Of a DNA stretch of 64,000 nucleotides, positions 1 through 64,000 are shown piece after piece. Numbering within the stretch: the stretch's first letter is position 1; each line of letters begins with the position of its first letter. The notes under the pieces were generated by a model. The model worked only from the letters and a program-made list of their open reading frames with translations. It ran no database searches and had not been told where the DNA came from. The position numbers and the translations under genes were made by a program. The DNA comes from Celerinatantimonas sp. MCCC 1A17872. GTDB lineage: Bacteria > Pseudomonadota > Gammaproteobacteria > Enterobacterales > Celerinatantimonadaceae. The stretch spans positions 14,090 to 78,089 of the forward strand of contig NZ_JBEQCS010000008.1 of the NCBI RefSeq assembly GCF_046054195.1, given 5' to 3'.

Positions 1-2213
1 CAACAGGGCAAGTACGTGATTTAACGCCACTGATTGAAATGGTTCATGCTCGCAAAGGGATAGCCTGTGTTGGGGCAGACCTGATGTCGCTGGTGTTATT
101 AAAAGCACCCGGTGAGATGGGCGCTGACGTAGTATTTGGTTCAACTCAGCGTTTTGGCGTGCCGATGGGCTACGGTGGTCCGCATGCGGCATTTTTTGCC
201 ACCCGTGATGCGTATAAACGCTCAACTCCGGGACGAATCATTGGGGTATCCAAAGATCGCCGTGGTAAAAACGCTTTGCGTATGGCGTTGCAGACCCGTG
301 AGCAGCATATTCGCCGTGAAAAAGCTAACTCGAATATCTGTACCGCTCAGGTGCTTTTAGCCAACATCGCATCTTTTTATGCTGTCTTTCATGGCCCTCA
401 AGGGTTAAAAACAATCGCTCAGCGTATTCATCGCATGGCTTCTATTGTTGCTGCCGCAGCGCATGCGCACGGTGTGAGTGTTCGCTTTGATCAGTTCTTT
501 GATACCGTTACGCTTGATGGCATTGATAAAGAGCAAGTGCTTGCTCGTTCCCAGCAAGCTCAAATTAACGTACGCAGTGACCTAGATAATGCGGTTGCCG
601 TAAGCCTTGATGAAACCACAACGGCAGCTGATTTAGCTATTTTGCTAGAAGTTTTATTTGGTAAAAGTGAGCAGATTTCAGTGGACGCGTTAGATGAACA
701 AGTGCGCAGCCAGCCGAATATTGCCACAGAACTGCTGCGAGTGTCAGCGATTTTAACGCATCCAGTATTTCATCTGTATCGCAGTGAAACAGAAGTGCTG
801 CGTTATATTCGCCGCTTGGAAGGACGCGATTTGGCGCTTAATCACTCTATGATTGCGCTAGGCTCGTGCACGATGAAATTAAACGCAACCGCGCAGATGA
901 TTCCAATTACTTGGCCAGAATTTGCTAATTTGCACCCATTCTGCCCTAAGGAGCAGGCAGCAGGTTATACCCGGCTTATCGCCCAATTAGAGAAATGGCT
1001 GGTTAATATCACCGGTTATGATGCGATTTGCATGCAGCCAAACTCGGGCGCGCAAGGTGAATACGCAGGATTATTGGCTATTCGCCATTATCAAGCGAGC
1101 ATTAATCAGGCGCAGCGTGATATCTGTTTAATTCCAAGCTCGGCTCATGGGACTAACCCAGCATCAGCACACATGGCTGGCTTAAATGTAGTGGTTGTTG
1201 AGTGTGACAAAGCTGGCAACATCGATGTTGAAGATCTTAAAAGCAAAGCGCAAAAATATTCTGAGCAGCTTTCCTGCATCATGGTGACTTATCCTTCAAC
1301 TCACGGTGTGTATGAACAGAGCATTCGTCAGATCTGCGAGATTATTCACCAATACGGTGGCCAAGTTTATTTAGACGGCGCCAATATGAACGCGCAGGTA
1401 GGGCTGACTTCTCCAGGCTTTATTGGTGCTGATGTATCGCATCTGAATCTGCATAAAACCTTTGCCATCCCTCATGGCGGTGGTGGCCCAGGTATGGGAC
1501 CTATCGGCGTTAAAGCTCATTTGGCTCCGTTTGTTCCAGGCCACAGTGTGGTTAAAGGTGAATCAACCCAACGCGCTGTTTCAGCAGCACCATTTGGGAG
1601 TGCTTCGATTTTACCTATTTCTTGGATGTACATTGCGATGCTCGGCTCTAAAGGATTACGCCGCGCCAGTGAAGTTGCAATTTTAAATGCGAACTACATC
1701 GCTAAATCGCTTAGCGAGCATTATCCAATTTTGTATACAGGTAATAATGGTCGCGTGGCGCATGAATGTATTATCGATTTGCGGCCATTGAAAGAGCAAA
1801 GTGGTATTAGCGAACTAGATATTGCTAAACGCTTAAATGACTATGGTTTCCATGCGCCAACGATGAGTTTCCCAGTGGCTGGAACGTTGATGGTTGAGCC
1901 AACTGAAAGTGAGTCAAAAGCTGAATTGGATCGTTTTATCGAAGCGATGATAGCGATTCGTCATGAAGCAGACCAAGTGAGTGCAGGCCAATGGCCAAGT
2001 GATGATAATCCGCTGGTGAATGCGCCGCATACTTTGGATGACTTAATCGAAGAGAACTGGACGCATCCATATTCAAAAGATATTGCTGCCTATCCATCAA
2101 TTGCGGTTCGCGCTAATAAATTCTGGCCTTATGTGAATCGTATTGACGATGTTTATGGCGACAGAAATCTCTTTTGTTCGTGTCTGCCACTTGATGCGTA
2201 TCGTGAAGAATAA
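1..2213 (+). CDS. gcvP: Glycine dehydrogenase (decarboxylating), glycine cleavage P protein. The 5' end lies outside the window; the C-terminal ~730 aa are present.
   Basis: The ORF runs in frame from the window edge. It carries the PLP-enzyme motifs of GcvP ([18 protein letters not shown]) and matches the length of the C-terminal 3/4 of the ~955-aa protein. Confidence 0.9.
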
Positions 2214-2312
2214 GTGTTTGTGAGGGCGAGGAATGAAGTTGGTTAACGATTTAATGAAGATGGTTATTTTAATTAAGTTGGTTAATCGATCATTCTAGTA
2301 CTCTTTGATGAA

Positions 2313-2337
2313 GGCGAGCCGAGAGGTTCGCCTTTTT
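2313..2337 (+). terminator. Rho-independent terminator of gcvP
   Basis: GC-rich hairpin GGCGAGCC-GAGA-GGTTCGCC followed by a TTTTT run, ~100 nt after the gcvP stop codon. Confidence 0.6.
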
Positions 2338-2553
2338 ACTAAGTTGCCTTGCCTAAATTGTTCATGCCCATCAACGTGTCAGCTTGATCTTAGCTGGCAC
2401 GAAAATGCTCCAAAACGAGTTAACTCGTTGTCTGAGGCGCAGTCAAAAACAGACGTTCTAGTCTAGAAATTTTCGTCCTAACTTCGTGCGCGTTTTCACA
2501 TTCCAATATGAATAAATGTTCTTAAAATCATGTGATTATAAAATCTATGGGTT

Positions 2554-2702
2554 AGATAATAGGTGGAAAAACGCGCATACGCGTTTTTCCAGATGGTATA
2601 TTTAATAGAATGCTGATAAGTTCTTTTTATACAGATAGTTAACTGTGCGCGTTTTTACTGGCCAAACAAGATAAATGCGCATGCGCACTAATAAAATGTT
2701 AT
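2554..2702 (+). repeat. ~150-bp repeat, copy A. It contains two palindromes (AAAACGCGCATACGCGTTTT and AAATGCGCATGCGCACT) and ends in GTTATG.
   Basis: ~93% identical to 12870-13019. Both copies end 16-18 nt upstream of a cassette ORF start. Confidence 0.8.
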
Positions 2703-2718
2703 GCGTACTAGGAAATAA

Positions 2719-3048
2719 ATGGAATTACCTTCATACGAAAAAGATCATTATGAATTAGACAACGGAGAAGAAATTCACCGTGAATATCCTGATTCATTTT
2801 GGATCCCTGAGGCGGCCAAAAGAGAATCTCTAAAGCCTGGTGATATTGTTAAGCTTATTTTTCGCTTGGAAGAAACTAAAGGCTCGGATGAAATATCGGT
2901 TGAGCGCATGTGGGTGGAAGTAACAGAGGTAACCCCTCCTTTTTATAAAGGTACTTTAGACAATGACCCGATAGACAGTGATTGTGTAGTCTGCGGGCAG
3001 TCAGTTACTCTCAATCCATGCCATGTAATTGCAATTTATGAAGAATGA
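2719..3048 (+). CDS. Cassette-borne hypothetical protein, tentatively DUF2314-like
   Basis: 109-aa ORF followed directly by an attC site. The ERMWVEVTEV motif is reminiscent of DUF2314. Confidence 0.5.
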   Translation: MELPSYEKDHYELDNGEEIHREYPDSFWIPEAAKRESLKPGDIVKLIFRLEETKGSDEISVERMWVEVTEVTPPFYKGTLDNDPIDSDCVVCGQSVTLNPCHVIAIYEE

Positions 3049-3053
3049 AACAC

Positions 3054-3125
3054 ATAACAAGGCAAGGCAGCATCACACCTTTGGTGTTGGACTCGCTAAA
3101 GCTCGCCGCTGCTTGCGGCGTTATG
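3054..3125 (+). other. attC recombination site (integron cassette boundary)
   Basis: Starts with ATAACAA just after the stop codon and ends GGCGTTATGT. Carries internal imperfect inverted repeats. Confidence 0.55.
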
Positions 3126-3139
3126 TCGCAAGGTGATTT

Positions 3140-3409
3140 ATGGAATGGGCTCTTATCGAGGCTGAATTGATGGCAGCATTCGAATTACTGCCGAGCAATA
3201 CAGTAGAGTCTGATAACGGCTACAGAAAAGATGATTTCTTAGACCATATCAATGCAAATGAACTGCTGTTAGCTATGGAAGAGCTAGATGGGGTAATCGA
3301 AGATAATCCAAGCCCTTCTAAGGAGTTTTGGCATCACTTAATTAGTGCCTCAAAGCTGATGGGCAATATTCATCTAATCAAATATGAGTCCGTATTAAAT
3401 GCAACATAA
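3140..3409 (+). CDS. Cassette-borne hypothetical protein (89 aa)
   Basis: ORF bracketed by attC sites. No recognisable motif. Confidence 0.45.
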   Translation: MEWALIEAELMAAFELLPSNTVESDNGYRKDDFLDHINANELLLAMEELDGVIEDNPSPSKEFWHHLISASKLMGNIHLIKYESVLNAT

Positions 3410-3490
3410 CAAGCCGCTCAAATTCGTTCCGGCCACAAAAAGCGTGGCCTCCACCGGACTCGCCAACGCTCGCTGTTTAGCGGGGCATTA
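3406..3490 (+). other. attC site with a degenerate right end
   Basis: ATAACAA overlaps the stop codon. The right end GTTTAGCGGGGCATTAG is imperfect. Confidence 0.4.
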
Positions 3491-3498
3491 GAGGTCTT

Positions 3499-3789
3499 AT
3501 GGAGATCGTAGAATTTCATGGAGTAAGGTGTCTTGAAAAGCCGCTTGAGGATTGGCAGAAATTTGTATGCAAGCATCTTAAAGATATGGTTACCGACCCA
3601 GAGTGTGGAAAGCCATCGTCAGTAAATCGAGTGCTCCAAGATGGCAGTAGAACATCAGAGATTTTCTTAATAGTTAATGGTCCATTGCCAGACATTGAGT
3701 CGGGTACAAATTCACCTCTCATTAAAAAATCTGACCATATTGAGTGTGGCCAATGTTGGATTAACGTGTATGCATCAAAAAACCTCTAA
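3499..3789 (+). CDS. Cassette-borne hypothetical protein (96 aa)
   Basis: ORF between attC sites. Confidence 0.45.
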   Translation: MEIVEFHGVRCLEKPLEDWQKFVCKHLKDMVTDPECGKPSSVNRVLQDGSRTSEIFLIVNGPLPDIESGTNSPLIKKSDHIECGQCWINVYASKNL

Positions 3790-3870
3790 CAAAGCGTTGA
3801 AATCAGTCGCTGCGCTCCTTGGAACCTCCAAAAGCTACGCTTTTCCCGGCCCTTTAACACGGCGTTATAT
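3787..3870 (+). other. attC site
   Basis: TAACAAAGCG on the left and GGCGTTATAT on the right. Confidence 0.6.
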
Positions 3871-3882
3871 GTTGGAGAGTTA

Positions 3883-4287
3883 ATGCCACAATTAGAACAA
3901 ATATTGACGGAATGGCTTTCTAATAAATTAAGTGATTCAGAATATTATAAGTATCTTATTGACCATTGTAGTGAATGTGAAAGTAGATTCACACGAGGCA
4001 AGTTTTTACAGCTTAAACATTTTAATCGCGTAGTAGCTCGTGAAATTTTAGATGAGCTCGCACCTTGTGATTTTTGTAACAAGGAATTTACGATAGAGAA
4101 GCTTTTTTCATTACGCGATAATCCGAATTTTGAACTAATTAACAAACCAGATTTTGTTAATATTAGTTTTCCGTATTCAGGTGTAATGGGTCCAGAGCAA
4201 TATGCTCGATGTAAAAAATGTGGAAGTATACTTTTGTTTATCGCACCAGAACGGGAATTTAAAGGTTGGTGGGGTAAGGTGGGGTAA
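3883..4287 (+). CDS. Cassette-borne Cys-rich hypothetical protein (134 aa)
   Basis: ORF with CxxC…CxxC spacing (CSECE…CDFCN…CKKCG) followed by an attC site. Confidence 0.5.
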   Translation: MPQLEQILTEWLSNKLSDSEYYKYLIDHCSECESRFTRGKFLQLKHFNRVVAREILDELAPCDFCNKEFTIEKLFSLRDNPNFELINKPDFVNISFPYSGVMGPEQYARCKKCGSILLFIAPEREFKGWWGKVG

Positions 4288-4385
4288 AACATATAATAAA
4301 TCGCTGCAATTGACAAAATAACTGTCACGAATTTTGGTTCCCAAAATGTAGCGCCAGCTATTTTGCAACTGAGCTCAGCGTTAGG
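4285..4385 (+). other. attC site, family B (shared core …AATAACTGTCACGAATTTTGGTTCCCAAAATGTAGCGCCA…GCTCAGCGTTAG)
   Basis: Near-identical copies at 13452-13545 and 14102-14195. Ends GCGTTAGGG. Confidence 0.65.
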
Positions 4386-4393
4386 GCTCAGAT

Positions 4394-4723
4394 ATGAATC
4401 GAGCATTTGGGAAAGTATTCAAAAGCGAAAATGGCATTGGGTACGGCGTAATCAGAAAAACCAAGGAGCCATTTCCTGAAGTTTTATCGGCTTCGGAGGT
4501 CCTGGCCGAAGACGATTGTGGTAACTATTTGGTTTTACTAAATGATGCCGTTTGCTTCTGGGATCACGAAACAAATGAGATCGAGGTTCTTTCTAATTCA
4601 ATAGATGAATTCGTTTCAAGGTGCTCGACTCCAGAAGAAGTAGAACTAGAGCCAGGCCAAGTTGAATCGGCTTGGATAGACCCCAAGTTTGCGAAGAAAT
4701 TCGGCATCACGAGCAAGTCCTAA
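4394..4723 (+). CDS. Cassette protein, possibly SMI1/KNR4 (SUKH) immunity-like
   Basis: 109 aa with GNYLVLL…VCFWDHETNE, which resembles the SUKH C-terminal motif. Confidence 0.45.
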   Translation: MNRAFGKVFKSENGIGYGVIRKTKEPFPEVLSASEVLAEDDCGNYLVLLNDAVCFWDHETNEIEVLSNSIDEFVSRCSTPEEVELEPGQVESAWIDPKFAKKFGITSKS

Positions 4724-4755
4724 CAAACGCATTAAAGTGGGCGGAGCGTTATAAC
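4721..4755 (+). other. Very short (35 bp) attC-like site
   Basis: TAACAAACGC…GCGTTATAAC with only ~15 bp between the core motifs. Confidence 0.35.
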
Positions 4756-4760
4756 CCAAA

Positions 4761-5276
4761 ATGATCATTGAGCAAGCGCTAGAATTCCTAGGCAAACATC
4801 AGCCTTTGCCATCGGATGAAGAAATATCAGAAGCTGAGATTGATACTTTCAACGAAGTAAGAAAGTTCCTGATTTCAAACCCTGACGAACGTGCAATTCC
4901 TCTTGTACTAAATGCGTTTGGCGATGAAGACGGATTTGGCGTCTACCAGGTTTGTGATGACATATTTAGACCATTTAAACCTGAGGTTGTTTTACCTCAC
5001 TTAAAAAATGAATTGGCAAGTAAACATTACGGGGTTCGCTATTGGGCTGCCCAGTGGGCAATGGAAATCAATTCACTTGATATAGTTCCTGAAATAAACG
5101 CTATGCTAGCAACCCCGGAAGATACGGAGGCTCACTATTATTGTGTTGCCGCGCTCATGGATATATGGCAAAAGACAAAAAATCCGTTTGTGTCTAAGTC
5201 AATAATTGAATTAGGCGGTAAATCCAAGAATACAGATATCTCAGAGCTAATCGATGAACACAAAACACAAAAATAA
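4761..5276 (+). CDS. Cassette-borne hypothetical protein (171 aa)
   Basis: ORF followed by an attC site. Helical-repeat-like sequence. Confidence 0.5.
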   Translation: MIIEQALEFLGKHQPLPSDEEISEAEIDTFNEVRKFLISNPDERAIPLVLNAFGDEDGFGVYQVCDDIFRPFKPEVVLPHLKNELASKHYGVRYWAAQWAMEINSLDIVPEINAMLATPEDTEAHYYCVAALMDIWQKTKNPFVSKSIIELGGKSKNTDISELIDEHKTQK

Positions 5277-5280
5277 GGTT

Positions 5281-5334
5281 ATAACAAAGCAATGTTGCGG
5301 ACTCGCTCTGCTCGCGCGCAAATTGTGGCGTTAG
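5281..5334 (+). other. attC site
   Basis: ATAACAAAGC…GGCGTTAGTTG. Confidence 0.55.
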
Positions 5335-5739
5335 TTGTTAAAAAGTCCGGAGATATTAATGACGTCAAAAGAGGTAGTGATTTCATTTTGGGAAGCGATG
5401 AAATCCAATGATTTTACCAACGCTTGTGAATGGCTTTCCGAAGATTTTGAAGGTTTTTGGCCTCAGAGTTCCGAACTTATTGTTGGACGTAAAAATTTTA
5501 CAGCAATAAACAGTTATTATCCTGCAAACGGAAAATGGTTATTTGACATCAATTCTATAGTTTGTGAGGACAAAACGGTTGTAACGGATATATCAATCAC
5601 TGATGGTGAATTCAAAGCACGAGCAATAACATTTCACACAGTCGAAAATGATTTAATTAAGAAGCAAGTAGAATTTTGGCCAGAAGATTATCCAGCACCG
5701 GAGTGGCGCTCGAAATGGGTCAAAAGGGTAGAAGTGTGA
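5335..5739 (+). CDS. SnoaL/NTF2-like cassette protein
   Basis: The N-terminal pattern SKEVVISFWEAMKSNDF… is typical of the SnoaL_2/NTF2 fold. The ATG at 5359 is an alternative start. Confidence 0.5.
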   Translation: MLKSPEILMTSKEVVISFWEAMKSNDFTNACEWLSEDFEGFWPQSSELIVGRKNFTAINSYYPANGKWLFDINSIVCEDKTVVTDISITDGEFKARAITFHTVENDLIKKQVEFWPEDYPAPEWRSKWVKRVEV

Positions 5740-5747
5740 AATACAAC

Positions 5748-5850
5748 TAACAAAGCAAAACAATGGACGCTTAACGCTTCGGTGCTTGTTGTTTTAGGTT
5801 TTAAATGTGCTGTAACATTGGTGAAAGCGCCACTGTTTGCGGCGTTAAGT
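5748..5850 (+). other. attC site
   Basis: TAACAAAGC…GCGGCGTTAAGT. Confidence 0.55.
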
Positions 5851-5869
5851 TTTTCTTGAGTTGAAGTAG

Positions 5870-6229
5870 ATGAGCGAGCCATTTGATAGATCAATTCCTG
5901 GATACACAGAGCTGACGGATTGGCCTAAGCCACCGCTATATCCTGAAAAGATAACCGAAATATGTCTTTATCGAAATGGAGCGGTTGTTGTCGTAATACA
6001 TGGAGGTTTGAGCTTCAATTTTGAGCCAAGTCTTGGGCGCCTCTGTTATGGTGAGAGTCATAGAGACGAAAATGCTGCCTTTATTAAAAAGGACTCACCA
6101 TTCGAAGCGCAGCTATATGCTTATCTGGAAGCTGCGAGAAAGAAATTGAGTCATGAAGAGTTTTCTGTATCAGATATCAAGCTTTTCAATAATTGTTTTA
6201 GCAAAGCCAAGGTTTATTCTAGTGTGTAA
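5870..6229 (+). CDS. Cassette-borne hypothetical protein (119 aa)
   Basis: ORF between attC sites. Confidence 0.45.
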   Translation: MSEPFDRSIPGYTELTDWPKPPLYPEKITEICLYRNGAVVVVIHGGLSFNFEPSLGRLCYGESHRDENAAFIKKDSPFEAQLYAYLEAARKKLSHEEFSVSDIKLFNNCFSKAKVYSSV

Positions 6230-6328
6230 AAACAGAACAATACAATCAATACCCGCCAGCAAGTTGGCTCGGATCTCTGTTCCGGCGCGTCGCTCCTTCA
6301 CTACGGCCCGTTATTGTAGGCGTTAGCA
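6230..6328 (+). other. attC site
   Basis: Ends GTAGGCGTTAGCA. Confidence 0.45.
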
Positions 6329-6343
6329 GAATAGAAGGAATAT

Positions 6344-6775
6344 TTGATGTCAGTGGAAGAAGTGGTTAGAGGTTTTATTGAACAAGTAAGGTCTGGGAAA
6401 AATCCAGACTTAGTCAGCAAGTATCTAGCCCCAGTAGTTGTAGCGCATCAGATTGTTTCTGGAGTCTCAGAAGCAATTGAAAGAACACCTGAAAACTATC
6501 GTGAACATGTAGAAGAATTTTTAGAAGTTTACGGTCATTTCGAGCTCTCAATCGAAGAGTTTTTGGTTCAAGGTCAAAAGGTTTATGTGCGTTGGCGTCA
6601 AGACGGTCACCATGAAGGTGTAATTTATGGTTACGAGCCGACAGGTCTAGAACTTTCTACAGTAGGAAGCGCTGTGTACCGAGTTAGTGAAAATCAAATA
6701 GTGGAATATTGGATTCAACAAGAGAATCAAGGTTTACGAGAGCAGTTGGAAACCAACCTTAAGAAATTCAGCTAA
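6344..6775 (+). CDS. SnoaL-like ester-cyclase family protein
   Basis: EEVVRGFIEQV…YLAPVVVAHQ matches the ester cyclase/SnoaL N-terminal signature. Confidence 0.6.
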   Translation: MMSVEEVVRGFIEQVRSGKNPDLVSKYLAPVVVAHQIVSGVSEAIERTPENYREHVEEFLEVYGHFELSIEEFLVQGQKVYVRWRQDGHHEGVIYGYEPTGLELSTVGSAVYRVSENQIVEYWIQQENQGLREQLETNLKKFS

Positions 6776-6840
6776 CAAACGAGTATGTGTAGAGGCTTTT
6801 GTGTAGCGTCGTTACTCGCACAGTTAATTAGGTGTTAGCT
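6773..6840 (+). other. attC site
   Basis: TAACAAACG…GGTGTTAGCT. The internal TGTGTAGCGTCGTTACTCGCACAGTTAAT stretch recurs at 7799-7830. Confidence 0.55.
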
Positions 6841-6856
6841 TGCTCCCTTTGTGTAA

Positions 6857-7351
6857 TTAGCTCAAGCTGGCCCGAACATCTGCAATCGTGATAAATAACT
6901 TGTTTTCAGCATGTTGAAATGCAGTGAAGCCGTATTTCTCGTAAAAGTGCAATGCGCCATCTTTTGCGTCAACGATAACGACTGGAAAGGCTACAGTGTC
7001 ACTAGCTGTTAATAATTTACGAAGGGCATCAATGAGTAACCATTCGCCGAATCCTTGGCCTTTGTAGCGTTCATCAACGGCTAAACGGGCAATAAGTCCG
7101 CCAGACGTTGATGAATGGTGTTTTTTTTGAAGTTTGCTCGGTAAAGCTTTTAGATCAATTGGTGTCATGGTTAAGGTATAAAACCCAATAACTTTCGAGT
7201 TATCGGTTTCATCTTCCAGAACAAAGGTTCTGGTATTATCTTTTTTAGCTTGTTGACTGGCCATAACTTTCAGATAGTTATTGAGCGCGTTGATACCACA
7301 GTTGAATCGGTTTCTATCATGTTTAGCCTTGTCGAGAAGTACCGTATTCAT
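6857..7351 (-). CDS. GNAT-family acetyltransferase toxin (TacT/KacT-like), in an inverted cassette
   Basis: 164 aa with a GNAT fold (…FYEKYGFTAF…). Overlaps the upstream DUF1778 antitoxin gene by 4 bp. Confidence 0.7.
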   Translation of the reverse strand: MNTVLLDKAKHDRNRFNCGINALNNYLKVMASQQAKKDNTRTFVLEDETDNSKVIGFYTLTMTPIDLKALPSKLQKKHHSSTSGGLIARLAVDERYKGQGFGEWLLIDALRKLLTASDTVAFPVVIVDAKDGALHFYEKYGFTAFQHAENKLFITIADVRASLS

Positions 7352-7623
7352 TGTTGAGTTTTTCCTTCGTAGCGCTGGGCTGCCACTTTCAGTTTTGTAT
7401 TCGCTTTTGCTGGTTGGTCGAGAGCATCCATCAGTAACATAGCGTCAATTCTGCTTAGTTTGAGGGTTTCTTCACGCTCGATAACCTGTTTAGCTTTTTC
7501 AATGGCAGCGTTCAGTACAAAAGAATTAATGCTAGACATACCGGTAATGGCAGCGGCTGTAGTCAGTAAATCTTGTGTATCAACATCTACTCTGGCAGTG
7601 ATACGGGGTAATGTAGAGGCCAT
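7348..7623 (-). CDS. DUF1778 (RHH) antitoxin partnered with the GNAT toxin
   Basis: 91 aa preceding the GNAT gene. This is the typical type II TA arrangement seen in superintegron cassettes. Confidence 0.7.
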   Translation of the reverse strand: MASTLPRITARVDVDTQDLLTTAAAITGMSSINSFVLNAAIEKAKQVIEREETLKLSRIDAMLLMDALDQPAKANTKLKVAAQRYEGKTQQ

Positions 7624-7734
7624 AGTTTTCTCCTTTGTGTCAAAGTGTCACACAAAACATTATGGTATTAAAGTCAAAATTAATCAATAAAAGTGTCACT
7701 TTGGCACATAAATAACAAGTTGTTAAACCGTAAT

Positions 7735-7839
7735 TTGTAACGCGCGGTATTCTTGGTTTGCAGGTAATTTGGTTTTTATAAAGCTGTGTAGCAGCTTCTG
7801 TGTAGCGTCGTTACTCGCACAGTTAATTTGGCGTTATGC
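7735..7839 (+). other. attC site closing the inverted TA cassette
   Basis: Ends TTGGCGTTATGC and shares internal sequence with attC 6773-6840. Confidence 0.45.
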
Positions 7840-8541
7840 ATAAAAAAGAATAACCAAAATGATTAATGGTATTTTGAAAATTTCAGAAAGCATTTATATC
7901 TTGCTTAAATTCAGAACGAGAATTAAAACTGCCTAGTGATATTTTAAAATAATTAATTATTTATAATTAGTACTTTGCTTACGTAAATAAATTCGTTGCT
8001 CTCACTTGAGCATTATGGGCAATCAATCAGTGTATTAGCTGATTGTTTTTTATTGATAACAACAATATTAGCAGGATATTTAGCCTGTTACTTCATGCCG
8101 TGAAACTATAATGATTCGCCATTTCTCTAATCTAATTCTGAGGGTTAACTCAATATTTATTTCGTGTTGGAAGCATCTAATAGTGGCTATGACAGTAAGC
8201 ATGAAATACCTGTTGCCACAGCTTTGAAATGAAACTCTAAGCTATACGTAACCTGCCTGTTCGAAGAGGAAAAAAGTGGACAATCAGGAGTTTTAATTAG
8301 ATTTATATTGATAGATTTGTCTGTATTTAAAGGTTGGCTAAAAAAGAATATAAGTAAAAAACTGCTGAAGATGTTTTTTTCTAGGAATTAGTTATGAACT
8401 GGGCAAATAAAGTCTGAATTAAAATTATAAAAGAAAGTATTTCATATAATTGTCTGCATCTGTATATTACACTAATTAGTAGCCAGTCTTGTCATTGTAA
8501 TATATTATCGAGCTGATTTTTCGTAATGGACTATAACTGAG

Positions 8542-9789
8542 TTGTATATGGATGACGTTTTATCTTCTTGCCTAAATGCTGAAGGAATGTCAGCACAATG
8601 CGTTTATGACAAAATTAATCAAGAGCTAGAAACCGATGGTGATCGGTATAAGGATCTTGGTAGTTTTACTGCTGTACAAATGAATCCTCAAGCCCGTCAG
8701 TTGGTGATGGATAATATGGGTATCAACCTCATCAACCAAAACGAGTTTCCGCAAACAACTAAAATTCACCAGATCTTAGTAACCACATTAGCCACGCTAC
8801 TGCATGCGCCAGATCAACAGCAAGTGACGGGATGTTCGACATCTGGATCGTCTGAAGCTTGTGCGATTGCCATGGTGGCCCATAAAGGTCGCTGGAAAGA
8901 ACGTGCGGCATTGACGGATAGACCCAATATCGTTTTAGGTTCGAATGCGCATTTATGCTGGCGAAAATTTGCCACTTATTTCGATATTGAAGTTCGGGAA
9001 GTGGTATTTAAAGATTTTAATCAGTATCCACTCGAAGATATGTTATCCCTGGTGGACCAAAACACTATCTGTGTTGTTGCCGTTATGGGATCAACCTATA
9101 CAGGGTTCTGTGAACCGATCAAGGCTATTAATGATGGACTAACTGAGCTTAATCAGCGTCATGGCTGGAATGTTGGTATTCATGTCGATGCTGCTACTGG
9201 CGGCTTTATCCGTCCGTTTATAGATGACTCATCTTTACCTGACTGGGATTTTACTTTACCGCTGGTCCAGTCTATTAATTTGTCCGGGCATAAATATGGT
9301 TTGGTTTATCCCGGTATAGGCTGGTTAATATTGCGGGACGAGACCATTTTGCCCGACAAAATGAATATGACCGCCAGTTATTTAACTGGGGAGACTCAGT
9401 CTTTTGCTATTACTTTTTCTCGTTCATCCGCTTTAGTTATTGCCCAATATTTTAATTTTCTCTTTTATGGCATCGCAGGTTATAAGGCTGTGATAGCAAA
9501 TTGTCTAAAACATGCCAAACAACTAACGTCAGTGTTGAATAAATTAGATGGCATTAAAGTGATTAGCGAACAGACATTGCCAATAGTTGCTTTTTTACTA
9601 GAAGATGATACCGGTGAGTTGTCAGAGACATTTACCGCGCAACTTAAACAAAAAGGTTGGTTGATTCCCTGCTATATGATGCCAAGCAATATTAAACAGA
9701 AAGTAATGCGAATTGTCATTCGGGAAGATATGACAAATGCCCGTCTGGACGAATTAATTCAGGATATTTGTGAGGTACATGCCAGATGA
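8542..9789 (+). CDS. Group II PLP-dependent decarboxylase, glutamate decarboxylase (GadB)-like
   Basis: The NLSGHKYGLVYPGIGWLILRD block parallels GadB [21 protein letters not shown], and the C-terminal half aligns colinearly with GadB. Preceded by 700 bp of AT-rich non-coding DNA. Confidence 0.75.
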   Translation: MYMDDVLSSCLNAEGMSAQCVYDKINQELETDGDRYKDLGSFTAVQMNPQARQLVMDNMGINLINQNEFPQTTKIHQILVTTLATLLHAPDQQQVTGCSTSGSSEACAIAMVAHKGRWKERAALTDRPNIVLGSNAHLCWRKFATYFDIEVREVVFKDFNQYPLEDMLSLVDQNTICVVAVMGSTYTGFCEPIKAINDGLTELNQRHGWNVGIHVDAATGGFIRPFIDDSSLPDWDFTLPLVQSINLSGHKYGLVYPGIGWLILRDETILPDKMNMTASYLTGETQSFAITFSRSSALVIAQYFNFLFYGIAGYKAVIANCLKHAKQLTSVLNKLDGIKVISEQTLPIVAFLLEDDTGELSETFTAQLKQKGWLIPCYMMPSNIKQKVMRIVIREDMTNARLDELIQDICEVHAR

Positions 9790-9838
9790 ATGTTGTTTTG
9801 TGTTTGACCAAAGGATTGGGAATTGGGGCATATTGGAT

Positions 9839-11224
9839 ATGAAGAGTAACAAAAAAACAAATATGGGAATATTTCGTCCCCACCCAAAAATCGAAGCTAT
9901 ATTGTTGTCTTGCGTAATTGTATCACTGGTCGGATGTTTGTCTTTTCTTATCTATAGTAAGTCCAGTTCGGTATTAAAAAATGAAATTAAATTAGGTTTA
10001 TTGTCTAATGTTTCAGCTGCGGCAACAACGATTAACGGGGATTTGCACCGAACATTTAATAAAAATACTTCGCGGCAAGATCCTAATTATCTCGCCGTGG
10101 CAAACTCATTAGAGAAAATCAGGGAAGCCTCTCATAATGTTCGTTATATCTATACGAATATTTTAAAAGGGGGCAAGGTCTATTTTGTGGTAAATCCTAG
10201 TCCACAAAATGATAACGATGGCGATGGTGTACCCGATTTAGCTCCCGCGCTGATGGAACAGTATGAGAACCCTGCTCCGGAATTAGTTCAAGCCCTAAAA
10301 GACCATAAAAGTGTAGTGACCAGTCCATATCAGGATAGTTGGGGCCGATTTATCAGTGGTTATGCTCCTTTTTATGATTCTCAGGGGCGTTTTGTTGGCG
10401 TGCTGGGGATGGATTTGCAACTAAATGACTTTGATCAGCGGATGCACCCTATCACACTGATTTTTGAGAAAACCGCTATTATTGTCTTTTTTGTTGGCTT
10501 GATTGTTGGCCTACTGACTTGGTTTTCAAGACGTTATACGGGCTCTATTCTTTTAGATAATCAAAAACTTACCAGTAATCAAACCCACTTTGAACAGTAT
10601 TTACAATCAGAAACGGGGCATTACCGTCAAGTCATAGAGGCAATTGGGCAAAAAGTGAAGTCAATGCCTTTAACAGAGACAACTCAGGTTCAAGATATCG
10701 AGCAATGGATATCAGCCTGGAATAACTATTTTCAATCTAGCCAAAGCAAGATATTCAGTGAGGACAATTTTCATCTGGATAGTATGCTCAACCATATTGC
10801 ACTAGCAACGAGTGATGTCGTTGCGCTTGATATCAATCAAGAACCCTCGGTCCCCAATTATTTTTACGGCAGTTCTGCGCAATATGAGACGCTATTAAGC
10901 GAATTAGTGAAGGCTCTGCATATTCTTCATGTTGACCGGGAAGTGATGCAACTATTTGTCAGACTAGAAAATGAGCTGGTGGAGGAAGTCAGTTTAGCTA
11001 TCTCTGTCTGTGTAGCAAAAGATGGGGTATCGAGCTGTCAGGCACCTGTCTTTACGCCCGATTTTTCTTTTGCTGAGACTTATAGTGTCCAGCAGATCCA
11101 GTTTTTCAGTACTGTTGCCAGGATAGAAGAATTGGGAGCAAGTATTGATTGGATTGATGACAAGACACAACAAGGATATCAGCTGACCTTTTCTGTCAGT
11201 AAATACAGGGAAGTCGAGCAATGA
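9839..11224 (+). CDS. Membrane sensor with a periplasmic Cache-like domain and an uncharacterised cytoplasmic domain
   Basis: Two TM segments flank a domain carrying the dCache-like motif GYAPFYDSQGRFVGVLGMDL. The ~230-aa C-terminal region has no HAMP, MCP, kinase or GGDEF motif. Start is uncertain; the ORF opens at 9770. Confidence 0.6.
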   Translation: MKSNKKTNMGIFRPHPKIEAILLSCVIVSLVGCLSFLIYSKSSSVLKNEIKLGLLSNVSAAATTINGDLHRTFNKNTSRQDPNYLAVANSLEKIREASHNVRYIYTNILKGGKVYFVVNPSPQNDNDGDGVPDLAPALMEQYENPAPELVQALKDHKSVVTSPYQDSWGRFISGYAPFYDSQGRFVGVLGMDLQLNDFDQRMHPITLIFEKTAIIVFFVGLIVGLLTWFSRRYTGSILLDNQKLTSNQTHFEQYLQSETGHYRQVIEAIGQKVKSMPLTETTQVQDIEQWISAWNNYFQSSQSKIFSEDNFHLDSMLNHIALATSDVVALDINQEPSVPNYFYGSSAQYETLLSELVKALHILHVDREVMQLFVRLENELVEEVSLAISVCVAKDGVSSCQAPVFTPDFSFAETYSVQQIQFFSTVARIEELGASIDWIDDKTQQGYQLTFSVSKYREVEQ

Positions 11225-12360
11225 GGAAGATAGCCCCTTTTATTTTGGTACTAGCCGCATTTGGGATACAACTTTCTTCGGGGATCAACTACATCACTTT
11301 CCCGTTGATTCTGCAATCGCAAGGGGTGAACAATTCCATGATTGGTTTGATTATGTCCTGTGACATTTTCGCCCTGATCGTGTTTTCACAGCGAATTTCT
11401 GTGGTTGTAAAAAAGTTGGGAGTACTGAATTCCATCATTATTTGTTCGGTTGTTCGAAGTGTGGTGGTCTATTTCTTATCTGCAAATCATATGGTTATCG
11501 GCTGGGTTTTAGGAATGTTTGCTTATGGCCTGATGACCAATGCATTATTGGTGATAGTGCAAACCTGGCTAAATCTGATGTCTGCAGGAAAAATCAAAGG
11601 GCTGATCATGGGCCTGTTTTCATCTTGTTTATCTCTGGGCATTGCGATGGCACCTATTGCAATACGGTTTATCGATATGACCAGTCAACAACCATTTTAC
11701 CTGAGTAGTGTGATATCGCTTCTGGTGTTAGTGGTGATGATCTCGGTTATCTCGACACGTCCCAGTTTTCATTCAGACAAAAAGGCTCGGATCGTATTTG
11801 TATTCAAACATTCAAAAATTATCATGTTATCGGCAGTGGTTGGTGGGTTCTGTTTTTTTGGATTACCGTCGTTTTTAACGATTTACGGGATAAAAAATGG
11901 TTTATCACCAGAAAATGCTGCGCTGTTACTGACCATGTTTATGTTGGGTAGTGTCACACTTGGTTTGTTGGTCAGTACATTGTCCGCGTTTATTAATCAT
12001 TATCAGCTTATTTTTGTTTGTGTATGTTTATCTGTTGTATGTGCATCTTTTCTTTCTTTATCAATTTACGCCAATCTGGGTGTGGCTTTGGGATTGCTCT
12101 ATCTGTGGGGCGGTTGTATGGGAGGAATATATGCGCTTGGACTTAATGTGGTGGGTGAGCAGTTTCGCCGTGAAGATCAAATGTCAGCCAACATGACTTA
12201 CACCATGATGGATGCTATCGGTGGTGTGATTGGTTTGTGTATTATTGGCACCAGTATGGATTGGGTGGGTAGTGAAGGGCTTTCTTATACCATTGTTGTG
12301 GCATCCATGCTTTATCTGATTTTTGTTTTCCGCCAACTAGCTCAGCGATTTACTTATTAA
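11221..12360 (+). CDS. MFS transporter
   Basis: 379 aa with ~12 hydrophobic segments. Overlaps the sensor gene by 4 bp. Confidence 0.75.
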   Translation: MRKIAPFILVLAAFGIQLSSGINYITFPLILQSQGVNNSMIGLIMSCDIFALIVFSQRISVVVKKLGVLNSIIICSVVRSVVVYFLSANHMVIGWVLGMFAYGLMTNALLVIVQTWLNLMSAGKIKGLIMGLFSSCLSLGIAMAPIAIRFIDMTSQQPFYLSSVISLLVLVVMISVISTRPSFHSDKKARIVFVFKHSKIIMLSAVVGGFCFFGLPSFLTIYGIKNGLSPENAALLLTMFMLGSVTLGLLVSTLSAFINHYQLIFVCVCLSVVCASFLSLSIYANLGVALGLLYLWGGCMGGIYALGLNVVGEQFRREDQMSANMTYTMMDAIGGVIGLCIIGTSMDWVGSEGLSYTIVVASMLYLIFVFRQLAQRFTY

Positions 12361-12485
12361 GTCTGCAACGGTTAAAGAGCACTGCGTTTCAATATCGGTT
12401 TGTTGCAATTGGTGATAACTGTTTTAATAAAGCTTGAGTTTTTAATTAAAATTGTGACGGATTGAATAAACAAATTTAAATAAAA

Positions 12486-12513
12486 AAGCGAACCACATGG
12501 TTCGCTTTTTTAT
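12486..12513 (+). terminator. Rho-independent terminator of the decarboxylase-sensor-MFS operon
   Basis: AGCGAACC-ACAT-GGTTCGCT followed by TTTTTTAT. Confidence 0.65.
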
Positions 12514-12869
12514 TTCGCTTGTCTCAATTTTATTTTTTGGCAAAAAAGTTAACTATTGTATAACATCTTTCGTTTGCATTGTTTCACAGTGATATTTATG
12601 GTGAAAGTGAATGAATACCTTAATCCAATATAGGTAGGTTTTTTCTGTTCTAATGCTGTAACCACGCATACGCATTTCTTCCTGAAGACCTTTCAGAAAT
12701 GGGCTTTTTAGACTCATAATAACTCCTTACCTCATGATGCTGTATATATGCACAGTGTTATTTGAGATTCTCGGATATCAAGGGAAACAGTGAAAAATTT
12801 TTGCGCGTTTATACATGAACAAATTCATATTATTTATGTTTATTAACAAGTTATGTGTTTTCGATTTGA

Positions 12870-13019
12870 GATAATAGGTTCGGAAAACGCGCATGCGCGT
12901 TTTCCCAGATAGTATATTTAATAGAATGCTGATAAGTTCTTTTTATACAGATAGTTAACTGTGCGCGTTTTTACTGGTCCAACAAGATAAATGCGCATGC
13001 ACACTAATAAAATGTTATG
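12870..13019 (+). repeat. ~150-bp palindrome-bearing repeat, copy B
   Basis: See copy A at 2554-2702. Ends GTTATG 16 nt before the GTG start of the next ORF. Confidence 0.8.
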
Positions 13020-13035
13020 TTTCAGGAGAGTTTAA

Positions 13036-13455
13036 GTGACTCAACAAAAACCAGAAGATTTTGTGAGTGAATATAAAGATATAGATTTTGGGAAACTGAA
13101 GTTGTATCGGGTCGAAGGCGCAAATATAACTCCGCCTACGCCATCTAAAAATGTAATTTCAACTGCTCTTTACAGAGGTTATATAGCTGAATACAAACTA
13201 ACTAAAGATGGGACACTTATCCTTTTGAGTTATAGTTATCCTACAAGCCGTAAAGAGTATAAAACGGATGCTGTAAATGAGATAGTGCATGGCGATTTTT
13301 CATTGGAGTTTAGAGAATCATTCTTTGGTACAAAAACCATTGTACCATTTCATAATGGCAAAATAGTTATTGATAAAAGCCAGTGGCGCATTATAGAAAA
13401 GTCTGGTTTAAACCCAGTTGAAATGATATTAAATAAATCAGAGAAAAAAACATAA
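13036..13455 (+). CDS. Cassette-borne hypothetical protein (139 aa, GTG start)
   Basis: AGGAGAG RBS 6 nt upstream of the GTG. Followed by a family-B attC. Confidence 0.5.
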   Translation: MTQQKPEDFVSEYKDIDFGKLKLYRVEGANITPPTPSKNVISTALYRGYIAEYKLTKDGTLILLSYSYPTSRKEYKTDAVNEIVHGDFSLEFRESFFGTKTIVPFHNGKIVIDKSQWRIIEKSGLNPVEMILNKSEKKT

Positions 13456-13545
13456 CAAATCGCTTCAATTGATAAAATAACTGTTACGAATTTTGCTTCG
13501 CAAAATATAGTGCCAGCTATTTTGCAACTGAGCTCAGCGTTAGAA
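13452..13545 (+). other. attC site (family B)
   Basis: ATAACAAATCGCTTCAATTGATAAAATAACTGTTACG…GCGTTAGAAG. Confidence 0.65.
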
Positions 13546-13564
13546 GCAATAGATCAAAGTTAAT

Positions 13565-14104
13565 ATGAACTGGCTTGAATTTAAAAAAATATCAGAAAGA
13601 GAATTTAAATATATAGAGCTTGAAGGTGGACTTTTCGGATACCAGATGCAGCCTGGAACAAAGTGGAATAAAGGGTTATCTGATGATCAAATTAGAAAGC
13701 TAGAAGACAAATTTGGCTTTAAATTATCAAATGATTATCGAGATTTTATTAAAGTGATGAATGGAATTGATACTGAGCTTATATCAATTGATCCGTTTGA
13801 ATTAGAAGATGATTCATATTCTCAGCTGTACTATGAATACCCGAAAGATTGCGAACGGATATCAGCGTTACTTGAAGAAATTGATAAATTTAAAGAATGT
13901 ATAGATGAAGTGTTAACTGATGCGGGGTTTAGCGTTAGTGACATCGAGGGATATGTTCCAACTTATGCGCATAGGTCTCTCGTTGTCTTCAAGGACAAGT
14001 CGCTATCACCTGTGATTTCAGTTTGGGGTAGCGATGTCGTTGTGTTGGCGGAAAACTTAGAAGAATATTGGATTAAAGAATTGGGATTAGAATATTGTTT
14101 CTAA
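13565..14104 (+). CDS. SMI1/KNR4 (SUKH-1) family immunity-like protein
   Basis: LSDDQIRKLEDKFGFKLSNDYRDFIKVMNG is the classic SUKH N-terminal motif. Confidence 0.65.
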   Translation: MNWLEFKKISEREFKYIELEGGLFGYQMQPGTKWNKGLSDDQIRKLEDKFGFKLSNDYRDFIKVMNGIDTELISIDPFELEDDSYSQLYYEYPKDCERISALLEEIDKFKECIDEVLTDAGFSVSDIEGYVPTYAHRSLVVFKDKSLSPVISVWGSDVVVLAENLEEYWIKELGLEYCF

Positions 14105-14195
14105 CAAATCGCAGCAATTGACAAAAATACATGTCACGAATTTTGGTTCCCAAAATGTAGCGCCATATATTTTTGCAACGATGCTCAGCGTTATA
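14102..14195 (+). other. attC site (family B)
   Basis: TAACAAATCGCAGCAATTGACAAAAATACATGTCACG…GCGTTATAC. Confidence 0.65.
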
Positions 14196-14210
14196 CTACT
14201 TAGGTAGGCT

Positions 14211-14610
14211 ATGGGATCACAAATAAAAATCTATCACTTATTTGTACATGAAAAATCGGGCAAATATTTTTTGCTTGAAGAGGTCCGTCGTAGTTTCTCG
14301 AACGTAAATGAATCAGATTATGTTCGAGTTTGCGATGAGGTTGAAAATAAAGTTGCAAATTTTGTTTCTACTGAACACCTGATACGAGTTGGAATAATGG
14401 AATATTTGCCATTGGGCGAGTATTATATTCAGCAAAAAATGGAGATATTCTTGATATTTATTATTGCGTTAATTTGCTGGATGATCGGTACATTATTTTA
14501 GGAACAGGAAATAGCGAAAAATTGTTTCTAGAAGAAGCTCTAGAGGAGTATCCAGATGAGGTTGATGCAAAACATATTCACAAGATTTCAGTAGAATATG
14601 TGAAAAAGTG
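14211..14610 (+). pseudogene. Cassette ORF disrupted by a frameshift at an A6 tract (14433-14438)
   Basis: Frame 0 ends in a short hydrophobic tail (IFLIFIIALICWMIGTLF). The +1 frame continues with a protein-like sequence (GDILDIYYCVNLLDDRYIILGTGNSEK…VEYVKK) to a TGA at 14608. One extra A in the run restores a 133-aa ORF. Confidence 0.4.
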
Positions 14611-14618
14611 AGCATTCT

Positions 14619-15083
14619 ATGACTCTTGATCTTGAAAAATTAATTCTTCTCTATGATGAAAATTTCATGGAGCTTAGTGTTAAAGGAGTGTTCAAAGAGT
14701 TCCTGGGTATCCCATTTGGAATAAATTTGAATAGTTGTAAAATTAGTTCATGTAAGTGTTTCACAGATTTTTTGCTTCCAACAATAAAATTCTCTAGATT
14801 TGATGAGTGGTTTGTGGATGAAAAAGCAGAGGAAGTTGAATACATCAAAAAGGCCTTATTATTCAACGCGCCTATATCTCTTGATAAAGACTCGATTCGT
14901 CTAGAAATAGAGAGTGTAAATCGATACTTGGAAGAAAATAAAATAGAACAAATTATCGAAATTGAAGGTTTTAATGAGTCACTTGAATATGGATATAAGT
15001 TCAATTTCAATTGGAACCACTGGTCAATGGTGGGAGTAAGTCAGAACTATTATTTGGCGTATCATTGGTATACAACAGAATAA
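14619..15083 (+). CDS. Cassette-borne hypothetical protein (154 aa). It shares a cassette with the preceding frameshifted ORF.
   Basis: Starts 8 nt after the upstream stop with no intervening attC. Confidence 0.45.
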   Translation: MTLDLEKLILLYDENFMELSVKGVFKEFLGIPFGINLNSCKISSCKCFTDFLLPTIKFSRFDEWFVDEKAEEVEYIKKALLFNAPISLDKDSIRLEIESVNRYLEENKIEQIIEIEGFNESLEYGYKFNFNWNHWSMVGVSQNYYLAYHWYTTE

Positions 15084-15193
15084 AATATACGAGGCCATTA
15101 AAGTGACGGCTTTCCCGTCAGTTGTTCTGTGGCTTTAGCTACATCGATACAAAACAATCAACTCTAAAGCTGCGTGTTATAACGGCGTTAGGG
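15084..15193 (+). other. attC site
   Basis: Ends GCGTGTTATAACGGCGTTAGGGC. Confidence 0.5.
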
Positions 15194-15208
15194 CTACATG
15201 GGTAAGGT

Positions 15209-15886
15209 ATGGATTTAGAAGCAGGTTTTTGGGTTAGAGATTTCGAGGTTGATCAAGTAGATTCGCAAATCATCCCGAAGGTAGGTGAACAGCGCATAGT
15301 TTATATTTCGCTAGACTCTGAACCGGAAAAAGGAAAAAAATATTACGTTTTATGGTTTCCTCCCTATTCAGCAATTAATGGCTGGGATGATAATCCCAAT
15401 GAAATTAAGAGAACGCATGTCGTTGAATGCACATTAACCTACCTTGAAAGCTTCCCATTTACAGATGAACAAATTAATAGTTTCGTTGACAAGTGGATTA
15501 TTGCTAAAGACAAAAGTAAGTATCAAGCAAATATCTTGAGTGTTACTCCATTTTTAGAATTCTGTGAAAATTACGAGGGGCATGATTATTTCTCCTTTCA
15601 GCGATGTGGTTATCCTGATGGGAGCACAAAAATGATATGGGAACTGTCTCGTGAATACCAAAAAGCTAAATTTGGTAGCAACCTTATATACATAACTGGT
15701 TGTGTTCCTGAGCAATTTTTCAGTGCTGTGATTGATGTCAGTGATAGCACAAAGTGTCGCGTTAAGTTTCATGAGCATTATGATCCCGGCATAGAACAAT
15801 GCTTAGTTATTAACTATGAGCTAAAAGGAGATGAACTAAAGTTTTTTAAAGAGGCAATAGAAAATGCTATTGAGCTTAAGCCTTAG
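15209..15886 (+). CDS. Cassette-borne hypothetical protein (225 aa)
   Basis: ORF followed by an attC site. Confidence 0.5.
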   Translation: MDLEAGFWVRDFEVDQVDSQIIPKVGEQRIVYISLDSEPEKGKKYYVLWFPPYSAINGWDDNPNEIKRTHVVECTLTYLESFPFTDEQINSFVDKWIIAKDKSKYQANILSVTPFLEFCENYEGHDYFSFQRCGYPDGSTKMIWELSREYQKAKFGSNLIYITGCVPEQFFSAVIDVSDSTKCRVKFHEHYDPGIEQCLVINYELKGDELKFFKEAIENAIELKP

Positions 15887-15889
15887 AAA

Positions 15890-16012
15890 CATCCCTAATA
15901 AGAGTTTCTCGTAAATACCTACCGCGATGCGGCCGAGGTTTTGTGGTTTCGCAGCGCTCATATTAATACCCAAGTCGCTCGTGCTTGTTCGCTGGTGAGG
16001 CAGGCGTTATAA
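15890..16012 (+). other. Last attC site of the array
   Basis: Ends CAGGCGTTATAAC. No further attC-like ends lie downstream. Confidence 0.5.
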
Positions 16013-16280
16013 CTTAGAAAATAATACGAAACTTCATGATTTAGAATATCCGCAACTAAAAGCAATCGTTCCGAAAATTTAGATATTGCCCTTGAGGCCA
16101 AGACATTAATTATATCGCAGCCTCGAAAGTTTGGTTAGGTGAAGGTGTCACTGTATCTGAAGCTGTCATTATCGAAGGTGCTTTCGAGTTCTGCTGTTGT
16201 ATAATGGTCGTTAAAATGGCTCGCAAGCTGCTTTATGGTTTCGATTAAACTGTTTTAGATAAGCGTTACCGGTCAGGATT

Positions 16281-18311
16281 TCAGTCGATTCTGAATCGAT
16301 CGATTTTCTCTTTCATCATTCGCATCACCTGCTCAAGTTGGTCTCCAGTATTTTCTAGTTGTCCGGAACGATTTGCCGTTTGAACGGATACATCACTGAT
16401 GGTGTTCATATTCCTATCAATTTCATTAGCAACCACTCCTAGCTGTTCTGAGGCACTGGCAATTTGTTCATTCATCTGAGTAATGGTGCCTACGGCGGCT
16501 TTGATCCCGCTGAGAGATTCATCCACTAAACTGACTTTTTCAACGCTGTTCTGGGCTAATGTTGCGGTACGCCCAATGACATTGACCGCTTGGCTAGAGC
16601 CTTCTTGCAGTGCTGAAATAATGTTGTTGATCTGTTGGGTCGATTCCTGTGTTCGTTGCGCCAGAGAGCGTACTTCATCTGCTACAACGGCAAAGCCTCT
16701 GCCTTGTTCTCCGGCGCGAGCAGCTTCGATTGCGGCATTCAACGCCAATAGATTGGTTTGTTCAGCAATCGCTCGAATCACTTCTACTACCGAGCCAACC
16801 TGTTCACTTTGTCCGTTGAGTGTTTCGATTGCCTGATGGACGTGATTTACTTCATCTGCCAGATTTTGAATGGTATTCACGGTATCTTGAACCAGACGGC
16901 GCCCATTTTCTGTAAGGGTGTCGGCCTGTTCTGCTGCATTGGCAGCTTCCTGAGCATTTTGTGCCACATCGTTAACGGTACTGGACATTTCCGTCATAGC
17001 CGTTGCTGCTTGTGTCGTTTCAGATTTTTGCAGCTCAATATCCTTTTGTGTTTCTTTCGAAACGTTGATGATGTCAACTACTGCTGTTTGTGCCTGACGG
17101 TTAGAAACCGAAACATCGGCAATGAGTGTTTTCAGTTTCAAATTCATTTGATTGAGTGACTGACTGAGTTGACCAATTTCATCTTTACTATTGACGGTGA
17201 TGACGGTGGTCAGATCCCCCTGAGACACGGTATTTGAAAACGTCAGTGCACGATTAATCTCCGCCACCATTCGTGAGGAAAGCCATATAGCAACCGAGAT
17301 GCTAATGAGTGCCGAGATGGCGATGAGTATAGAAAGATTCATCATCGCGGAACTTCGCTTGTCATTAATTTCTTGCATAGCTTGCGCCATCGAGGTCTGC
17401 ACATTGGTTTCCGCTTTATCGGCTTGACTGATAAAGCGCTCAAATGCAGTATCAAAGCCAGCATCGGAGTTGGCGGTATTAATTTTTTGTGTGTTGTAAT
17501 TATTAAATCGTTTTTCGGTGACAGAAATGAAAGTGGTTATCTGGCGAATGAGTTCAGCTTTATTTATTTGAGAGGTCTCTTGCGCTGTTTGAATCGCTTG
17601 GGCTGCATCTTGAAAATTCTTCAGGATATTTTCAATGTGGTTCTCTTCATCACCGGAAAGTAATTCTTCCAAAAACAAATGACCATTTGCCAGCAGGTAA
17701 CGTGCATTACCTAACTGTTCCAGATTGCGCATCAATCCTTGATTGAGCGATTGATTGGTCCAGGTCATCAGAGCAGACTGAAGCGTTTCATAAAGTTGAT
17801 CAAACTTCTGATCTTCGCCGCTACCGGCGGACATTGAGTTAGCAAAATTCGAATAACGTTGTTCGGCCATTTGCTTAAACACATCGATATTTTTGATCAC
17901 TTCGTTGAGGGAGTCTCTGACGTTGGGATCCTGACTGGCAAAAAAGATTCCTTCGTCATTTTTTCCGCCGTCAAGAACGGCTGTGGCATACCAGCGAGAT
18001 TGTTTTAGTAATGACCAGACTTCATTAATATCTTCAGCTTTGTCGCCACTGACAATTTCTTCAAATTTCAGGTGTGCCTCTGTCGCCAGTAATTTTATTT
18101 CCATCGTTGCATCTACTTGTGGTGCAAACACGACACCGGCTTGCTTGCCTGCTTCACCTATTTGGTGAACATACTTTAATCCCCAGAATCCACAGTTCAG
18201 GGTCAGTAATACCATGAGCAAGGAGAATAAAAGGAATTTTGCGCGAAGCGAATGAAAGAACATTCCGCTAGAAGCGGAAGTGGAACTGCTGATTGTTGAA
18301 GAAGCCACCAT
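16281..18311 (-). CDS. Methyl-accepting chemotaxis protein with a large helical periplasmic sensor
   Basis: Two TM segments, a HAMP domain and the MCP signalling domain (…[35 protein letters not shown]…). Confidence 0.85.
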
Positions 18312-18927
18312 AGAAATACCTGTTATGATTTACTCATTCCGACAGACAGTTTTGCCAATGCTGGCATCATACTGCTGTGTTTTCAGCTATTGCGTATGAG
18401 AGAGTATTCTCTGCTGTTTAGAAAGTGTAGACCAAAAAGATGGTGCGATAATGGTGCTTGGGAAATATGAAAGATTTGCTTAACAAAAAGGGCGTTTGAG
18501 AACATCCATTTTATGATGATAGTGGGTGCTGATTATTTGTATTCATCCGAATTCAAAGTCAGACATTATCGCCGGCATTAGTGATATTCACTTGTTGGCA
18601 ATGATGAAAATTAAATACCTTCTTTAATTTTATGGATGTCTCTATTAGCAAAATTCTCCATTAAGCTTAGCTATTTTTAAAGCTGATATGACCTTGCTGG
18701 ATAATCATATAATCTTCGCTATTGGTTTTTCTGGATATACATAACCTTTAAAAATAATTATGTTATTTGAAATTAGCACAAATCTCGGTTGCTAATGATT
18801 AAACGCTAATCGATATCCTTATAAGTCATGGCCATATCAATAGTTAATCGATGACTTTATATTGAACGATTAAAGTGATTGCAACTATCTATTTTTCAAA
18901 CAGTTTTGTATAGAGTCAGAGGGTACA

Positions 18928-19548
18928 ATGGAAGAGCAAAGTCAATATTTCACAGTTCATATTCCTCAAAAAGGGCCAATGGCTGGAATAGCTAATTGGA
19001 AACATTATTACTTTTTAGGGATAACAAGAGGTGAACTTGATTCTATTAACTTAAACTTTCAACAGGTTAGTGGCTTACTTAATATGATTGGTGTTAATTC
19101 ATTCATCGCCACTGGTTTAGCGGTAGATCCTATTTATGCAATCAACCGGACTCAAGAGACGATAGCTACGCCTTGGCTCAACATGTATGCCGTGTTAGCT
19201 CATTATCAAAGCGATATCATTAACGTTGCATACCAAGAGAAAAAGCCACTGTTTCTACCTGAAGAATGGTCGCGAGGTTTATTCTCGAAAAATTCGGGCT
19301 GGCCTGAGTCTTTAACAAAAAAACACGATTATCAGCTTAATGGCTATCAAATGTTTATTCTCCCATTCCTTGTTCCTGACCATACAGAGCTTGTTGATCT
19401 GACCCAATCGATGAAAGCGCCAGACGGTTCTATGGAAGTGTTTTGGTTTAGCTACTTTGATACGACCAATCCTGAACGGTTACTTAGTGACTTGGTGTCA
19501 CTTAAAAGTTTTATATTAGAACAAAGACAAGAACTGATCATACAGTAA
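18928..19548 (+). CDS. Hypothetical protein (206 aa)
   Basis: Long ORF with an unbiased composition and no recognisable motif. Confidence 0.45.
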   Translation: MEEQSQYFTVHIPQKGPMAGIANWKHYYFLGITRGELDSINLNFQQVSGLLNMIGVNSFIATGLAVDPIYAINRTQETIATPWLNMYAVLAHYQSDIINVAYQEKKPLFLPEEWSRGLFSKNSGWPESLTKKHDYQLNGYQMFILPFLVPDHTELVDLTQSMKAPDGSMEVFWFSYFDTTNPERLLSDLVSLKSFILEQRQELIIQ

Positions 19549-19699
19549 ACCTACTTTTTAGATTTACAGGCCGAGTGTTGTGTTTTTCTAACTGAGCTTG
19601 GTGTGATATCGAGATTGTGTTTGAATGCGCAAGTATTAAGAAATTATAAGAGTACCTAAAGCCTAGGCTAGCTAGTTTATTTTTTGATGAAGAGATCTT

Positions 19700-20164
19700 A
19701 TGACCTTGCAAGAAGAGTACTGTGAACTAGTATTGAACCATCTTAATCGCCTAAATAATAAGTTTGAAGCTCAGTTATCTGAGTTTGTAAACCAAGCGTT
19801 TAGTGATGATGTAAAGCACCTTACTATCGAATACTATTCACCTTGTTTTAGCGATGAGTTTTCAGTTTATTTTTATGCCCTGGATAAATCTGCAAATCGA
19901 GTTGGCGATATTCATAAGTTTTTAGAGCATTGTGCAGTGGTTGTCCCTGCTGAGATCTTTGACGATGAAAAATACGAGGACATAGACCCTTGGAGTACTG
20001 CCTCAGAGATTTTAGTGTCATGGCTTAGAGAACGTTGGCAAAATGTCGGAAGCCAGCAATATCCGGCATTTGTGGCTCATCATGACAGCCATTTCTTACG
20101 AAATCTGGCTGATGGCTCTCGGACTAACTGGGATGAATTAGCCAATGCAATGGCTAAACTTTAA
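19700..20164 (+). CDS. Hypothetical protein (154 aa)
   Basis: ORF only. Confidence 0.45.
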   Translation: MTLQEEYCELVLNHLNRLNNKFEAQLSEFVNQAFSDDVKHLTIEYYSPCFSDEFSVYFYALDKSANRVGDIHKFLEHCAVVVPAEIFDDEKYEDIDPWSTASEILVSWLRERWQNVGSQQYPAFVAHHDSHFLRNLADGSRTNWDELANAMAKL

Positions 20165-20231
20165 AGTGTTGTCGCTGTGATATAAATGATAGCAGTGACG
20201 CTCTTAACCACTTAAAAGTGAGCTGACTTGT

Positions 20232-20639
20232 TTAGTCTTTCTCTTTATCAAAACCCTGACGTGCTTTTTTAATCTCTGACCAGTTTGAAGCTATCCAATC
20301 CACTAAACTTTGCATTGGCACTAAAATACTTAAACCTAAATCGGTTAGCTCATATTCCACTCGGGGAGGCACTTCAGGAAAAACAGTGCGCGTGACAAAT
20401 CCATCTCGCTCTAAGTAGCGCAGTGTGGTGGTTAGCATTCTTTGCGAAATGCCATTGATCATCCTTTGTAATTCAGAAAATCGAGCCTTGTGATTGTAGG
20501 AGCGTGCTATGGTTACAATGACTAAAATGCTCCATTTATCACCAATTTTTGCAAGAAATTCACGAACCACTTTCGCATCATCGCTTGTACAAAGTAGTCC
20601 TTCAGGCCCAAACATGTTCTCTTGTGTCTTTTCTTTCAT
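20232..20639 (-). CDS. HxlR-family winged-helix transcriptional regulator
   Basis: GDKWSILVI…RFSELQRMINGISQRMLTTTLRYLERDGFVTR matches the HxlR signature. Confidence 0.8.
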   Translation of the reverse strand: MKEKTQENMFGPEGLLCTSDDAKVVREFLAKIGDKWSILVIVTIARSYNHKARFSELQRMINGISQRMLTTTLRYLERDGFVTRTVFPEVPPRVEYELTDLGLSILVPMQSLVDWIASNWSEIKKARQGFDKEKD

Positions 20640-20814
20640 ATCAGTTACCTCAACCTCACTCCCTGATTTTAAAGTGCCTTCTTGTTTTATACAAGCTAAC
20701 TATTCATACTTTTAGTATACAAAAGTAACCATTGTCGTCACAAAGCATGAGTCAAGTTGAGAGTGCCAACTGACAACACAGTAATGAGCTTTTAAACGAA
20801 AGGGTAGGATAAAT

Positions 20815-21771
20815 ATGACAGTTAAAACCGAATTTACTTTGACAAATACTTCTTCTTTAAATGAGCCGTCCCAAGTAACGACCGGTAGTAACCTCGGATA
20901 CTGCCGTTATAGTGTGGGCGATTTTGTAGTGACAACTATTTCTGATGGAAGCGTTACGTTCGATATCAGTCAATTATTGCTAAATATTACGTCTGAAGAG
21001 CTCGACAAAATTCTTAAAAAGAATGCGCTAAGTAAAAATTTTAACATGCAGGTGAATCAATTTTTGATTCAGACCCAAGAAAAATTAATCCTCGTCGATA
21101 CTGGGTTAGGGCGCGGCATCTTGCCAACAACTGGGTATCTTATCGACAATCTAGCTGCAGCTGGATATCAACCTGAGCAGGTCGATGCCTTGCTACTCAC
21201 CCATATGCATGGCGATCACATTGGTGGGCTTAGTGTTAATGGGATTGCTACTTTTCCCAATGCGTCACTTTATATTAATGAAAAAGAGCTTAATTATTGG
21301 TTGGATAAGACAAATTTAGCCAATGAGAGTGATGCGAATAATCAACGTCTATTTGAATATGCCCCTAGTATGATTGAACCCTACAAACGCTCCGAAAAGT
21401 TGCATTTATTTGTCGCTGGTGAGCAGATAGTCCCAGGCATCCGCTCGTGTGATTCTTCTGGTCACACTTTAGGTCATACCAGTTATCTGGTTGAAAGTCA
21501 GGGAGAAAAACTCTGCATCATTGGAGATATTATCAATGTTGGCCCCGTTCAATTTGAAAATGTCCGTGCGCGAATGAAAGGTTTTGATAGTGACCCTAAG
21601 AGCGCTGAAAAAACGAGAATAAAAACGTTTCATGAGGTATCGCAAGATGGAACATTGATCGCAGCCACTCATCTTGATTTTCCCGGTGTCGGTTATTTAC
21701 GCCAAGAGCACGATATTTTTGTTTTCACACCTTTAACAAATAAAAGTGATGATTCGGTTATCACGCTCTGA
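20815..21771 (+). CDS. MBL-fold metallo-hydrolase
   Basis: THMHGDHIGG metal-binding motif. Divergent from the HxlR regulator. Confidence 0.75.
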   Translation: MTVKTEFTLTNTSSLNEPSQVTTGSNLGYCRYSVGDFVVTTISDGSVTFDISQLLLNITSEELDKILKKNALSKNFNMQVNQFLIQTQEKLILVDTGLGRGILPTTGYLIDNLAAAGYQPEQVDALLLTHMHGDHIGGLSVNGIATFPNASLYINEKELNYWLDKTNLANESDANNQRLFEYAPSMIEPYKRSEKLHLFVAGEQIVPGIRSCDSSGHTLGHTSYLVESQGEKLCIIGDIINVGPVQFENVRARMKGFDSDPKSAEKTRIKTFHEVSQDGTLIAATHLDFPGVGYLRQEHDIFVFTPLTNKSDDSVITL

Positions 21772-21801
21772 TAGCCGATAAACACAACTGAAATACTTGC
21801 A

Positions 21802-23013
21802 GTGAACTCCCATCAAACGATAGGCACTTTCGTGAATAGTCAGATAAATAAAGATAATAAAACTGGATTGAAATTTATATTAGTTTTGGGGGCGTTGATG
21901 GCTTTCACTTCTTTTTCAACGGATATTTATCTTCCTGCAATGCCACAAATGTCAAAAGATTTAAATGGTGATGCAGAATTAACAATTACCGGGTTCTTAA
22001 TTGGCTTTGCTATTTCTCAACTTATTTGGGGGCCAATTAGCGACAGGTTTGGTCGTAAACTGCCGTTATTCCTAGGTGTGATTGTATTTATCATCGGATC
22101 AATAGGTTGTGCTCTGTCTGATAACATCACTGAAATTGTTTTTTGGCGAGTATTTCAAGCTATTGGCGCGTGTACCGGACCAATGCTTTCGCGAGCAATG
22201 ATTCGTGATTTATATACTCGCAAACAAGCGGCTCATATGTTGTCGACATTGATGATTATTATGGCAATAGCCCCTATTGTTGGACCACTGTTAGGAGGGC
22301 AAATCATCAAGGTCACCTCGTGGAAGGCTATTTTTTGGCTACTGAGCGCTATTGGTGTGGTAATGTCTTTGGCATTATTCACACTGCCTGAAACGTTACA
22401 AAAACATCAAAGGAATCACTACTCTATTATTCAGTCTTTCGCAAATTATATAAAGTTGTTGGGTAATTGGAAGTTTATGCGTTTTACACTATGCATTACT
22501 TTTTATTATATCGCAGCTTATGCCTTTATTACTGGCTCGCCATTTGTCTATATTAGTTATTATAAAATTTCTCCACAAAATTATGGATGGTTATTTGCTA
22601 TTAATGTAATTGGTGTGGTTGGCTTGAGCTTTATCAATAGATTCTTAGTGGTTCGTTATAAACTAGAATCATTGTTATTAGTCGCATCTTCCATTGCCAT
22701 GGTGGCTGTAGTGATTTTAGCCATATCCGTCAGAGTTGATTTTGGCGGTATTTATCTAATGATTGCGACAATCTTTGTCTTTTTCTCAATGAACGGAATT
22801 ATTGCTGCGACCTCAACGGTGGCAGCATTAGATGATGTTCCTGAGCTTGCGGGGGCTGCATCTGCGCTAATTGGAGCAATGCAGTATGGCAGTGGGATTG
22901 TATCGTCTTTGTTTTTGGCATGGTTTTGCGATGGTACGCCATGGACGATGGCATGGATTATCGCGCTTTTTACCATGCTCAGTACGCTGATGATTTATCT
23001 TAAAAGTAGATAA
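21802..23013 (+). CDS. MFS efflux transporter, Bcr/CflA subfamily
   Basis: N-terminal FSTDIYLPAMP…GPISDRFGRK motifs and 12 TM segments. Confidence 0.8.
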   Translation: MNSHQTIGTFVNSQINKDNKTGLKFILVLGALMAFTSFSTDIYLPAMPQMSKDLNGDAELTITGFLIGFAISQLIWGPISDRFGRKLPLFLGVIVFIIGSIGCALSDNITEIVFWRVFQAIGACTGPMLSRAMIRDLYTRKQAAHMLSTLMIIMAIAPIVGPLLGGQIIKVTSWKAIFWLLSAIGVVMSLALFTLPETLQKHQRNHYSIIQSFANYIKLLGNWKFMRFTLCITFYYIAAYAFITGSPFVYISYYKISPQNYGWLFAINVIGVVGLSFINRFLVVRYKLESLLLVASSIAMVAVVILAISVRVDFGGIYLMIATIFVFFSMNGIIAATSTVAALDDVPELAGAASALIGAMQYGSGIVSSLFLAWFCDGTPWTMAWIIALFTMLSTLMIYLKSR

Positions 23014-23365
23014 ATTATGTATAGTTAGATGCCTATTTGCGCCAATTTAGTTAGATGGTGTATTCCTCTTGGGATAATTTCATTATTTCCTGTGTCATGA
23101 TTGAGTTGGAAAATGGGATCTTCCAGCGCTGGTCAGCGAAATGGGCCTGATACCTTTGTTTATCGTGAAGAAAGTACTCATGGAAGTAAGTAGTCACAAG
23201 CTTCGGTACATGAGGGAGTAAATGCGTAAAACGTTACCTTAGAACTGTCTCATTAATGGGGAAGTGGATAGTCATACCAATATTAAAAATTTTATGTCAT
23301 AACTCTGTTTTTACATGTGATAGGCTAGTATGGTAGATGTAAATGGATAAATGAGACGAAAAATT

Positions 23366-24436
23366 ATGCAAATGACAATGCGCTGGTTTGGTCCAGTAGA
23401 AGATAAAATTTCTTTAAAAGATATTAGGCAAGTGCCCGGTGTTACCGGTGTCGTTGGCGCACTGTATGATGTGCCCGTGGGTGAGGTATGGCCGCAAGAC
23501 AAAATAGATGCATTGGTTAATCAGGTCCATGCTGCGGGTCTAAAGATGGAGGTCGTTGAAAGTGTCAACATTCATGATGACATTAAAATTGGACTCTCTA
23601 GCCGAGATAAACTGATAGAGAATTACAAGCAAACGATTCGAAATTTAGCAAAAGTTGGTGTGAAAGTTATTTGCTACAATTTCATGCCGGTTTTTGACTG
23701 GATCAAAACTGATATGAACTATGTTCTTGATGATGGTTCATTGACCATGGCATTTGAAAAAAAGGATATCGATAAAACACCAGAAGAAATTTTACACGAA
23801 GTTTTAGATAATTCTAATGGCTTTGCTCTTCCGGGATGGGAACCTGAACGTTTAGAGAAAATTCAAGAATTATTTACTAAATATAAAGATGTTGATGAAC
23901 AAAAACTTCGCGAAAATTTAGTCTATTTTTTAGAGAAAATCGTACCCGTATGTGAAGAAGTCGGAATAAAAATGGCTATTCATCCTGATGATCCACCATA
24001 TTCTATTTTTGGCTTACCACGTATTGTTAAAAATCGTAGTGATCTTGATTGGATATGTAATGCTGTTAATTCTGAAGCAAATGGTATTACTTTGTGTGTA
24101 GGTTCTATAGCTGAAGATCCTCAAAATAATGTCTATGAAATCTTAGCTGAATTCACTGCGCGCAAACGTATTCATTTTGCCCATGTTCGAAATATTAAAT
24201 TAATTCAAGATAAAGATTTTTATGAATGTGCACACCCGTCGCAATACGGCTCTTTAAATATGTATGAAATAATGAAGGCCCTTCATGAAAATAAATTTAA
24301 TGGTTATATCCGCCCGGATCATGGCCGTTCTATCTGGAATGAGACAGGTCGTCCTGGATATGGTCTTTATGATAGAGCTCTAGGCGTAACATATCTATTG
24401 GGATTATGGGAAGCGTTAGAAAACAGCAAGTCATAA
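23366..24436 (+). CDS. uxuA: D-mannonate dehydratase
   Basis: MQMTMRWFGP… matches the UxuA N-terminus MEQTWRWYGP, and the length is right. Start could be 23351, 23366 or 23372. Confidence 0.8.
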   Translation: MQMTMRWFGPVEDKISLKDIRQVPGVTGVVGALYDVPVGEVWPQDKIDALVNQVHAAGLKMEVVESVNIHDDIKIGLSSRDKLIENYKQTIRNLAKVGVKVICYNFMPVFDWIKTDMNYVLDDGSLTMAFEKKDIDKTPEEILHEVLDNSNGFALPGWEPERLEKIQELFTKYKDVDEQKLRENLVYFLEKIVPVCEEVGIKMAIHPDDPPYSIFGLPRIVKNRSDLDWICNAVNSEANGITLCVGSIAEDPQNNVYEILAEFTARKRIHFAHVRNIKLIQDKDFYECAHPSQYGSLNMYEIMKALHENKFNGYIRPDHGRSIWNETGRPGYGLYDRALGVTYLLGLWEALENSKS

Positions 24437-24578
24437 ACGGGGATTTTGCTTGATTAACAAATTAGAGATGACCGTTTTATCACAGAGCAAAGGCAGTTTT
24501 TGACCTAGGGATTCATTTTAGTTCAGGGGCTTTATAGCAGCGGCAAAGGTCGTTGTAGGTAAAGCTCCTTTTCACTAA

Positions 24579-24851
24579 GGTGATGTCTATTGGCGAGTCT
24601 ATGATAGTTGCTCGCTTGCCTGGGAAACTATCGAGACGGTAAAAGCCGTGATGGATCGGGTTCGTTATCTTGATTTAACTCGGGAACTGACAATGGAACA
24701 GGTTTTAGTTGAACATCAGACAATTATCGATGCGCTAGCTGATAAAAATGCCCATCTAGCAAGAACTTTGTTGCAGCAACATTTAACTGATTACCCACAA
24801 GTTATTGAATCGATTCGTCAGCGCTATCCTGATTGGTTTGCTGAACAGTAA
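24579..24851 (+). pseudogene. Remnant of a GntR/FadR-family (UxuR-like) regulator; only the C-terminal FCD portion is present
   Basis: …HQTIIDALADKNAHLARTLLQQHLTDY is FCD-domain-like. No HTH-encoding N-terminus lies upstream in any frame. Confidence 0.4.
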
Positions 24852-25150
24852 AGTTGAACCAGAGCTCAGTTATAGACTTAGTGTGTGCCTTACCCATGTT
24901 AATTTAGCTAGATAATTAGAAAATTTTACGACCGATAACAGAGTGTTTTAGTTGTTATGATGCGTATCAGACACAGCTTTTTTATTGGGTTGTTTTGTGA
25001 GCCTGACTCAACTGAATTTTTAAGATTAAGGGCGAGTACTTGCTATATTTGTCTCGATAGTTTCTGCTTTTTTAAGTTGTTGGCTGGATTTTATAGAGGA
25101 GCAGTCGATACTTATTAGCGAACACAAACTTATCGCAAAAGGAAGTAAAT

Positions 25151-27067
25151 GTGAGAGCACTGGGTTTAAAGTCAGTACTTATTATATCAATACTCTCATT
25201 AGTCGGTGTATCGGTTGCCATTTCTAACTATCTCTCTTATGCCAGGCAAAAAAGTAACTTGTCTGCACAAATTATTCAGGCTCATCAGCGGCTGGTGGCC
25301 GACCAGTCTCATTTAGTTGAACAGTTTATCAGTGAAAAAATCCAAGGTTTAAAAGGGTTAGGCGAAAAATATAAAGCAGCTTTGCTACCGGCTCATAATG
25401 CTCAAGAATATGTCGAACTAAGCCAACTGTTTGCGACGACTTTAAATACCGGAAGTTCCTTTATTGGTCTAGAAAAATCAGGTGATGCGTATTGGAATTT
25501 AACCAGTTCTAGCTGGCCTGATCATAAATTTGAAGGTGATATTCGCAAGATGCAATATTACCAAGATGGTCGTAAGGCCATAACCCCGTTAATTACTGCA
25601 CCATATCCAGATGAAGCTGACCCAAAAATTTACTGGATTAGTATGGTGCAGCGTATTGAGCAGGGGATGATTGGTGCTGATATGAAACTCGGGTTTTTAA
25701 ATAAGCTGGTGGTGGATGTCGCTAAAGAGCAAAAAGCGGTCGCATTGATCCTTAATCAAGACTCCATGGTGCTAGCATCATCTGAACCTGATGCCATCAA
25801 ACCGGGCGAAAAAGCTCTGAATGTCGCTTGGTTAAAACCTTCCGTTGAGAGTGTGGTTCAAAACACTCAAACAACTTATGAGCTTAAGCGTAAGGCGGGA
25901 GAGTTACTCTTTTCTCACCGAATCAATGTCGCTAATCAACATTGGTATTTTGCCATTATCGTTGATAAATCAGATGTTTTTGCAAGTCTTGTTGCTGCCC
26001 GTCATGCTGCCATGATTACGACTGTCATTCTTATCTTAGTGAGCATTGTGGTGGCCTTTTTGGTGATACAGCTTGTTTATCGGCCTATCTTGTCGCTTAA
26101 ATCAATGGTGAGTGGGTTATCCAGTGGGGATGCTGATTTAACGCAGCGACTAACGGTCTCGACCAACGATGATTTAGGCCAGATAGCTCAGAGTGTGAAT
26201 TTGTTTGTCGATAAATTGCAATCGATGATGAAAGATATTCGCCGAGCAACGTTAACGCTTGCGGATAATATCGAACAGATGGAGCAGTTTTCTAAAGATA
26301 ACTCAGCAATGCTCAACCACCACGTGACCGAGACGGAGCAGGTTGTTACAGCGATTGACCAAATGAGTGCAACTGCCAGTGCCATGGCTAATGACATTGC
26401 TAATGCTGCTGATTTGGCGCAGCGTACCAATGAAGAAAGTTTTGAATCTAGCAAGCTGGTAGCTAAATCGCAGAACAATATTGCTTCATTGATTAATGGT
26501 GTCGATAACGCCTCAGAACGCGTGAATGGCATGAATGAAGAAACTAAAAATATCAATACGATATTAAAAGTCATCGGGGAAATTTCAGAGCAAACTAATC
26601 TATTGGCGCTTAATGCCGCGATAGAAGCTGCTCGTGCTGGTGACCAAGGACGTGGGTTTGCTGTGGTCGCTGATGAAGTTCGCCAACTGGCGATGCGCAC
26701 TCAGCAGAGTACGAAGGAGATTGAAGAAGTTCTAAATCGCCTTGTGTTGGGAAGCCAAGATATTGTAACTGCGATGGAGCAGACGAAAAATCAGTGCGAA
26801 CAGACAGCGCAAGAGGCGCAAGGTGTTGCGACTGGGTTAGAGGTTGTTATTCAGTCGGTTGCTGAAATTAACGATTTGAGCCAACAGATAGCCACCGCAG
26901 CTGAAGAACAAACGAGTGTTACAGAGCATGTGAGTATGAATATGAATGCACTGAATGAAATTGTCAGTAATTTAGCGAGTAATGGCGAAAAAACGCATTC
27001 AGGCATGAAAGCTGTAGCATCGGTGAATCAACAGCTGACTGAGATTGTTGAGCGTTTTAAAGTTTAA
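25151..27067 (+). CDS. Methyl-accepting chemotaxis protein with a dCache_1 sensor
   Basis: TM, ~260-aa periplasmic domain, TM, HAMP and MCP domain ([35 protein letters not shown]). Confidence 0.85.
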
Positions 27068-27227
27068 TCATGCAAAATGCGCTAGCCTCGTGCAAGAGGG
27101 CAAATAATATCAATGCCGACTTACTGGCTGATTATCCTAAATAGATACAAACATATGGCCCAAAAGGGCATATGTTTGATAGGCTCGTTCAAATAATAGA
27201 TAAGCCAGAAACAGCCGTAAGATAAAA

Positions 27228-27665
27228 ATGTTAGGTAAATGTGTGATTGCTGAATATTTTGATGATGGCGAAGTAAGAGAAGAGTTTTGCCTTGAATTCA
27301 TCTCACTATGGGATGGCTGGTTAGGCCCTGAGCATTACCATAAACTAGATGAAGTAACGCCATCGCAATGGCAGCGGTTTCATCATCTTATTGCGTTGTT
27401 ATTTGCAAAATATGATTTATACGCCGTTGATTTAGAGAACTATTCGGCAGAAAAACTCACTCAATTCGATAACTTCTTACCCTCTTATGAGCAAGATTTA
27501 AATCGTGGGGCGAGTGAGTTCACAATGCTTATTATTCCTTCTCTTCACGCATTGCTTGTTGAAACATGGGATTACACTTATATCCTTTATCATCAAAATA
27601 ATGGCGCGGTTGAAGCGCTCAGTCCATTCGTTGGGCAAAGCCAACTCTTTCACTTTAGTGATTAA
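27228..27665 (+). CDS. Hypothetical protein (145 aa)
   Basis: ORF only. Confidence 0.4.
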   Translation: MLGKCVIAEYFDDGEVREEFCLEFISLWDGWLGPEHYHKLDEVTPSQWQRFHHLIALLFAKYDLYAVDLENYSAEKLTQFDNFLPSYEQDLNRGASEFTMLIIPSLHALLVETWDYTYILYHQNNGAVEALSPFVGQSQLFHFSD

Positions 27666-27700
27666 TTTAAGTTTTTTATGGCAATATCGCAGAGATAAGT

Positions 27701-28021
27701 ATGATAACTTTAACCAACCATCTGCTGGGGGCGTATATTGACGTAGCGCGATACCCTAAGTTGAGTGAAGTAATTCCTGATAAGAAGCTTGAGATTGTCG
27801 AGCTGATTGAACCTGATGAAATCGTGTTAGTCGCCGCTCGCTATCAGCCCTTTTTAGAGGGGATTGAAGCAGCTCCACTGGCGGTAACACTTGGTGATGA
27901 AATGTTGTTTATAGGAACAAGCGAAGATAATTCTGGGTTTATTTACTACGTGGATATTGAGTTCGGAGTATTCTTACTTGAGCAATCACTGAAGGATTTT
28001 GTCAGTGCTCTTGAGCGCTAG
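27701..28021 (+). CDS. Hypothetical protein (106 aa)
   Basis: ORF only. Confidence 0.4.
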   Translation: MITLTNHLLGAYIDVARYPKLSEVIPDKKLEIVELIEPDEIVLVAARYQPFLEGIEAAPLAVTLGDEMLFIGTSEDNSGFIYYVDIEFGVFLLEQSLKDFVSALER

Positions 28022-28476
28022 ATTCAATAATGGCCAATTTCCTTGCCCATTATAATGCCAAGCATCTTTTGAAATCTGCGATTTGTTATAGCAGTGTTTA
28101 TATTCTTTAGTGGTTTGGTTATTCAGTGATTTATGAGATCGTTTTTTGGATGTTCTCGCAACCATCTATCTGTGATTTTCCTGACTTTATTCAGATTCCT
28201 GAATAAACAAAATCTAGTATTTCCGTTCGATGTTTCCGATTAAATTGTGTTCAAATCTTTAGTCTTAAGTTATCTCATTAAAAATGATAGACAAATCTAC
28301 AAATAACATATAAGTATGGTAAATACATGTATTCTATTTACATGTAAATGATTTCATTTGACTCATTAATACGATAGCGTGGAAAGGGGATACATCATGC
28401 TCTATGAATAGGTCATTGAGGTAATTGCAGAGGAAGTTCTTCCTCTGTGTAATAGTCTTTTGGCCAGAGCTTTACT

Positions 28477-28989
28477 TTGAACCAACTGAAGCTTCAAATA
28501 CCGTTTTTAGGTGAAGTGAAATCCTATATTGAGACGAATAAGGAAACGATCATGAAATGGCAAAAAGACGCACTAGAGATAGATACCAACACCGAGAGGT
28601 TAAATGTTTCTCTAATCCACCAGTTTCTATGTGAACAATCAAGATGGGCCAAAGGTATTCCTCTCGAAACGGTCGAAAAATCGCTATTACGCTCTATCAA
28701 CTTTGGCATCTATAGTCAGAGTCAACAAATTGGCTTTGCCAGATTGATCTCTGACTGTGCAACGTTTGCAAATTTAGTTGATGTTTTTGTGTTACCTGAC
28801 TACCGCCATCAAGGTGTTGCTACGTGGTTGCTGAACTGCATCGTTGAACACCCGGATTTGCAAGGGTTAAGACGATGGACTCTGGCTGCCACACCTGAAG
28901 GTAAAAACCTGTATCGAAAAATAGGGTTCACTGAACTTGCTAAACCCGAGATTTTTATGGAGCGTTTTTCCCCTTCAATTTATCGGTAA
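28477..28989 (+). CDS. GNAT-family N-acetyltransferase
   Basis: …VDVFVLPDYRHQGVATWLL… acetyl-CoA binding motif. Start may be the ATG at 28552. Confidence 0.7.
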   Translation: MNQLKLQIPFLGEVKSYIETNKETIMKWQKDALEIDTNTERLNVSLIHQFLCEQSRWAKGIPLETVEKSLLRSINFGIYSQSQQIGFARLISDCATFANLVDVFVLPDYRHQGVATWLLNCIVEHPDLQGLRRWTLAATPEGKNLYRKIGFTELAKPEIFMERFSPSIYR

Positions 28990-29270
28990 CGGAGCGTTTG
29001 AGATAGGTAACTTCTTCTCTAGTAAACTTTTGTGTAGTTCAAAACATTGAAGAAAGCCATTCATAACAAACCATGCTGCCCTCATGCATATAATTAACTG
29101 TGGCCAATTTTTGTTGACCACTACAATGAATCATCAATCCCAATTTTTGAAATGGCCGAGTAAGTTTTAATTTAATGAATTCTCTAATATAAATAATAGC
29201 TTATCGACTTAAATGATAGATGCTTATTGCAGTGCTGTTTCTATTAAAGAACGCCGCTTTATTACGGGAT

Positions 29271-30875
29271 TTAATTTGCCAATCTTTGCACTTGTTCCCA
29301 ACGAATTCCAAATTTAGCTAAATACTTTTGCAAACGAGATGAGTCGTTATGGCTGGCTTTGCGGGTGCGGCTCACATCGAATAAGGCTCGTCCAGCTGAT
29401 GCAAGTGAGCTTTGGTTCGCGCAGACACTTAGCACATATTCAAGTTGGTGGCGATCAAAGCTATCTAGCGATGCAAGCGTTTCATCGCTTAGTAACTGCA
29501 CCGCTAAGGATACTGATTTTGTAGTATTTGGTTGCCAGTCAGCGCTCAGGCGTTGGGTTTCTTCATGCACATCACTTAGCGCAATTCGTGACGAATCAGC
29601 CAATGTGCAAAGCCGAGTAATGGATGAGCCTAAATCGCGAAAATTTCCGCGCCAAGTCGCATTAGCTGAATAGGCAAAGTTAAGGTAGGCGGTGCGAGCT
29701 TCTTTATTAAAGCGAATTTTGTTGCCATGTTTTTGGCTAAATTTTTGTAATTCAAATTCAATATTGGCTTCAATATCTTCTTTTCTGTCTTTAAGCCCCG
29801 GCAGTTCATAACTCCACAGATTAATTCGGGCGAGTAAATCTTCGCGAAACTCACCCTTATTCACTGCTAATTTCAAGTCACGATTGGTTCCGGCAATTAG
29901 CTGAAAATTACTTTGAATTTCTTTATCGCTGCCCACTGGATGAAATGACTTATTCTCAATCGCTCGCAGCAACATTGCTTGCTCTTCAAGGCCTAATTCT
30001 CCAACCTCATCTAAAAATAATAAGCCATTATCAGCTGCTTTTAAGAAACCTCCGCGAGCAGTGGCAGCTCCTGTAAACGCACCTTTGGTGTGTCCGAATA
30101 ATGCCGCCATCGCGTTTTCACCTTTTAAGGTGGCGCAGTTTACGGTAATTAACTCGCCTGTAAGGGCGGCGCGTTTTTTCTTCAGTTGATAAATACGTCC
30201 AGCTAGCTGACTTTTCCCGGCACCCGTTGGCCCCGTGAGTAAAATAGGGGCGTCAGAGCGAATCGCCACTTTTTCGATCTGGGCAATCATGGTGTTAAAC
30301 GCCGCACTTCGAGTAGCAATCCCACCTTTTAGAAAGTCGGTGCCGTGTTCGTGTTCAGCATCAAAACGGGTTGCTAGCTGATCGTATTTAGATAGATCCA
30401 GATCGATGATCTGAGTCCGCCCTTTGGCTTTGTCTTCTTGTGAGCTATCTGGCGATGTTTGAATTAATCGCCCCGGGAAATGGTGGCTTTCAGTGAGCAA
30501 AAAGCAGCAAATCTGAGCCACATGAGTCCCAGTGGTGATATGAAACAGGTAGTCATTTCGGTCAATATCAAACTCCAGGACCGAGCAAAAGTCATATAAC
30601 TTGGCATAGACTTCACCAAAATCCCAAGGGTCTGCAAAATCAATGCAGTGCAGTGTGACTTTTGTTTGTGCTGAGATGGTCTCAATATCCACCGCAACAT
30701 TATTGGCTAGGTGCCAGCTTGCATCAGGATAAATCAGATGTAACTCGTCAATCATAAGCGAGTCTTGGCTGACCAGAGAAATATTGGGACGCCATCTTTG
30801 CCAGCGTTTTTTGCCTCGTCCAACCGAATCAAGTTGAGTCCCTAACAGACTCACCACCACCGTTTTTTTAACCAA
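29271..30875 (-). CDS. rtcR: Sigma-54-dependent RNA-repair transcriptional activator RtcR
   Basis: N-terminus MVKKTVVVSLLGTQLD…RWRPNISL parallels the E. coli RtcR CARF-like domain. Has an AAA+ sigma54 domain (GPTGAGKS…GAFTGA) and a C-terminal HTH. 534 aa versus 532 aa in E. coli. Confidence 0.85.
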   Translation of the reverse strand: MVKKTVVVSLLGTQLDSVGRGKKRWQRWRPNISLVSQDSLMIDELHLIYPDASWHLANNVAVDIETISAQTKVTLHCIDFADPWDFGEVYAKLYDFCSVLEFDIDRNDYLFHITTGTHVAQICCFLLTESHHFPGRLIQTSPDSSQEDKAKGRTQIIDLDLSKYDQLATRFDAEHEHGTDFLKGGIATRSAAFNTMIAQIEKVAIRSDAPILLTGPTGAGKSQLAGRIYQLKKKRAALTGELITVNCATLKGENAMAALFGHTKGAFTGAATARGGFLKAADNGLLFLDEVGELGLEEQAMLLRAIENKSFHPVGSDKEIQSNFQLIAGTNRDLKLAVNKGEFREDLLARINLWSYELPGLKDRKEDIEANIEFELQKFSQKHGNKIRFNKEARTAYLNFAYSANATWRGNFRDLGSSITRLCTLADSSRIALSDVHEETQRLSADWQPNTTKSVSLAVQLLSDETLASLDSFDRHQLEYVLSVCANQSSLASAGRALFDVSRTRKASHNDSSRLQKYLAKFGIRWEQVQRLAN

Positions 30876-31026
30876 TTCAATCTATCCAAATAGATATATT
30901 TATATCTTTATTTCATCATTTAACTGTTTTTTCTGCAATTAAAAAATAGCCTTAGAAATTAAATTTAAAAAAATAACCAAATAAAAACAAATTGTTAAAA
31001 ATAAATTTTAATTTTTCATCTGCGTT

Positions 31027-31042
31027 TGGCACGTCACTTGTA
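31027..31042 (+). promoter_or_regulatory. Candidate sigma-54 promoter for the SPFH-rtcB operon
   Basis: TGGCAC-N5-TTGTA, with GG at -24 and GT instead of GC at -12. Sits ~150 bp from the rtcR start and is preceded by an A/T-tract-rich region. Confidence 0.5.
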
Positions 31043-31134
31043 ATAGTTAAATTGTTGTAATTGTTCGGAGTGTTTCGAAATAGCACCCTGGTGCGATAGG
31101 CTCTGCCTAAATCGTATGCCAGATTACAGCGTGA

Positions 31135-31187
31135 TTTTAAGTCTCGGTCGGCGAGATGTTTGGGTTCGATTCCCAACTTAAAAACCA
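31135..31187 (+). ncRNA. tRNA-like minihelix element 1: acceptor stem, hairpin, canonical T-arm and ACCA
   Basis: TTTTAAG pairs with CTTAAAA. TCTCG-GTCGG-CGAGA hairpin. T-arm TTGGG-TTCGATT-CCCAA. Ends A-CCA. No D-arm or anticodon arm. Confidence 0.45.
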
Positions 31188-31257
31188 ATGGATAGCTCAA
31201 TGGTAGAGCAACGAACAGCAAATTCGTGTGTCGTGGGTTCAACTCCCACTCCGCTTA
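31188..31257 (+). ncRNA. tRNA-like element 2: D-arm, anticodon-like arm and T-arm, with an imperfect acceptor stem
   Basis: D-arm GCTC-AATGGTA-GAGC. Arm ACGAA-CAGCAAA-TTCGT. T-arm GTGGG-TTCAACT-CCCAC. Only 4-5 of 7 acceptor pairs form, and position 33 is not U, so this is not a functional tRNA. Confidence 0.45.
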
Positions 31258-31423
31258 ATAGAAAAATCGGTGTGAAAGTCGTTATTACCGCTGGTTGGAT
31301 ATCGCTTTTTAATAGCGGGTTATGGCAAGCAGGATAGCTCCCCATAACACAAGTTAATCAGCCATTTTCAATCAAGTCATTAACATTTCACACCATCCCG
31401 TTTGGGATAATGAGGAAAATAAG

Positions 31424-32578
31424 ATGTTTAAGAAAAAAATTACAGTTGCAGATAACGAACGAGTATTGGTCTTCAAAGCAAATCAGCTTTGTGAAGTGTT
31501 GATGCCTGGTGAATATAAATTCAAAGGCTTCTCTCAAGAACCAGAGCTTAAAACTTACGATATTGGCAAGCTCTATTTTGCCGAAGAAAATACGGTTCGT
31601 TGGTTTAAAAAATACCCAATTTTAGCTGAGCATATTGACCATTATTACGTCGAAGATAGCCAAACAGCGTTGCTGTATCTTGACGACCAACTTCAAGGGG
31701 TGGTGAGCCCTGGCTGCCATCTATATTTGTGGCGCGATGCTGGTGATATCCGTTTGGATATTATCGATATCAGCGAGCAATTGCAGTTGGATGAAGCGGT
31801 GTTAAATGCCATTCGTAAAGTGGGTGCAAATGCCGGGAGCAAGCTGTTAAAAAGCAGCCGTACTCAGGCTATTACGCCAGTTAAAGAGTTTTTAATTCCT
31901 CTGGAACATGCCGCTTTATTGTATGTAGATGGTTGTTATCAACGCCAGTTACCACCAGGGCGCTACGGCTTTTGGATGTTTCATAAAAATGTCGATGTGA
32001 AAACTATCGATGTGCGTAACAAAATGTTGGAAGTGTCGGGTCAGGAAATTTTAAGCAAAGATCGGGTTAGCTTGCGCATCAACCTCAACGCGAATGTGAA
32101 AGTGGTCGATGCTGAATTGGCGCTGTTAAGTACGGAAACCGTGATGACGTATGTCTATAACACTTTGCAGTTAGCTTTGCGTGAGGCGGTTGGTGTGAAG
32201 ACTCTCGATGAGTTGCTGCTTGATAAGCTCTATGTCAATGAAACCGTCAAAGAGCTGGTGGTGGAACCTCTCAAAGCGGTCGGTGTTGAGCTGTTAAGTG
32301 TCGGGATGAAAGACATCATTTTACCAGGTGATATGAAAGCGATTTTAAATCAGGTAGTTGAAGCGCAAAAAGCAGCCGAAGCGAATGTGATTAAACGCCG
32401 TGAAGAAACCGCGGCTACGCGTAGCTTGAACAATACCGCGAAGATGATGGAGAACAACCCAACGTTGCTGCGTCTTAAAGAGCTGGAGTCGCTAGAAAAA
32501 ATCTCCGAAAAAATCGAAAACCTGACCGTTTACGGTGGGTTAGAAGGGTTGATGAATGGCGTTGTAAAAATCGCCTAA
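31424..32578 (+). CDS. SPFH/band-7 (slipin-like) domain protein with a unique N-terminal domain
   Basis: The C-terminal half has SPFH-like β/α repeats and a coiled-coil (…EAQKAAEANVIKRREETAA…). First gene of the RtcR-controlled operon. Confidence 0.65.
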   Translation: MFKKKITVADNERVLVFKANQLCEVLMPGEYKFKGFSQEPELKTYDIGKLYFAEENTVRWFKKYPILAEHIDHYYVEDSQTALLYLDDQLQGVVSPGCHLYLWRDAGDIRLDIIDISEQLQLDEAVLNAIRKVGANAGSKLLKSSRTQAITPVKEFLIPLEHAALLYVDGCYQRQLPPGRYGFWMFHKNVDVKTIDVRNKMLEVSGQEILSKDRVSLRINLNANVKVVDAELALLSTETVMTYVYNTLQLALREAVGVKTLDELLLDKLYVNETVKELVVEPLKAVGVELLSVGMKDIILPGDMKAILNQVVEAQKAAEANVIKRREETAATRSLNNTAKMMENNPTLLRLKELESLEKISEKIENLTVYGGLEGLMNGVVKIA

Positions 32579-32625
32579 AGTAAGTTTAAGAAACGGTGGC
32601 CTTTGGCCGCCGCTAAGGAATAAAG

Positions 32626-33852
32626 ATGTGTGAACAGCATTACAACATATTAACTGGCGAGAATCGCGTGGCGATTAAAGCGTGGACCAAAGGCGTGCCG
32701 TTTGAACCTGATGCGTTAGCGCAGCTGAGTAATATTGCCGCGATGGATATTGTTCATTCGCATATTGCTGTGATGCCAGATGTGCATGTGGGCAAAGGGG
32801 CAACGATTGGCAGTGTTATTCCATCGACTAAAGCCATCATCCCATCAGCGGTGGGAGTGGATATTGGGTGTGGTATGGTTGCGTTAAAAACCAGTTTAAC
32901 GGCCAGCCAGCTGCCTGATAATTTATCAGCTATTCGTAGTGCATTTGAAGCTGCTGTGCCACATGGTAGAACCTCAGGACGAGGTAAAAATGACCGTGGG
33001 TCTTGGGGTAATATCCCTGATCTTGTGGCTCTTGAATGGGTAAAGTTAGAAGCTCAGTTTGAGCGTATCTGTGAAAAACACCCGTCGATTCGAAGCAGCA
33101 ACAATGTTCACCATTTGGGTACGATGGGCACCGGAAATCACTTTTTAGAGCTGTGCGTGGACGAAAATGAACATATTTGGCTCATGCTGCACTCCGGCAG
33201 TCGTGGGGTCGGTAACCGGATTGGTTCATATTTTATTCAACTGGCTCGTAAAGAGATGGAACGTCATCAGAGCCAATTGCCAGATATGGATTTAGCGTAT
33301 CTGCAAGAGGGAAGCGAATATTTTGATGATTATGTTGAAGCGGTGCAGTGGGCACAGGATTTCGCTGCTAAAAATCGTGAAATCATGATGATCAATGCTC
33401 TCAATGCGCTGCGCCAACAGATCCCAGTTAAGTTTGAAACGGCGAGTATCGCAGTGAATTGTCACCATAACTACGTATCGCGGGAACACCATTTTGGTAA
33501 AGACTGCTATGTGACTCGAAAAGGTGCGGTGCGCGCTGAAAAAGGCGAGTTAGGGATTATTCCCGGTAGCATGGGCGCAAAATCGTTTATCGTGCGGGGG
33601 CTTGGTAATGCACAAAGCTTTAATAGCTGTAGCCATGGTGCCGGTCGAGTGATGTCTCGGACCAAAGCTAAAAAAGTCTTTAGCATAAAAGATCAGATTG
33701 CGGCGACCCAAGGGGTTGAGTGTCGTAAAGATGCGGCTGTAATTGATGAGATCCCGCATGCTTATAAAGATATTGAGCAGGTGATGGCGGCACAAAAAGA
33801 CTTAGTAGAAGTTGTGCATACTCTTAAACAGGTCGTATGCGTTAAAGGATGA
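32626..33852 (+). CDS. rtcB: RNA-splicing ligase RtcB
   Basis: 408 aa. Metal- and GMP-binding motifs HNYVSREHHFGK…, NSCSHGAGR and the His-Gly ladder. Confidence 0.9.
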   Translation: MCEQHYNILTGENRVAIKAWTKGVPFEPDALAQLSNIAAMDIVHSHIAVMPDVHVGKGATIGSVIPSTKAIIPSAVGVDIGCGMVALKTSLTASQLPDNLSAIRSAFEAAVPHGRTSGRGKNDRGSWGNIPDLVALEWVKLEAQFERICEKHPSIRSSNNVHHLGTMGTGNHFLELCVDENEHIWLMLHSGSRGVGNRIGSYFIQLARKEMERHQSQLPDMDLAYLQEGSEYFDDYVEAVQWAQDFAAKNREIMMINALNALRQQIPVKFETASIAVNCHHNYVSREHHFGKDCYVTRKGAVRAEKGELGIIPGSMGAKSFIVRGLGNAQSFNSCSHGAGRVMSRTKAKKVFSIKDQIAATQGVECRKDAAVIDEIPHAYKDIEQVMAAQKDLVEVVHTLKQVVCVKG

Positions 33853-33947
33853 GAGTAGTCAATATAAGTGGTGGCGAGTTGGCAAGCCATTAGTCGGTAA
33901 TGAAAGTTGAGTTGTTGGCAATTCGCCATGATGATAGGGGTTGTATT

Positions 33948-34760
33948 ATGAAAGTTGTCACAAGCCAAGTGTTGCAAAATGCGGTTGCGGAGAATGTACG
34001 CCAAGAAATTGTTGCGCGCATCGCTCAAGCAGAAGCAGAGCATCAGGTTAAAGTCTTGTATGCTGTTGAATCAGGTAGCCGAGCCTGGGGGTTTGCATCA
34101 ACCAATAGCGATTATGATGTGCGATTTATCTATGCGCACGAAGCTGACTGGTATCTGAGCATGGATGTTGAGGACCAGCGTGATGTGATTGAATATCCGA
34201 TTGTCGATGAGATAGACATCAATGGGTGGGATGTGCGAAAAGCGCTTCGATTATTTCGCAAGTCAAATCCAGCGATGGTCGAGTGGTTAAGTTCGGCTCT
34301 GATTTATGCTGATGATGGCGTCTTCGCTCGTGAATTGAGGCCACTTCTTAAAACGAGTTATTCGTTAAATAAGGGAATATTTCATTATTTAAATATGGCG
34401 CGAACAAACTATCGCGGTTATCTCAAAAGCCAGGAAGTACGTGTTAAAAAGTACTTTTATGTATTGCGCCCGCTACTGGCAATTCGTTGGTTGCTGAAAT
34501 ATCAAAGCGTTGCGCCCATTGAGTTCGAAAAACTATTAACGCTGCTTGATGAAGCGGATGTTCGAGAGCAGGTTGAGCGCTTATTAGTGCTCAAGCGTAA
34601 TGGACAAGAGCTCGATAGTGGGCCGCAGATTGTGCTCATCAATCAGTTTATTGAACAAGAGCTAAATCGCTATGAAACGCTCAAGCCACTACCTAATGAC
34701 TCGATGGCTGACAGCGCGACACTCAATCGAGTTTTTAGATGTGTGCTCAACAGCCTCTAG
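33948..34760 (+). CDS. RtcB-associated Pol-beta-superfamily nucleotidyltransferase (RlaP-type)
   Basis: GS…WG…SDYD nucleotidyltransferase motif (VESGSRAWGFASTNSDYDVRFIY). Confidence 0.7.
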   Translation: MKVVTSQVLQNAVAENVRQEIVARIAQAEAEHQVKVLYAVESGSRAWGFASTNSDYDVRFIYAHEADWYLSMDVEDQRDVIEYPIVDEIDINGWDVRKALRLFRKSNPAMVEWLSSALIYADDGVFARELRPLLKTSYSLNKGIFHYLNMARTNYRGYLKSQEVRVKKYFYVLRPLLAIRWLLKYQSVAPIEFEKLLTLLDEADVREQVERLLVLKRNGQELDSGPQIVLINQFIEQELNRYETLKPLPNDSMADSATLNRVFRCVLNSL

Positions 34761-34895
34761 CTTTTCTGATATGTTTGGCTGCTCAAACGGGCAGCCCTTT
34801 TTTAGTTGGGGCGTTGGTTAAGCCCTAATCGGTGAGTTAGATGAAGGTTGGCAGACGTTGTGATAAATCCATATACACCCAGTTCAATCGCCGCT

Positions 34896-35453
34896 ATGTT
34901 AGATAGCTATCAGTATCTAGTGATTATCGATATTGAACATACCTGCACGGCTGATGGTTCGATTGTGGCTGATGAGCGCGAAATTATTGAAATCGGCGCG
35001 GTCATTGTCGATTCTCAAAATTTTGCACCGGTTGCGACGTTTGGCCGTTTTGTAAAGCCCGTACAGCATCCGATATTGGATGATTTTTGTGTTACGTTAA
35101 CGGGTATTCAACGCGCTGATGTTGCCAGTGGTGAAGGTTTCAAAGAGGTTCTTAGTGCTTTTAACCAATGGCGAAAAACTTATCGAGATTATTTGCTCTG
35201 TTCCTGGGGCAGTTATGATCAGGTGCAACTTGATTTAGACTGCCGCTATTATGCTCTGGCGCCTATTTCTGCTGAGCCTTTTTTCAATCTCAAAAAAGCC
35301 TTTGCTAAAGTGCAGCGGCTCAAATCGCAAGTCGGAATGAAGCGCGCCATGGCGCATGTTGGCCTAGCTCAACAAGGCGCTCATCACCGAGCGTTAAGCG
35401 ATGCGCAAAATATTGCTCGATTGCTGCCGTTTATATTTTTAAAAGATAAGTAG
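34896..35453 (+). CDS. DEDDh 3'-5' exonuclease (KapD/ERI-1-like)
   Basis: Exo I motif LVIIDIEHTC, then …EIIEIGAV… and a C-terminal H…D. Start uncertain; alternative TTG at 34848 or GTG at 34857. Confidence 0.65.
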   Translation: MLDSYQYLVIIDIEHTCTADGSIVADEREIIEIGAVIVDSQNFAPVATFGRFVKPVQHPILDDFCVTLTGIQRADVASGEGFKEVLSAFNQWRKTYRDYLLCSWGSYDQVQLDLDCRYYALAPISAEPFFNLKKAFAKVQRLKSQVGMKRAMAHVGLAQQGAHHRALSDAQNIARLLPFIFLKDK

Positions 35454-35686
35454 CCCCTAAAGATAGATTGCGGGTGGTCAGTTAAGTGTTATCGCCCATG
35501 AAATCGAATTTTTGGCCGATATCAGCTTAAATTCCCTCAAACTCATATCATGGTATGATTCAATTAATTTAAAAGCCAAAATCATCTGATTTAACGCCTT
35601 TGCTCACTTAAATTGAGTAAAAGTGCTTTTTTGTGTCTTTTTCCACATCTGCTCGGAATTATCAGAACAAATTAGGAGTAAACAAA

Positions 35687-36673
35687 ATGAGTTTAAGCCA
35701 AAGTAAATTGGCCATTATTGGGATGGGCCATGTTGGTTGTGCGTTAGCTCACCATCTAACTATCGGCAACTTTTGTGATGAACTTGTTCTGATAAATCGG
35801 CGCAAAGAAAAAGCTTGGGCTGAGGCTGAAGATTTAAAACACTCCTTAGGTTTTTCTGAAAGTCGGATGCGCATTTATGCCGGTGATTACACCGATTGCG
35901 GCGATGCCGATATCGTCGTGCTAGCCGTGGCCGCGCCTTATCAAGAGGGCAATACTCGCCTTGATATGCTCGATAAAGCCAGCCAGATTGTCAGTGAAAT
36001 CGTGCCACAAGTCATGCAAAGTGGCTTTGCGGGGATATTCATTGTGATTACCAACCCAGTTGATGCGATTAGCTACTTGGTCCATAAGATTTCTGGTATC
36101 CCTTCACATCGGGTCATCGGCACAGGCACCTCACTTGATTCAGCTCGGCTGAGATATTTTTTGGCAGAAACGATGGATGTCGACCCACGCAGTGTCGAAG
36201 CCCTATGCATGGGCGAGCATGGCGATTCTCAGATGATCCCATGGAGTCAGGTGACAGTTGGCGCTAAAAGCTTTACTCAAATTTTGCACGATAATCCAGA
36301 ACGACTCGAAGGCATTGATATTCACAAGGTTCAGCAAGAAATTAGTCAAATCGCCTATCAGGTGGTGAAGGCTAAAAGTGCAACCGATTATGGTATCGCT
36401 GCTGTTGCGGCGCGTATGATTAAAGCAATTGTTCGAGATGGCAATATTGTGATGCCTGCCTCTGTGATGTTAAACGGTGAGTATGCACAAAATGATGTGT
36501 ATGCCGGCGTCCCGGCAGTGATTACCCGAAATGGGATTAAAGAGTTGGTGACCTATCATCTAACTGATTCTGAAATTAGCGCATTTAAACAGTCAATCGC
36601 TGTGTTAAAAGATGCCAACCGCCAGATGCTAAGTGCACTTGGCTTGGAAACTCATGCGGGAAAATCAGAGTAA
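35687..36673 (+). CDS. ldh: L-lactate dehydrogenase
   Basis: NAD-binding KLAIIGMGHVG and the LDH signature MGEHGDSQ. AGGAGTA RBS 7 nt before the ATG at 35687. Confidence 0.75.
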   Translation: MSLSQSKLAIIGMGHVGCALAHHLTIGNFCDELVLINRRKEKAWAEAEDLKHSLGFSESRMRIYAGDYTDCGDADIVVLAVAAPYQEGNTRLDMLDKASQIVSEIVPQVMQSGFAGIFIVITNPVDAISYLVHKISGIPSHRVIGTGTSLDSARLRYFLAETMDVDPRSVEALCMGEHGDSQMIPWSQVTVGAKSFTQILHDNPERLEGIDIHKVQQEISQIAYQVVKAKSATDYGIAAVAARMIKAIVRDGNIVMPASVMLNGEYAQNDVYAGVPAVITRNGIKELVTYHLTDSEISAFKQSIAVLKDANRQMLSALGLETHAGKSE

Positions 36674-36772
36674 TTAGCGTTTTTCGAGCAGTGTTTAGTT
36701 GCCGATAAGTCAGAATAAATTAAACGCTAACTGCTCGATATATTGGTTTAATATGGCCATCAATCCAGCGCA

Positions 36773-37798
36773 TCAATGGGATAAAAATTGAGTGATAGCG
36801 CTAATGATTTGCTGGTGAATCAGCATACGCTGTGCCATTGAATCTGGGCAAAGCTTTTGCAGCGCTGGAATCTTCTTTTTACTCATTTTGCAGCGGTTAA
36901 ACCCATCAAACAGACTCGCTTGGGGAATATTAAGTTGGGTGCTGTTGGGTTGGGTCATGGTTATCTGCTTTTTACCTAAAGTGATCACAAGCGCTTTGAG
37001 GTAAGTCTGATTGGCTTTTGCGCTAAGAACACCAAGGTATTCAGGTGCAATAGCCACAACGGAGTGAATCCGTTTGTCTAAATATGATTCCAAGAGCTTG
37101 GTTTGATTGGCTTCATTAAGCGTGATTTGGTGGGATTTAAACCACTGACAATCAATTTTTTTTGCTGTGTTCCCATCACATAAATGCTGATAAGCCGAGC
37201 GGTTAATCGCCGAACCTGCCAGCATCAATCCAGTGGTTGCGCCAAAGGCAAAGCCAACAAAATGAATTTTTGTGGAATCGATGTGTTTGCGCCATTTATT
37301 ATCGGCTAATAATGCTGTTAAAACGGTTTGGGCAAGCTGTGGTCGCTGCCAGATAAAATTGACCGCATCCTTGGGACTCATTGCTCTGGGTGGATTAATT
37401 TCAGCTACGATAAATCCTTTTGTTGCAAGAGCTGAACTGAGCCATGCACCTGAGTTATCCGCACTTCGAAGCCCACCATGAAGCAGAATAACGAGTGGAT
37501 GAAGGCCGGCTTTGACAGTTTGGCTAGCGACGGCTTTTTCTCCTTGAAAGAGTGCATTTGAGCCGATTTCAATTGTTGTTGGGGGCGCTATATATTTTGC
37601 GCCATCGGGGTACCAAAGCGTCACGCTGCTTTTAAAAGCATCTTTGTCTAAATGATATTGCACCGTTGCAGGCAGAGCCGCCGATGCTTCCATCGCGTGC
37701 GCTGCAAAAATAGTAAGTGAGAGTGTAACGACTGCGAAAATACGATAAATAAAGAGTGATAATCCATATCTTGTCATAAATAAGTCCCAGAGATGCAC
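36773..37798 (-). CDS. Secreted alpha/beta-hydrolase-fold protein (dienelactone hydrolase/PAF-AH-like)
   Basis: N-terminal signal peptide. LLHGGLRSADN. The nucleophile-elbow position reads GFAFG, with Ala where Ser/Cys is expected. Confidence 0.5.
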   Translation of the reverse strand: MHLWDLFMTRYGLSLFIYRIFAVVTLSLTIFAAHAMEASAALPATVQYHLDKDAFKSSVTLWYPDGAKYIAPPTTIEIGSNALFQGEKAVASQTVKAGLHPLVILLHGGLRSADNSGAWLSSALATKGFIVAEINPPRAMSPKDAVNFIWQRPQLAQTVLTALLADNKWRKHIDSTKIHFVGFAFGATTGLMLAGSAINRSAYQHLCDGNTAKKIDCQWFKSHQITLNEANQTKLLESYLDKRIHSVVAIAPEYLGVLSAKANQTYLKALVITLGKKQITMTQPNSTQLNIPQASLFDGFNRCKMSKKKIPALQKLCPDSMAQRMLIHQQIISAITQFLSH

Positions 37799-37952
37799 TT
37801 TGCTAAAGGCCTACCAAAAGTGAAATTACAATATCCTGTAAAGCTTAAGATAGCGAGCAAATAACTTAGTATGATTATTGGGTTCTGATTAGTATTGTAA
37901 TGAGCTAATTGATATGAGTGCTGAATAGAAAAATTCGTAACACGGAGGTTTA

Positions 37953-38699
37953 ATGACTAAATACGCTGTGCTCAGTGATATTCACAGTAATATTTATGCA
38001 CTGCAAGCTGTTGTGGCTGATGCAAGAGAGCAGAATGTTAATGGATTTATTAACTTAGGCGATATCCTTTATGGCCCAATTGCGCCTCGAGCAACATATG
38101 ATTATTTACAAGAGTTAGGGGCAATTACGATTTCTGGCAATCAAGACCGACAGATATATTGCTCTAGTGCCGATGAAATCGCGAATAATCCAACAATGCA
38201 ATTTATTTTGGCTGATCTTGGGCCGCAGCCACTCGCGTGGATGAAGGCTTTGCCTTTTGATTTGCACATCAACGAGCAAATTTATGCTTGTCATGGGACG
38301 CCGCAAAGTGATTTAGTCTATCTATTAGAAAATGTCTGTGAAGGTTTTCCAAAGCTTAAGTCGGATGGTGAAATTCTTGCTCAGTTAAATGGTATTTCTT
38401 CAGCGCTTATTTTATGTGGACATACGCATATTCCCCGTTGTGTCGAACTCTCAACTGGGCAGCTTGTGATAAATCCAGGCAGCGTTGGCTTGCCAGCTTA
38501 TCGAGATGATGATCCTTGTCATCATGCTATGGAAACATTTTCATCGCGAGCATCGTATGTGATTATCGAGCAGCAATTAGAGCAAAACTGGCAGGTTGCC
38601 TTTCGCAAAGTCAGCTACGATGCTTCCCTTGCCGCTCAAAAAGCCCAAAACCAAGGCCGGCTAGATTGGTACCAAGCGTTGACCACAGGGCGCTGCTAA
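37953..38699 (+). CDS. Metallophosphoesterase (calcineurin-like)
   Basis: YAVLSDIHSN…GDILYGP…GHTH motifs. Confidence 0.7.
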   Translation: MTKYAVLSDIHSNIYALQAVVADAREQNVNGFINLGDILYGPIAPRATYDYLQELGAITISGNQDRQIYCSSADEIANNPTMQFILADLGPQPLAWMKALPFDLHINEQIYACHGTPQSDLVYLLENVCEGFPKLKSDGEILAQLNGISSALILCGHTHIPRCVELSTGQLVINPGSVGLPAYRDDDPCHHAMETFSSRASYVIIEQQLEQNWQVAFRKVSYDASLAAQKAQNQGRLDWYQALTTGRC

Positions 38700-38868
38700 T
38701 CATTGATTGGCCATAAAGGTGTATTTTTTTGTCGCGCGCTAAAGTCATTTGGCAATATTTTCTCTGACTTGTACAAATTCGGCTGTTCATCGTATTTAGA
38801 GCCGTGTGCTAGCTTAATTCCATGTCGTTTTTATCTTTTAAACGAGCAAGTATGGAATAAAGAGCGCT

Positions 38869-39996
38869 ATGGCAACTGCATTTTTTTCTATTCCAGATAT
38901 CTATTTCGGCGATCATTCGCTTCGCTTCTTAGCCAAACTATCTCAGCATAAAGTCGCTATTGTGACGGATGCTTTTATGGCTTCTTCGGGTAAAACTCAA
39001 GAATTAATTCAAGCAATGCCTGATGCCCGTGTTGCGGTATTTTCTGAGGTGACACCGGACCCGAGTGTTGATGTTTTAAAAGCGGGCGTGAAGCAATTGC
39101 AACATTTTCATCCAGATACAATCATTGCGCTGGGCGGTGGCTCATCACTTGATGCGGCAAAAGGCATCAAAGTGACTCTAGAAGATTATGATCAAAGCCA
39201 GAAAATTGAATTAATTGCGATACCGACAACCAGTGGTTCTGGTTCAGAAGTAACTTCGTATGCGATTATCTCAGACCCTGCAAATGGGCATAAATACCCA
39301 CTCATTTCCAAAGAGTTAGTCCCTGATTGCGCAATTCTCGATCCGCAATTAGTTATGAGTGTGCCAACGCATGTCTCGATGGATACGGGCATGGATGTGT
39401 TAACCCACGCCATTGAAGCCATTGTATCAACCGGTGCTAATGACTTTAGTGATGCACTTGCGCAAAAGGCTATCGCTTTGACCACCATGAATTTACCACT
39501 GATTTTTCAAAACCCACAAGATATCGTTGCGCGTGAACATATGCACAACGCGTCATGCATGGCGGGGATGGCATTTAATAGTGCCGGCCTTGGACTGGTG
39601 CATGCGATGGCCCACGCGATTGGCGGAATGTTACACATTGCCCATGGCCGAGCTAATGCCATGTTATTGGCGTTAGTCATTGAGTTTAATGCCAAAGATA
39701 ACAATGCGAAAACCCTCGCAAATTATCATCGTTGTGCCCAGATGATGGGGATTAAAGAAGACAGTGATACAGCGGCCATTGCTGCAATGGTTCGCATGAT
39801 TCGTTTCTTTAATCAACGCTTTGGTATTGCTAATACCTTGATCGAAATGGGCAAAAATAGCGCTGAGCTTGAAGCGTTGCGCCCATCTATCGTGGCGGCT
39901 GCGCAAAATGACCGCTGCCTTGCTAGCAATCCTCGTTCAGTTGGTGAGAGCGAGCTTAGCGAGTTGTTTAATCGCGTTGCCGGGCTATCTGGATAA
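38869..39996 (+). CDS. Iron-containing alcohol dehydrogenase (EutG/PduQ-like)
   Basis: ALGGGSSLDAAKG NAD motif and an Fe-binding His cluster (HAMAHAIGG). First gene of the BMC operon. Confidence 0.85.
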   Translation: MATAFFSIPDIYFGDHSLRFLAKLSQHKVAIVTDAFMASSGKTQELIQAMPDARVAVFSEVTPDPSVDVLKAGVKQLQHFHPDTIIALGGGSSLDAAKGIKVTLEDYDQSQKIELIAIPTTSGSGSEVTSYAIISDPANGHKYPLISKELVPDCAILDPQLVMSVPTHVSMDTGMDVLTHAIEAIVSTGANDFSDALAQKAIALTTMNLPLIFQNPQDIVAREHMHNASCMAGMAFNSAGLGLVHAMAHAIGGMLHIAHGRANAMLLALVIEFNAKDNNAKTLANYHRCAQMMGIKEDSDTAAIAAMVRMIRFFNQRFGIANTLIEMGKNSAELEALRPSIVAAAQNDRCLASNPRSVGESELSELFNRVAGLSG

Positions 39997-40101
39997 GATT
40001 GTCTTGCGCTTTCAAGCTGGTAAAAAAAGTGCAGCGTAAAGGCAAAAACAATAAATCCAAACCTCATAGTCTAATAGTATCGATTGTTTTGGGGAGCAGT
40101 T

Positions 40102-40794
40102 ATGAATGATGTCCAAGTGCAGGCCGCTCTAATTACCCGGCAAATTATGCAGGAGTTAGTAAAAAAAGAGGCCGTTGCCGTTAACTCTTGTACCCAATTA
40201 TCAACAAAACTTGCGGTTCCTGTTGGAATATCGAATCGGCATGTGCATTTAAGCCGCGAAGATATGGACGTCTTATTTGGCAGTGGCGTTGAGCTAACTC
40301 GTTATAAAGCGGTCAAGCAGCCCGGCCAATATGCAGCTGATCAGACTGTGGTTTTGCGCGGCCCAAAAGGGGAGATTCAACGAGTCCGTATTCTTGGGCC
40401 GTTAAGAAGCGCCACTCAGATAGAGATTTCAATTGCAGATAGCTTCACCTTGGGAGTTAAAGCGCCACTTAGGATGTCTGGAGAGTTAGATAATTCCGCT
40501 GGTATTGAGATAGTGGGGCCTCGGGGCGTGGTGAAAAAAGATCATGGTGCAATCGTTGCCTGGCGACATATCCATATTTCACCTCAGGATGCTGAGCATT
40601 TTCAGCTCAGTGATGGTATGCAAATTGATGTTCAAACCCAAGGTGCTAGAGGCGGAATCTTGCAGCATGTGGTCGTTCGCGTGAGCTCTGATGCGGTGCT
40701 TGAAATGCATCTTGATGTTGAAGAAGCCAATGCACTAGGGCTTAAAAATGGTGATTTAGTTTATGGCTTAAGCAAGGCTTGCTCCCATGGCTAA
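40102..40794 (+). CDS. pduL: Phosphate propanoyl/acetyl-transferase PduL
   Basis: VPVGISNRHVHLS… and a second …AWRHIHISPQD repeat, characteristic of PduL. Confidence 0.85.
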   Translation: MNDVQVQAALITRQIMQELVKKEAVAVNSCTQLSTKLAVPVGISNRHVHLSREDMDVLFGSGVELTRYKAVKQPGQYAADQTVVLRGPKGEIQRVRILGPLRSATQIEISIADSFTLGVKAPLRMSGELDNSAGIEIVGPRGVVKKDHGAIVAWRHIHISPQDAEHFQLSDGMQIDVQTQGARGGILQHVVVRVSSDAVLEMHLDVEEANALGLKNGDLVYGLSKACSHG

Positions 40795-41623
40795 AGCCCA
40801 TACGCGAAGGCTTAAAGAGTTGGCAGCGCTGATGCGCCATCATGCGTGTCATCGTCGCCACGGGCCTTATAAAGTTGGAGTCGATTTAGGAACGGCGAAT
40901 ATTGCGCTAGTCGTGGTTGATTACGCCAATCAACCGGTGACAGGCATTAGTTATCCATCAACGGTTGTGAAAGATGGTGTTGTGGTGGATTACCTAAAAG
41001 CGAGCGAAGTCGTATCTATGCTCAAAGCTCAGTTAGAAGAGCGCCTTGGTGAGCCTTTGAAATATGCTGCCACAGCGATTCCTCCGGGAATTTCCTCAGG
41101 TGACACGAAAGTAATTGTTAACGTAGTTGAAGCGGCTGGATTTACGGTTACCAATGTGATGGATGAGCCAGTTGCAGCAGCAGTTGCCTTAAACATCACC
41201 GATGGTGCCGTCGTAGATGTTGGTGGTGGCACAACTGGGATGAGTGTGTTTTGCAATAACCAAGTTATCTTTAGCGCCGATGAGCCAACTGGCGGCACAC
41301 ATATGACATTGGTCGTTGCTGGCGCTTTGAATCTTCAATACGAGCAAGCAGAAGCGTTAAAAATTGCAAAAGAGAATGAAGCGCAAGTCTTTGAGCTGAT
41401 TCGGCCAGTTGTTGAAAAAATGGCGACGTTAGTTTGTGGATGGCTGGGGCAGTATCCAGTTAAAAAATTATGGCTGGTGGGCGGGGCAAGTAGTTTCTCG
41501 CAGTTTGCCGATGTATTTAGTGGTGTGACGAATGTTCCCAGTGTTGTGGCCCCTGAGCCGCTATTAGTAACGCCATTGGGAATTGCTATCAAGGCAAAAG
41601 AGGTGGCATCTGTTCATTTATGA
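40787..41623 (+). CDS. eutJ: EutJ-like actin-fold ATPase/chaperone
   Basis: KVGVDLGTANIALVVVD… and …DVGGGTTGMSV motifs. 8-bp overlap with pduL. Confidence 0.8.
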   Translation: MAKAHTRRLKELAALMRHHACHRRHGPYKVGVDLGTANIALVVVDYANQPVTGISYPSTVVKDGVVVDYLKASEVVSMLKAQLEERLGEPLKYAATAIPPGISSGDTKVIVNVVEAAGFTVTNVMDEPVAAAVALNITDGAVVDVGGGTTGMSVFCNNQVIFSADEPTGGTHMTLVVAGALNLQYEQAEALKIAKENEAQVFELIRPVVEKMATLVCGWLGQYPVKKLWLVGGASSFSQFADVFSGVTNVPSVVAPEPLLVTPLGIAIKAKEVASVHL

Positions 41624-42309
41624 AAAATCCATCGTTTGAGCACAAACTTGATGCAATGATTTTTGCAATCCTTGAGCAAAAACGCTTAAAAGCCAAGTTG
41701 CTGCGAGTGGTTATCACCGGTTCTGATATGCGCTCATTAGAGCGGATCTTTGCCTGTATCGATGCGTTATATCATCGTGGTTACGCCATTGCGATATCGT
41801 TTTCATATTCAGCTTTTAACTCGATGCTCGCCCAAGTTTGTCAGCGTTGGATAGAGGTGAAAAAGCTTAATATCACAACAGATAACTGTGGCCCTCATTT
41901 ACCAAAAGATGACTATTACGGCGTTTTTTTCCCGGCATTGTCGATGAATAGCTTGGCTAAAATAGCTCAGTGTCTGAATGATAATATTGCCTGTGAATGG
42001 GCATTTGATGCGCTTGCATGCCGGCGCCCTGTCTATGTCACACTCAGCGTCGATGAGGACGAAAGTCATTTTTCCAGCACAATGCGCCAATGCCTGAGCG
42101 ATTACGTCAAAGCTCTTAAAGGCCTTGGGGTACACGTGCTCACCCAAGCTTGCCCAGCGGCTCATAACCGCCGACAGCTAATCACTGTTGCCGACGTTCG
42201 TAAGATGCAAAAGCTGACATCTTTGTCTGTCGAGGCTGATGCGCTAATTACCCCAGCGGCACGGGATGAAATCAATCGTTTACAACTTGTTCTGAATAGA
42301 AAAAGTTAG
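41620..42309 (+). CDS. Hypothetical microcompartment-associated protein, possibly PduM-like
   Basis: Occupies the PduM position (after PduL, before the vertex protein). C-terminal …LITPAARDEINRLQLVL resembles PduM …VVTAMARDAANARNIQLI. Confidence 0.4.
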   Translation: MKNPSFEHKLDAMIFAILEQKRLKAKLLRVVITGSDMRSLERIFACIDALYHRGYAIAISFSYSAFNSMLAQVCQRWIEVKKLNITTDNCGPHLPKDDYYGVFFPALSMNSLAKIAQCLNDNIACEWAFDALACRRPVYVTLSVDEDESHFSSTMRQCLSDYVKALKGLGVHVLTQACPAAHNRRQLITVADVRKMQKLTSLSVEADALITPAARDEINRLQLVLNRKS

Positions 42310-42318
42310 GAGGAACAT

Positions 42319-42591
42319 ATGTATCTGGCCAAAGTGACTGGTGCAATTGTATCAACCACCAAGCATGAATCTTTAATTGGAACCAAGTTATTGGTTGTGA
42401 GCCGCATGGATGCGAATCATCAGATAACTGGCTATCCAGAAATTGCTGTTGATTGCGTTGGTGCGGGCAATGGTGAAGTGGTGATCGTTGCTGTGGGTAG
42501 TTCGGCTCGTAAAAGTCGCGAGCAGGTAAACTCAGTGATTGATGCTGCTGTGGTGGGAATTGTTGACTCTCTCGAAGTGAATGATGATTAG
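42319..42591 (+). CDS. eutN: BMC vertex protein (EutN/PduN/CcmL, BMC-P)
   Basis: 90 aa. MYLAKVTGAIVSTTKHESLIGTKLLVV… is typical of BMC-P. Confidence 0.85.
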   Translation: MYLAKVTGAIVSTTKHESLIGTKLLVVSRMDANHQITGYPEIAVDCVGAGNGEVVIVAVGSSARKSREQVNSVIDAAVVGIVDSLEVNDD

Positions 42592-42624
42592 GCGATAAAA
42601 ACTCGATGATTTAAGGCCACTATT

Positions 42625-43143
42625 ATGAGCGTCAATCAAACCCGCGAAAGTCGAAGTCTTGATCATCTCATTGATCAGGCAATTGACCAATACGCTTATG
42701 AGCCAGTGACAACGCTAAGCTTAAACGATGCGATGACACTGGGGCGATTGGCCCACGAACAAGCGCATCAAATAGGTGTTGCAATCGTCTTTAGCATGCT
42801 CGATTCAATGGGCTATCAACGTTACTTTTTCAGCATGGATAATGCACTGCTAGTCAGCCACCAATTGGCGTATCGCAAGGCTTGGAGCGCGGTTGCTTTA
42901 AAAATGCCAACGCATGAGCTAGCAAGCCTTTGTCAACCCGGGCAAAGCTTGTATGGGCTGTTGAATCACCCAGATATCTGTTGTGTTGGGGGCGGGCTAC
43001 CTTGTTGGCATAAAGGACAACTGTTAGGTGCAATTGGCATTAGTGGCGGAAGTGTCGAGCAGGATATGTCGGTTGCCAGCAATACTTTGTTTAAATTTAG
43101 CCAGTCTCGTTATTTACTGACGTCGTCACCATTGGCGGTGTAA
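42625..43143 (+). CDS. DUF336 (GlcG / PduO C-terminal-like) haem-binding family protein
   Basis: …GGGLP…GQLLGAIGISGGSVEQD signature. Confidence 0.7.
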   Translation: MSVNQTRESRSLDHLIDQAIDQYAYEPVTTLSLNDAMTLGRLAHEQAHQIGVAIVFSMLDSMGYQRYFFSMDNALLVSHQLAYRKAWSAVALKMPTHELASLCQPGQSLYGLLNHPDICCVGGGLPCWHKGQLLGAIGISGGSVEQDMSVASNTLFKFSQSRYLLTSSPLAV

Positions 43144-43164
43144 GCCAAATCAGCCGAGGTTGTT

Positions 43165-44373
43165 ATGCCATCATCTGAGCGCGGCATTTTAGTCATTAAT
43201 TGTGGTTCATCATCGCTGAAATTTTCAGTGTTGCCGCAGGATAAGGATACTCCACTTTTTTATGGTATCGCGCAAAAGCTGGGGTTATCCGATGCCGAGA
43301 TCACCTTTCATGATGAGCAAGGACAAACTTGTTGTTACCCACTTAAACGCAGCTCTCACCAATGTGCGTTAGAAACATTGTTTGCCTATATGCGCCAGCA
43401 TTCAATGCTAGGGTCGTTATGTGCGATTGGTCATCGCGTGGCGCATGGCGGGAACCTCTTTAGCCATTCGGTATTGATTAATGATGAAGTGATTGCTCAA
43501 ATCCGAGGGCTTTGTGCGCTTGCTCCGCTGCATAATCCAGCGAATTTAATTGGTATTCGCAGCGCCTTGGAATTATTACCTGATATTCCCCAAGTCGCTG
43601 TATTTGATACCGCTTTTCATCAAACTATCCCCGCCAAAGCATATACTTATGCAATCCCTTTGGAATATCGCGAATTGTATCAGGTGCGCCGATATGGCTT
43701 TCATGGCAGCTCGCATCGCTACATTACCGCAGAAACTATTCATCGGTTGGGGTTAAATCCGGCGCAATGTGGGATTGTGATTGCTCATTTAGGCAATGGC
43801 TCATCGGTTTGTGCGGTAAAAAATGCGCAAAGCGTGGATACCTCGATGGGAATGACGCCGCTCGAAGGCCTAGTCATGGGAACTCGTTGTGGCGACCTAG
43901 ATTGCGGAGTCCTCGCATATTTAGCACGGTGCACTAAACAGTCGATTGAGTCGTTATATGAGTTAATGAACAATCAGTCCGGTTTACTTGGCTTATCTGG
44001 TATATCGAGTGATTTTCGCGCTTTACAAAGCGAAAGACTATCGGGAAACCCCCAAGCAACACTTGCCATCGATGTCATGATCCATCGTCTGGCGCGTCAT
44101 ATTGGGGGGCATATGGCTTCGTTAGAGCATTTGGATGCATTAGTGTTTACCGGTGGAATCGGTGAAAATTCGCCGCTGGTTCGAGAGTTGACCGTTAAAA
44201 GTCTGGCGGTTTTTGGTTTTCGTTTGGATGAGCGGCAAAATAACGCAATGTGCTGCGGTGAAAGCGGCATTATTTCGCAACCTAACACCCCTGTGGTAAT
44301 GGTTATTCCAACCAATGAAGAAAAAATGATAGCCAAAGATGCAGCCGATATTGCACAGGGTATTGCATTGTAA
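43165..44373 (+). CDS. Acetate/propionate kinase (AckA/PduW family)
   Basis: ILVINCGSSSLKF and the phosphate-binding motif FHGSSHRY. Confidence 0.85.
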   Translation: MPSSERGILVINCGSSSLKFSVLPQDKDTPLFYGIAQKLGLSDAEITFHDEQGQTCCYPLKRSSHQCALETLFAYMRQHSMLGSLCAIGHRVAHGGNLFSHSVLINDEVIAQIRGLCALAPLHNPANLIGIRSALELLPDIPQVAVFDTAFHQTIPAKAYTYAIPLEYRELYQVRRYGFHGSSHRYITAETIHRLGLNPAQCGIVIAHLGNGSSVCAVKNAQSVDTSMGMTPLEGLVMGTRCGDLDCGVLAYLARCTKQSIESLYELMNNQSGLLGLSGISSDFRALQSERLSGNPQATLAIDVMIHRLARHIGGHMASLEHLDALVFTGGIGENSPLVRELTVKSLAVFGFRLDERQNNAMCCGESGIISQPNTPVVMVIPTNEEKMIAKDAADIAQGIAL

Positions 44374-44729
44374 TTATTAGCTCTACCAAGGCATTTATGT
44401 GGGTTATCTTATCCATTTCATCGCTATTTATATCTGCTGTTTTTAGTTTTTATCCCCCTCGTTGGCAGCGTCTGCGTTCGCTTGTTTTCTCTTTTGAATA
44501 AACCTGCAATTTATTGCATCTATCTAAGCGATGACCGCAAAAGAATCCCCCTAGGGGGCAAAACATTTTTCGGTAATCTTCATATGATGAAGATGCTAGG
44601 GAGGGTTGATCTTTGGTAGTTGCAAAACTAATCACAAAAGGTCCACTCCTCTAGTTAAAACGCATCAAGGTGAGCCGGGAGCGCTTAAGCCTTTTTGCTT
44701 TAATTATCATCGAAATTGCCGAGGTAGAT

Positions 44730-45011
44730 ATGCAACAAGAAGCATTAGGTATGGTTGAAACAAAAGGGTTGGTTTCTGCCATTGAAGCCGCCGATACCAT
44801 GGTTAAGTCTGCCAATGTGACACTGGTTGGTTACGAAAAAATTGGTTCAGGATTAGTCACTGTTATGGTCCGCGGTGATGTCGGAGCGGTAAAAGCTGCC
44901 ACCGATGCAGGATCCTCTGCTGCGGCGAAAGTTGGCGAATTGGTTTCTGTCCACGTCATTCCTCGTCCACATGTCGAAGTCGAAAAAATTCTACCCAAAA
45001 CGCTTGAGTAA
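44730..45011 (+). CDS. BMC-H shell protein (PduA/EutM-like)
   Basis: [35 protein letters not shown] 6 nt upstream of the ATG. Confidence 0.85.
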
Positions 45012-45026
45012 TCCATTTAGAGGGGC

Positions 45027-45818
45027 GTGACAATGAAAGAGAATCTTGTTGAGCAGATTATTTCTGAGGTAATGAATAATCAAAGTCATGTCGGTGAGCC
45101 AAGCCAAACTACGAAAAGCGGCCCATGTGGGTTAACTGAGTTTGTGGGTAGTTCTGAACTTGGTCATACCATCGGTTTAGTGATAGCAAGCGTCGATAGC
45201 CAGCTGCACGAAGTGATGAATATCGATACTAAATATCGCTCCATCGGTATTTTGGGCGCTCGCACAGGTGCCGGCCCACACATTTTTGCAGCCGATGAAG
45301 CGGTTAAAGCCACGAACAGTGAAATTGTCGCCATTGAGCTGTGCCGAGACACTGAAGGTGGTGGCGGCCATGGCTCTTTAATTATCTTTGGCGCTGAAGA
45401 CGTATCAGATGTGCGCCGCGCGGTGGAAGTTGCTCTGTCCGAGCTCAAACGCACTATGGGCGATGTTTATGGCTCACCCGCTGGCCATTTGGAATTTCAA
45501 TACACAGCTCGGGCCAGCTATGCGCTTAATAAAGCGTTTGGTGCGCCAATTGGCCGCTCATTCGGTATGACTTGTGCCGCTCCTGCCGCTATTGGGGTTG
45601 TGATCGCAGATACTGCTGCCAAAGCTGCGGTAATTGAGCCTGTTGCCTATTCGAGCCCGCAAAAGGGAACTTGTTTTAGCAACGAAGCCATATTTACTTT
45701 TGCGGGGGATTCTGGCGCCGTTCGCCAGGCCATTGTAGCGGCTCGAGAAGTTGGGTTGCAGTTACTCTCAACGATGGACTCAGCGCCAATTAAATCAACG
45801 ACAACTCCATATATTTAA
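45027..45818 (+). CDS. pduB: Tandem-BMC-domain shell protein (PduB-like, BMC-T)
   Basis: 263 aa with two permuted BMC domains and a GGGG loop, PduB-like. Confidence 0.75.
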   Translation: MTMKENLVEQIISEVMNNQSHVGEPSQTTKSGPCGLTEFVGSSELGHTIGLVIASVDSQLHEVMNIDTKYRSIGILGARTGAGPHIFAADEAVKATNSEIVAIELCRDTEGGGGHGSLIIFGAEDVSDVRRAVEVALSELKRTMGDVYGSPAGHLEFQYTARASYALNKAFGAPIGRSFGMTCAAPAAIGVVIADTAAKAAVIEPVAYSSPQKGTCFSNEAIFTFAGDSGAVRQAIVAAREVGLQLLSTMDSAPIKSTTTPYI

Positions 45819-45855
45819 GTTCATTGGTGCGCGTTTAAGTGGCGTGTAGTAAGGA

Positions 45856-47376
45856 ATGGCTAGTATGAATGATACTGAAATTACTCAGGCGGTCGCGCAT
45901 GTTTTGAGTAAATATACCCAAACAAACCCGCCTGAAGAGCATACCTGTCAGAGCGAAAATTCAAGCTTTGAGTTGGATAGAATCGTTGCTAAGGCTTTGG
46001 CCGAGAAGTTTTCAACCGCTGCCGTTGAGCCGCTATCTGCTCCAACGATTGACTCTCATGCAGGTGTCTTTGCAGCGATGGATGAAGCAATTGGTGCAGC
46101 TTTACAGGCTCAGATCCAATATCGGCATTGTTCAATGCGTGATAGAGAAAGCTTTATCAGTGGGATCCGCAGCATTTTTATTCAGGAGTCAATTCTTGAA
46201 AAAATTTCGCGGATGACAGTCGATGAAACAGGCATGGGCAATTACGATGATAAATTGATTAAAAATCGAATTGCTGCCACTAAAACCCCTGGTACCGAAG
46301 ATCTCACAACGTTTGCGTTATCTGGTGATGATGGCCTTTCATTGATGGAATATTCGGCTTATGGGGTGATTGGCTCGATTACCCCAACCACCAATCCAAC
46401 CGAAACCATTATCAACAATACTATTGGCATGTTGGCTGCTGGAAATACCGTGGTATTTAGCCCACATCCGCGCTCAACCAAAGTATCGCTCTATACCATC
46501 GATTTAATTAACCGCAAACTTGCTGAGCTTGGCGCACCTAACAACTTAGTTGTCACAGTTGCCAAGCCATCGATTGAGAATACCAATGCGTTAATGAATG
46601 ACCCGCGGGTCAACATGCTGGTTGCAACGGGTGGGCCTTCGATAGTGCGCGCCATTATGTCGACCGGGAAAAAGGCAATTGGTGCTGGAGCCGGGAACCC
46701 GCCTGTGGTCGTGGATGAAACGGCCAATGTGGAAAAAGCCGCTCAAGACATCATCAACGGCTGTGCCTTTGATAATAATCTGCCGTGCATCGCCGAAAAA
46801 GAGCTGATTGTCGTTAATGAAGTGGCTGACTATTTGATTCATTGCATGAAAAAATGCGGCGGTTATTTATTGTGCGATCCCAAATTAGCTCATCAGCTGC
46901 AGAATCTGGTCATCAATGCCAAAGGCACTGGCCCTAAAACTGAGTTTGTCGGTAAGAACGCCCGTTATCTTTTGGAACAGTTGGGAATTGACGCGCCAGC
47001 TGACATAAAAGTGATTCTCATTGAAACAGAACGAGACGACCCATTTGTTGTGAATGAGTTGATGATGCCGATTTTGCCAATTGTGCGCGTGGGCAACGTC
47101 GATGAAGCGATTGATTTGGCAGTAAAAGTTGAGCATGGCAACCGTCATACCGCGATGATGCATTCGATGAATGTAGAAAAATTAACCAAAATGGCCCGTT
47201 TAATCCAGACCACTATTTTTGTCAAAAATGGGCCATCGTATGCCGGAATTGGTGTGGGTGGCGAAGGCCATACCACCTTTACGATTGCAGGCCCTACCGG
47301 TGAAGGGCTGACTTCGGCCCGCTCGTTTGCCCGGCATCGGCGCTGCGTGATGGTCGAAGCGTTGAATGTTCGCTAG
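45856..47376 (+). CDS. CoA-acylating aldehyde dehydrogenase (EutE/PduP-like)
   Basis: 506 aa. ALDH fold with a catalytic Cys region (…NNLPCIAEKE…) and an N-terminal ~40-aa extension that may act as an encapsulation peptide. Confidence 0.85.
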   Translation: MASMNDTEITQAVAHVLSKYTQTNPPEEHTCQSENSSFELDRIVAKALAEKFSTAAVEPLSAPTIDSHAGVFAAMDEAIGAALQAQIQYRHCSMRDRESFISGIRSIFIQESILEKISRMTVDETGMGNYDDKLIKNRIAATKTPGTEDLTTFALSGDDGLSLMEYSAYGVIGSITPTTNPTETIINNTIGMLAAGNTVVFSPHPRSTKVSLYTIDLINRKLAELGAPNNLVVTVAKPSIENTNALMNDPRVNMLVATGGPSIVRAIMSTGKKAIGAGAGNPPVVVDETANVEKAAQDIINGCAFDNNLPCIAEKELIVVNEVADYLIHCMKKCGGYLLCDPKLAHQLQNLVINAKGTGPKTEFVGKNARYLLEQLGIDAPADIKVILIETERDDPFVVNELMMPILPIVRVGNVDEAIDLAVKVEHGNRHTAMMHSMNVEKLTKMARLIQTTIFVKNGPSYAGIGVGGEGHTTFTIAGPTGEGLTSARSFARHRRCVMVEALNVR

Positions 47377-47399
47377 TTCGTTTTAAGGTGGAGCTGAGC

Positions 47400-47699
47400 A
47401 TGAAAGTTCGAATTATCAATGCGCCAGGGGCCGATGTTTTAGCCATGCTAAAACGGCGAATTTCACCCGAGCTAAGACAAAGCATCGATTTGGTCTGCAC
47501 CGATGCAATTGGGTTAGTGCTATTGCCGATTCCTGATCTGTATTTTTATGCAGATAAAGTCAGCAAAAGGGCCAATGTCACAGTCACTGAGATCTGTGGA
47601 ACTTGTCCTCAGCATGTCACCACCCTTGGCATTTTTGGCGAGCTTTCCGCAGTAAGAGACGCGGTTCAAGTGATAGAGGAGGACTCAGAGAGTTTCTGA
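47400..47699 (+). CDS. Permuted BMC-domain shell protein (EutS/PduU-like)
   Basis: ~100 aa. The pattern …IDLVCTDAIGLVLL…ANVTVTEI…GIFGELSAV fits a permuted BMC fold. Confidence 0.55.
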   Translation: MKVRIINAPGADVLAMLKRRISPELRQSIDLVCTDAIGLVLLPIPDLYFYADKVSKRANVTVTEICGTCPQHVTTLGIFGELSAVRDAVQVIEEDSESF

Positions 47700-47707
47700 G
47701 TGAACCG

Positions 47708-48316
47708 ATGAATAAGCTCCTCATCTTAGCCGGTGATTTTTCAGAAGATTATGAAGTAATGGTGCCTTTTCAGGCGCTAAAAATGCTCGGATTTGATGTT
47801 GATGTGGTATGCCCGGGAAAGTTAAGTGGTGAATGTATAAAAACAGCGATTCACGATTTTGAAGGGGATCAGACTTACAGCGAAAAACCTGGCCATTTGT
47901 TTGTATTAAATGCCTCGTTTCGCGATCTCAACCTTGCTGAATATAGCGGTTTATATATCACCGGTGGGCGTTCATCAGAGTATTTAAGACTGGATGCAAG
48001 GGTGTTGCATGTTGTGGATTATGCCATTCACTTTGCGCTTCCCATGGCAGCGATTTGCCATGGAGTCCAGATCTTGGTTGCAGCTAATGTGCTTAAAGGA
48101 AGAAAAGTAACAGGGTATCCGAGTGTGAAACCTGAAGTCGAACTTGCGGGTGGGCAATGGGTTAGCGCTTGTGATGATGGGGCAGTAACCGATGGCAATT
48201 TGGTGACGGCTCCCACTTGGAAAGCGCATCCGGAACTGTTACGTGCGTTTATTCATTTGCTTGGGATTCGCTTCATGCAGAAGGCATCAGGCTCTGTCGC
48301 AAGGCTAAATAATTAA
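47708..48316 (+). CDS. DJ-1/PfpI-family protein (class I glutamine amidotransferase-like)
   Basis: Nucleophile elbow AAICHGVQIL and the overall DJ-1 fold pattern. 9 nt after the EutS-like gene. Confidence 0.7.
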   Translation: MNKLLILAGDFSEDYEVMVPFQALKMLGFDVDVVCPGKLSGECIKTAIHDFEGDQTYSEKPGHLFVLNASFRDLNLAEYSGLYITGGRSSEYLRLDARVLHVVDYAIHFALPMAAICHGVQILVAANVLKGRKVTGYPSVKPEVELAGGQWVSACDDGAVTDGNLVTAPTWKAHPELLRAFIHLLGIRFMQKASGSVARLNN

Positions 48317-48362
48317 GGTGTGATCTCGCTGTCTCGCCTTATCATATTTCGGGAGTAATTCT

Positions 48363-50912
48363 ATGTTAGAGAAAGGTTTTTCTAATCCGACCGATCGTGT
48401 TGTAAGACTCAAAACCATGATTCTGCAAGCTAAACCTTATGTAGAATCCGAACGAGCCGTGCTAGCAACCGAGGCCCATAAAGAGAATCAACATTTGCCT
48501 GCTGTTATGCGCCGGGCAAAAATGGTTGAAAAAATATTCAATGAATTGCCGGTGACTATTCGCCCTGATGAGCTGATTGTTGGGTCGGTAACCAAGCATC
48601 CGCGTTCGACTGAAATCTGCCCTGAGTTTTCATTCGATTGGGTAGAAAAAGAGTTCGAGACGATGGCTTCGCGAATGGCTGACCCATTTATTATTGAAAA
48701 ACAAACCGCTCAGCAATTACATGATGCATTTTTGTATTGGCCGGGTAAAACCACCAGTGAGCTGGCTTCGTCATATATGTCCCAGTCAACGCATGACAGT
48801 ATGGATAATGGCGTCTTTACGGTGGGTAACTACTATTTTGGCGGTGTTGGGCATGTTTGTGTCGATTATGGCAAAATTCTGAAAATTGGTTTTCAAGGAA
48901 TTATCGACGAAGTCACAAGTGCGCTGGAAAATTTAGACAGAACTAAACCTGATTACATTAAAAAAGAACAGTTCTACCATGCAGTATTGATTAGCTATCA
49001 AGCTGCGATTAATTATGCGCATCGTTATGCCGACGAAGCGGCGCGACTTGCTCAGCAAGAGCATAATCCGCAGCGAAAACAAGAACTCCAGCAGATCTCC
49101 AAAAACTGTCGCAGAGTCCCTGAATTTGGCGCAACTACCTTCTGGGAAGCCTGCCAAACATTCTGGTTTTTGCAAAGTATGTTGCAAATCGAATCCAGTG
49201 GCCATTCCATTTCACCGGGACGTTTTGACCAGTACATGTATCCATATTTAGCGGGCGATCATGCAATATCTGATGAGTTTGCCCAAGAGCTGGTGGATTG
49301 CTGCTGGATAAAACTCAACGATATCAATAAAACGCGTGATGAGGTCTCAGCTCAAGCATTTGCCGGTTACGCAGTGTTTCAAAATTTATGTGTTGGTGGC
49401 CAAAATGAACAAGGTTTAGATGCAACCAACCGTTTGAGTTATATGTGTATGGAAGCCTGCGCTCACGTTAGTTTGCCGCAGCCGTCATTTTCTATTCGAG
49501 TTTGGCAAGGCACGCCAGATGAATTTTTGTTCCGAGCTTCAGAAGTGGTTCGCTTAGGGCTCGGTGTGCCAGCGATGTATAACGATGAGGTGATTATTCC
49601 AGCGCTGCAAAACCGTGGTGTGTCACTTAAAGATGCTCGAAATTATTGCATTATTGGCTGCGTTGAACCGCAATGCCCGAATAAAACAGAAGGTTGGCAC
49701 GATGCAGCATTCTTTAATGTGGCAAAAGTGCTCGAAATTACCCTGCACAATGGCCGGGTTGGCAATAAACAGCTAGGGCCAGTGACGGGTGAAATGACCC
49801 AATGGCATAGTATCGAAGACTTTTATAGCGCATTTGAAAAACAGATGGCGCATTTTGTCCATAACTTGGTTGAAGCGTGTAATAGCGTCGATATGGCACA
49901 TGCCGAACGCTGTCCTCTGCCATTTTTATCCGCCATGGTTGATGATTGCATTGGTCGAGGAAAATCTTTGCAAGAGGGCGGTGCTATCTATAACTTCACG
50001 GGCCCGCAAGCTTTCGGGATTGCCGACAGTGGCGACTCTGTTTACGCAATGCAAAAACACGTGTTCGATGAAGGAAAAATCTCGCTTGAAGAGCTAAAAG
50101 GCGCATTGGATGCAAACTTTGGCCATGGGGTCGGTGAGAAAGTTGCAAGTAATACATCAAACTCTTATGCCGAACAAGATGTCTATGCCGTGGTTAAACG
50201 AATTATCGATCAAAATAGTTCGTTATCTCCGGCGGCAATTAAAGACGAGGTCTATCGTCAGTTAAATACAGTTTCTAACTCTGCGGTTGTGAGCACTGGC
50301 AATCTGTCTCGCTATGAAGAGCTACGCCATCTTTTGGAAAATACCCCGTGTTTTGGCAACGATATTGATGATGTTGACTACGTTGCTCGTCGGTGTGCTC
50401 TGGTTTATTGCAAAGAAGTTGAAAAATATACAAATCCTCGTGGCGGCCAGTTCCAGGCCGGTATTTATCCGGTGTCGGCTAATGTGCTCTTTGGTAAAGA
50501 TGTTGCCGCTTTACCTGATGGACGATTGGCAAAAGAGCCGCTCGCCGATGGGGTTTCACCTCGTCAGGGTAAAGATACCCAAGGGCCAACCGCTGCTGCT
50601 AACTCAGTGGCGAAACTTGATCACTTTATCGCATCAAATGGCACGCTATATAACCAGAAGTTTTTGCCATCAGCCTTAAAAGGTGAAAATGGTATTCGTA
50701 ACTTTAGTGGTTTGGTTCGCAGTTACTTTGATAAAAAAGGGATGCATGTGCAATTTAATGTGGTCGACAGAGACACCCTTATTGAGGCACAAAAACATCC
50801 TCAGGAGCATCAGGATTTAGTGGTTCGAGTGGCGGGGTATAGTGCGCAATTTATTGTACTGGCTAAAGAAGTTCAGGACGATATTATCAGCCGAACTGAG
50901 CAGCATTTTTAA
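48363..50912 (+). CDS. Glycyl radical enzyme of the PFL-like family. The dehydratase/lyase subclass could be 1,2-propanediol dehydratase or choline TMA-lyase; undetermined.
   Basis: 849 aa. Glycyl-radical motif VRVAGYSAQF near the C-terminus and catalytic Cys-x-Glu (IIGCVEP). Confidence 0.9.
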   Translation: MLEKGFSNPTDRVVRLKTMILQAKPYVESERAVLATEAHKENQHLPAVMRRAKMVEKIFNELPVTIRPDELIVGSVTKHPRSTEICPEFSFDWVEKEFETMASRMADPFIIEKQTAQQLHDAFLYWPGKTTSELASSYMSQSTHDSMDNGVFTVGNYYFGGVGHVCVDYGKILKIGFQGIIDEVTSALENLDRTKPDYIKKEQFYHAVLISYQAAINYAHRYADEAARLAQQEHNPQRKQELQQISKNCRRVPEFGATTFWEACQTFWFLQSMLQIESSGHSISPGRFDQYMYPYLAGDHAISDEFAQELVDCCWIKLNDINKTRDEVSAQAFAGYAVFQNLCVGGQNEQGLDATNRLSYMCMEACAHVSLPQPSFSIRVWQGTPDEFLFRASEVVRLGLGVPAMYNDEVIIPALQNRGVSLKDARNYCIIGCVEPQCPNKTEGWHDAAFFNVAKVLEITLHNGRVGNKQLGPVTGEMTQWHSIEDFYSAFEKQMAHFVHNLVEACNSVDMAHAERCPLPFLSAMVDDCIGRGKSLQEGGAIYNFTGPQAFGIADSGDSVYAMQKHVFDEGKISLEELKGALDANFGHGVGEKVASNTSNSYAEQDVYAVVKRIIDQNSSLSPAAIKDEVYRQLNTVSNSAVVSTGNLSRYEELRHLLENTPCFGNDIDDVDYVARRCALVYCKEVEKYTNPRGGQFQAGIYPVSANVLFGKDVAALPDGRLAKEPLADGVSPRQGKDTQGPTAAANSVAKLDHFIASNGTLYNQKFLPSALKGENGIRNFSGLVRSYFDKKGMHVQFNVVDRDTLIEAQKHPQEHQDLVVRVAGYSAQFIVLAKEVQDDIISRTEQHF

Positions 50913-50975
50913 ATCGCATCGAACAGGCCGTTCGATGAGCGGCCTGCAGTCTTTTCAAGATTAAAGAGCAGTGCT

Positions 50976-51896
50976 ATGAATAACGACGTTGATTATAATG
51001 CGCAGGGTGTTCTTTTTAATATTCAGCGATATTCGCTCCATGATGGTCCGGGGATCCGCACGATTCCTTTTTTTAAAGGTTGTCCACTTTCATGTAAATG
51101 GTGCAGCAATCCAGAGTCTCAGAATCCACATCCAGAAATCGTTTATAACCAGATAAGTTGTGTGCATTGTGGTAAATGTCTCGCAGCTTGTCCTGAGCAT
51201 GCAATTGCTCTGAGTAATCCATTTTTCATTGACCGGGATAAATGTATTAACTGTGGTCATTGTGCGGATGTTTGCCCAACTGGGGCGCTTGAGATCAAAG
51301 GTAAAACGATGTCGGTTGAGCAGGTGTTGCTTGAGCTTAAAAAAGAGGAAAATCTGTTTCGACGATCTGGTGGTGGTGTGACACTCTCCGGGGGTGAACC
51401 GCTCCAGCAACCGGTATTTGCTCGAGAACTACTCAAAGGGTGTAAAGAAAAAGGCTGGCATACGGCGATGGAAACCACTGGATGTGCGCCCAAAGAGGTG
51501 ATTGAAGATGTGTTTCCATGGGTTGATTTGGCATTAACTGATATTAAAGCGCTGAATCCCAAGATTCATAGAGAAAATACCGGTGTGGACAACACGCTGA
51601 TTTTAGAGAATTTGATGCGTATTTCGTTTATCACGAAAGTAGTGGTGCGGATCCCGGTGATTCCTGGTGTAAACGATAATCCAGATGAAATTCGCGCAAT
51701 TGGGGAATTTGCCAGATTACTCTCCAATGTGGATACCATTCATCTATTGCCTTATCACACCTATGGCCAAAATAAATATTCTCTGCTGGGGCGAATTTAT
51801 CCCATGGGAGATACACCTGTTATGGCCGATGAACAAGTTGAGCCTTTACGTGACGTGATAGAATCACTTGGCTTTCAGTGTCACATTGGTGGCTAG
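50976..51896 (+). CDS. Glycyl-radical-enzyme activating enzyme (radical SAM)
   Basis: CPLSCKWC radical-SAM cluster motif plus two ferredoxin-like Cx2Cx2Cx3C motifs. Confidence 0.9.
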   Translation: MNNDVDYNAQGVLFNIQRYSLHDGPGIRTIPFFKGCPLSCKWCSNPESQNPHPEIVYNQISCVHCGKCLAACPEHAIALSNPFFIDRDKCINCGHCADVCPTGALEIKGKTMSVEQVLLELKKEENLFRRSGGGVTLSGGEPLQQPVFARELLKGCKEKGWHTAMETTGCAPKEVIEDVFPWVDLALTDIKALNPKIHRENTGVDNTLILENLMRISFITKVVVRIPVIPGVNDNPDEIRAIGEFARLLSNVDTIHLLPYHTYGQNKYSLLGRIYPMGDTPVMADEQVEPLRDVIESLGFQCHIGG

Positions 51897-51921
51897 CTTT
51901 TGTAACCCTTAGCTGTTTGAT

Positions 51922-51956
51922 AAGCCATACATTGATTTGTGTGGCTTTATTTTTAT
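51922..51956. terminator. Hairpin terminator between the convergent activase and BMC-H genes
   Basis: AAGCCATACA-ttgattt-TGTGTGGCTT followed by TATTTTTAT. Confidence 0.5.
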
Positions 51957-51980
51957 CTGCTTAGTCGCAATGGTTCATTG

Positions 51981-52547
51981 TTATTGGCCACTTTTGTCGG
52001 AGTCTGCTTTGGGAGCTGCTTTTTTAGTCGTTTTTCGTGGGGCTCGTCGGGTTCTCGTTGTCGCAGTTTTACTGGTAGGTTTGGTGGCTGGTTTAACAGG
52101 CGTTGATTCTGGCCGTTGTATTAAAGCTGTCGTTTGGTGAGGGGCATTAAGCGTGCTCTGCGTTGGTTTTTTATCTGATGTCGCAACTTGTTTTAAGCTT
52201 TTTGATGCTTCAGTGTCATTGGGCGCAGGTGTTTTTTGGGTAGTCGGTGCAGGTGGCGCTTTAACCGTTTCGGCAGTATTTATCAGAGCATCTAGTCCGT
52301 TGGCCGTGCGTGCAATCACGCGATGCGCCCAGACTTTTCCCATTCGGTTGGCGGCAGCTACGCCAGAGGCAACCGCGGCGTTAATTGCGCCGACATCACC
52401 TTCGAGTTTTACTGTGACCAAGCCATTGCCTTTGGTTAGCTCATAGCCGATTAGTGTGACATTGGCTGATTTTACAGCAGCATCAGCAGCCTCTATCGCG
52501 GCGGTTAAGCCAACGGTTTCGATTAAACCTAAACTATGGTTAGACAT
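51981..52547 (-). CDS. BMC-H shell protein with a ~100-aa Lys/Thr/Pro-rich disordered C-terminal tail
   Basis: The N-terminal 90 aa form a canonical BMC domain (LGLIETVGLTAAIEAADAAVKSANV). The tail is low-complexity (…KPTQSTLNAPHQTT…TRRAPRKTTKKAAPK…). AGGAGA RBS. Confidence 0.8.
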   Translation of the reverse strand: MSNHSLGLIETVGLTAAIEAADAAVKSANVTLIGYELTKGNGLVTVKLEGDVGAINAAVASGVAAANRMGKVWAHRVIARTANGLDALINTAETVKAPPAPTTQKTPAPNDTEASKSLKQVATSDKKPTQSTLNAPHQTTALIQRPESTPVKPATKPTSKTATTRTRRAPRKTTKKAAPKADSDKSGQ

Positions 52548-52576
52548 ACTGTTCTCCTAATCGAATTTTCATGATG

Positions 52577-53743
52577 TTATGCCGCGCAGTTTGCTCGATG
52601 AGCGTCTTCTCGTAATTGCTCCGCTTTATCTATTTTTTCCCAGGGGAAGATATTGCGACCAAAATGGCCGTAGCAAGCTGTTTTTCGATAACGCGGAGTG
52701 AGTAAATCCAAGTGTTGGATAATTTGATAAACACTTAGCTCAAAATGTTCTTGGATTAAGCCGAGTATTTTTTCTTTGGCAATGGTTTCGCTACCAAATG
52801 TTTGAATATCTATAGAAATTGGGGCAGGGACCCCAATGGCCCAAGCCAGCTGAATTTCACATTGTGATGCAAGCCCTGCGGCGACAATATTTTTAGCGAT
52901 ATAGCGGGCGACATACGCGCCAGAGCGGTCCACTTTGGATGGGTCTTTACCTGAAAAAGCGCCACCTCCGTGGTGAGCAGCACCACCATAGGTATCAACA
53001 ATAATTTTTCTGCCTGTTAGTCCACAATCGGCGGCGGGGCCCCCGATGACAAATGGTCCGGCTGGATTAACGAGCAGTTGTGTATCATGTTTTAGCCATG
53101 CGTTTGGCAATACTGGTTTAATAATCTCTTCAATCACCGCTTCTTGTAACTGTTTTTGGCTGATATCGATGTGGTGCTGAGTGGATAGCACGACTGTTTG
53201 AGCTTGTATTACGTGGCGCTGGTTAAATCGCAAACTCACCTGAGACTTAGCATCAGGCAATAGAAAATCTAGCGTATGACTTTTACGAACGAAGGCATGT
53301 CGCTGCATTAATCGATGAGCAAACAGCAGTGCCGCAGGCATATATTCGGGCGTTTCATCGCAGGCATATCCATAGGTGATGCCTTGATCGCCAGCCCCTT
53401 GTTCTTGATTATCTTTGGCTCGAATAGCATCGCTGATATTCAATGACTGTTGGCCAAGTAAGTTAATCAGCCGGCAATGTTTGGCATCGAATCCTTTGTC
53501 GGCACTGTCATAACCTATCTCTTCGATGGTGCGATGGACAACTTGCTCAATATCAAATGTGGCCGATGAGCTAATTTCACCGGCTAAAACGATAGCATCA
53601 GATTTTAGAAGGCATTCACAGGCAACTTTTGCGCTTGGATCGCGAAGCAAAAAGCCATCTAGAATGGCATCACTGATTTGATCTGCCATTTTATCTGGAT
53701 GTCCTTCACCGACTGATTCTGATGTGAACAGATGACTATCCAT
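52577..53743 (-). CDS. metK: S-adenosylmethionine synthetase, divergent paralog
   Basis: MetK motifs LFTSESVGEGHPDK, GAGDQG and …GGGAFSGKDPSKVDRS. Only ~50% identical to E. coli MetK by eye. Confidence 0.85.
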   Translation of the reverse strand: MDSHLFTSESVGEGHPDKMADQISDAILDGFLLRDPSAKVACECLLKSDAIVLAGEISSSATFDIEQVVHRTIEEIGYDSADKGFDAKHCRLINLLGQQSLNISDAIRAKDNQEQGAGDQGITYGYACDETPEYMPAALLFAHRLMQRHAFVRKSHTLDFLLPDAKSQVSLRFNQRHVIQAQTVVLSTQHHIDISQKQLQEAVIEEIIKPVLPNAWLKHDTQLLVNPAGPFVIGGPAADCGLTGRKIIVDTYGGAAHHGGGAFSGKDPSKVDRSGAYVARYIAKNIVAAGLASQCEIQLAWAIGVPAPISIDIQTFGSETIAKEKILGLIQEHFELSVYQIIQHLDLLTPRYRKTACYGHFGRNIFPWEKIDKAEQLREDAHRANCAA

Positions 53744-53895
53744 TGCCCGCCAGTGTGATGATTCATTTCTTGTTAAGAATAAAAGAGCGATGGGCTAAGC
53801 GACATACACTATCTTGCGTGAATAGGGGAATTTTTTGCGCTGTTGATAAACTTTGAGCAGATTCATCATCTGTGGGGGATTGATTTTTTACAAGC

Positions 53896-54948
53896 TCAAA
53901 GTGTATCCACTTGCATACGCCGATACTCGGATGGCGCTTCGCCTGTTTCTTTTTTAAAGATACGACAAAAATAATTCGAGTCTTGCCATGATAACTCCAG
54001 CGCAATGGCGTTGATTTTTAATTCACTAAAGATAAGCAGTGAGCGAGCAATTGCTATTTTTCGCCCTGTGACATAATTAGAAAAACCGACACCGGTATGT
54101 TTCTTAAAGGCTCGACTGAGATAACAGGAGCTAACATACGATTTTTCGGCAATGCTATCTAATGTGACGTTAGTGAGAATATCATGCTCAATGTGAAATT
54201 TCGCGCGGCGTAAAAAATCCATATTATTACTCATGTTTTTAAAGGCGTGAGTAAATAATTTTTGAGATATTTTCATGAGTTGAAAAATTAACTGAGAATA
54301 GATGAGCTTATTTAAACTACTTTGGTGTACCTTTTGAGAAAGCATATTTAAGCTGTCTAATTCAACCTGATAGTTATCATCGGCTGATTCTAAATAAAGG
54401 TGAATAGTATCTAATAGCGTTAAAATAGCGCATTTAGCGGTTTGCAGCTCTTGATGAGAATCTAAGAATGCCTGATTGATATGGTTAAATATGAAGTCAT
54501 GCCAGAGCGGATAATCGCAGCTTTCAAGCATTTTGTTTAAGTCTTTTTTCAGCGTGCGAGTTGCGGCTATATCGTTATCATTGCAGCCGAGATTTTTTTT
54601 GATTGTTTCGACTAATGTTGTTTTTTTGACCGGTTTAAGCAGATAGTCCTCTACTTTAAGATTGATCATGGCGCGCAGCAGATCGAAGTCGTCATTCGCG
54701 GTGGTCACGATAACTTTGGTATCTCGGTTTTTAGCTTTGAGGTATTCAATCACCTCTTTACCATTGGGTAACGGGATATTGATATCAACAAACATCATGT
54801 CGATCTGTGTTAGTTTATCAATCAGATCAATTGCTTTTCGGCCTGTTGATGCTTCATGAAGAACCGCATTATCCACACATTCTGAAATGATCCGATGCAA
54901 AGATTCAAGTTCAATAGGCTCATCTTCAACAACAATAATATTGTACAT
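53896..54948 (-). CDS. Response regulator with CheY receiver and AraC-type HTH (YesN-like)
   Basis: Receiver (…MMFVDINIPLPNGKEV…) and a C-terminal AraC HTH (…SYVSSCYLSRAFKKHTGV…). Confidence 0.8.
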   Translation of the reverse strand: MYNIIVVEDEPIELESLHRIISECVDNAVLHEASTGRKAIDLIDKLTQIDMMFVDINIPLPNGKEVIEYLKAKNRDTKVIVTTANDDFDLLRAMINLKVEDYLLKPVKKTTLVETIKKNLGCNDNDIAATRTLKKDLNKMLESCDYPLWHDFIFNHINQAFLDSHQELQTAKCAILTLLDTIHLYLESADDNYQVELDSLNMLSQKVHQSSLNKLIYSQLIFQLMKISQKLFTHAFKNMSNNMDFLRRAKFHIEHDILTNVTLDSIAEKSYVSSCYLSRAFKKHTGVGFSNYVTGRKIAIARSLLIFSELKINAIALELSWQDSNYFCRIFKKETGEAPSEYRRMQVDTL

Positions 54949-54980
54949 AATGTATCTCGCTACATGTTGTTCATCTAAAT

Positions 54981-56228
54981 TTATTGTTTGTACTGGATTG
55001 GAAATGTCAGTGTAATAGTCGTGCCACCCATTGGTTTAAATGGGCTAGCAATTTCCAATTTTGATTGCTCTCCAAATAAAAGTTGTAAACGGTTAATGAT
55101 ATTATTAATGCCAATCCCTCCTTTTTGGCGGTTTTGGTTCCCGGAAAGAATGTGTTCAATATCGTCAGGTGATATGCCATTGCCATTATCTGATAGGGTA
55201 ATAATGACATTTTCACCATCATCTTTAGCATAGATATCTAATTGGCTTTTTGTTTCTCTTGGTTCGACAACATAATTAAAGAAATTTTCTACTAAAGGCT
55301 GCATAATTAAAAATGGGCAGATAATTTCTAGATATTTTGGGGCAATGTCACAGGTGTAATCAAATCTATCTCCCATTCTTACTTTTTGGATAGACATATA
55401 ATTTTGCACATATTTTACTTCGTGGCCTAAAGTAATTAAGCCGCGGCTATTTTTACGCAATAAATAACGCATCATATCTGAAAATTCATGCACCATGGTT
55501 TCGGTGCGTTGGGCATCTTCAAGATAAGCCAAGCGGCCAATCGTATTGAGGACATTAAATAAAAAATGAGGATTCACCTGATACGACAATGCTTTAAATT
55601 CAGCCTCATGAAGGGAGCGTTCGATTTCCATGCGTTTACGCAGTTCATCGGTTAATTCAAGCTCTTTTTGGTGGAGTTCACGTTGAATTGTATTGGTGTA
55701 TGCTTGCTCAACCAGATAAGAAACTAGATTAAACAGTGCATAAGAGATAGCCGAAAAGCGCTCATAAGGCATGGTTTGAATCGTCGAATCTTGAGATACA
55801 TTGAGTTGCAACTCATCGCGCAGATGGTTTTGCTCAAGAATATACTCAATAGCCTGCTCGTTGTCTTTCTCAACGTGGACCTGGCCTGAGATAAATGCGC
55901 CCAGATAGTGGCCATTAATCATAATCGGTACGGCACATTCGATGAATCCGCAATCACAGCGATAGACAACCGGTTTTTGTGCTTTCATCGCGGCCCTTCC
56001 GCCAGCATCATCGTTGTCGTAACAAATTTTGGCAAGTTCAGGGTTATTGCGAAAGTGAATGCATCTAGCGCAAAAGCCACTGGGGTGGGTTACCGGTACG
56101 CCATTCTCATCAACAATCACAAGCGCAACCATCATGGACTTACTGAAGTTATCTTGTAAGGTTTGCAGGCGTGCGACATCGATATATTCAGTAAGTTTAT
56201 AATGAGAAGCCATGATGGATACCTTCAA
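54981..56228 (-). CDS. Cytoplasmic sensor histidine kinase with an N-terminal PocR-like domain (YesM/LytS-type)
   Basis: No TM segment. N-terminal Cys-rich PocR-like region. [13 protein letters not shown]-box and a HATPase_c domain. Confidence 0.75.
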
Positions 56229-56598
56229 AAAATCTACATTACAAAATATATAAAAAGGTAAAAATTAATTAATTGAGAATGTTCACAGGTAAAAGATTTT
56301 AAGATTCACCACCGAACAATGGCGCAAGAATTGTGACTTAATAAATCATCTTTTTGTGGGTAATGTGATGCAAAGTGTCCAATTGTCATATTTTTAATAT
56401 ATCTTTGTCGCGAAGTTTTATTGGCTAAACAAGCCATTTTATAAAAGGGCTTTATAAAACGAATAGAGACAGAGTTTATGTTTATCCTTTAAGCTATAGC
56501 GGTGATGATGTAAGTAAAGGTGTAAGCGTTATTACCTTGTTTATTAATAGGTTGCATGTAACAATGGCTATGAATTTTGAGCGTTATAATAGGATTTT

Positions 56599-57072
56599 AT
56601 GCAAGAGCACTGTCGGGAATATCTTGAGCATTATTTAAATTCGTTACCCAAAGAGATTGCTCAGCAATATCAATCTTTTAGTGCAGATTACTTTTGCGCC
56701 AGTCAACACAGTGCCGACTTATGTGCCAAGCTCATTTTTTGTGGTGAAAAACGCGCAACTTGTAGCATGGATTATTGGTATCGCCACGCGGGTGAAACAA
56801 GACCTATGCCTGGTCATTTGCAGGTTGTGACCACATTTTCTGGCGAGCCTGTCTGTGTCATTGAAACCCTAAGCGTAACAACCTGTCGATATTGTGATGT
56901 CACTGCAGAATTTGCCTTTGCTGAAGGCGAGGGCGATAAAACCCTTAAATGGTGGCAAAAAGCGCATTGGGATTTTTTCTCAAAAGAATGTGCTGAATTA
57001 GGCATTGAGCCAAATGAGCAAATGTTGTTAGTGTTAGAGCACTTTAAAGTGGTTTATCCACGTAGTGTCTAA
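56599..57072 (+). CDS. ASCH-domain protein
   Basis: 157 aa with ASCH-like topology. Tentative. Confidence 0.5.
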   Translation: MQEHCREYLEHYLNSLPKEIAQQYQSFSADYFCASQHSADLCAKLIFCGEKRATCSMDYWYRHAGETRPMPGHLQVVTTFSGEPVCVIETLSVTTCRYCDVTAEFAFAEGEGDKTLKWWQKAHWDFFSKECAELGIEPNEQMLLVLEHFKVVYPRSV

Positions 57073-57193
57073 TATTCAAAAAGATGATTTAAATGGCTGA
57101 AGTTAGTTTACAAGGACATCACTCTGTTGTTATTTAACATATTGAATACACAGGTTACTTTTAGTGAAATATACAATTTAGCGAGAGCACTAA

Positions 57194-57805
57194 ATGGCAT
57201 TTTTGGTCGATAATTTATACAGTTTTTGCCAGCAAGAGATAAAAAATTTTATTAAAGCGCATCCAAGTGAAACATTTTATGCGTTCGCTATTGATGCCAA
57301 CCTATTGTGTTTTAATAGTGAAGAGCAGTTTCAAAAGACATTAGCTCAATATCATGCAGTATGGCAGCGCAAAGCGCGGATGATCTCAAGCTGGGATGAT
57401 TTATCAGAACAAGATTTAAAAGATGTTGAACATCTTTTGGGTATTTATGAAAAGTATCAAGGACTCGACAGAACTGATACCAAACAGTGCCTAGCAATTA
57501 TTAATAAACAAAGAGAAAAACTGCAGGGACAAGAAAATCCATATAACAGCCAAGCAGAAATTGAATCACTGAAAGCCAATACGGGCGATTGGGCTTATCA
57601 GGGATTTAGTGAAATGGCTGAGCAAGATGGCTTTGATTTTGAACTCTATGATGTTCATTACGAATTGGATGAACAAGACCAGAGCTCAAGTGATTACGCG
57701 AATGCTATGGATGAGCTGATAAAACGGCTAACAGCAAGTGATACTTTTGCAGGTCTTAAAACTACAACAGATTTTTCAATTCATCGTGTGGAACATGATG
57801 ATTAA
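57194..57805 (+). CDS. Hypothetical protein (203 aa, acidic C-terminus)
   Basis: ORF only. Confidence 0.45.
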   Translation: MAFLVDNLYSFCQQEIKNFIKAHPSETFYAFAIDANLLCFNSEEQFQKTLAQYHAVWQRKARMISSWDDLSEQDLKDVEHLLGIYEKYQGLDRTDTKQCLAIINKQREKLQGQENPYNSQAEIESLKANTGDWAYQGFSEMAEQDGFDFELYDVHYELDEQDQSSSDYANAMDELIKRLTASDTFAGLKTTTDFSIHRVEHDD

Positions 57806-58038
57806 CATTTAAACTAATTGAACGTTAAATAGATAAAGCTCCGTGAGCTCAACTTAAAAGTGCAACACTTGCCAATATCAGCCAGCCAATGGCTTTTCTG
57901 TAAAGATAATCGCTGAGCTTGCTGGCTTAAGCAATTTAGCTTGCATAACTTACATTTGTCCATAGGATCTCTGTATACCCCAAGGTTGTCGCAAAGTGTA
58001 TTTCGTTGCACTTTGCTTTTTTTGCGATAGGAAAACAG

Positions 58039-58941
58039 ATGCCAAGCATTTCTACTGATACCAATACCTGGATCCCTAAGAAGGGGCAGCCACTTAGTTT
58101 TAGCCAATCCCATGATATAAACCCTGTCATTTTGCCCGATGAACACTCTGTTGGTTTGGCGATGTTTAATCAGCTGCAAGAGGTTGCTAACAACAAACAA
58201 GGCGATATCAATATTGCTTTGTTAGGGGGCAGAGGCGCGCAGGCATTGCATAAACATTTAGGTGAATTAGCCAAAGGTTCTTCTATTGATGCTCTGTTAG
58301 CACGGCTCAATGTCTTCACCCAAGATGCGCTTGCCCCAATGCATATGGATAATGGCCTTAGCTTTGTGCGTGATTTTGAGCGCTTATTAGGTGATGATTT
58401 TTTCAAAAAAATTAAATCATTCACTCCGATGCAAACTCAAACGGACGACATTCTTCATGAGATGGACAAGTATCTAGATAAAATGAATGCGCTCGGTGGG
58501 TTGGATGTGTTCTTTTTAGGGCATGGCCCGGAAGCGCAAGGCGCATCGCATCTGGCTTACATTAAACCGGGATCTGGCGCTGATATTAACGATATCGCGG
58601 GTATTATTCCTATTTCAAACACAATTTTAGAGCACCATATCAGCAAATTTAAAGCAGGCGGAAGCTCTGTTAGCGCTGAAGATGAAGCAGAATGTCGCAG
58701 CGCTAAATATATTTTAACACTGGGCCCTGCTGCTATTTTAAGTGCGAAAAAAATTGTGCAATCAGTGGTGGATGCCGATTCTGCTCCGGCTAAAAAAATC
58801 ACCTATAAAAATGTTCTCAATACCACTTTGGCAACTGAGCATGACGCAATACTCGCTCAGCTTGATAAAAACCCTGGGCTTTGGGTTCGTTTTCATCCCA
58901 ATGTTGTTAGCTATGTCTTGCCAAACGTGTTGCAAGATTAA
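58039..58941 (+). CDS. Glucosamine-6-phosphate deaminase / 6-phosphogluconolactonase-superfamily protein (NagB-like)
   Basis: …NIALLGGRGAQ… and …FFLGHGPEAQGASHLAYIKPGSG parallel the NagB GIGPDGHIAFNEP region. RBS precedes the ATG at 58039. Confidence 0.45.
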   Translation: MPSISTDTNTWIPKKGQPLSFSQSHDINPVILPDEHSVGLAMFNQLQEVANNKQGDINIALLGGRGAQALHKHLGELAKGSSIDALLARLNVFTQDALAPMHMDNGLSFVRDFERLLGDDFFKKIKSFTPMQTQTDDILHEMDKYLDKMNALGGLDVFFLGHGPEAQGASHLAYIKPGSGADINDIAGIIPISNTILEHHISKFKAGGSSVSAEDEAECRSAKYILTLGPAAILSAKKIVQSVVDADSAPAKKITYKNVLNTTLATEHDAILAQLDKNPGLWVRFHPNVVSYVLPNVLQD

Positions 58942-59079
58942 TCGATGAGAGTCGTCCTAAAAACTGTCAACCTATTTTAGGACGGCTCAAAAGCAGCAGA
59001 TAAGACGATGAAGAGTATGCTTGCAGTCAATAGGTTAAACAGTTGCAAAGCCGCTTAATTTAAGCTTGGCGACTTAACG

Positions 59080-59673
59080 TTATTGATCCCAAAGTGAAAG
59101 AATATGCTCGCTAGCAGCAAAAAGTGCTTGGGCTGATGCGCCATCACGGGCCTGAATTGAAATTCCTTTTATGAAGGTATCAATGGCCATCGTAAATGTG
59201 TCGATATTAGTGGTTGCTGGTAATTCGCCTTCATCAACTGCGCGTTTTACACATTCTTTGAGTGCTTGATAAGATTTTTGTCGAGCGTGACGCGTTAGCT
59301 CTTCCACTGCCTTATTTTCTTCGCCGCAGTTTAATCCTGATAGTACCGCCATACATCCAGAAGGCGAGGTTTTGGATGTTTGGACACTAATGGTCTTATG
59401 GAGCATATTTTTTAGAGCTTGTTTGGCACAAACGTCTTGGTTTTTTAACTCTGAAATAAACTCGCCACAAGTTTGTGAGTAGTGGCGAAAGCACTCTTCG
59501 TACAGAGATTGTTTTGAGCCAAAGGCGGCATAAAAACTCGCTGAAGAAAGACCCAGCGTTTTGCGAAGTTCGGCTAGAGATGTGCTCTCAAAGCCATTTT
59601 CCCAAAAAAGATTCATGGCTTGTTCAATAGCATTGTCTCTATCAAACTCTCTTGGGCGTCCAGTTCTGGCCAT
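59080..59673 (-). CDS. TetR/AcrR-family transcriptional regulator
   Basis: N-terminal HTH (…GFESTSLAELRKTLGLSSASFYAAFGSKQSLY). Confidence 0.8.
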   Translation of the reverse strand: MARTGRPREFDRDNAIEQAMNLFWENGFESTSLAELRKTLGLSSASFYAAFGSKQSLYEECFRHYSQTCGEFISELKNQDVCAKQALKNMLHKTISVQTSKTSPSGCMAVLSGLNCGEENKAVEELTRHARQKSYQALKECVKRAVDEGELPATTNIDTFTMAIDTFIKGISIQARDGASAQALFAASEHILSLWDQ

Positions 59674-59762
59674 TGATTTGTCCTCTTTTTCGGGGAAATT
59701 TATATGTGAAGTATTTTACTTATGGATTGATAGGTCCACAACCATGTTGAGGCAAATTTGCG

Positions 59763-60422
59763 TTAGCGAACTTTAGTTTTCGATGGTGATGCTTCGATAT
59801 CAAATCCTGCATTTATCCATTCAAATAGGCCATTTTGATAAACTTTTAATTCAATGTCATGGCTTAAAAGATGTTTCATTGCACTGATGGCTTGAATGCA
59901 ATAAATACCTTCGCAGTAAATCACAATGGTTTGCTCGCTCTGGGGAGAAAACTGAGCGCTCCATTGCTCAAATTGTTCAACCGCAATATTTATGGCACCA
60001 GGAATATGACCTTTTTGATATTCCAGCTCAGAGCGTACATCAATGATCAATAAGTCATCTTGGCGACTCAGCTTTTCAAGAAGTTCTCTAAGGTTGATTT
60101 TTAGCGAGTTCTCGGCGATTAACGTAGTCAATGGTGTGTTCGATTGTGTTAACTCTTTGACATACTGATAAAGCGTTAATACCTCATCATTGTAGAGCCT
60201 ATAGTAGACACGAATACCTTGTTTACGAAAGCTCACCAGATGCTGCTGGCGCATCACTTTAAGGTGAGCCGAGATTGATTTTATGGAAATATGCATGGTT
60301 GATGCTAAATCTTCGACGCAATACTCCCCAAAACTGAGTAGCTCTATCAGTTGGAGTCGCGTTTCGTTGCCCAAGGCCTTGGCTAGCGCAGCAGCATTTT
60401 CAAAAAATTGTTTCTCAAACAA
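59763..60422 (-). CDS. ArsR/SmtB-family HTH regulator fused to a rhodanese domain
   Basis: ArsR HTH (LLSFGEYCVEDLASTMHISIKSISAHLKVM) and a C-terminal rhodanese with an active-site Cys (IVIYCEGIYC). Confidence 0.75.
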   Translation of the reverse strand: MFEKQFFENAAALAKALGNETRLQLIELLSFGEYCVEDLASTMHISIKSISAHLKVMRQQHLVSFRKQGIRVYYRLYNDEVLTLYQYVKELTQSNTPLTTLIAENSLKINLRELLEKLSRQDDLLIIDVRSELEYQKGHIPGAINIAVEQFEQWSAQFSPQSEQTIVIYCEGIYCIQAISAMKHLLSHDIELKVYQNGLFEWINAGFDIEASPSKTKVR

Positions 60423-60528
60423 AGAACAAACCCAGAGATGCTAGTGAAAGCGTGATTATATCATATAGATGGGCGTAGTCCTTGCCCAGTTGCCAAGGAC
60501 TCGCCCTAGAGGGTTGGGGAAAAAGAGT

Positions 60529-61923
60529 TTATTGATAAAGCTTGTAAATTGCGTTTTGGTTTAGATCTTCGGCCGCCTCATGGATCCCCTCGGAGATAGT
60601 TGGGTGCGCATGAATGGTTCCAAGAATATCATCGTAGGTTGCATTTAAAGTTAAACTCAACGCGCCTTCATGGATCATATCGCTCGCGCGAGGGCCTAAA
60701 ATATGTAAGCCGACAATTCGGGCCGTCTGTGCATCCACAATCCATTTGACCAGGCCAGTCTGGTTATGAATCACGGTTTTGGCGTTATCACCAAGTGATG
60801 AAAGGCCAACTTTGATGGTTTTATATTGTTTTTTCGCGGCTTCTTCGGTTAAGCCTACGCTGGCAAATTCGGGTTGTGTGTAGACACAGGCAGGAACCGT
60901 TTTTGAGCTATAGTCACTTTGTTGACCGGCAATATTCTCAGCCGCCACAATCCCTTGTGCTGATGCTACATGCGCTAACATATAGCCACCGGTACAATCG
61001 CCAATTGCATAGATGTGTTCGATGTTCGTTTGCATCTGTTCATTTACATCAATGGCTCCTCGGCTGATGGCAACCTGTGTGTTTTCTAAGCCAAATCCAT
61101 GAGTTAGTGGTTTGCGACCGACTGCCATTAGCACTTGCGTTGCTTCTAAATGAAGTGGTTGGCCTTGATTATCAACACTGACTGTTAGTTTGCCATCATC
61201 TAAGGCTTGAATCTCTTGGACCTTCGCATTGGTGTAAATTGAAATGCCTTCGCGCTCTAAGAGCGTCGCCAGTTCTTGGGTTAATTGCTGGTCCATATGC
61301 GGCAGAATTTTGGGGGCTGCTTCAATAATGGTCACTTTTGCGCCGAATCGATTCAGCATCTGTGCAAATTCAATTCCGATGACACCGCCGCCAATAATGA
61401 CCATCTCTTTGGGAACAGATTCAAGACACAGGGCTTCATCGCTGGTGATCACCCCTTTTAAATGAGCACCTGGAATATTAACAATGGCGGGCTCTGAACC
61501 GGTGGCTAAAATGAGTTGTTCAAATTCGATGTGTTGCTCAGTGCCATCGGGGTAAAGAAGCAATGCTTCTTTTTCATTAATCAGTGAGGCATTGGCTCGA
61601 ATCAATTCAACGCCTTTTGCTGGAATGAGTTGGTCAAGATTAGTCGTGATGTTGTTAATAATTTGATTTTTTCGGGCTTGGAGTTTGTGCATATCGACGC
61701 TGATGTGCTCGACATTTAATCCAATTGTCTCGGCATGCGAGCATTCAGCTAATAATTCTGATGTATACAGCATAGTTTTGGTTGGAATACACCCTTGATG
61801 TAGACAGGTTCCTCCTAATTTATATTTCTCAACAACCGTTACTTTTTTGCCTAATTCAGCCAGTTTAATTGCCGCTACATGGCCACCTGGGCCACCACCG
61901 ATGACGAGTACATTCGTTTTCAT
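60529..61923 (-). CDS. Dihydrolipoyl-dehydrogenase-family FAD/NAD(P) disulfide oxidoreductase
   Basis: FAD motif VIGGGPGG, redox-active disulfide GGTCLHQGCIPTK, and a C-terminal dimerisation domain. Confidence 0.8.
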   Translation of the reverse strand: MKTNVLVIGGGPGGHVAAIKLAELGKKVTVVEKYKLGGTCLHQGCIPTKTMLYTSELLAECSHAETIGLNVEHISVDMHKLQARKNQIINNITTNLDQLIPAKGVELIRANASLINEKEALLLYPDGTEQHIEFEQLILATGSEPAIVNIPGAHLKGVITSDEALCLESVPKEMVIIGGGVIGIEFAQMLNRFGAKVTIIEAAPKILPHMDQQLTQELATLLEREGISIYTNAKVQEIQALDDGKLTVSVDNQGQPLHLEATQVLMAVGRKPLTHGFGLENTQVAISRGAIDVNEQMQTNIEHIYAIGDCTGGYMLAHVASAQGIVAAENIAGQQSDYSSKTVPACVYTQPEFASVGLTEEAAKKQYKTIKVGLSSLGDNAKTVIHNQTGLVKWIVDAQTARIVGLHILGPRASDMIHEGALSLTLNATYDDILGTIHAHPTISEGIHEAAEDLNQNAIYKLYQ

Positions 61924-62172
61924 ATTTTCCTCATTTTCCTATTATTCTATCTTTCTATAGATTAATGGAATAATGTCTTGTTCTTCGGTATCATTATTTG
62001 ATTCAAATCAAATTTGACGAACTCTTTCCACTAGGAGGAATGTTTTGTTCACTCATTATTGTGAGGGTGGATGAATTAATGTGAAGTTTTGTTTTGATGT
62101 GCATTATTGGTGAAATATAGATTTATATTCTATTTTTCTATCTATCTTAAAATAATATTTTAGAGAAAAACG

Positions 62173-62664
62173 ATGAGTCATATTGTGATGTTCTGCCTTT
62201 TTGTTGGGATAGGCTCCACCATTGTCTTAGATGTTTGGGTTGAAATTGTTAAAAAGGTAACGGGTATTCCGCCGACCAACTGGGGCGCGGTTGGGCGCTG
62301 GGTTAGTCGGATTCCAAAGGGGCTGTTATTTCTCGATACCAGCGATACACGAGATTTTAGTTCGTTTGAAAAAACGCTTGGCTGGTGTTTCCACTACATC
62401 ATTGGTGTGGCTTATGCGGTGTTATTGCTTTTATTAGGTGGCGTTTCATTTATCGCGCATCCAACGCTTATGCCTATTTTCCTGATTGGGGTTTGTTTGA
62501 GTTCGTTGGCAGGATTAATGATTTTGATGCCATGCTTAGGCGGTGGATTCTTCGCTCGCAAGGTTCCCAATCCATTCACGATTATCGTTTATATTATCAT
62601 TGCTCATATTCTTTTCGCTCTGGGTCAATACGTCTTTTCCATCATGTATAACGTCATCTTTTAG
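62173..62664 (+). CDS. Small integral membrane protein (DUF2938-like)
   Basis: 163 aa with 4-5 predicted TM helices. Confidence 0.5.
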   Translation: MSHIVMFCLFVGIGSTIVLDVWVEIVKKVTGIPPTNWGAVGRWVSRIPKGLLFLDTSDTRDFSSFEKTLGWCFHYIIGVAYAVLLLLLGGVSFIAHPTLMPIFLIGVCLSSLAGLMILMPCLGGGFFARKVPNPFTIIVYIIIAHILFALGQYVFSIMYNVIF

Positions 62665-62684
62665 ATAAAATCTGGTCGTATTCA

Positions 62685-63293
62685 ATGAAAATCCAAACCA
62701 TTGGATTGTATATTTGTTTAGTTCTTTTAGCTCCGTTCAGTTACGCGCAGGACCATTTTCAAGAAGGTGTTAACTATCAAGTAGTGGCTCAACCCGCGAC
62801 TAAACAGCCACAAATTATGGAGTTTTTCTCCTATGGTTGCCCACATTGCTTTGCACTTGAGCCGATTATGCTTTCCCTTAGAAAGCAGGTTCCCGCTAAT
62901 GTTCAGTTTAAGCGCACTCATGTGGCATTTGTTGGTGGAGATAGTGGCCCTTTGTTACAGCGCGCGTATGCAATCAGTGATGTGTTGGGCGTTGAGAAAA
63001 AATTCACGCCCATCTTCTTTTTCCATATCATGCGATTGCACCATTTTATCGACTCAACGCAGGCGCTTCGTCAAATCTTTATCGATAATGGTGTGTCGGC
63101 CAGTGATTTTGATGGCAGTGTGAATAGTTTTTTTGTGAACAATATGATCGCGCAAATGGATGCACGAACACAGGCTTATCATATTCGAGGTGTTCCGACC
63201 GTAGTGATTAATGGCCGCTATCAAATTGTGCCTTCATCGATCAAATCGGTTCAGCAATATATTAATTTAGTGAATTTTCTGCTGAAGAAGTAA
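62685..63293 (+). CDS. dsbA: Thiol:disulfide interchange protein DsbA
   Basis: Signal peptide. Thioredoxin-fold active site FFSYGCPHCF. Confidence 0.8.
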   Translation: MKIQTIGLYICLVLLAPFSYAQDHFQEGVNYQVVAQPATKQPQIMEFFSYGCPHCFALEPIMLSLRKQVPANVQFKRTHVAFVGGDSGPLLQRAYAISDVLGVEKKFTPIFFFHIMRLHHFIDSTQALRQIFIDNGVSASDFDGSVNSFFVNNMIAQMDARTQAYHIRGVPTVVINGRYQIVPSSIKSVQQYINLVNFLLKK

Positions 63294-63382
63294 CGTTCAA
63301 AAGTCTGACATGCCCATTGGCTGGTAGCACTCTCAAGTGCTACCAGCCAATGGGCATGTCAGAACAACCCTAAAGACTGGAA

Positions 63383-64000
<618 letters not shown>

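Follow-up and report, generated by a model that had tools for sequence, protein, structure and literature searches.

A probable RNA-repair operon of the Band-7/tRNA-like RNA class under RtcR and sigma-54 control, without a local RtcA, in Celerinatantimonas

Systems that combine a Band-7 protein, a band-7-associated tRNA-like RNA (b7a-tRNA), RtcB and RlaP have been predicted by comparative genomics (Burroughs & Aravind 2016, as summarised in 10.1101/312249). As far as that summary describes the class, its features are also those of the locus presented here, namely RtcB adjoining Band-7, a tRNA-like ncRNA directly upstream of Band-7, RlaP in the operon and RtcR divergent from it. The rtc locus of Pseudomonas aeruginosa contains an SPFH gene as well (PaFlo8, in PA14), and the rtc locus of P. 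aeruginosa and P. fluorescens resembles ours in being RtcR-regulated, in having RtcB and RlaP in one operon and in the SPFH gene embedded there; deletion of paFlo8 gave no phenotype in standard assays, among which RNA damage was not included. More distant likenesses are seen in rsr-yrlBA-rtcBA of Salmonella, which shares the RtcR/sigma-54 control and has a candidate RNA-binding scaffold and tRNA-mimicking ncRNA(s) upstream of RtcB, and in rtcBA of E. coli, which shares RtcR, a sigma-54 promoter and the 408-aa form of RtcB.

Our analysis of a 64-kb window (the whole stretch of DNA studied, from Celerinatantimonas sp. MCCC 1A17872) indicates, with a probability of roughly 0.8, that Table 1 describes an RNA-repair operon under RtcR and sigma-54 control which belongs to the class with Band-7 and a tRNA-like RNA, and that the exonuclease gene behind it is a separate neighbour. 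The conserved unit comprises rtcR, the sigma-54 promoter, the tRNA-like leader and the genes for the SPFH protein, RtcB and RlaP, and its end is the intrinsic terminator; categorically it is nothing new, being a local copy of an RNA-repair cluster already described. An earlier note on this DNA had outlined an RtcR-linked module joining RtcB, an SPFH protein, the RlaP nucleotidyltransferase and a tRNA-like leader, and this outline is supported: the open reading frames across 29271-35453 were recovered where it had placed them, and profile search confirmed all five families that it had named (RtcR, SPFH/Band-7, RtcB, RlaP and DEDDh exonuclease). It had also regarded the link between SPFH and RNA repair as unusual; that link is not new, having been reported in 2016 (Burroughs & Aravind) and again for PaFlo8 of P. 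aeruginosa.

Table 1. Features of the rtc locus and its downstream neighbour (positions in the window).
Feature	Position	Strand	Evidence or remark
rtcR, divergent from the operon	29271..30875	-	CARF-type RtcR N-domain, sigma-54 AAA+ activator domain, lid/HTH
Candidate sigma-54 -24/-12 promoter TGGCACGTCACTTGTA	31027..31042	+	1 mismatch to TGGCAC-N5-TTGCW
Structured leader at the 5' end of the predicted operon transcript, ~370 nt	31053..31423	+	start placed from the promoter position
Conserved leader hairpin	31088..31122	+	RNAalifold consensus (window/L001/L002), two compensatory pairs
Reduced "mini" tRNA-like element	31135..31183	+	T-arm match, Y-shaped fold
Full cloverleaf tRNA-like element (band-7-associated tRNA type)	31186..31257	+	Rfam tRNA 49.9 bits; ARAGORN "Cys GCA"
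Soluble stomatin-like SPFH/Band-7 protein ("slipin family")	31424..32578	+	Band_7 1.4e-21, aa 159-328
RtcB, 3'-phosphate/5'-OH RNA ligase, E. coli-type 408-aa form	32626..33852	+	Pfam RtcB (PF01139) 5.4e-125
RlaP, Pol-beta-fold nucleotidyltransferase, last gene of the conserved operon	33900..34760	+	PF10127 1.1e-86, 291 bits
Intrinsic terminator GGCUGCUC-AAAC-GGGCAGCC, then CUUUUUU	34777..34805	+	terminator scan (8 bp, 6 GC pairs); fold
ERI1/3'hExo-like DEDDh exonuclease	34896..35453	+	RNase_T (PF00929) 9e-22; listed ORF start TTG 34848

An identical gene order is found in Shewanella, Alteromonas mediterranea and Vibrio quintilis, where RlaP is again last and is followed by convergent genes, and for the operon proteins the nearest named relatives come from Shewanella (78-82% at the amino-acid level), whereas the earlier note had looked to Vibrionaceae for comparison, a choice that this finding does not support. 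A closer relative, 97% identical and represented by contigs of a single sequencing run (SRR31968090), has the four rtc-module proteins at 98-99% identity to those of the window. Among 41 SPFH loci with full flanks the partners are RtcB at 29, RtcR at 19, RlaP at 16 and RtcA at 13, and the exonuclease occurs at none. PADLOC, whose models cover neither SPFH nor RtcB nor RlaP, returned a match by its generic Cas-associated DEDDh model alone, on the exonuclease.

The regulator carries the RtcR N-domain (PF06956, 6.5e-77, aa 3-185) and the AAA+ domain Sigma54_activat (PF00158, 1.5e-48) in Pfam, and scores 766.8 bits with the NCBIfam equivalog RNA_repair_RtcR, for which the cut-off is 650. As for the candidate sigma-54 promoter ahead of the repair genes, 43 sigma-54-like motifs with at most two mismatches were found over the window and 43 were expected, which is not above chance, so the call rests on positional conservation: in each of the 11 rtcR-linked loci examined, 149-178 nt separate the motif from the start of rtcR, and TGGCACGTCACTTGTA shows no change when aligned with Shewanella. 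It is from sequence that we infer the promoter, the transcript start, the processing of the tRNA-like RNA and the efficiency of termination. The putative leader has a minimum free energy of -109.6 kcal/mol (z = -3.41, equalled by 0 of 100 shuffles) and shares about 80% DNA identity with the Shewanella leaders. Its mini element consists of a 7-bp acceptor-like stem (UUUUAAG/CUUAAAA), a single short hairpin and a T-arm (UUGGGUUCGAUUCCCAA); in Shewanella it shows compensatory changes from G-C to A-U, and its acceptor sequence is that of the full tRNA-like element of V. quintilis.

The SPFH gene adjoins RtcB, lying 47 nt upstream of it, and its product is built of two N-terminal beta-unit repeats, then the SPFH domain and finally a long helix at the C-terminus, the order of SPFH domain and oligomerisation helix being that of the slipin family. 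The repeats stand where a membrane anchor would be expected; neither a transmembrane segment nor an N-terminal anchor was found in the protein, in which no 19-residue stretch exceeds a Kyte-Doolittle mean of 1.18. Pfam gave no match for the N-terminus on its own, which is made up of the first SPFH beta-unit in duplicate. The description of this part as a unique 180-aa domain has to be abandoned, as the region covers about 155 aa and is conserved across a widespread "slipin" family: every one of the 18 genome loci has it at full length, as do most of the 80 metagenome loci, and a search with it matched 217 representatives of 50%-identity clusters.

In RtcB the metal-binding and GMP-histidine motifs (DIGCG, GNHF, HSGSRG, HHNY, SHGAGR) are kept, as seen by alignment to a solved RtcB, and RlaP, which follows after a gap of 47 nt, covers positions 2-248 of the 249 in PF10127 and has the GS...DxD catalytic motif GSRAWGFASTNSDYD; an exact-sequence look-up of the RlaP protein returned no match, and the PDB held no sequence match to it. 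As its homologues show, RtcB seals breaks with 3'-P or 2',3'>P to 5'-OH ends, and a 3'-P or 2',3'-cyclic-P is required for this. RlaP adds one or two NMP to an RNA 3'-OH, an activity demonstrated only with the enzymes of P. fluorescens and P. aeruginosa, and the mismatch between its 3'-OH product and the substrate of RtcB was flagged in the RlaP paper itself (PMC12776372); the product is chemically incompatible with RtcB. The comparative data sharpen this problem of end chemistry; a variant without RtcA encodes no end-modifying enzyme at all. The RtcA cyclase of rtc operons of the E. coli/Salmonella type is missing here, and the earlier remark that rtcA is absent locally holds for all 64 kb of the window, where tblastn searches with two RtcA sequences gave nothing better than E=1.3. 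This is a minority variant: of 18 fully flanked loci with RtcR and RtcB, 5 lack RtcA. Versions without RtcA also occur at L003, L025 and L046. In Salmonella RtcA contributes to induction, and an operon lacking it may therefore be regulated differently, by analogy.

The tRNA-like leader of the earlier note was borne out by Rfam and ARAGORN, which both call a tRNA in the element at 31186-31257, located on the same strand as the SPFH gene and 166 nt upstream of it. These calls, and the fact that SPFH proteins are usually membrane-associated, would suit a mere coincidence, in which an ordinary tRNA-Cys gene lies next to a generic membrane-scaffold gene having no tie to RNA repair; however, the comparative data effectively refute this reading, which retains almost no credibility. 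The element has A at position 33 instead of U, two mismatches in the acceptor stem and no encoded CCA, its "anticodon" is different in every relative and often not of three nucleotides, the SPFH protein has no transmembrane segment, and the linkage of tRNA-like element, SPFH and RtcB recurs across Gammaproteobacteria and Planctomycetota. A genuine tRNA-Cys was thus rejected on A33, the lack of CCA, the weak acceptor stem and the non-conserved anticodon, and the element, judged by its sequence features, is not a decoding tRNA. In 16 of 18 genome loci and 55 of 74 loci overall, the 900 nt ahead of the SPFH gene contain a tRNA-like element on the same strand (undetected in 19 of the 74), and the cloverleaf homologues of 20 loci show compensatory changes in 14 of 20 pairs. 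The "anticodon" reads Cys, Lys and Asn across the window and two Shewanella, and 37 different ones were counted, including tta and some of two or four nucleotides. It is this contrast, of highly conserved D- and T-arms with anticodon loops that are hypervariable even among close relatives, together with the one to four tandem copies at other loci, that speaks for another role of the leader RNAs, as decoys for anticodon nucleases whose cleavage would yield 5' halves with cyclic phosphate that act back on the CARF domain of RtcR, or which would shield real tRNAs by competition, the SPFH protein then stabilising or sequestering the RNAs and not scaffolding enzymes. [quoted passage not shown]

The other alternative concerns the extent of the operon, namely five genes in which the DEDDh exonuclease replaces RtcA and, with RlaP and RtcB, trims, extends and seals tRNA 3' ends, as the earlier note had it. 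The exonuclease gene shares its strand with RlaP and follows it at 87-135 nt, an adjacency kept in the 97%-identical relative; its product belongs by similarity to the ERI1-like 3'-5' exoribonucleases (3e-19 to the PDB entry for ERI1, 1w0h) with its D-E-D-H-D residues aligned and intact (DIE, SYD, H...D), and a sigma-70 scan of the gap behind RlaP gave no convincing promoter. The listed TTG start is not conserved in the 97%-identical relative, and by sequence the ATG at 34896 is the likely one. Against a five-gene operon stands the strong intrinsic terminator in this gap, whose hairpin is kept in the same relative with one U-G pair there being U-A, although read-through into the exonuclease gene may occur. 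Moreover, the exonuclease is absent at 101 of 101 related SPFH/Rtc loci, its homologues adjoin BREX, kinases or VWA/MerR genes and never Rtc genes, and in the relative it has lost 31 internal aa from the stretch that separates the motifs Exo II and Exo III, although all four proteins of the rtc module are nearly unchanged there. Hydrolysis by DEDDh exonucleases leaves 3'-OH ends, and the trim, add and seal scheme has a problem of chemistry because the ends given by both DEDDh trimming and RlaP addition cannot be sealed by RtcB. The exonuclease as a substitute for RtcA was rejected on this chemistry and on the lack of co-conservation, a five-gene operon is very improbable, and membership of the exonuclease in the module, as formerly claimed, does not stand; it is probably an independent and poorly conserved neighbour outside it. 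A bolder combination, in which sacrificial tRNA-like baits switch on RtcR through the cyclic-phosphate 5' halves left by their cleavage and a soluble, vault-like SPFH cage, made of the duplicated beta-units, the SPFH core and a cap helix, holds nicked tRNA-shaped RNAs for RtcB and RlaP, the ERI1-like RNase possibly extending the module in this RtcA-less lineage, is improbable in our view; were it true, the module would be a self-priming organelle for sensing and repairing RNA damage.

Returning to the four-gene RNA-repair operon under RtcR, a working can be proposed by analogy to Salmonella and E. coli, in which the CARF-type domain of RtcR would sense damaged tRNA (5' halves with 2',3'-cyclic phosphate), and RtcR would then oligomerise and activate the sigma-54 promoter at 31027. 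The predicted transcript would contain the leader with one reduced and one full tRNA-like element, followed by SPFH, RtcB and RlaP, and would stop at the terminator. The SPFH protein, having two extra beta-units, a core and a long oligomerisation helix without an anchor, would most likely form a ring or cage, in keeping with its SPFH fold and its oligomeric relatives; with the tRNA-like RNA this might serve the repair enzymes as a scaffold or cofactor, a role parallel to that proposed for Ro60/Y RNA in rsr-yrlBA-rtcBA. Without RtcA, the ends used for induction and ligation would have to bear cyclic phosphate already, unless the genome has an rtcA at another place.

The locus is thus a clean and compact example, with four genes and a structured leader, whose most intriguing parts are the soluble SPFH protein and the tRNA-like RNA that goes with it, and the comparative data offer several handles for experimental work on them: the conserved spacing of the sigma-54 promoter, the tandem tRNA-likes with free-running anticodon loops, the SPFH N-terminus made of duplicated SPFH beta-units and the recurrence of the RtcA-less variant. 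Set beside the Band-7/b7a-tRNA class, so far as the secondary description of that class goes, it differs in that of its first tRNA-like element only an acceptor/T-arm mini-element and one hairpin are left, and beside the Alteromonas-type operons it lacks both RtcA and the CCA-adding/HD gene. The Pseudomonas rtc operon (RtcB-RlaP-RtcA) keeps RtcA and has another gene order, and PaFlo8 is likened to the SPFH protein here by its position in the locus. In rsr-yrlBA-rtcBA of Salmonella the scaffold is Ro60/TROVE and not SPFH, with RtcA present and RlaP absent, while rtcBA of E. coli has RtcA and no SPFH, tRNA-like leader or RlaP. Finally, compared with the cages of stomatin, HflKC and flotillin and with the major vault protein, the SPFH protein here lacks a membrane anchor and has no more than two beta-units, its likeness to the major vault protein being a lead at the level of the fold only.

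As for the gene content of the locus, domain searches confirmed every family assignment made in the earlier note, and its ORF coordinates proved correct. RtcR matched Sigma54_activat (1.5e-48) and scored 767 bits on the NCBIfam RtcR equivalog (cut-off 650), while the catalytic motifs are intact in RtcB, in RlaP (GS...DxD) and in the exonuclease, whose nearest match is the eukaryotic ERI1/3'hExo (3e-19). The reported absence of rtcA also holds locally, since tblastn of the 64-kb window with two RtcA proteins from related loci found no match and the gap between RtcB and RlaP is just 47 nt.

Features of the RNA-repair locus and its 3' flank (window positions)
Feature	Position	Strand	Remark
RtcR	29271-30875	-	PF06956, 6.5e-77, all 183 profile positions matched
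Candidate sigma-54 -24/-12 motif TGGCACGTCACTTGTA	31027-31042	+	151 nt from rtcR start
Reduced tRNA-like element	31135-31183		directly upstream of full element; acceptor-like stem, one hairpin, T-arm
Full tRNA-like element	31186-31257		in leader
SPFH protein	31424-32578	+	Band_7/SPFH domain spans aa 159-328
RtcB	32626-33852	+	RtcB family match, 5.4e-125
RlaP	33900-34760	+	PF10127, 1.1e-86
Terminator hairpin, predicted	34777-34805	+	8 bp, 6 GC, then CUUUUUU; 3' of RlaP
DEDDh exonuclease	34848-35453 as listed	+	RNase_T/DEDDh match

Among 41 SPFH loci flanked on each side by 5 kb or more and surveyed by tblastn, RtcB is found at 29, RtcR at 19, RlaP at 16 and RtcA at 13, and the commonest pattern is RtcR, RtcB, RtcA and RlaP together (12 loci). 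The set of the window, namely RtcR, RtcB and RlaP without RtcA, occurs at 3 of the 41, and named RtcA-less examples are Vibrio quintilis (L025) and the loci L046 and L003; over all patterns RtcA is missing from 5 of the 18 fully flanked loci having both RtcR and RtcB. In some Salmonella backgrounds RtcA aids induction. Some Alteromonas-type loci differ in having, between RtcA and RlaP, a further gene of CCA-adding/HD type that encodes about 420 aa. At L033 (10457-11713) Pfam assigns it PolyA_pol, PolyA_pol_RNAbd and HD domains as in CCA-adding enzymes, which suggests that these variants repair tRNA 3' ends, while at L038 and L040 the gene was recognised only from where the ORF lies, its size and its similar N-terminal sequence. 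Two further neighbourhoods were observed. In V. quintilis a second RNA-repair cluster (L025:1-3027; RtcB with an RF-1/PrfH-like gene, then RNA_ligase with an HD/AAA_33 kinase-like gene) lies 2-7 kb upstream of rtcR and forms an RNA-repair island, and in Alteromonas mediterranea RlaP is directly followed by a convergent CBASS-type defence system (L024:11669-15173; SAVED, JAB, E1-like, CD-NTase).

The exonuclease, which the earlier note had placed in a five-gene operon, is on the comparative evidence a neighbour of the module and not a member of it. A predicted terminator stands between it and RlaP, and RlaP is likewise the final gene, with convergent genes beyond, in Shewanella, A. mediterranea and V. 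quintilis. It was found at none of 101 SPFH-family loci (tblastn of the window proteins; 18 genome and 80 metagenome loci), and its homologues adjoin BREX, protein kinase or VWA/MerR genes, with no Rtc genes beside them in the contexts examined. In a 97%-identical metagenomic relative (two overlapping contigs, run SRR31968090) the adjacency is kept and RtcR, SPFH, RtcB and RlaP share 98-99% identity with their window counterparts; the exonuclease there has a 31-aa in-frame deletion in the Exo II-Exo III interval (window 35263-35355; L019:116-580), which suggests that the gene is dispensable or decaying in this relative. Moreover, the relative does not share the listed TTG start, and the gene likely begins at ATG 34896, by which the gap after RlaP grows to 135 nt. 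The trimming step of the five-gene model also suits the ligase poorly: DEDDh hydrolysis and RlaP addition both yield 3'-OH ends, while RtcB requires 3'-P or 2',3'>P. Those who characterised RlaP also regard its pairing with RtcB as unresolved. Read-through of the terminator is possible, and for this reason the five-gene model keeps a slim chance.

Past the exonuclease, the region 35633-44400 encodes L-lactate dehydrogenase, a metallophosphoesterase, an Fe-alcohol dehydrogenase and a microcompartment-type cluster (PTAC, EutJ-like, EutN, acetate kinase); it is syntenic with the relative (L019) and has no relation to RNA repair. Just ahead of rtcR in window coordinates, an insertion of 1,096 nt (28037-29131) sets the window apart from the relative (L023); it carries a GNAT acetyltransferase ORF (28477-28989).

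At the other boundary, sigma-54-type motifs show no window-wide enrichment; the candidate motif is invariant in the comparison with Shewanella, and each of the 11 rtcR-linked relatives examined has it 149-178 nt from rtcR. The leader, probably about 370 nt long, has strong predicted structure (z = -3.4) and about 80% identity to Shewanella leaders, and its reduced element is kept in Shewanella with compensatory changes. The full element was ruled out as a decoding tRNA: its position 33 is A, its acceptor stem contains two mismatches, CCA is missing, and its "anticodon", Cys in the window, is Lys and Asn in two Shewanella relatives. At 16 of 18 genome loci and 55 of all 74, the 900 nt upstream of the SPFH gene contain same-strand tRNA-like elements, in 1-4 tandem copies. 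An alignment of 20 elements supports the cloverleaf, 14 of whose 20 pairs show compensatory changes; the D- and T-arms hardly vary, while the anticodon loops differ in sequence and length. Over the wider set of loci, 37 different "anticodons" occur (tta ten times, some of 2 or 4 nt). At the distant SPFH loci L059, L061, L071 and L094, arrays of 2-4 upstream tRNA(-like) genes, either true tRNAs or mimics of the b7a type, bear ordinary anticodons (His gtg, Lys ctt, Trp cca).

The N-terminus of the SPFH protein had been regarded as unique, a view that can no longer be kept. The protein is matched over its full length (residues 1-384) in Shewanella (80%), Alteromonas, Pseudoalteromonas, Bacterioplanoides, Ketobacter, Lysobacterales and Planctomycetota, where NCBI names such homologues "slipin family protein"; its N-terminal 158 aa alone match 217 cluster representatives (50% identity), often with 2-5 repeats, and its segments aa ~4-46 and ~71-120 each duplicate the first SPFH-domain beta-unit, aa 153-200 (profile-profile, hhalign 86-97%). 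In its AlphaFold model (pLDDT 79) the SPFH core is accompanied by two beta-rich units and a helix of 60 residues. Elsewhere, the 2,559-aa P0170 is a giant repeat protein of this unit, with 33 matching stretches, and a 171-aa ORF of V. quintilis (L025:8730-9245), between a 534-aa SPFH gene and RtcB, has no Pfam match and by eye only resembles stand-alone beta-unit repeats.

The best-supported account is one of damage sensing, scaffolding and repair in five steps. RNA damage would produce tRNA halves with cyclic-phosphate ends; the known RtcR ligand is tRNA 5' halves with a terminal cyclic phosphate, and the CARF domain, as in homologues, would bind them and switch on sigma-54 transcription. The leader would then give rise to the tRNA-like RNA or RNAs, which together with an SPFH oligomer may act as cofactor or scaffold, while RtcB, again judging from homologues, would seal the breaks and RlaP would patch 3' ends short of nucleotides. 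Pseudomonas RlaP extends RNA 3'-OH ends by 1-2 NMP, with a preference for mimics of nicked tRNA (PMC12776372). That the hypervariable tRNA-likes serve instead as bait or sensor is a live alternative, albeit an unlikely one.

The abstract of Burroughs and Aravind's 2016 work reportedly lists among potential scaffolding cofactors SPFH/Band-7 modules with a novel tRNA-like molecule. Burroughs & Aravind 2016, cited in bioRxiv 10.1101/312249 and in PMC12776372, is the source of the name RlaP and of the link of RtcB to a Band-7 protein and a "band-7-associated tRNA"; the connection between SPFH proteins and RNA repair, which had seemed unusual, was already described. In P. aeruginosa PA14 the SPFH gene PaFlo8 lies within the rtc locus, and strains deleted for it showed no phenotype in general assays. 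The locus of the window is a new member that belongs to a known, computationally described class, of which the RtcA-less four-gene version offers a compact test case for an SPFH/tRNA-like pair so far described computationally.

Follow-up and report, generated by a model that had tools for sequence, protein, structure and literature searches.

Introduction

YrlA (Chen et al., 2014; Wang et al., 2018) is a tRNA mimic encoded in RtcR-controlled rtcB operons, where it accompanies rsr. It is circularly permuted with respect to tRNA, a loop closes its acceptor stem, and its 5' and 3' ends form an Ro60-binding stem that replaces the anticodon arm. The RNA is processed by RNase P and then receives CCA (PMC4201824). 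[quoted passage not shown] In 2018 its existence was still unvalidated (bioRxiv 10.1101/312249). No further paper using the term b7a-tRNA was found in a literature search. Burroughs and Aravind, writing in Nucleic Acids Res 2016; 44:8525, reportedly put it forward as the SPFH counterpart of Y RNA.

A possible relative occurs in Pseudomonas aeruginosa, in which PA4581.1 ('tRNA-Arg4') lies between the divergent rtcR (PA4581) and the cluster PA4582-PA4585, which includes an SPFH gene (PaFlo8), rtcB and rtcA. It is an atypical tRNA without CCA and with an odd base in the D-loop, and it is detectably expressed. Its level is unchanged upon induction of the Rtc proteins, a behaviour easier to reconcile with a constitutive promoter than with a leader under sigma-54 alone. 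PA4581.1 is annotated as a single unit, and its homology to the elements described below is one of position and description only.

Leader organization and operon genes

The locus lies in a window of 64,000 nucleotides from Celerinatantimonas sp. MCCC 1A17872, that is, the whole stretch of DNA that was analysed, to which all coordinates refer. A leader of about 370 nt precedes an SPFH-RtcB-RlaP-exonuclease operon that is divergent from rtcR, the gene of a sigma-54 enhancer-binding activator. The features are as follows:

29271-30875, minus strand: rtcR, with an N-terminal RtcR/CARF domain (Pfam RtcR 6.5e-77, Sigma54_activat 1.5e-48)
31027-31042, plus strand: sigma-54-type promoter TGGCAC-GTCAC-TTGTA (sequence motif)
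31056-31128, plus strand: conserved 5' leader motif (comparative conservation)
31135-31187, plus strand: module 1, a reduced tRNA-like unit (family covariance model 26.2 bits, E 1e-5)
31186-31257, plus strand: module 2, a full-cloverleaf b7a-type tRNA-like RNA (ARAGORN, Rfam tRNA, family model)
31266-31396, plus strand: rod-like structured motif of about 130 nt between the modules and the SPFH start (covariation)
31395-31408, plus strand: short hairpin AUCCC-GUUU-GGGAU (sequence)
31412-31416, plus strand: Shine-Dalgarno GAGGA of the SPFH gene, directly after the short hairpin (sequence)
31424-32578, plus strand: SPFH/Band-7 (slipin-family) gene, tracked by tRNA-like modules across phyla
32626-33852, plus strand: RtcB RNA ligase (Pfam RtcB 5.4e-125)
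33900-34760, plus strand: RlaP nucleotidyltransferase (Pfam RlaP 1.1e-86)
34848-35453, plus strand: RNase_T-family 3'-5' exonuclease (Pfam RNase_T 9e-22)

The original prediction had placed two adjacent tRNA-like modules in a sigma-54/RtcR-controlled leader, behind a TGGCAC-N5-TTGT promoter. The promoter can be read at 31027-31042, upstream of both modules, and the family covariance model matches each of them. Transcription is predicted to start near 31052. The TGGCAC-N5-TTG element keeps a constant distance of about 105 nt 5' of the first module in L006, L007, L011, L013, L014, L023, L039 and other loci, and the constant spacing from the promoter through the 5' motif to the modules suggests a single transcript. 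Around the modules, neither a separate sigma-70 promoter nor a terminator was found above shuffled expectation, the single 'terminator' match being module 1's own hairpin. An 11-codon ATG frame in the spacer was rejected as a small ORF because it is not conserved in the Shewanella loci L001 and L002, and a 96-aa minus-strand ORF (30952-31242) that overlaps the leader is taken to be spurious. At the site equivalent to the short hairpin, the other aligned loci have a variable hairpin with arms that are complementary in every locus read.

Regarding the operon genes, the biochemistry of the RlaP family has been described (PMC12776372), and the exonuclease gene is probably the last of the operon; a similar gene lies beside the tRNA-like/SPFH pair in the Thiotrichales locus L051. 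The SPFH protein is predicted to lack transmembrane helices, its N-terminal extension is rich in beta structure, and no recognisable RNA-binding fold was found in its N-terminal domain.

Structure of the tRNA-like modules

The sequence of module 1 agrees with its earlier description as an acceptor-like stem, one hairpin, a T-arm and A-CCA. The acceptor stem has 7 bp (TTTTAAG/CTTAAAA, 31135-31141/31177-31183) and encloses a mini D-like hairpin of 4 bp with a GUCGG loop (CTCG-GUCGG-CGAG, 31143-31155) and a T-arm (TTGGG-TTCGATT-CCCAA, 31160-31176), and the 3' end consists of a discriminator A (31184) and an encoded CCA (31185-31187). The unit has no anticodon arm, and the family model aligns to it with the D and anticodon arms deleted. 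In its counterpart in Shewanella (L001, L002), both the acceptor stem (U-A to G-C) and the hairpin (G-C to A-U) have undergone compensatory changes, and similarly reduced units are present in L007, L010, L028-L030 and L032-L040.

Module 2 overlaps the CCA of module 1 by 2 nt at its start and ends 166 nt before the Band_7 gene, on the same strand. ARAGORN reports it as tRNA-Cys(GCA) at 31186-31257, and it scores 49.9 bits with the Rfam tRNA model (RF00005; E 5e-9, gathering score 29). Its match to the family covariance model, which was built from 85 homologous SPFH-linked elements, is stronger than to the generic tRNA model (71.5 bits, E 1e-19), and apart from the two modules no site in the 64 kb is better than E = 4.8. 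The D-arm, anticodon and T-arm elements noted previously belong to a full cloverleaf, but the accompanying statement that the acceptor stem does not close was too strong because only 1:72 and 3:70 fail to pair, leaving five of the seven. The module reads CAGCAAA ('GCA') in its anticodon loop, has A as its discriminator and lacks an encoded CCA. The modules keep U8, A14, G18G19, the UUCRANY T-loop and G53-C61. In single-sequence folding, the z-scores of the minimum free energy (MFE) of single modules are only -0.7 to -1.4, and the MFE fold of the whole leader fails to recover the cloverleaf; such folding is not informative here, and the support is comparative.

Other assignments were considered. 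The tmRNA model (RF00023) was rejected, with 12.1 bits over the T-arm only and no tmRNA reported by ARAGORN. A third module at 31060-31134 was likewise rejected, since the family model has no match there and the segment corresponds to the distinct conserved 5' motif. The YrlA model (RF02553) reaches 19.7 bits on the leader (E 0.86), against a gathering score of 69, in a match that spans only the T-arm of module 1 and the D-arm of module 2, and 16 related loci gave no YrlA match. The leader shares with YrlA the D-arm UAGCUCA..GGUAGAGC and the T-arm GGGUUCGA.UCCC, but its modules follow the normal tRNA order with open acceptor ends and lack an Ro-binding stem and rsr, and the segment CUUAAAAACCAAUGGA between T-arm and D-arm does not form the YrlA-type hairpin, with non-pairs flagged. 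The parallel with the tRNA-mimicking domain of YrlA thus stands on the D-arm and T-arm match, whereas membership in that family is rejected on score, topology and the absence of rsr. As had been stated, no Ro60 gene was found with the leader: the TROVE domain is absent from the operon and from ten other window ORFs of at least 400 aa, a scan that left out the 415-aa ORF at 54981-56228 and shorter ORFs.

Conservation across SPFH loci

For comparison, 80 loci encoding orthologous SPFH proteins were recovered. One to three modules lie upstream and on the same strand in 78 of the 81 leaders of orthologous SPFH/slipin genes, in taxa that include Gammaproteobacteria, Cyanobacteria, Acidobacteria and Myxococcota, and the family model matches nearly every locus having upstream DNA. 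A strict T-arm motif is found at least once in 78/81 leaders and at least twice in 54/81, and outside leaders it occurs only 16 times in 685 kb. The nearest loci belong to Shewanella, with 80-81% amino acid identity of the SPFH protein, which corrects the earlier placement in Vibrionaceae. Runs of ordinary-looking tRNAs are located 5' of the last, SPFH-proximal unit in L049, L055 and L059. A search of IMG/VR viral contigs for a phage origin returned no relative of the SPFH protein.

The conservation and covariation on which the original prediction had been made to depend are both evident, as the modules are conserved across phyla and the cloverleaf covaries strongly. Cloverleaf cells are paired in 91.9% of cases, compared with 68.8% in shuffles, double changes occur in 19 of the 21 cloverleaf pairs, and sliding reduces the covariation score from 0.635 to at most 0.157. 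Within this framework the D-arm and T-loop hold 1.7-2.0 bits per column, with the D-arm and T-arm sequences given above more than 90% invariant in the family, and the anticodon triplet holds only 0.12-0.43 bits.

This difference bears on decoding. The anticodon loop is 7 nt long in 56 of the 94 cases and differs in the other 38, many being 3-6 nt, and pairs from different loci that are at least 90% identical outside the loop have an identical loop in only 4 of 42 cases. The orthologues of module 2 in L001 and L002 have UUU and GUU anticodons in otherwise conserved bodies. Since the anticodon loop is hypervariable in both sequence and length, these RNAs do not decode, and with the acceptor mismatches this upholds the earlier view that neither module is an ordinary decoding tRNA. 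With canonical tRNA (RF00005) they share the cloverleaf, the tertiary-interaction nucleotides and co-transcription with protein genes, but they differ in their unconserved anticodon, variable loop length, weak terminal acceptor pairs and a D-arm sequence that is uniform whatever the 'anticodon'. One could still read module 2 as a genuine tRNA-Cys gene with module 1 as a decayed remnant alongside, given that ARAGORN and Rfam place module 2 above the tRNA threshold and that the P. aeruginosa element at the equivalent position is annotated as tRNA-Arg. We regard this reading as extremely improbable: the anticodon differs between the window (GCA) and the orthologous loci L001 (UUU) and L002 (GUU), acceptor pairs 1:72 and 3:70 are mismatched, the discriminator is A where tRNA-Cys identity needs U73, and the family contains nonsense anticodons and loops of other lengths than 7 nt. 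The reduced shape of module 1 is maintained through compensatory changes, which also speaks against the decayed tRNA gene that had been named as a way for the original prediction to fail.

The same loop variability invites a reading of the modules as decoys or sentinels that are cleaved by, or soak up, tRNA-targeting toxins such as anticodon nucleases, so that the fast-changing loop would be the mark of an arms race, and the mimic, once cleaved, could supply RtcB or serve as a damage signal. The anticodon loop does evolve far faster than the body, and in many last modules the loop retains a tRNA-like C/U32-U33...A37-A38 frame around triplets (UUU, GUU, CAU and others) that correspond to known anticodon-nuclease targets. 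Besides, the Anabaena pair has a HEPN RiboL-PSP gene nearby, and Hughes et al. suggested competitive inhibition of anticodon nucleases as a possible role of YrlA (PMC7790460). However, the 38 of 94 loops that are not 7 nt long, many with 3-6 nt, would be poor anticodon-loop mimics, a plain lack of constraint accounts equally well for the variability, and Salmonella YrlA is not cut by the damage-induced nuclease (PMC7790460). We therefore consider a decoy role unlikely.

The linkage itself distinguishes between possible partners. The pair of SPFH gene and tRNA-like unit is kept in Anabaena, Acidobacteria and Thiotrichales with no RtcR or RtcB within 4 kb, so the primary partner appears to be the SPFH protein rather than RtcR. 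It had been proposed that the modules, transcribed from the operon's own leader, serve the CARF domain of RtcR as a built-in ligand or an autoregulatory RNA. This domain binds tRNA fragments with 2',3'-cyclic phosphate ends (PMC7790460; PMC9650030), and in the gammaproteobacterial clade the modules do adjoin rtcR, behind RtcR's promoter. This proposal now looks very unlikely as an RtcR-specific device, because the modules are equally conserved beside SPFH genes without rtcR within 4 kb, the RtcR proteins of E. coli and Salmonella work without such an element, and tRNA fragments alone failed to activate RtcR in vitro (PMC9650030). Moreover, an RNA made only after activation could amplify the signal but not sense it.

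Altogether, the modules are conserved non-decoding tRNA mimics immediately 5' of a particular SPFH/slipin gene, and the leader is very probably a b7a-tRNA locus. It combines a tRNA-like cloverleaf, Band-7/SPFH adjacency, an RNA-repair neighbourhood (RtcB, RlaP, RNase_T exonuclease, RtcR) and a sequence match to other members, so that the window fits a class whose definition is known second-hand in position, strand, cloverleaf and gene neighbours. The element can consequently no longer be called previously undescribed, as the class had been predicted by Burroughs and Aravind in 2016 according to the passage outlining it (bioRxiv 10.1101/312249). Features seen here for which an earlier description is unconfirmed are the tandem arrangement of one to three units, including reduced ones such as module 1, the CCA that is encoded on module 1 and overlaps the start of module 2, the hypervariable anticodon loop, the placement behind a sigma-54/RtcR promoter and the two extra conserved leader motifs.

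Conserved motifs flanking the modules

Loci of the Alteromonadales/Vibrionales clade have the 5' motif on one side of the mimics and the rod, with its invariant GGCAAGCNGGAUGCUCCCC apex, on the other. The 5' motif is formed by an outer helix TGTAAT (31056-31061)/ATTACA (31123-31128), a hairpin GTGTT-TCGAAAT-AGCAC (31070-31086) and a helix CTGGTGCG...CGTATGCCAG (31088-31122). An equivalent of 86 nt (85-100 nt) is present in all of L003-L045 except L044. Its GTGAU.../...AUCAC hairpin and GGUGCG/CGUAUNCC helix are almost invariant and compensatory changes are few, some being seen against Shewanella in the alignment. No Rfam family matches this motif.

The rod is closed by an outer helix GGUGUGAAAG (31269-31278)/UUUCACACC (31386-31394) and has a near-invariant core, GGCAAGCAGGAU(A)GCUCCCC (31324-31343), closed by the apical stem GUUAUGG (31319-31325)/CCAUAAC (31342-31348). 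RNAalifold on 28 loci yielded 33 pairs, 30 of them with compensatory changes, and rod cells are paired in 86.3% of cases against at most 41.8% when slid, values that none of 500 shuffles attains. With the covariance model of the rod, the window reaches 90.2 bits (E 7e-18), and all of L001-L045 except L027 are matched. The model has zero matches in L046-L080, outside the gammaproteobacterial clade, where the core also has no convincing match within 3 substitutions, four at exactly 3 mismatches resembling chance. Rfam gave no match to the rod at E up to 10. Cyanobacteria have at the equivalent place a different conserved spacer of 400-500 nt with an extra T-arm unit. What is new here is the covarying rod and the conserved 5' motif, neither of which is in Rfam.

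The position of the rod makes a cis-acting role conceivable, in which the long leader would be cut at the modules, their main task being to admit RNase P/RNase E. The mRNA thus released would begin with the stable rod, which would set how stable SPFH-rtcB is or how well it is translated, and the excised pieces would be by-products. In agreement with such a device, the modules always occupy the same strand and a fixed place 5' of the SPFH gene, the constant spacing noted above suggests a single transcript, and the structured 130-nt element of the gammaproteobacterial clade ends about 30 nt before the start codon. Nevertheless, a cleavage signal alone needs neither a D-arm that is near-invariant across phyla nor one to three tandem full cloverleaves, and, unlike the universal tRNA-like modules, the rod occurs in a single clade only. 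We judge a mainly cis-acting device to be rather unlikely, and note that it would be compatible with a partner RNA of the SPFH protein. Somewhat tentatively, and at less than even likelihood, the whole leader of about 370 nt could form a single composite non-coding RNA with several domains, the mimics being just the part recognised so far.

Proposed function of the modules

Overall, the best explanation, which we hold to be probable, is that b7a-type tRNA mimics are processed from the leader and act as partner RNA of the SPFH protein. As suggested by the layout, RtcR and sigma-54 would fire the promoter at 31027-31042 to give one transcript with the 5' motif, the mini-module 1, the full module 2, the rod and SPFH-rtcB-rlaP-exonuclease in this order. 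Every element of the tRNA L-shape is kept, so the tRNA-processing machinery should excise the modules. By analogy with YrlA of M. smegmatis, an RNA that RNase P cleaves and to which CCA is added, a cut by RNase P 5' of module 2 would also leave module 1 ending in ...A-C(CA).

The freed RNAs of about 50 and 72 nt may then act in trans as partner of an oligomeric SPFH scaffold, in the manner of Y RNA and Ro60. They would help to recruit RtcB, RlaP and the exonuclease to damaged substrates of tRNA shape, or to keep them there; alternatively, they would occupy tRNA-binding sites. Because the anticodon loop is free to vary, recognition must use the invariant elbow of D-arm and T-loop and not the anticodon. 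The partner-RNA role is the hypothesis of Burroughs and Aravind, and the specific mechanism of an SPFH cofactor is plausible to us at somewhat less than an even chance. Counting against the explanation as a whole are the two acceptor mismatches and the lack of CCA in module 2, the unchanged level of PA4581.1 upon Rtc induction, and the N-terminal domain of the SPFH protein, in which no RNA-binding fold was recognised. The vault particle, composed of the major vault protein, vault RNA and the TROVE protein TEP1, is a distant analogy only.

Biological significance

The locus adds no new category of RNA, and instead offers a compact case in which a sigma-54/RtcR-inducible transcript carries one reduced and one full mimic, with the prediction that a single cut at the junction of modules 1 and 2 frees both. 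It also illustrates a hazard for annotation, since module 2 is labelled tRNA-Cys by ARAGORN and Rfam and the P. aeruginosa element at the equivalent position is listed as tRNA-Arg. In many genomes, non-decoders of this kind may have entered the count of tRNA genes and inferences on codon usage. Additionally, two conserved RNA structures could join Rfam.

These findings touch on a broader question, namely why tRNA mimics, whether Y RNA/YrlA or b7a-tRNA, are part of RNA-repair systems at all. If the composite view of the leader is true, its flanking domains could be docking sites for the SPFH protein or sensors that gate translation of SPFH and RtcB, and the hypervariable anticodon loops might be a selected determinant of specificity. 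Should the flanking domains prove to be functional RNAs, the SPFH system would amount to an unexpectedly complex bacterial ribonucleoprotein.

Organization of the locus and structure of the modules

The interval holding the leader lies in the 548-nt gap that separates two divergent units, and the gammaproteobacterial modules sit behind an RtcR-type sigma-54 promoter.

Features of the locus (window positions)
29271-30875, minus strand: rtcR (Pfam RtcR/CARF plus sigma-54 AAA+ domain)
31027-31042: sigma-54 motif TGGCAC-GTCAC-TTGT, read in the sequence
31056-31128: 5' leader motif, upstream of the modules and about 20 nt past the sigma-54 motif
31266-31396: rod motif (90.2 bits with R2, its covariance model)
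31424-32578, plus strand: SPFH/Band-7 protein gene, in an operon with the next three
32626-33852, plus strand: RtcB
33900-34760, plus strand: RlaP
34848-35453, plus strand: RNase_T-family exonuclease

The architecture originally predicted for module 1 (31135-31187) was confirmed element by element in the sequence: a 7-bp acceptor stem (TTTTAAG/CTTAAAA), a hairpin (CTCG-GUCGG-CGAG) and a T-arm (TTGGG-TTCGATT-CCCAA) followed by A-CCA. Module 2 (31186-31257) was called by ARAGORN as tRNA-Cys(GCA) and reached 49.9 bits on the Rfam tRNA model, against a gathering score of 29. Its acceptor stem had been described as not closing; in the Rfam tRNA alignment it is weakened by non-pairs at 1:72 and 3:70 but not absent, as five of the seven pairs form. 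With R1, the covariance model of the tRNA-like elements, module 2 scored 71.5 bits (E = 1e-19) and module 1 scored 26.2 bits (E = 1e-5), while the rest of the 64 kb gave no further match better than E = 4.8. Folding energies in single-sequence folding of the leader and modules were unremarkable; the case for the modules rests on comparison across genomes. Elsewhere in the window, a 484-aa ORF (9770-11224) unrelated to the modules had no Pfam match at E up to 1e-6.

Conservation of the tRNA-like elements across loci

Relatives of the SPFH protein number in the thousands, the closest named ones being from Shewanella (80-81% identity). Using one genome per species, we assembled 80 loci with orthologous SPFH genes (L001-L080), spanning Shewanella, Pseudoalteromonas, Alteromonas, Colwellia, Vibrio, Photobacterium, Thiotrichales, Myxococcota, Acidobacteria, Planctomycetes, Cyanobacteria and others. 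In most of them ARAGORN called one to three tRNA-like elements on the same strand, 150-900 nt upstream of the SPFH gene, many with nonsense or undetermined anticodons. R1, built from an alignment of 85 SPFH-linked elements, detected elements in almost all loci for which upstream DNA was present, also where ARAGORN had missed them.

The cloverleaf of these elements is strongly supported as a real conserved structure, and the covariation sought in the original prediction was found: in the 85-element alignment 91.9% of the cells were paired (68.8% in shuffles), 19 of 21 pairs showed changes on both sides, and the covariation score was 0.635 compared to at most 0.157 with slid partners. Moreover, 78 of 81 leaders held one or more copies of a strict T-arm motif, which occurred only 16 times in 685 kb outside them; since 54 of the 81 leaders carried at least two, tandem units are the rule. 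Reduced units like module 1 recur (L001, L002, L007, L010, L028-L030 and L032-L040), and relative to the Shewanella loci the shape of module 1 is kept by compensatory changes in the acceptor stem and hairpin.

Two groups of loci deserve separate mention. L066, a Bdellovibrionota MAG with an SPFH orthologue of 40% identity, was the only locus with upstream DNA negative in both the family model and the strict T-arm scan, which detected no tRNA-like unit up to 1 kb upstream of SPFH. In the Pseudoalteromonas luteoviolacea group (L032-L043), whose leaders hold a reduced tRNA-like unit followed by one full unit, the SPFH gene (4001-5590) encodes a protein about 150 aa longer, the extra residues being a duplicated N-terminal beta-rich region.

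Sequence conservation was unevenly distributed along the 94 aligned elements, with 1.7-2.0 bits per column in the D-arm (UAGCUCA..GGUAGAGC) and T-loop and 0.12-0.43 bits in the anticodon triplet; the anticodon loop had 7 nt in only 56. Of the 42 pairs from different loci with 90% identity or more over the rest of the element (mean 94.5%), only four had a common loop, and even two pairs showing 100% identity over the rest of the element had different loops. In the window and its two closest relatives the anticodons are GCA, UUU and GUU on otherwise conserved bodies. Besides, tRNA-Cys identity needs U73, and the discriminator of module 2 is A. The variable triplet, the rarely shared loop and the discriminator bear out the earlier claim that these are not functional tRNAs. 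As explanations, a real tRNA-Cys and a decayed pseudogene can both be effectively discarded. The SPFH-linked elements are conserved, covarying tRNA mimics with an invariant elbow (D-arm and T-loop) and an anticodon loop free to vary.

Genuine-looking tRNA genes were also seen. A tRNA-Met lies just downstream of rtcR in several Pseudoalteromonas and Endozoicomonas loci, joined in L017 by a tRNA-Tyr (L013:1484-1560, L018:1534-1610, L039:1438-1514 and L017:966-1215, minus strand); the CAU loop of the tRNA-Met is the same from locus to locus, whereas the loops of the SPFH-linked mimics differ. In one Myxococcota MAG and two gammaproteobacterial MAGs (L055:1-1534, L059:436-3633 and L049:2274-3585), SPFH follows a series of about 5 to 15 normal-looking tRNA genes whose anticodons are standard; each series ends in an SPFH-proximal unit, which suggests that tRNA arrays are linked to this SPFH system.

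Additional structured motifs in the leader

The 170-215 nt that separate the last module from the start codon of SPFH hold the rod motif, of constant length (127-132 nt) and with a near-invariant apex (GGCAAGCNGGAUGCUCCCC). Of the 33 pairs predicted by RNAalifold, 30 showed compensatory changes; 86.3% of the cells were paired and the covariation score was 0.572, compared to at most 41.8% and 0.139 when slid, and none of 500 shuffles matched the observed values. R2 restricted the motif to RtcR-linked gammaproteobacterial loci (the window and L001-L045 except L027), with no match in L046-L080, and no Rfam 15 family matched it at E up to 10.

The 5' motif comprises a hairpin with a 7-nt loop and a near-invariant GGUGCG...CGUAUNCC helix, and is present in L003-L045 (L044 excepted) at a nearly constant length of about 86 nt (85-100 nt). 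Its covariation support is thin because the motif is mostly invariant, and no Rfam family matched it at E up to 10. In five cyanobacterial loci (L071, L075, L076, L079 and L080), SPFH is separated from the last tRNA-like unit by a conserved non-coding spacer of their own (400-500 nt), which differs from the gammaproteobacterial rod motif and includes a further reduced unit whose T-arm is CGGUUCGACUCCG.

Discussion

The tRNA-like elements are tied to the SPFH gene. The gammaproteobacterial order is rtcR, modules, SPFH and RtcB, with RlaP further on, but Anabaena, Acidobacteria and Thiotrichales have the module-SPFH pair and neither RtcR nor RtcB at a distance of up to 4 kb, indicating that the invariant link is between the tRNA-like RNA and SPFH. 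This weakens the RtcR-specific autoregulation initially envisaged, and a role of the modules as an RtcR ligand is improbable. Neighbors in such loci include an RNase_T exonuclease and a HEPN RiboL-PSP gene (a predicted RNase); in Anabaena (L076:615-1211) the latter precedes the tRNA-like/SPFH pair by about 2 kb.

The leader would be co-transcribed with the operon and the modules excised by RNase P and the tRNA 3'-end machinery, in which case cleavage on the 5' side of module 2 would give module 1 a near-mature 3' end as well. By analogy with Y RNA and Ro60, the released RNAs may partner the SPFH scaffold in RtcB/RlaP-mediated repair. A mainly cis-acting role of the modules in processing or stability seems a weaker candidate, and we regard a function as decoy or sentinel for an anticodon nuclease as unlikely.

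[quoted passage not shown] Wang et al. (bioRxiv 10.1101/312249) treat b7a-tRNA in their discussion as a predicted RNA then awaiting experimental validation, and functional redundancy with YrlA is proposed for it. We found no other paper using the name, and Rfam has no dedicated family for b7a-type elements, which RF00005 absorbs. The class is known and still uncharacterised, and the new content is possibly the tandem and reduced-unit architecture, the hypervariable anticodon loop and the two flanking structured motifs. The suggested likeness to YrlA holds as far as both are analogous tRNA mimics, but the YrlA match in the window, which joins the module 1 T-arm to the module 2 D-arm, reached only 19.7 bits where the gathering score is 69.

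A comparable element is PA4581.1 of P. aeruginosa, annotated as tRNA-Arg, without CCA and with an atypical D-loop base, which lies between rtcR and an rtc cluster with the SPFH gene PaFlo8. qRT-PCR has detected it at roughly half the amount seen for canonical tRNAs, its level was unchanged while Rtc proteins rose, and in a late cystic-fibrosis isolate it ranked with the genes showing the strongest up-regulation. Standard tools give these mimics the names of ordinary tRNAs, tRNA-Cys in the window (31186-31257) and tRNA-Arg in PAO1, and genome tRNA inventories are probably inflated by b7a-type members.

Follow-up and report, generated by a model that had tools for sequence, protein, structure and literature searches.

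The question raised by this locus is which substrate is fermented by the glycyl radical enzyme that lies among its microcompartment genes. The window, a 64,000-nucleotide stretch from the marine bacterium Celerinatantimonas sp. MCCC 1A17872, carries 18 such genes, 14 on the plus strand (38869-51896, 13.0 kb) and four on the minus strand (51981-56228), the two sets converging on a gap of 85 bp. All 18 are full length and their catalytic motifs are intact, and the gene check bore out the place, order and orientation given to them in the initial annotation, supporting its description of a complete glycyl-radical-enzyme microcompartment locus with a PocR-type two-component system; its domain calls were upheld by Pfam, apart from two names that were corrected. 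The open reading frames of the mechanical list began too far upstream for seven genes, the likely starts of which are 40102 (PduL), 44730 (BMC-H), 45033 (PduB), 45865 (aldehyde dehydrogenase), 47400 (GrpU), 47708 (DJ-1) and 56213 (histidine kinase). The refined starts of the aldehyde dehydrogenase (503 aa), GrpU, DJ-1 and kinase (410 aa) genes reproduced NCBI protein records exactly, and the product lengths from refined starts, such as 230 aa for PduL and 93 aa for BMC-H, equalled the gene calls on a contig of about 97% identity (L084), all except the kinase, the gene of which is cut off on that contig.

The signature enzyme is encoded by grpM (48363..50912, plus strand), a glycyl radical 1,2-propanediol dehydratase according to its structure matches, its residues and its NCBI name, "glycyl radical diol dehydratase GrpM". 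The 849-aa product matched the Pfam PFL-like (5e-241) and Gly_radical (1e-37) models, and both motifs noted previously, GCVEP (Cys433, Glu435) and RVAGYSAQF (Gly825), were present, confirming a Cys-x-Glu eliminase as opposed to PFL-type Cys-Cys chemistry. The best solved match (1565 bits) was the GRM3 1,2-propanediol dehydratase of Raoultella planticola (9RCO-9RCR), the crystal structure of which was solved with 1,2-propanediol bound; both aligned blocks were near-identical and the checked active-site residues were all identical. Alignment with CutC, propanediol dehydratases and glycerol dehydratase yielded the residue pattern of a propanediol dehydratase: H164, S282, F339, C433, E435, H446, D447, A448, Y702 and V704 are as in both solved enzymes of that class. 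An internal insertion of some 55-60 aa, at about 588-648, would serve as an intramolecular encapsulation peptide, as judged from characterised homologues; the crystallised R. planticola chain is without the ~55-residue insertion present here at 592-646. [quoted passage not shown] The initial annotation had leaned towards propanediol and had considered the substrate unresolved from sequence alone; the lean proved right, and 1,2-propanediol is indicated by comparison with GRM3 enzymes of solved structure or measured activity, by the diagnostic residues and by a colinear grp locus in E. coli, so that the substrate question is largely settled.

The E. coli grp cluster (grpA-grpS; strain L73 compared) matches all 18 genes in order and orientation, at 57-94% protein identity. 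The convergent unit (tailed BMC-H, MetK, response regulator, PocR kinase) is among the shared features, as is a long non-coding gap before grpH with a conserved block common to both. The flavoprotein, the most divergent gene of the locus, lies below the 57-94% range (34% identity), and grpO, encoding a 301-aa permease, is the sole gene missing from the window. In E. coli the locus is part of an island, beside an integrase and IS1, whereas no mobile-element genes adjoin the window copy in the flanks scanned, the GC3 of which equals that of the locus. The grp cluster has been characterised genetically in the uropathogenic strain CFT073, where, as cited in two later sources, it is reported to ferment 1,2-propanediol anaerobically in a microcompartment and to require GrpP/GrpQ for induction by 1,2-propanediol (PMC11724981, PMC13450708). 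The window locus was also colinear with nine other Enterobacterales loci. Its closest named relative is a grp-like locus of Vibrio salinus with the same gene order and lengths and a dehydratase 87% identical, in which a MIP channel gene lies upstream of the alcohol dehydrogenase gene and divergent from it, and an insertion 3' of the activase carries a ParE/Phd toxin-antitoxin pair and an integrase fragment; the related locus of Raoultella ornithinolytica has a MIP channel 3' of the activase.

The GRM3 loci of R. palustris BisB18 and Rhodobacter capsulatus encode the same signature enzyme with its encapsulation insertion (dehydratase identity 72-74%), PduL, GrpU-like, DJ-1 and DUF336 proteins, and an aldehyde dehydrogenase with an N-terminal extension (best PDB match 5JFL); in the alphaproteobacterial loci, however, the order is rearranged, with the dehydratase first and the activase last, and in most of these the 10-kb flanks showed neither MetK nor the response regulator. 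The Salmonella Pdu system acts on the same substrate with the same downstream aldehyde dehydrogenase, PduL, PduQ-type alcohol dehydrogenase and kinase, PduB-type and EutN-type shell proteins and PocR-domain sensing, but relies on the B12-dependent PduCDE, a reactivase and cobalamin recycling where the window has a glycyl radical enzyme, an activase and a SAM synthetase, and carries the PocR domain on an AraC regulator instead of on a histidine kinase. Classification from colinearity and the ancillary gene set gave type GRM3. The locus is an intact copy of the already characterised GRM3/grp cluster, with its substrate and accessory genes explained by earlier work, and very probably represents a GRM3 (Grp-type) microcompartment fermenting 1,2-propanediol without vitamin B12.

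Among the pathway enzymes, all encoded on the plus strand, the Fe-dependent alcohol dehydrogenase (grpA, PduQ-like 1-propanol dehydrogenase; 38869..39996; PF00465 and PF25137, 1e-43 to 1e-48) shares 62% identity with its E. coli counterpart, annotated 1-propanol dehydrogenase PduQ, and the acetate/propionate kinase (grpG; 43165..44373; PF00871 9e-145) shares 63% with GrpG, the propionate kinase of E. coli. The PduL-type phosphate propanoyltransferase (40102..40794; PF06130 (PTAC/PduL) 2e-72) has an N-terminal amphipathic helix, ITRQIMQELVK (hydrophobic moment 0.62), that is probably an encapsulation peptide. The CoA-acylating propionaldehyde dehydrogenase (grpJ; 45865..47376; Aldedh 2e-30) is closest, among solved structures, to the R. 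palustris GRM3 enzyme (5JFL/5JFN, 687 bits), to which its catalytic Cys and its His-Thr pair align, and bears an N-terminal extension of ~60 aa with amphipathic helices (ELDRIVAKALA, moment 0.57). The radical-SAM activating enzyme (grpN; 50976..51896; TIGR02494 379 bits; Radical_SAM, Fer4) contains CX3CX2C and a two-cluster ferredoxin-like insertion (two Fer4), with the motifs CPLSCKWC, CVHCGKCLAACP and CINCGHCADVCP.

The combination of DUF336, DJ-1 and MetK had been thought unusual, yet the accessory genes of the locus equal the GRM3 ancillary set published by Axen et al. 2014, made up of DUF336, a DJ-1/PfpI peptidase, a SAM synthetase, EutJ, a flavoprotein, an acetate kinase and a two-component pair; their E. 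coli counterparts are grpC, D, F, G, L, P, Q and R. On the plus strand, grpC (40787..41623) encodes a EutJ-like actin/Hsp70-fold protein (MreB/FtsA/HSP70 family matches; 65% identity to eutJ of the E. coli grp locus), grpF (42625..43143) a DUF336 / GlcG-HbpS family protein (PF03928, HbpS-like/DUF336, 4e-30), and grpL (47708..48316) a DJ-1/PfpI family protein (PF01965 3e-38, TIGR01382 152 bits) with an intact Cys-His nucleophile elbow (AICHG). The product of grpD (41620..42309, plus strand) had been called PduM-like but is the GRM3 flavoprotein; it scored under the cut-off of the PduM model (E=4e-4), matched PF02441 (30.8 bits) and is named "flavoprotein" by NCBI. The S-adenosylmethionine synthetase paralogue (grpR; 52577..53743, minus strand) has all three MetK domains and 66% identity to E. 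coli GrpR. The flavoprotein, DUF336 and DJ-1 proteins, as well as GrpU, presumably have the roles of their characterised homologues.

The BMC domains of the shell proteins matched Pfam at 1e-7 to 1e-31. The plus strand encodes a BMC-P vertex pentamer (EutN/CcmL; grpE; 42319..42591; PF03319 3e-28; 72% identity to E. coli GrpE), the major BMC-H hexamer (grpH; 44730..45011; PF00936 7e-31; 94% identity to GrpH), a PduB-type tandem-BMC trimer with two BMC stretches (BMC-T; grpI; 45033..45818; 79% identity to GrpI) and the protein first labelled EutS-like (grpK; 47400..47699). The latter is instead the Fe-S shell protein GrpU, a permuted BMC-H, as it matched PDB 4OLP ("GrpU microcompartment shell protein") over its full length (E=1.7e-36) and has the Fe-S pore motif G-T-C-P-Q-H, of the form G-X-C-P-Q-N/H described in PMC6325248. 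A tailed BMC-H (51981..52547, minus strand; PF00936 3e-24 at residues 5-80) has a Pro-, Thr- and Lys-rich C-terminal tail of ~100 aa with a basic end, and E. coli and other relatives carry homologous tailed BMC-H genes at this position.

Regulation would fall to two further minus-strand genes, a response regulator with REC and AraC-type HTH domains (grpQ-like; 53896..54948; PF00072, PF00165, PF12833; 57% identity to the E. coli protein) and a sensor kinase with PocR, His_kinase and HATPase domains (grpP-like; 54981..56213; PocR 7e-41 by Pfam; 69% identity to E. coli GrpP). No transmembrane segment was found in the kinase (maximum 19-residue Kyte-Doolittle mean 1.35), indicating a cytoplasmic protein.

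By analogy with the characterised systems, 1,2-propanediol would enter the cytoplasm without a channel or permease encoded at the locus and be sensed under anoxia by the soluble PocR-domain kinase, which would phosphorylate the REC-AraC regulator and so activate promoters ahead of grpA and ahead of the shell genes. The shell would consist of plain and tailed BMC-H, Fe-S GrpU, the PduB-type trimer and the EutN-type pentamer; the dehydratase would enter it by its internal two-helix insertion, carrying the activase, and the aldehyde dehydrogenase and PduL by their N-terminal helices. SAM supplied by the MetK paralogue would be cleaved by the activase to place a radical on Gly825, which would pass to Cys433 for abstraction of hydrogen from C1 of the diol, and loss of the C2 hydroxyl, assisted by Glu435, His164 and Asp447, would give propionaldehyde. 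Within the shell, the aldehyde dehydrogenase would produce propionyl-CoA and NADH, the alcohol dehydrogenase 1-propanol with regeneration of NAD+, PduL propionyl-phosphate with regeneration of CoA, and the kinase propionate and ATP.

Ethylene glycol is a further ligand of the R. planticola enzyme, seen in its crystal and protective down to 1.5 mM, and the physiological substrates may thus include more than 1,2-propanediol. That ethylene glycol is the main substrate in this marine host, converted through acetaldehyde to acetyl-CoA, would be compatible with a GRM3 compartment but is improbable: turnover data were not found in the literature covered, the E. coli homologue of the regulator is reported as responsive to 1,2-propanediol (as cited in PMC11724981), and the R. 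palustris aldehyde dehydrogenase favours propionaldehyde (PMC5311937). None of the 18 genes encodes a channel or permease. Of the 14 closest relatives examined, 12 have a gene for a permease (grpO) or MIP channel 3' of the activase, a slot taken here by the 85-bp gap. Loss of a transporter gene could signal a cryptic or decaying cluster now out of use, an unlikely reading given 18 full-length genes with intact motifs, the same intact arrangement on a 97.4%-identical contig from a second strain or metagenome, and Budvicia and Neisseriaceae loci that likewise lack a transporter. 1,2-Propanediol is small and membrane-permeant, and with neither gene at the locus its uptake would be accounted for by passive diffusion at most.

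The glycerol dehydratase of C. butyricum was the second-best solved match (1062 bits), above the Roseburia propanediol dehydratase (954 bits), and "cobalamin-independent glycerol dehydratase" is the database name of some close homologues. A shell-enclosed, B12-independent enzyme converting glycerol to 3-hydroxypropionaldehyde is nevertheless very unlikely, as Tyr339, Ser448 and Ser642 of glycerol dehydratase are replaced by Phe339, Ala448 and Val704 in the window enzyme and by the same residues in both propanediol dehydratases, glycerol had only a very weak effect on the R. planticola enzyme, at 1.5 M, and glycerol dehydratase has no internal insertion and is not tied to any microcompartment (PMC5311937). 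The initial annotation had also entertained a fucose/rhamnose-type (GRM5) compartment, in which the same organelle also makes the propanediol, by cleaving and reducing a deoxy-sugar phosphate; the GRM5 signature enzyme shares the functional class, and that of Roseburia has the same insertion and active-site residues. This reading is highly unlikely, since a scan of the locus and of ~14 kb upstream and 8 kb downstream turned up no class II aldolase, Zn-type lactaldehyde reductase, PduS/PduT or DeoR regulator, the activase has a ferredoxin insertion that GRM5 activases lack, and dehydratase identity to the GRM5 enzyme is just ~52-55%. A GRM1/GRM2 choline-utilisation compartment is almost certainly wrong, and choline trimethylamine-lyase (CutC), although of the same superfamily, with the same Cys-x-Glu motif and a Phe common at the CutC Phe395 position, was rejected on its equivalog score (TIGR04394, 561 bits against a cut-off of 1050), structure scores (474-504 bits), a trimethylammonium-binding Asp that is His164 here, a Thr-Ser pair that is His446-Asp447, and an N-terminal CutC-type extension that the window enzyme lacks.

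Minor extras of the GRM3 locus are its lack of a transporter gene and the conserved promoter-like blocks before grpA and grpH. The first block (38720..38776, plus strand; TGTATTTTTTTGTC ... GGCAATATTTTC ... TGTACAA) was the sole stretch of the upstream region alignable across nine loci and is a candidate site for the response regulator. The second (44504..44588, plus strand; ATTTATTGC ... GGCAAAACATTTT ... TATGAT), in the 356 bp that separate the kinase gene from the shell genes, had invariant columns across nine loci, while the rest of the spacer did not align, and is a candidate internal activator-dependent promoter. A GC-rich hairpin detected by pattern scan (50924..50946, plus strand; 10 bp, 7 G-C) between the dehydratase stop codon and the activase gene might, speculatively, set the enzyme:activase ratio. 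In the convergent 85-bp gap, a terminator-like hairpin followed by a T-run (51922..51947) is probably a bidirectional terminator; it occupies the slot where relatives have a transporter gene.

The locus at 38869-56228 is an ordinary member of the known Grp system, the GRM3 type of microcompartment locus, which has been studied both genetically and structurally. The initial annotation had recognized the kind of locus correctly: its gene set was confirmed as 18 genes, 14 on the plus strand (38869-51896) and four on the minus strand (51981-56228), and all of its domain assignments were reproduced in Pfam searches (E-values 1e-7 to 1e-241). A glycyl radical enzyme (PF02901 + PF01228) and a radical-SAM activase adjoin BMC shell genes; the shell set inside the locus consists of three BMC-H-type proteins, one BMC-T and one BMC-P, and no further BMC-domain genes were found elsewhere in the 64-kb window. 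The metabolosome core is complete (CoA-acylating aldehyde dehydrogenase, PduL phosphotransacylase and Fe-ADH), the previously noticed motifs GCVEP (Cys433, Glu435) and RVAGYSAQF (Gly825) were both found in the dehydratase (849 aa, 48363-50912, plus strand), and the catalytic motifs are intact in the dehydratase, the activase (50976-51896, plus strand), the aldehyde dehydrogenase and the DJ-1 protein. Mechanical ORF starts were too long for seven genes and were refined to 40102, 44730, 45033, 45865, 47400, 47708 and 56213, all with a Shine-Dalgarno-like sequence upstream. For starts 45865, 47400, 47708 and 56213, NCBI has protein records identical to the product, and the product lengths from all refined starts except 56213 equal the gene calls on L084, a closely similar contig that ends inside the kinase gene.

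The initial annotation did not hold in two other respects, the accessory genes it had called unusual and the substrate it had left unresolved, both of which earlier publications and this genome's public annotation already answer. The accessory set equals exactly the ancillary set listed for GRM3 by Axen 2014, with seven of seven components present (acetate kinase, peptidase, flavoprotein, EutJ, SAM synthetase, two-component pair and DUF336); the same study places PocR-domain regulators in GRM3 and gives its hosts as alpha- and gammaproteobacteria. The 99-aa protein first labeled EutS-like is GrpU, as it matched the Pectobacterium wasabiae GrpU structure 4OLP (E = 1.7e-36), has the permuted BMC-H fold and carries the pore motif GTCPQH, which fits G-X-C-P-Q-N/H and for which Fe-S binding is predicted. 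For the aldehyde dehydrogenase, the closest relative is the GRM3 enzyme of R. palustris, which aligns with it at the catalytic residues and has a similar N-terminal extension. The activase contains CX3CX2C, two Fer4 stretches and two CX2CX2CX3CP ferredoxin-type motifs; such a ferredoxin-like insertion, with its additional Fe-S motifs, is a trait of GRM activases other than GRM5. The presence of GrpU without PduS/PduT fits, as far as gene content goes, what has been reported for the "GRM3b" subgroup. The GRM4 (Shewanella) type, characterized by a PduF-like MIP channel, a PduK-like BMC-H and the absence of GrpU, was rejected, since the window has GrpU and no MIP gene, and no cysteine motif is present in the tail of the tailed BMC-H. 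The GRM5 (fucose/rhamnose) type was excluded by gene content, with the class II aldolase, Zn-ADH lactaldehyde reductase, PduS/PduT and DeoR regulator all absent from the locus and the scanned flanks.

The dehydratase was compared with all solved structures, and the best match by far was the Raoultella planticola GRM3 1,2-propanediol dehydratase (9RCO-9RCR, 1565 bits), followed by the glycerol dehydratase of C. butyricum (1062 bits) and the propanediol dehydratase of Roseburia inulinivorans (954 bits), with weaker matches to choline TMA-lyases (474-504 bits) and pyruvate formate-lyase (121 bits). [quoted passage not shown] Ten proteins of the locus have exact NCBI records from Celerinatantimonas sp. 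MCCC 1A17872, and the 849-aa enzyme already carries the name "glycyl radical diol dehydratase GrpM" there. Among its close homologues, one that is 81% identical (P0045) is labeled [quoted passage not shown], and others are labeled "formate C-acetyltransferase" or "cobalamin-independent glycerol dehydratase"; these labels are probably mis-annotations, the Campylobacter jejuni case probably reflecting a contaminated assembly.

Among other substrates, ethylene glycol may be used in addition to 1,2-propanediol. That the enzyme is instead a B12-independent glycerol dehydratase (DhaB1/DhaB2) is unlikely. Since no residue tables separating propanediol from glycerol dehydratases were found in the literature searched, diagnostic positions were taken straight from alignments to three solved enzymes. 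In the pocket region, Tyr339, Ser448 and Ser642 of the glycerol dehydratase correspond to Phe339, Ala448 and Val704 of the window enzyme, the same residues as in both solved propanediol dehydratases at all three positions; Tyr339 and Ser642, which are replaced here by Phe339 and Val704, reportedly contact the third hydroxyl of glycerol in the Roseburia structure paper. Moreover, the window enzyme has an internal insertion of about 60 aa (residues ~588-648) that the glycerol dehydratase does not have, and its gene is embedded among shell genes, unlike DhaB1/DhaB2; the biochemistry of close homologues also counts against glycerol. The helices of the insertion are amphipathic (DVYAVVKRIID, moment 0.67; EVYRQLNTVSN, moment 0.61), and such an insertion has been described as the intramolecular encapsulation peptide of GRM3-5 enzymes. 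Judged from its sequence, the insertion is a peptide of this kind, and encapsulation itself is predicted. The choline TMA-lyase CutC (GRM1/GRM2), whose choline pocket includes Asp216 and Thr502, was refuted by the residue check that the initial annotation had proposed, with His164 in place of the trimethylammonium-binding Asp, His446-Asp447 in place of the Thr-Ser that follows the Cys loop and Phe339 as the only pocket residue common to both in the alignment with CutC, and by a score of 561 bits with the CutC equivalog model, below its cut-off of 1050.

Megablast with the entire locus as query returned nothing from complete E. coli genomes, whereas a sensitive DNA search did reveal homology, at 73% nucleotide identity; of the 5426 such genomes, 539 have the dehydratase gene, annotated grpM. 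In E. coli L73 the order is PduQ-like ADH, PduL, EutJ, flavoprotein, GrpE, GlcG/HbpS protein, GrpG, GrpH, GrpI, GrpJ, GrpK, GrpL, GrpM, GrpN and GrpO, after which comes a convergent unit of BMC protein, GrpR, response regulator and GrpP. The window follows this order throughout, with identities of 57-94% (34% in the flavoprotein), and lacks only the permease gene grpO, so that 18 of the 19 genes grpA-grpS are present. The same gene order was observed in Atlantibacter, Raoultella, Buttiauxella, Klebsiella, Serratia, Pectobacterium, Acerihabitans and Vibrio salinus, and L084, which derives from a sequencing run, is 97.4% identical to the window over 16.9 kb and has the same upstream neighbour. 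The E. coli L73 locus is island-like (L081 1-29 and 20206-24543), with a tyrosine recombinase on one side and an IS1, a Fic fragment, YfjI and an inovirus Gp2-family gene on the other, in contrast to the window copy, which is not. For the uropathogenic E. coli strain CFT073, two papers (PMC11724981, PMC13450708) describe the grp locus as a 1,2-propanediol-metabolising compartment made under anaerobic conditions, in which GrpP and GrpQ are a phosphotransfer pair and deletion of grpP or grpQ abolishes 1,2-propanediol induction.

No grpO homologue (tblastn, best E = 6.9) and no MIP channel gene was found in the 64-kb window. The slot after the activase is occupied by a 301-aa permease of the GrpO type in six relatives and by a 275-aa MIP channel with NPA motifs in another six, while in Vibrio salinus the MIP gene is located upstream, and the window, its near-identical twin L084, Budvicia and one Neisseriaceae MAG have no transporter gene. 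Because transporter content varies in this way among relatives, the permease is unlikely to be a defining feature of GRM3, and the interchangeable occupant of this position, be it a permease, a MIP channel or no gene at all, suggests that a dedicated uptake system is not essential. In Vibrio salinus this slot (L082 13616-15091) is taken up by a ParE/Phd toxin-antitoxin pair together with a gene of the phage integrase family (231 aa); with other hosts having a permease, a MIP channel or nothing there, it looks like a hot spot of insertion and exchange. That the transporter-less locus is decaying is unlikely, as 18 intact genes are maintained in two strains.

The taxid of the strain is now that of Celerinatantimonas sediminis (Celerinatantimonadaceae, Gammaproteobacteria), in a genus of nitrogen-fixing facultative anaerobes found in association with marine plants. 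The 120 best homologues of the dehydratase include no other Celerinatantimonas, the closest named one being from Vibrio salinus (87%), whereas the housekeeping GcvP (glycine dehydrogenase fragment, 39-2213), 100% identical to that of strain MCCC 1A17872, matched C. yamalensis and another Celerinatantimonas at 79-82%; this comparison suggests that the locus was acquired laterally. The G+C content of the locus is 45.0%, against 40.9% in the rest of the window; composition was dropped as evidence of recent horizontal transfer, because the third-position G+C of the locus genes (0.37-0.47) equals that of most sampled flanking genes (0.37-0.43, with one at 0.27). A plasmid origin was likewise rejected, the only match being a 1.2-kb pdu-like stretch of a Rahnella plasmid at 73% identity. 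We consider it improbable that the full scenario holds, namely a laterally acquired, transporter-less Grp compartment serving a niche role, e.g. on 1,2-propanediol or ethylene glycol that stems from algal and plant polymers rich in fucose or rhamnose, in anoxic sediment, with a PocR two-component system that also controls genes outside the locus; GrpP/GrpQ have been reported to control fimbriae in uropathogenic E. coli. No papers tying Celerinatantimonas to microcompartments or propanediol were found in the literature search. A marine Celerinatantimonas has the complete B12-independent propanediol organelle known in uropathogenic E. coli, Raoultella and purple bacteria, which extends the host range of the organelle by one lineage and has little importance beyond annotation.

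By analogy with the homologues, 1,2-propanediol would be both substrate and inducer, the enzymes would be packed into the shell via their helices, the MetK paralogue of the locus would provide SAM, and electrons may reach the activase via GrpU or the flavoprotein. The PocR kinase has no membrane segment, which places sensing in the cytoplasm. A conserved block, ATTTATTGC ... GGCAAAACATTTT ... TATGAT, lies before grpH (44504-44588, inside a 356-bp gap) and is kept in all nine aligned loci, and a similar bipartite block precedes grpA (38720-38776). Both would be activator-dependent promoters with candidate regulator sites, and the blocks, conserved across genera, are candidate operator sites of the GrpQ-type regulator that could be useful to those working on Grp compartments. 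A sigma-70 consensus scan yielded 10 matches versus 36 in shuffled sequence, with none on the plus strand before grpA or grpH, an outcome that fits activator-dependent promoters and proves nothing. The GrpQ footprint on fimS was discarded as support for the blocks, showing only a loose likeness (CAAACA, CTTTTTG). No riboswitch or other RNA family was detected by Rfam in the locus. The convergent gap contains a hairpin with a T-run. A second, strong hairpin (50924-50946, plus strand; 10 bp, seven G-C) follows immediately on the dehydratase stop codon, with 30 nt between it and the start of the activase gene.

No Pfam match was obtained for three ORFs close to the locus: one of 341 aa on its upstream side (36773-37798, minus strand) and two, of 203 and 311 aa, on its downstream side (57194-58941, plus strand). 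Two methyl-accepting chemotaxis protein genes, whose ligand domains have no Pfam match, lie within 25 kb upstream (16281-18311, minus strand; 25151-27067, plus strand). The run at 8542-12360 (plus strand), with a PLP-dependent decarboxylase, a 484-aa protein without Pfam match and an MFS transporter, resembles a small gene cluster for biosynthesis or export. An RNA-repair cassette (29271-35453) encodes the sigma-54 activator RtcR, an SPFH/Band7 protein, RtcB ligase, an RlaP-family nucleotidyltransferase and an RNase T-like exonuclease, with no RtcA cyclase seen among the ORFs scanned. Between rtcR (29271-30875, minus strand) and the Band7/SPFH gene (31424-32578, plus strand), a tRNA-Cys(GCA) was detected at 31186-31257 on the plus strand (ARAGORN; Rfam tRNA, 49.9 bits); it occupies the divergent promoter region of the RtcR-controlled operon and may be either a genuine tRNA gene or a tRNA-like element linked to the regulation of Rtc.

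Follow-up and report, generated by a model that had tools for sequence, protein, structure and literature searches.

A GrpL ortholog of the DJ-1d type beside the glycyl radical diol dehydratase of a Celerinatantimonas microcompartment locus

Background

What does a DJ-1/PfpI-family protein do in an operon that encodes a glycyl radical enzyme (GRE) and the shell of a bacterial microcompartment? The question is raised by a gene at 47708..48316 (+ strand) of a 64,000-nucleotide stretch of the genome of Celerinatantimonas sp. MCCC 1A17872 (contig NZ_JBEQCS010000008.1, positions 14,090 to 78,089; hereafter the window), where it lies between a shell gene and the GRE gene. It had been singled out in a first-pass annotation made from the sequence alone, which suggested that it could be an enzyme acting on reactive carbonyls. 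Here we ask which known gene it corresponds to, to which branch of the DJ-1/PfpI family it belongs, what it is linked to in other genomes, and which role best accounts for these observations.

Results

The gene and its operon

The open reading frame, of 202 codons, extends on the + strand from an ATG at 47708 to a TAA whose last base is 48316. A mechanical list of open reading frames also holds a longer version starting at TTG (47603..48316), which runs into the upstream gene; we place the start at ATG 47708 because the TTG version overlaps that gene and because all homologs begin at MNK or MKK. The stop codon of the upstream shell gene ends at 47699, leaving a gap of 8 nt before the DJ-1 gene, and the GRE starts at 48363, leaving a gap of 46 nt after it. 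The first-pass annotation had placed the gene correctly between the two, and its gaps of 9 and 47 nt differ trivially from ours. It had also proposed co-transcription with the shell gene and the GRE, and with this we agree: no promoter- or terminator-like sites were seen on the + strand between the three genes, the only terminator-like hairpins follow the GRE (50924-50946) and the activase gene (51922-51947), and the gene is very likely transcribed as part of the GRE microcompartment operon. Recent insertion of this gene alone was rejected, as its GC content of 45.2% fits that of the operon (44-50%).

The surrounding glycyl-radical microcompartment locus, of the grp/GRM3 kind, is complete. Its upstream part (38869..47376, + strand) has a gene order identical to that of the E. 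coli loci L161 and L164: Fe-ADH, PduL-type phosphotransacylase, EutJ, flavoprotein, EutN vertex protein, HbpS/DUF336, acetate/propionate kinase, BMC-H, BMC-T and CoA-acylating aldehyde dehydrogenase. After the aldehyde dehydrogenase come a permuted shell protein, the DJ-1 gene, the GRE and the GRE activase. An L-lactate/malate dehydrogenase-like open reading frame (35633-36673, + strand) lies just 5' of the locus.

The gene immediately upstream (47400..47699, + strand), described as EutS-like in the first-pass annotation, does encode a shell protein, and is more precisely a circularly permuted BMC-H protein of the GrpU/GrpK type, with a match to GrpU in PDB entry 4olp (E 2e-36), the motif GTCPQ corresponding to the Fe-S-binding GXCPQ, and 62% identity to E. 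coli GrpK over 47400-47693. Its start is probably the ATG at 47400, which is preceded by GGTGGAG, rather than the mechanically assigned GTG at 47388. According to Ferlez 2019, homologs of GrpU are characteristic of GRM3b loci, and the window locus may therefore belong to that subtype.

Downstream, the GRE (48363..50912, + strand, 849 aa) is identified by profiles, PDB matches and synteny with grpM as a glycyl radical diol dehydratase orthologous to GrpM. It is of the diol/glycerol dehydratase type, its solved relatives being PDB 9rco followed by glycerol dehydratase (1r8w) and 1,2-propanediol dehydratase (5i2a); assignment as a choline lyase was rejected, the score against the CutC equivalog being 561 bits against a cutoff of 1050. 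The top solved relative, 9rco, is labelled 'Glycyl radical protein' and matches with 1565 bits in two stretches, far above 1r8w and 5i2a. The GRE-activating radical SAM enzyme that follows (50976..51896, + strand) is the ortholog of GrpN according to profile matches and synteny with E. coli.

The divergent part of the locus (51981..56228, - strand) encodes a BMC-H protein with a long tail, a SAM synthetase (GrpR-like), an AraC-type response regulator and a PocR histidine kinase (GrpQ/GrpP-like). The long-tailed BMC-H gene (51981-52547, - strand), divergent together with the SAM synthetase gene, encodes a protein whose C-terminus is extended by about 100 residues, with Pro, Thr, Lys and Ala abundant among them, and its E. 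coli counterpart, found in the same place, is 181 aa long. The structural grp genes (38869-53743) have a GC content of 44-50%, compared to 42% for the whole window and 37-40% for the two regulator genes (53896-56228); the operon may have been acquired horizontally.

The gene is the ortholog of a named accessory gene

The window gene is orthologous to grpL, which is already known by that name as an accessory gene of the microcompartment for glycyl-radical 1,2-propanediol use, and we refer to it below as grpL. Its product is 67.5% identical to E. coli GrpL over 191 aa. The E. coli homolog (P0020 in our set) lies in a locus whose gene order, from Fe-ADH through the PocR kinase, is exactly that of the window, and there too the homolog lies between a GrpK/GrpU-type shell gene and the gene for the GRE GrpM, with gaps of 10 and 48 nt compared to 8 and 46 nt here. 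In RefSeq the E. coli ortholog is named grpL by PGAP, 'propanediol utilization system protease GrpL', and its neighbours are the grpK shell gene, the grpJ aldehyde dehydrogenase gene and grpM, 'glycyl radical diol dehydratase'. A megablast search with the P0020 stretch found grpL in 539 of 5426 complete E. coli genomes.

The two systems differ in a few respects. The host here is a marine gammaproteobacterium, and the window protein has an additional disordered C-terminal tail of 11 aa which it shares only with its Vibrio relatives. The window locus also differs from the E. coli grp locus in that it has no homolog of the GrpO permease, none being found by tblastn over the whole 64 kb window; the activase gene is followed by only 84 nt (51897-51980) at the point where E. 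coli grp loci have permease GrpO (DUF7973).

Both the name and the genetic dissection of the grp locus come from work on the uropathogenic E. coli strain CFT073 (Lundin et al. 2020, J Bacteriol 202:e00017-20; cited in PMC11724981, PMC13450708 and PMC13210347). Earlier, the account of GRM3 loci in Axen 2014 (PMC4207490) had listed 'a peptidase' among their conserved ancillary genes, with an unclear role; that account gives no Pfam family for this 'peptidase', which probably corresponds to grpL. A dedicated GRM3-specific HMM for PF01965 was subsequently provided by Sutter 2021. For this type of locus, the first-pass view that this is not a standard gene of microcompartment loci is therefore contradicted by the E. 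coli RefSeq name, by the Sutter HMM and by the probable match to the 'peptidase' of Axen 2014. No text in the literature searched ties microcompartments to DJ-1, PfpI or glyoxalase.

Family, clade and active site

The protein is a single-domain member of the DJ-1/PfpI family, as the first-pass annotation had stated from the Cys-containing motif AAICHG, which occupies residues 114-119: PF01965 (DJ-1_PfpI) matches residues 3-182 of 202 with E 1.9e-38 and 132.3 bits, compared to a cutoff of 26.6. Among NCBIfam models, it passes the broad PfpI/YhbO subfamily model TIGR01382 (153 bits, cutoff 139) and fails two equivalogs, TIGR01383 for DJ-1 family glyoxalase III (25.2 bits, cutoff 131.25) and NF040823 for deglycase PfpI (75.4 bits, cutoff 330). 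There was no significant NCBIfam match to ThiJ, isonitrile hydratase, Hsp31 or YajL models, so membership of the ThiJ or isonitrile hydratase clades, which the first-pass annotation had named as evidence that would count against its reading, was not found, with the caveat that the protein does pass the PfpI/YhbO subfamily model.

In a sequence search of the PDB the top match was Arabidopsis DJ-1d (AtDJ-1d; At3g02720; PDB 3uk7, 4ofw, 4ogg), a glutathione-independent glyoxalase III, with E 1.6e-119 and both of its tandem domains aligning over the whole query at about 50-55% identity (about 55% for the C-terminal and about 50% for the N-terminal domain). Next came PH1704 (2e-21), other archaeal PfpI proteins, Pseudomonas aeruginosa PfpI, YhbO (5e-14), DR1199 and SAV1875; Drosophila DJ-1β was a marginal match (8e-5), 4p5p, labelled only 'ThiJ/PfpI family protein', matched at E 3.3e-4, and no chain of Hsp31 or YajL was found at E <= 1e-3. 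The same ranking was obtained by Foldseek with an AF2 model of the window protein (mean pLDDT 88.5): the best matches were 4ofw and 4ogg, both AtDJ-1d, at TM 0.87 and 55% identity, with identities lower down of about 30% to PfpI/YhbO and about 20% to human DJ-1. The comparison with the Hsp31, YajL and PfpI clades that the first-pass annotation had recommended thus places AtDJ-1d nearest, with PfpI/YhbO more distant and Hsp31 and YajL not matching.

AtDJ-1d and the window protein have a fold, a Glu/Cys/His active site and an insertion, HDFEGDQTYSEKPGH, in common, and in sequence, fold and insertion the window protein belongs to the DJ-1d type (the plant DJ-1D/OsDJ-1C group). They differ in that AtDJ-1d has two tandem domains and the window protein one, and in that AtDJ-1d, unlike the window protein, has no tie to glycyl radical enzymes or microcompartments. 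The DJ-1d-specific insertion lies at residues 49-63 and is at least 97% conserved at 10 of its 15 positions over 105 sequences. Glu16 (in EDYE) and Cys117 (in AAICHG), the equivalents of Glu18 and Cys106 of human DJ-1, are invariant in 20 homologs, and E16, E91, C117 and H118 are each at least 97% conserved over the 105 sequences, which include both AtDJ-1d domains. In the structure of AtDJ-1d with glyoxylate (4ogg), the residue aligned to Cys117 is a modified residue in both domains. The copies linked to a GRE show no special substitutions at conserved sites among the 105 sequences; candidate clade-specific substitutions in these copies were confined to positions 17, 33 and 107, which are hydrophobic and weakly discriminating, none being at the catalytic site.

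The PfpI/PH1704/YhbO class (peptidase C56, 'intracellular protease I', also reported as glyoxalases or deglycases) shares with the window protein the TIGR01382 match and the Cys-His nucleophile elbow, together with the Glu of GGR(A/S)xE that completes the PfpI triad, Glu91 aligning with the Glu of the PH1704 GGRAPE motif. Its identity to the window protein is only 26-32%, however; PfpI and YhbO do not have the DJ-1d insertion of 15-17 residues found in the window protein, and the window protein falls below the threshold of NF040823.

Because the closest characterised relative is AtDJ-1d, a glyoxalase III, glyoxalase-type chemistry is supported for GrpL. Among the glyoxalase III enzymes of Arabidopsis, AtDJ-1d is reported to be the most active, with a kcat of 0.69 s-1 on phenylglyoxal compared to 0.027 s-1 for human DJ-1 (PMC5859077, PMC10127264). 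Since TIGR01383 and NF040823 failed, the assignment to glyoxalase III rests on this one characterised two-domain plant enzyme. Of the glyoxalase or deglycase activities suggested by the first-pass annotation, the former fits the clade; the latter is disputed for the DJ-1 family, in which deglycase activity has been explained as glyoxalase action on free methylglyoxal in equilibrium with its adducts (PMC10127264).

Linkage to a diol dehydratase lineage

DJ-1d-like proteins are very widespread, with at least 594 confirmed matches in species-representative genomes. Among the best 80 genomic loci (of at least 594), 70 are stand-alone, with no GRE or shell gene nearby, and these stand-alone copies are found mostly in aerobes (Paraburkholderia, Flavobacteriia, Planctomycetes, Acidobacteria). 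Eight of the same best 80 (of at least 594) are GRM loci, and in all eight the DJ-1 gene directly adjoins the GRE on its 5' side, in the same orientation. These eight loci (in Neisseriaceae, Cohaesibacter, Rhodobacter aestuarii, Caproiciproducens, Clostridium intestinale, C. clostridioforme and others) span Beta- and Alphaproteobacteria and Firmicutes, and the arrangement of their remaining genes differs. The DJ-1 gene likewise adjoins the GRE in Rhodospirillum rubrum, where it is the first gene of the operon.

In a reverse survey, the GRE was used as query on metagenome contigs and the loci were binned by identity to the window GRE. A DJ-1 gene directly preceded the GRE in 8/8 loci at GRE identity of at least 75% and in 19/24 at 67-74%, that is in 27 of the 32 close loci (identity of at least 67%), and then in 0/24 at 60-66% and in 1/4 below 60%. 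The gene is therefore present in orthologous loci, and the absence that the first-pass annotation had said would undermine its reading was not found in this survey. The single distant example (L149) is one of three GRE clusters that carry a DJ-1 gene and no shell genes: it contains DJ-1, GRE, activase, acylating aldehyde dehydrogenase, PocR kinase and AraC regulator genes (L149:5067-13519), with no BMC gene within 6 kb. In the other two, L022 and L061, the DJ-1 gene lies 2-5 kb from the shell-less GRE cluster.

Nearly all GRE-linked DJ-1 copies form one clade in an NJ tree, extending across Proteobacteria and Firmicutes. The exception is a GRE-linked copy (L129) that falls inside a clade of stand-alone Firmicute copies, sister to the GRE-linked clade; the neighbours of the stand-alone members of this sister clade are only unrelated genes (glycosyltransferase, PNP, HTH, integrase, YgbB). 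The DJ-1 gene thus tracks a particular diol dehydratase lineage and not the shell, and because shell-less clusters carry it beside related GREs the link is to the dehydratase rather than to the compartment.

In GRM loci without a DJ-1 gene, the slot 5' of the GRE is taken by divergent BMC, Fe-ADH or PduV genes or by a transposase. Non-orthologous displacement was rejected, as no VOC/glyoxalase gene lies upstream of the GRE in these loci; since related loci that have no grpL have no alternative glyoxalase in the slot, its role is not essential. One of the close GRM loci that have no DJ-1 gene carries a DDE transposase gene (L091:4624-5592) directly 5' of the GRE, which suggests secondary loss or disruption at that slot.

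Location of the protein

The first-pass annotation had also considered an encapsulated enzyme. An encapsulation peptide, which would be an amphipathic helix of about 18 residues joined by a linker to either end of the fold, was not found in the window protein. The first strand starts as early as residue 3 and leaves no space for such a peptide at the N-terminus. At the C-terminus, the last core helix (171-184) is followed by an 18-residue tail which is Gly/Ser-rich and predicted as coil, with pLDDT below 50 from 189 to 202; most GrpL orthologs, including that of E. coli, end right after the core fold at 191 aa, the tail being common to close Vibrio relatives only. Together with the occurrence of DJ-1 genes in shell-less GRE clusters, this argues against a dedicated luminal role, and the encapsulated variant of the first-pass proposal is not borne out. 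Piggy-back encapsulation may occur, while GrpL itself most likely acts in the cytosol.

Discussion

A candidate role in damage control, and its rivals

With moderate confidence, drawn from sequence comparison, we propose that GrpL may be a non-encapsulated accessory scavenger of 2-oxoaldehydes, a glyoxalase III of the DJ-1d type that is co-expressed with the diol dehydratase. Transcription of the operon, under the control of the PocR kinase and the AraC regulator, would carry grpL immediately 5' of the diol dehydratase gene. Through these regulators grpL may be induced with the operon by 1,2-propanediol under anoxia; the presence of both regulator genes and the lack of promoter- or terminator-like signals between grpL and its neighbours are indirect signs of this. 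The Cys117 thiolate would attack the aldehyde carbon of a 2-oxoaldehyde such as methylglyoxal or glyoxal to give a hemithioacetal, Glu16 and His118 would move protons by way of an enediol to an S-acyl thioester, and hydrolysis of the thioester would release lactate or glycolate without the use of glutathione. GrpL would then serve as dispensable damage control, clearing reactive 2-oxoaldehydes during 1,2-propanediol fermentation; a possible source of these is the Fe-ADH, which might oxidise 1,2-propanediol to lactaldehyde or hydroxyacetone and onward. That such a role would most likely be cytosolic follows from the missing encapsulation peptide and from the occurrence with shell-less GRE clusters.

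A scavenger of this general kind leaves unexplained the strict slot of the gene beside the GRE rather than beside the ADH or aldehyde dehydrogenase. The slot would be explained, in Proteobacteria, Firmicutes and shell-less clusters alike, if GrpL were a dedicated partner of the GRE that destroys a specific by-product of radical dehydration or over-oxidation or maintains the GRE directly, although we consider this doubtful. A related proposal, to which we lend little credence, is that GrpL is a protein repair enzyme ('deglycase') or holdase that clears or shields aldehyde adducts on the GRE, the activase and the aldehyde dehydrogenase, possibly binding the GRE; the adducts meant are early ones on Cys, Lys and Arg. 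The conservation of GRE adjacency while the rest of the locus is rearranged, the joint inheritance of GRE-linked copies with the GRE in the NJ tree, and the name 'deglycase' given to PH1704 by its PDB depositors are all in keeping with such a protector. Against it, the deglycase activity of DJ-1 proteins has been ascribed to glyoxalase action on free methylglyoxal (PMC10127264), and the GRE-linked copies carry no clade-specific change of surface or active site.

The public name of the protein implies instead a cysteine peptidase of the PfpI type, which might turn over or process Grp proteins, for example diol dehydratase that has been cleaved by O2 or damaged by aldehyde, or have a regulatory role as suggested in Axen 2014 (PMC4207490). 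The PGAP name 'protease GrpL', the match to the PfpI/YhbO subfamily model, the conserved and intact equivalents of the PfpI triad (Cys117, His118, Glu91), which would equally suit an amidase, and the adjacency to the GRE even where there are no shell genes are compatible with this, yet we judge it distinctly unlikely: identity is about 30% to PH1704/PfpI compared to about 55% to a demonstrated glyoxalase III, the deglycase/PfpI equivalog fails by a wide gap (75 bits against 330), the word 'protease' apparently goes back to the family label (peptidase C56) rather than to an experiment, and the literature searched contains no paper that pairs GrpL with propanediol. Finally, grpL could be a general stress gene with no pathway-specific role, captured once beside a GRE and retained through linkage during horizontal spread of the locus. 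In favour of this, most of the surveyed family members stand alone (70 of the best 80 genomic loci, of at least 594), the gene is missing from 5 of the 24 loci at 67-74% GRE identity and from all more distant GRM loci, and no GRM-specific substitutions were found. Lundin and colleagues are also said to have found that only 8 of the 19 grp genes are required to ferment 1,2-propanediol. We nonetheless regard this as unlikely, as the slot and orientation are kept across Gamma-, Beta- and Alphaproteobacteria and Firmicutes despite heavy reshuffling of the other genes, the catalytic residues are intact and strongly conserved, and the gene also occurs beside shell-less GRE clusters.

Implications

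As the ortholog of a named gene already catalogued in surveys of microcompartments, the window gene in itself adds little to the inventory of these loci. That it tracks the diol dehydratase, shell-less clusters included, argues against an encapsulated role for GrpL. Were GrpL a dedicated partner of the GRE, this would point to a new, uncharacterised step in the grp pathway. With about 55% identity to a glyoxalase III compared to about 30% to PfpI-type proteins, the public name 'protease' is probably a misnomer, and the annotation has been widely propagated, grpL being present in about 10% of complete E. coli genomes.
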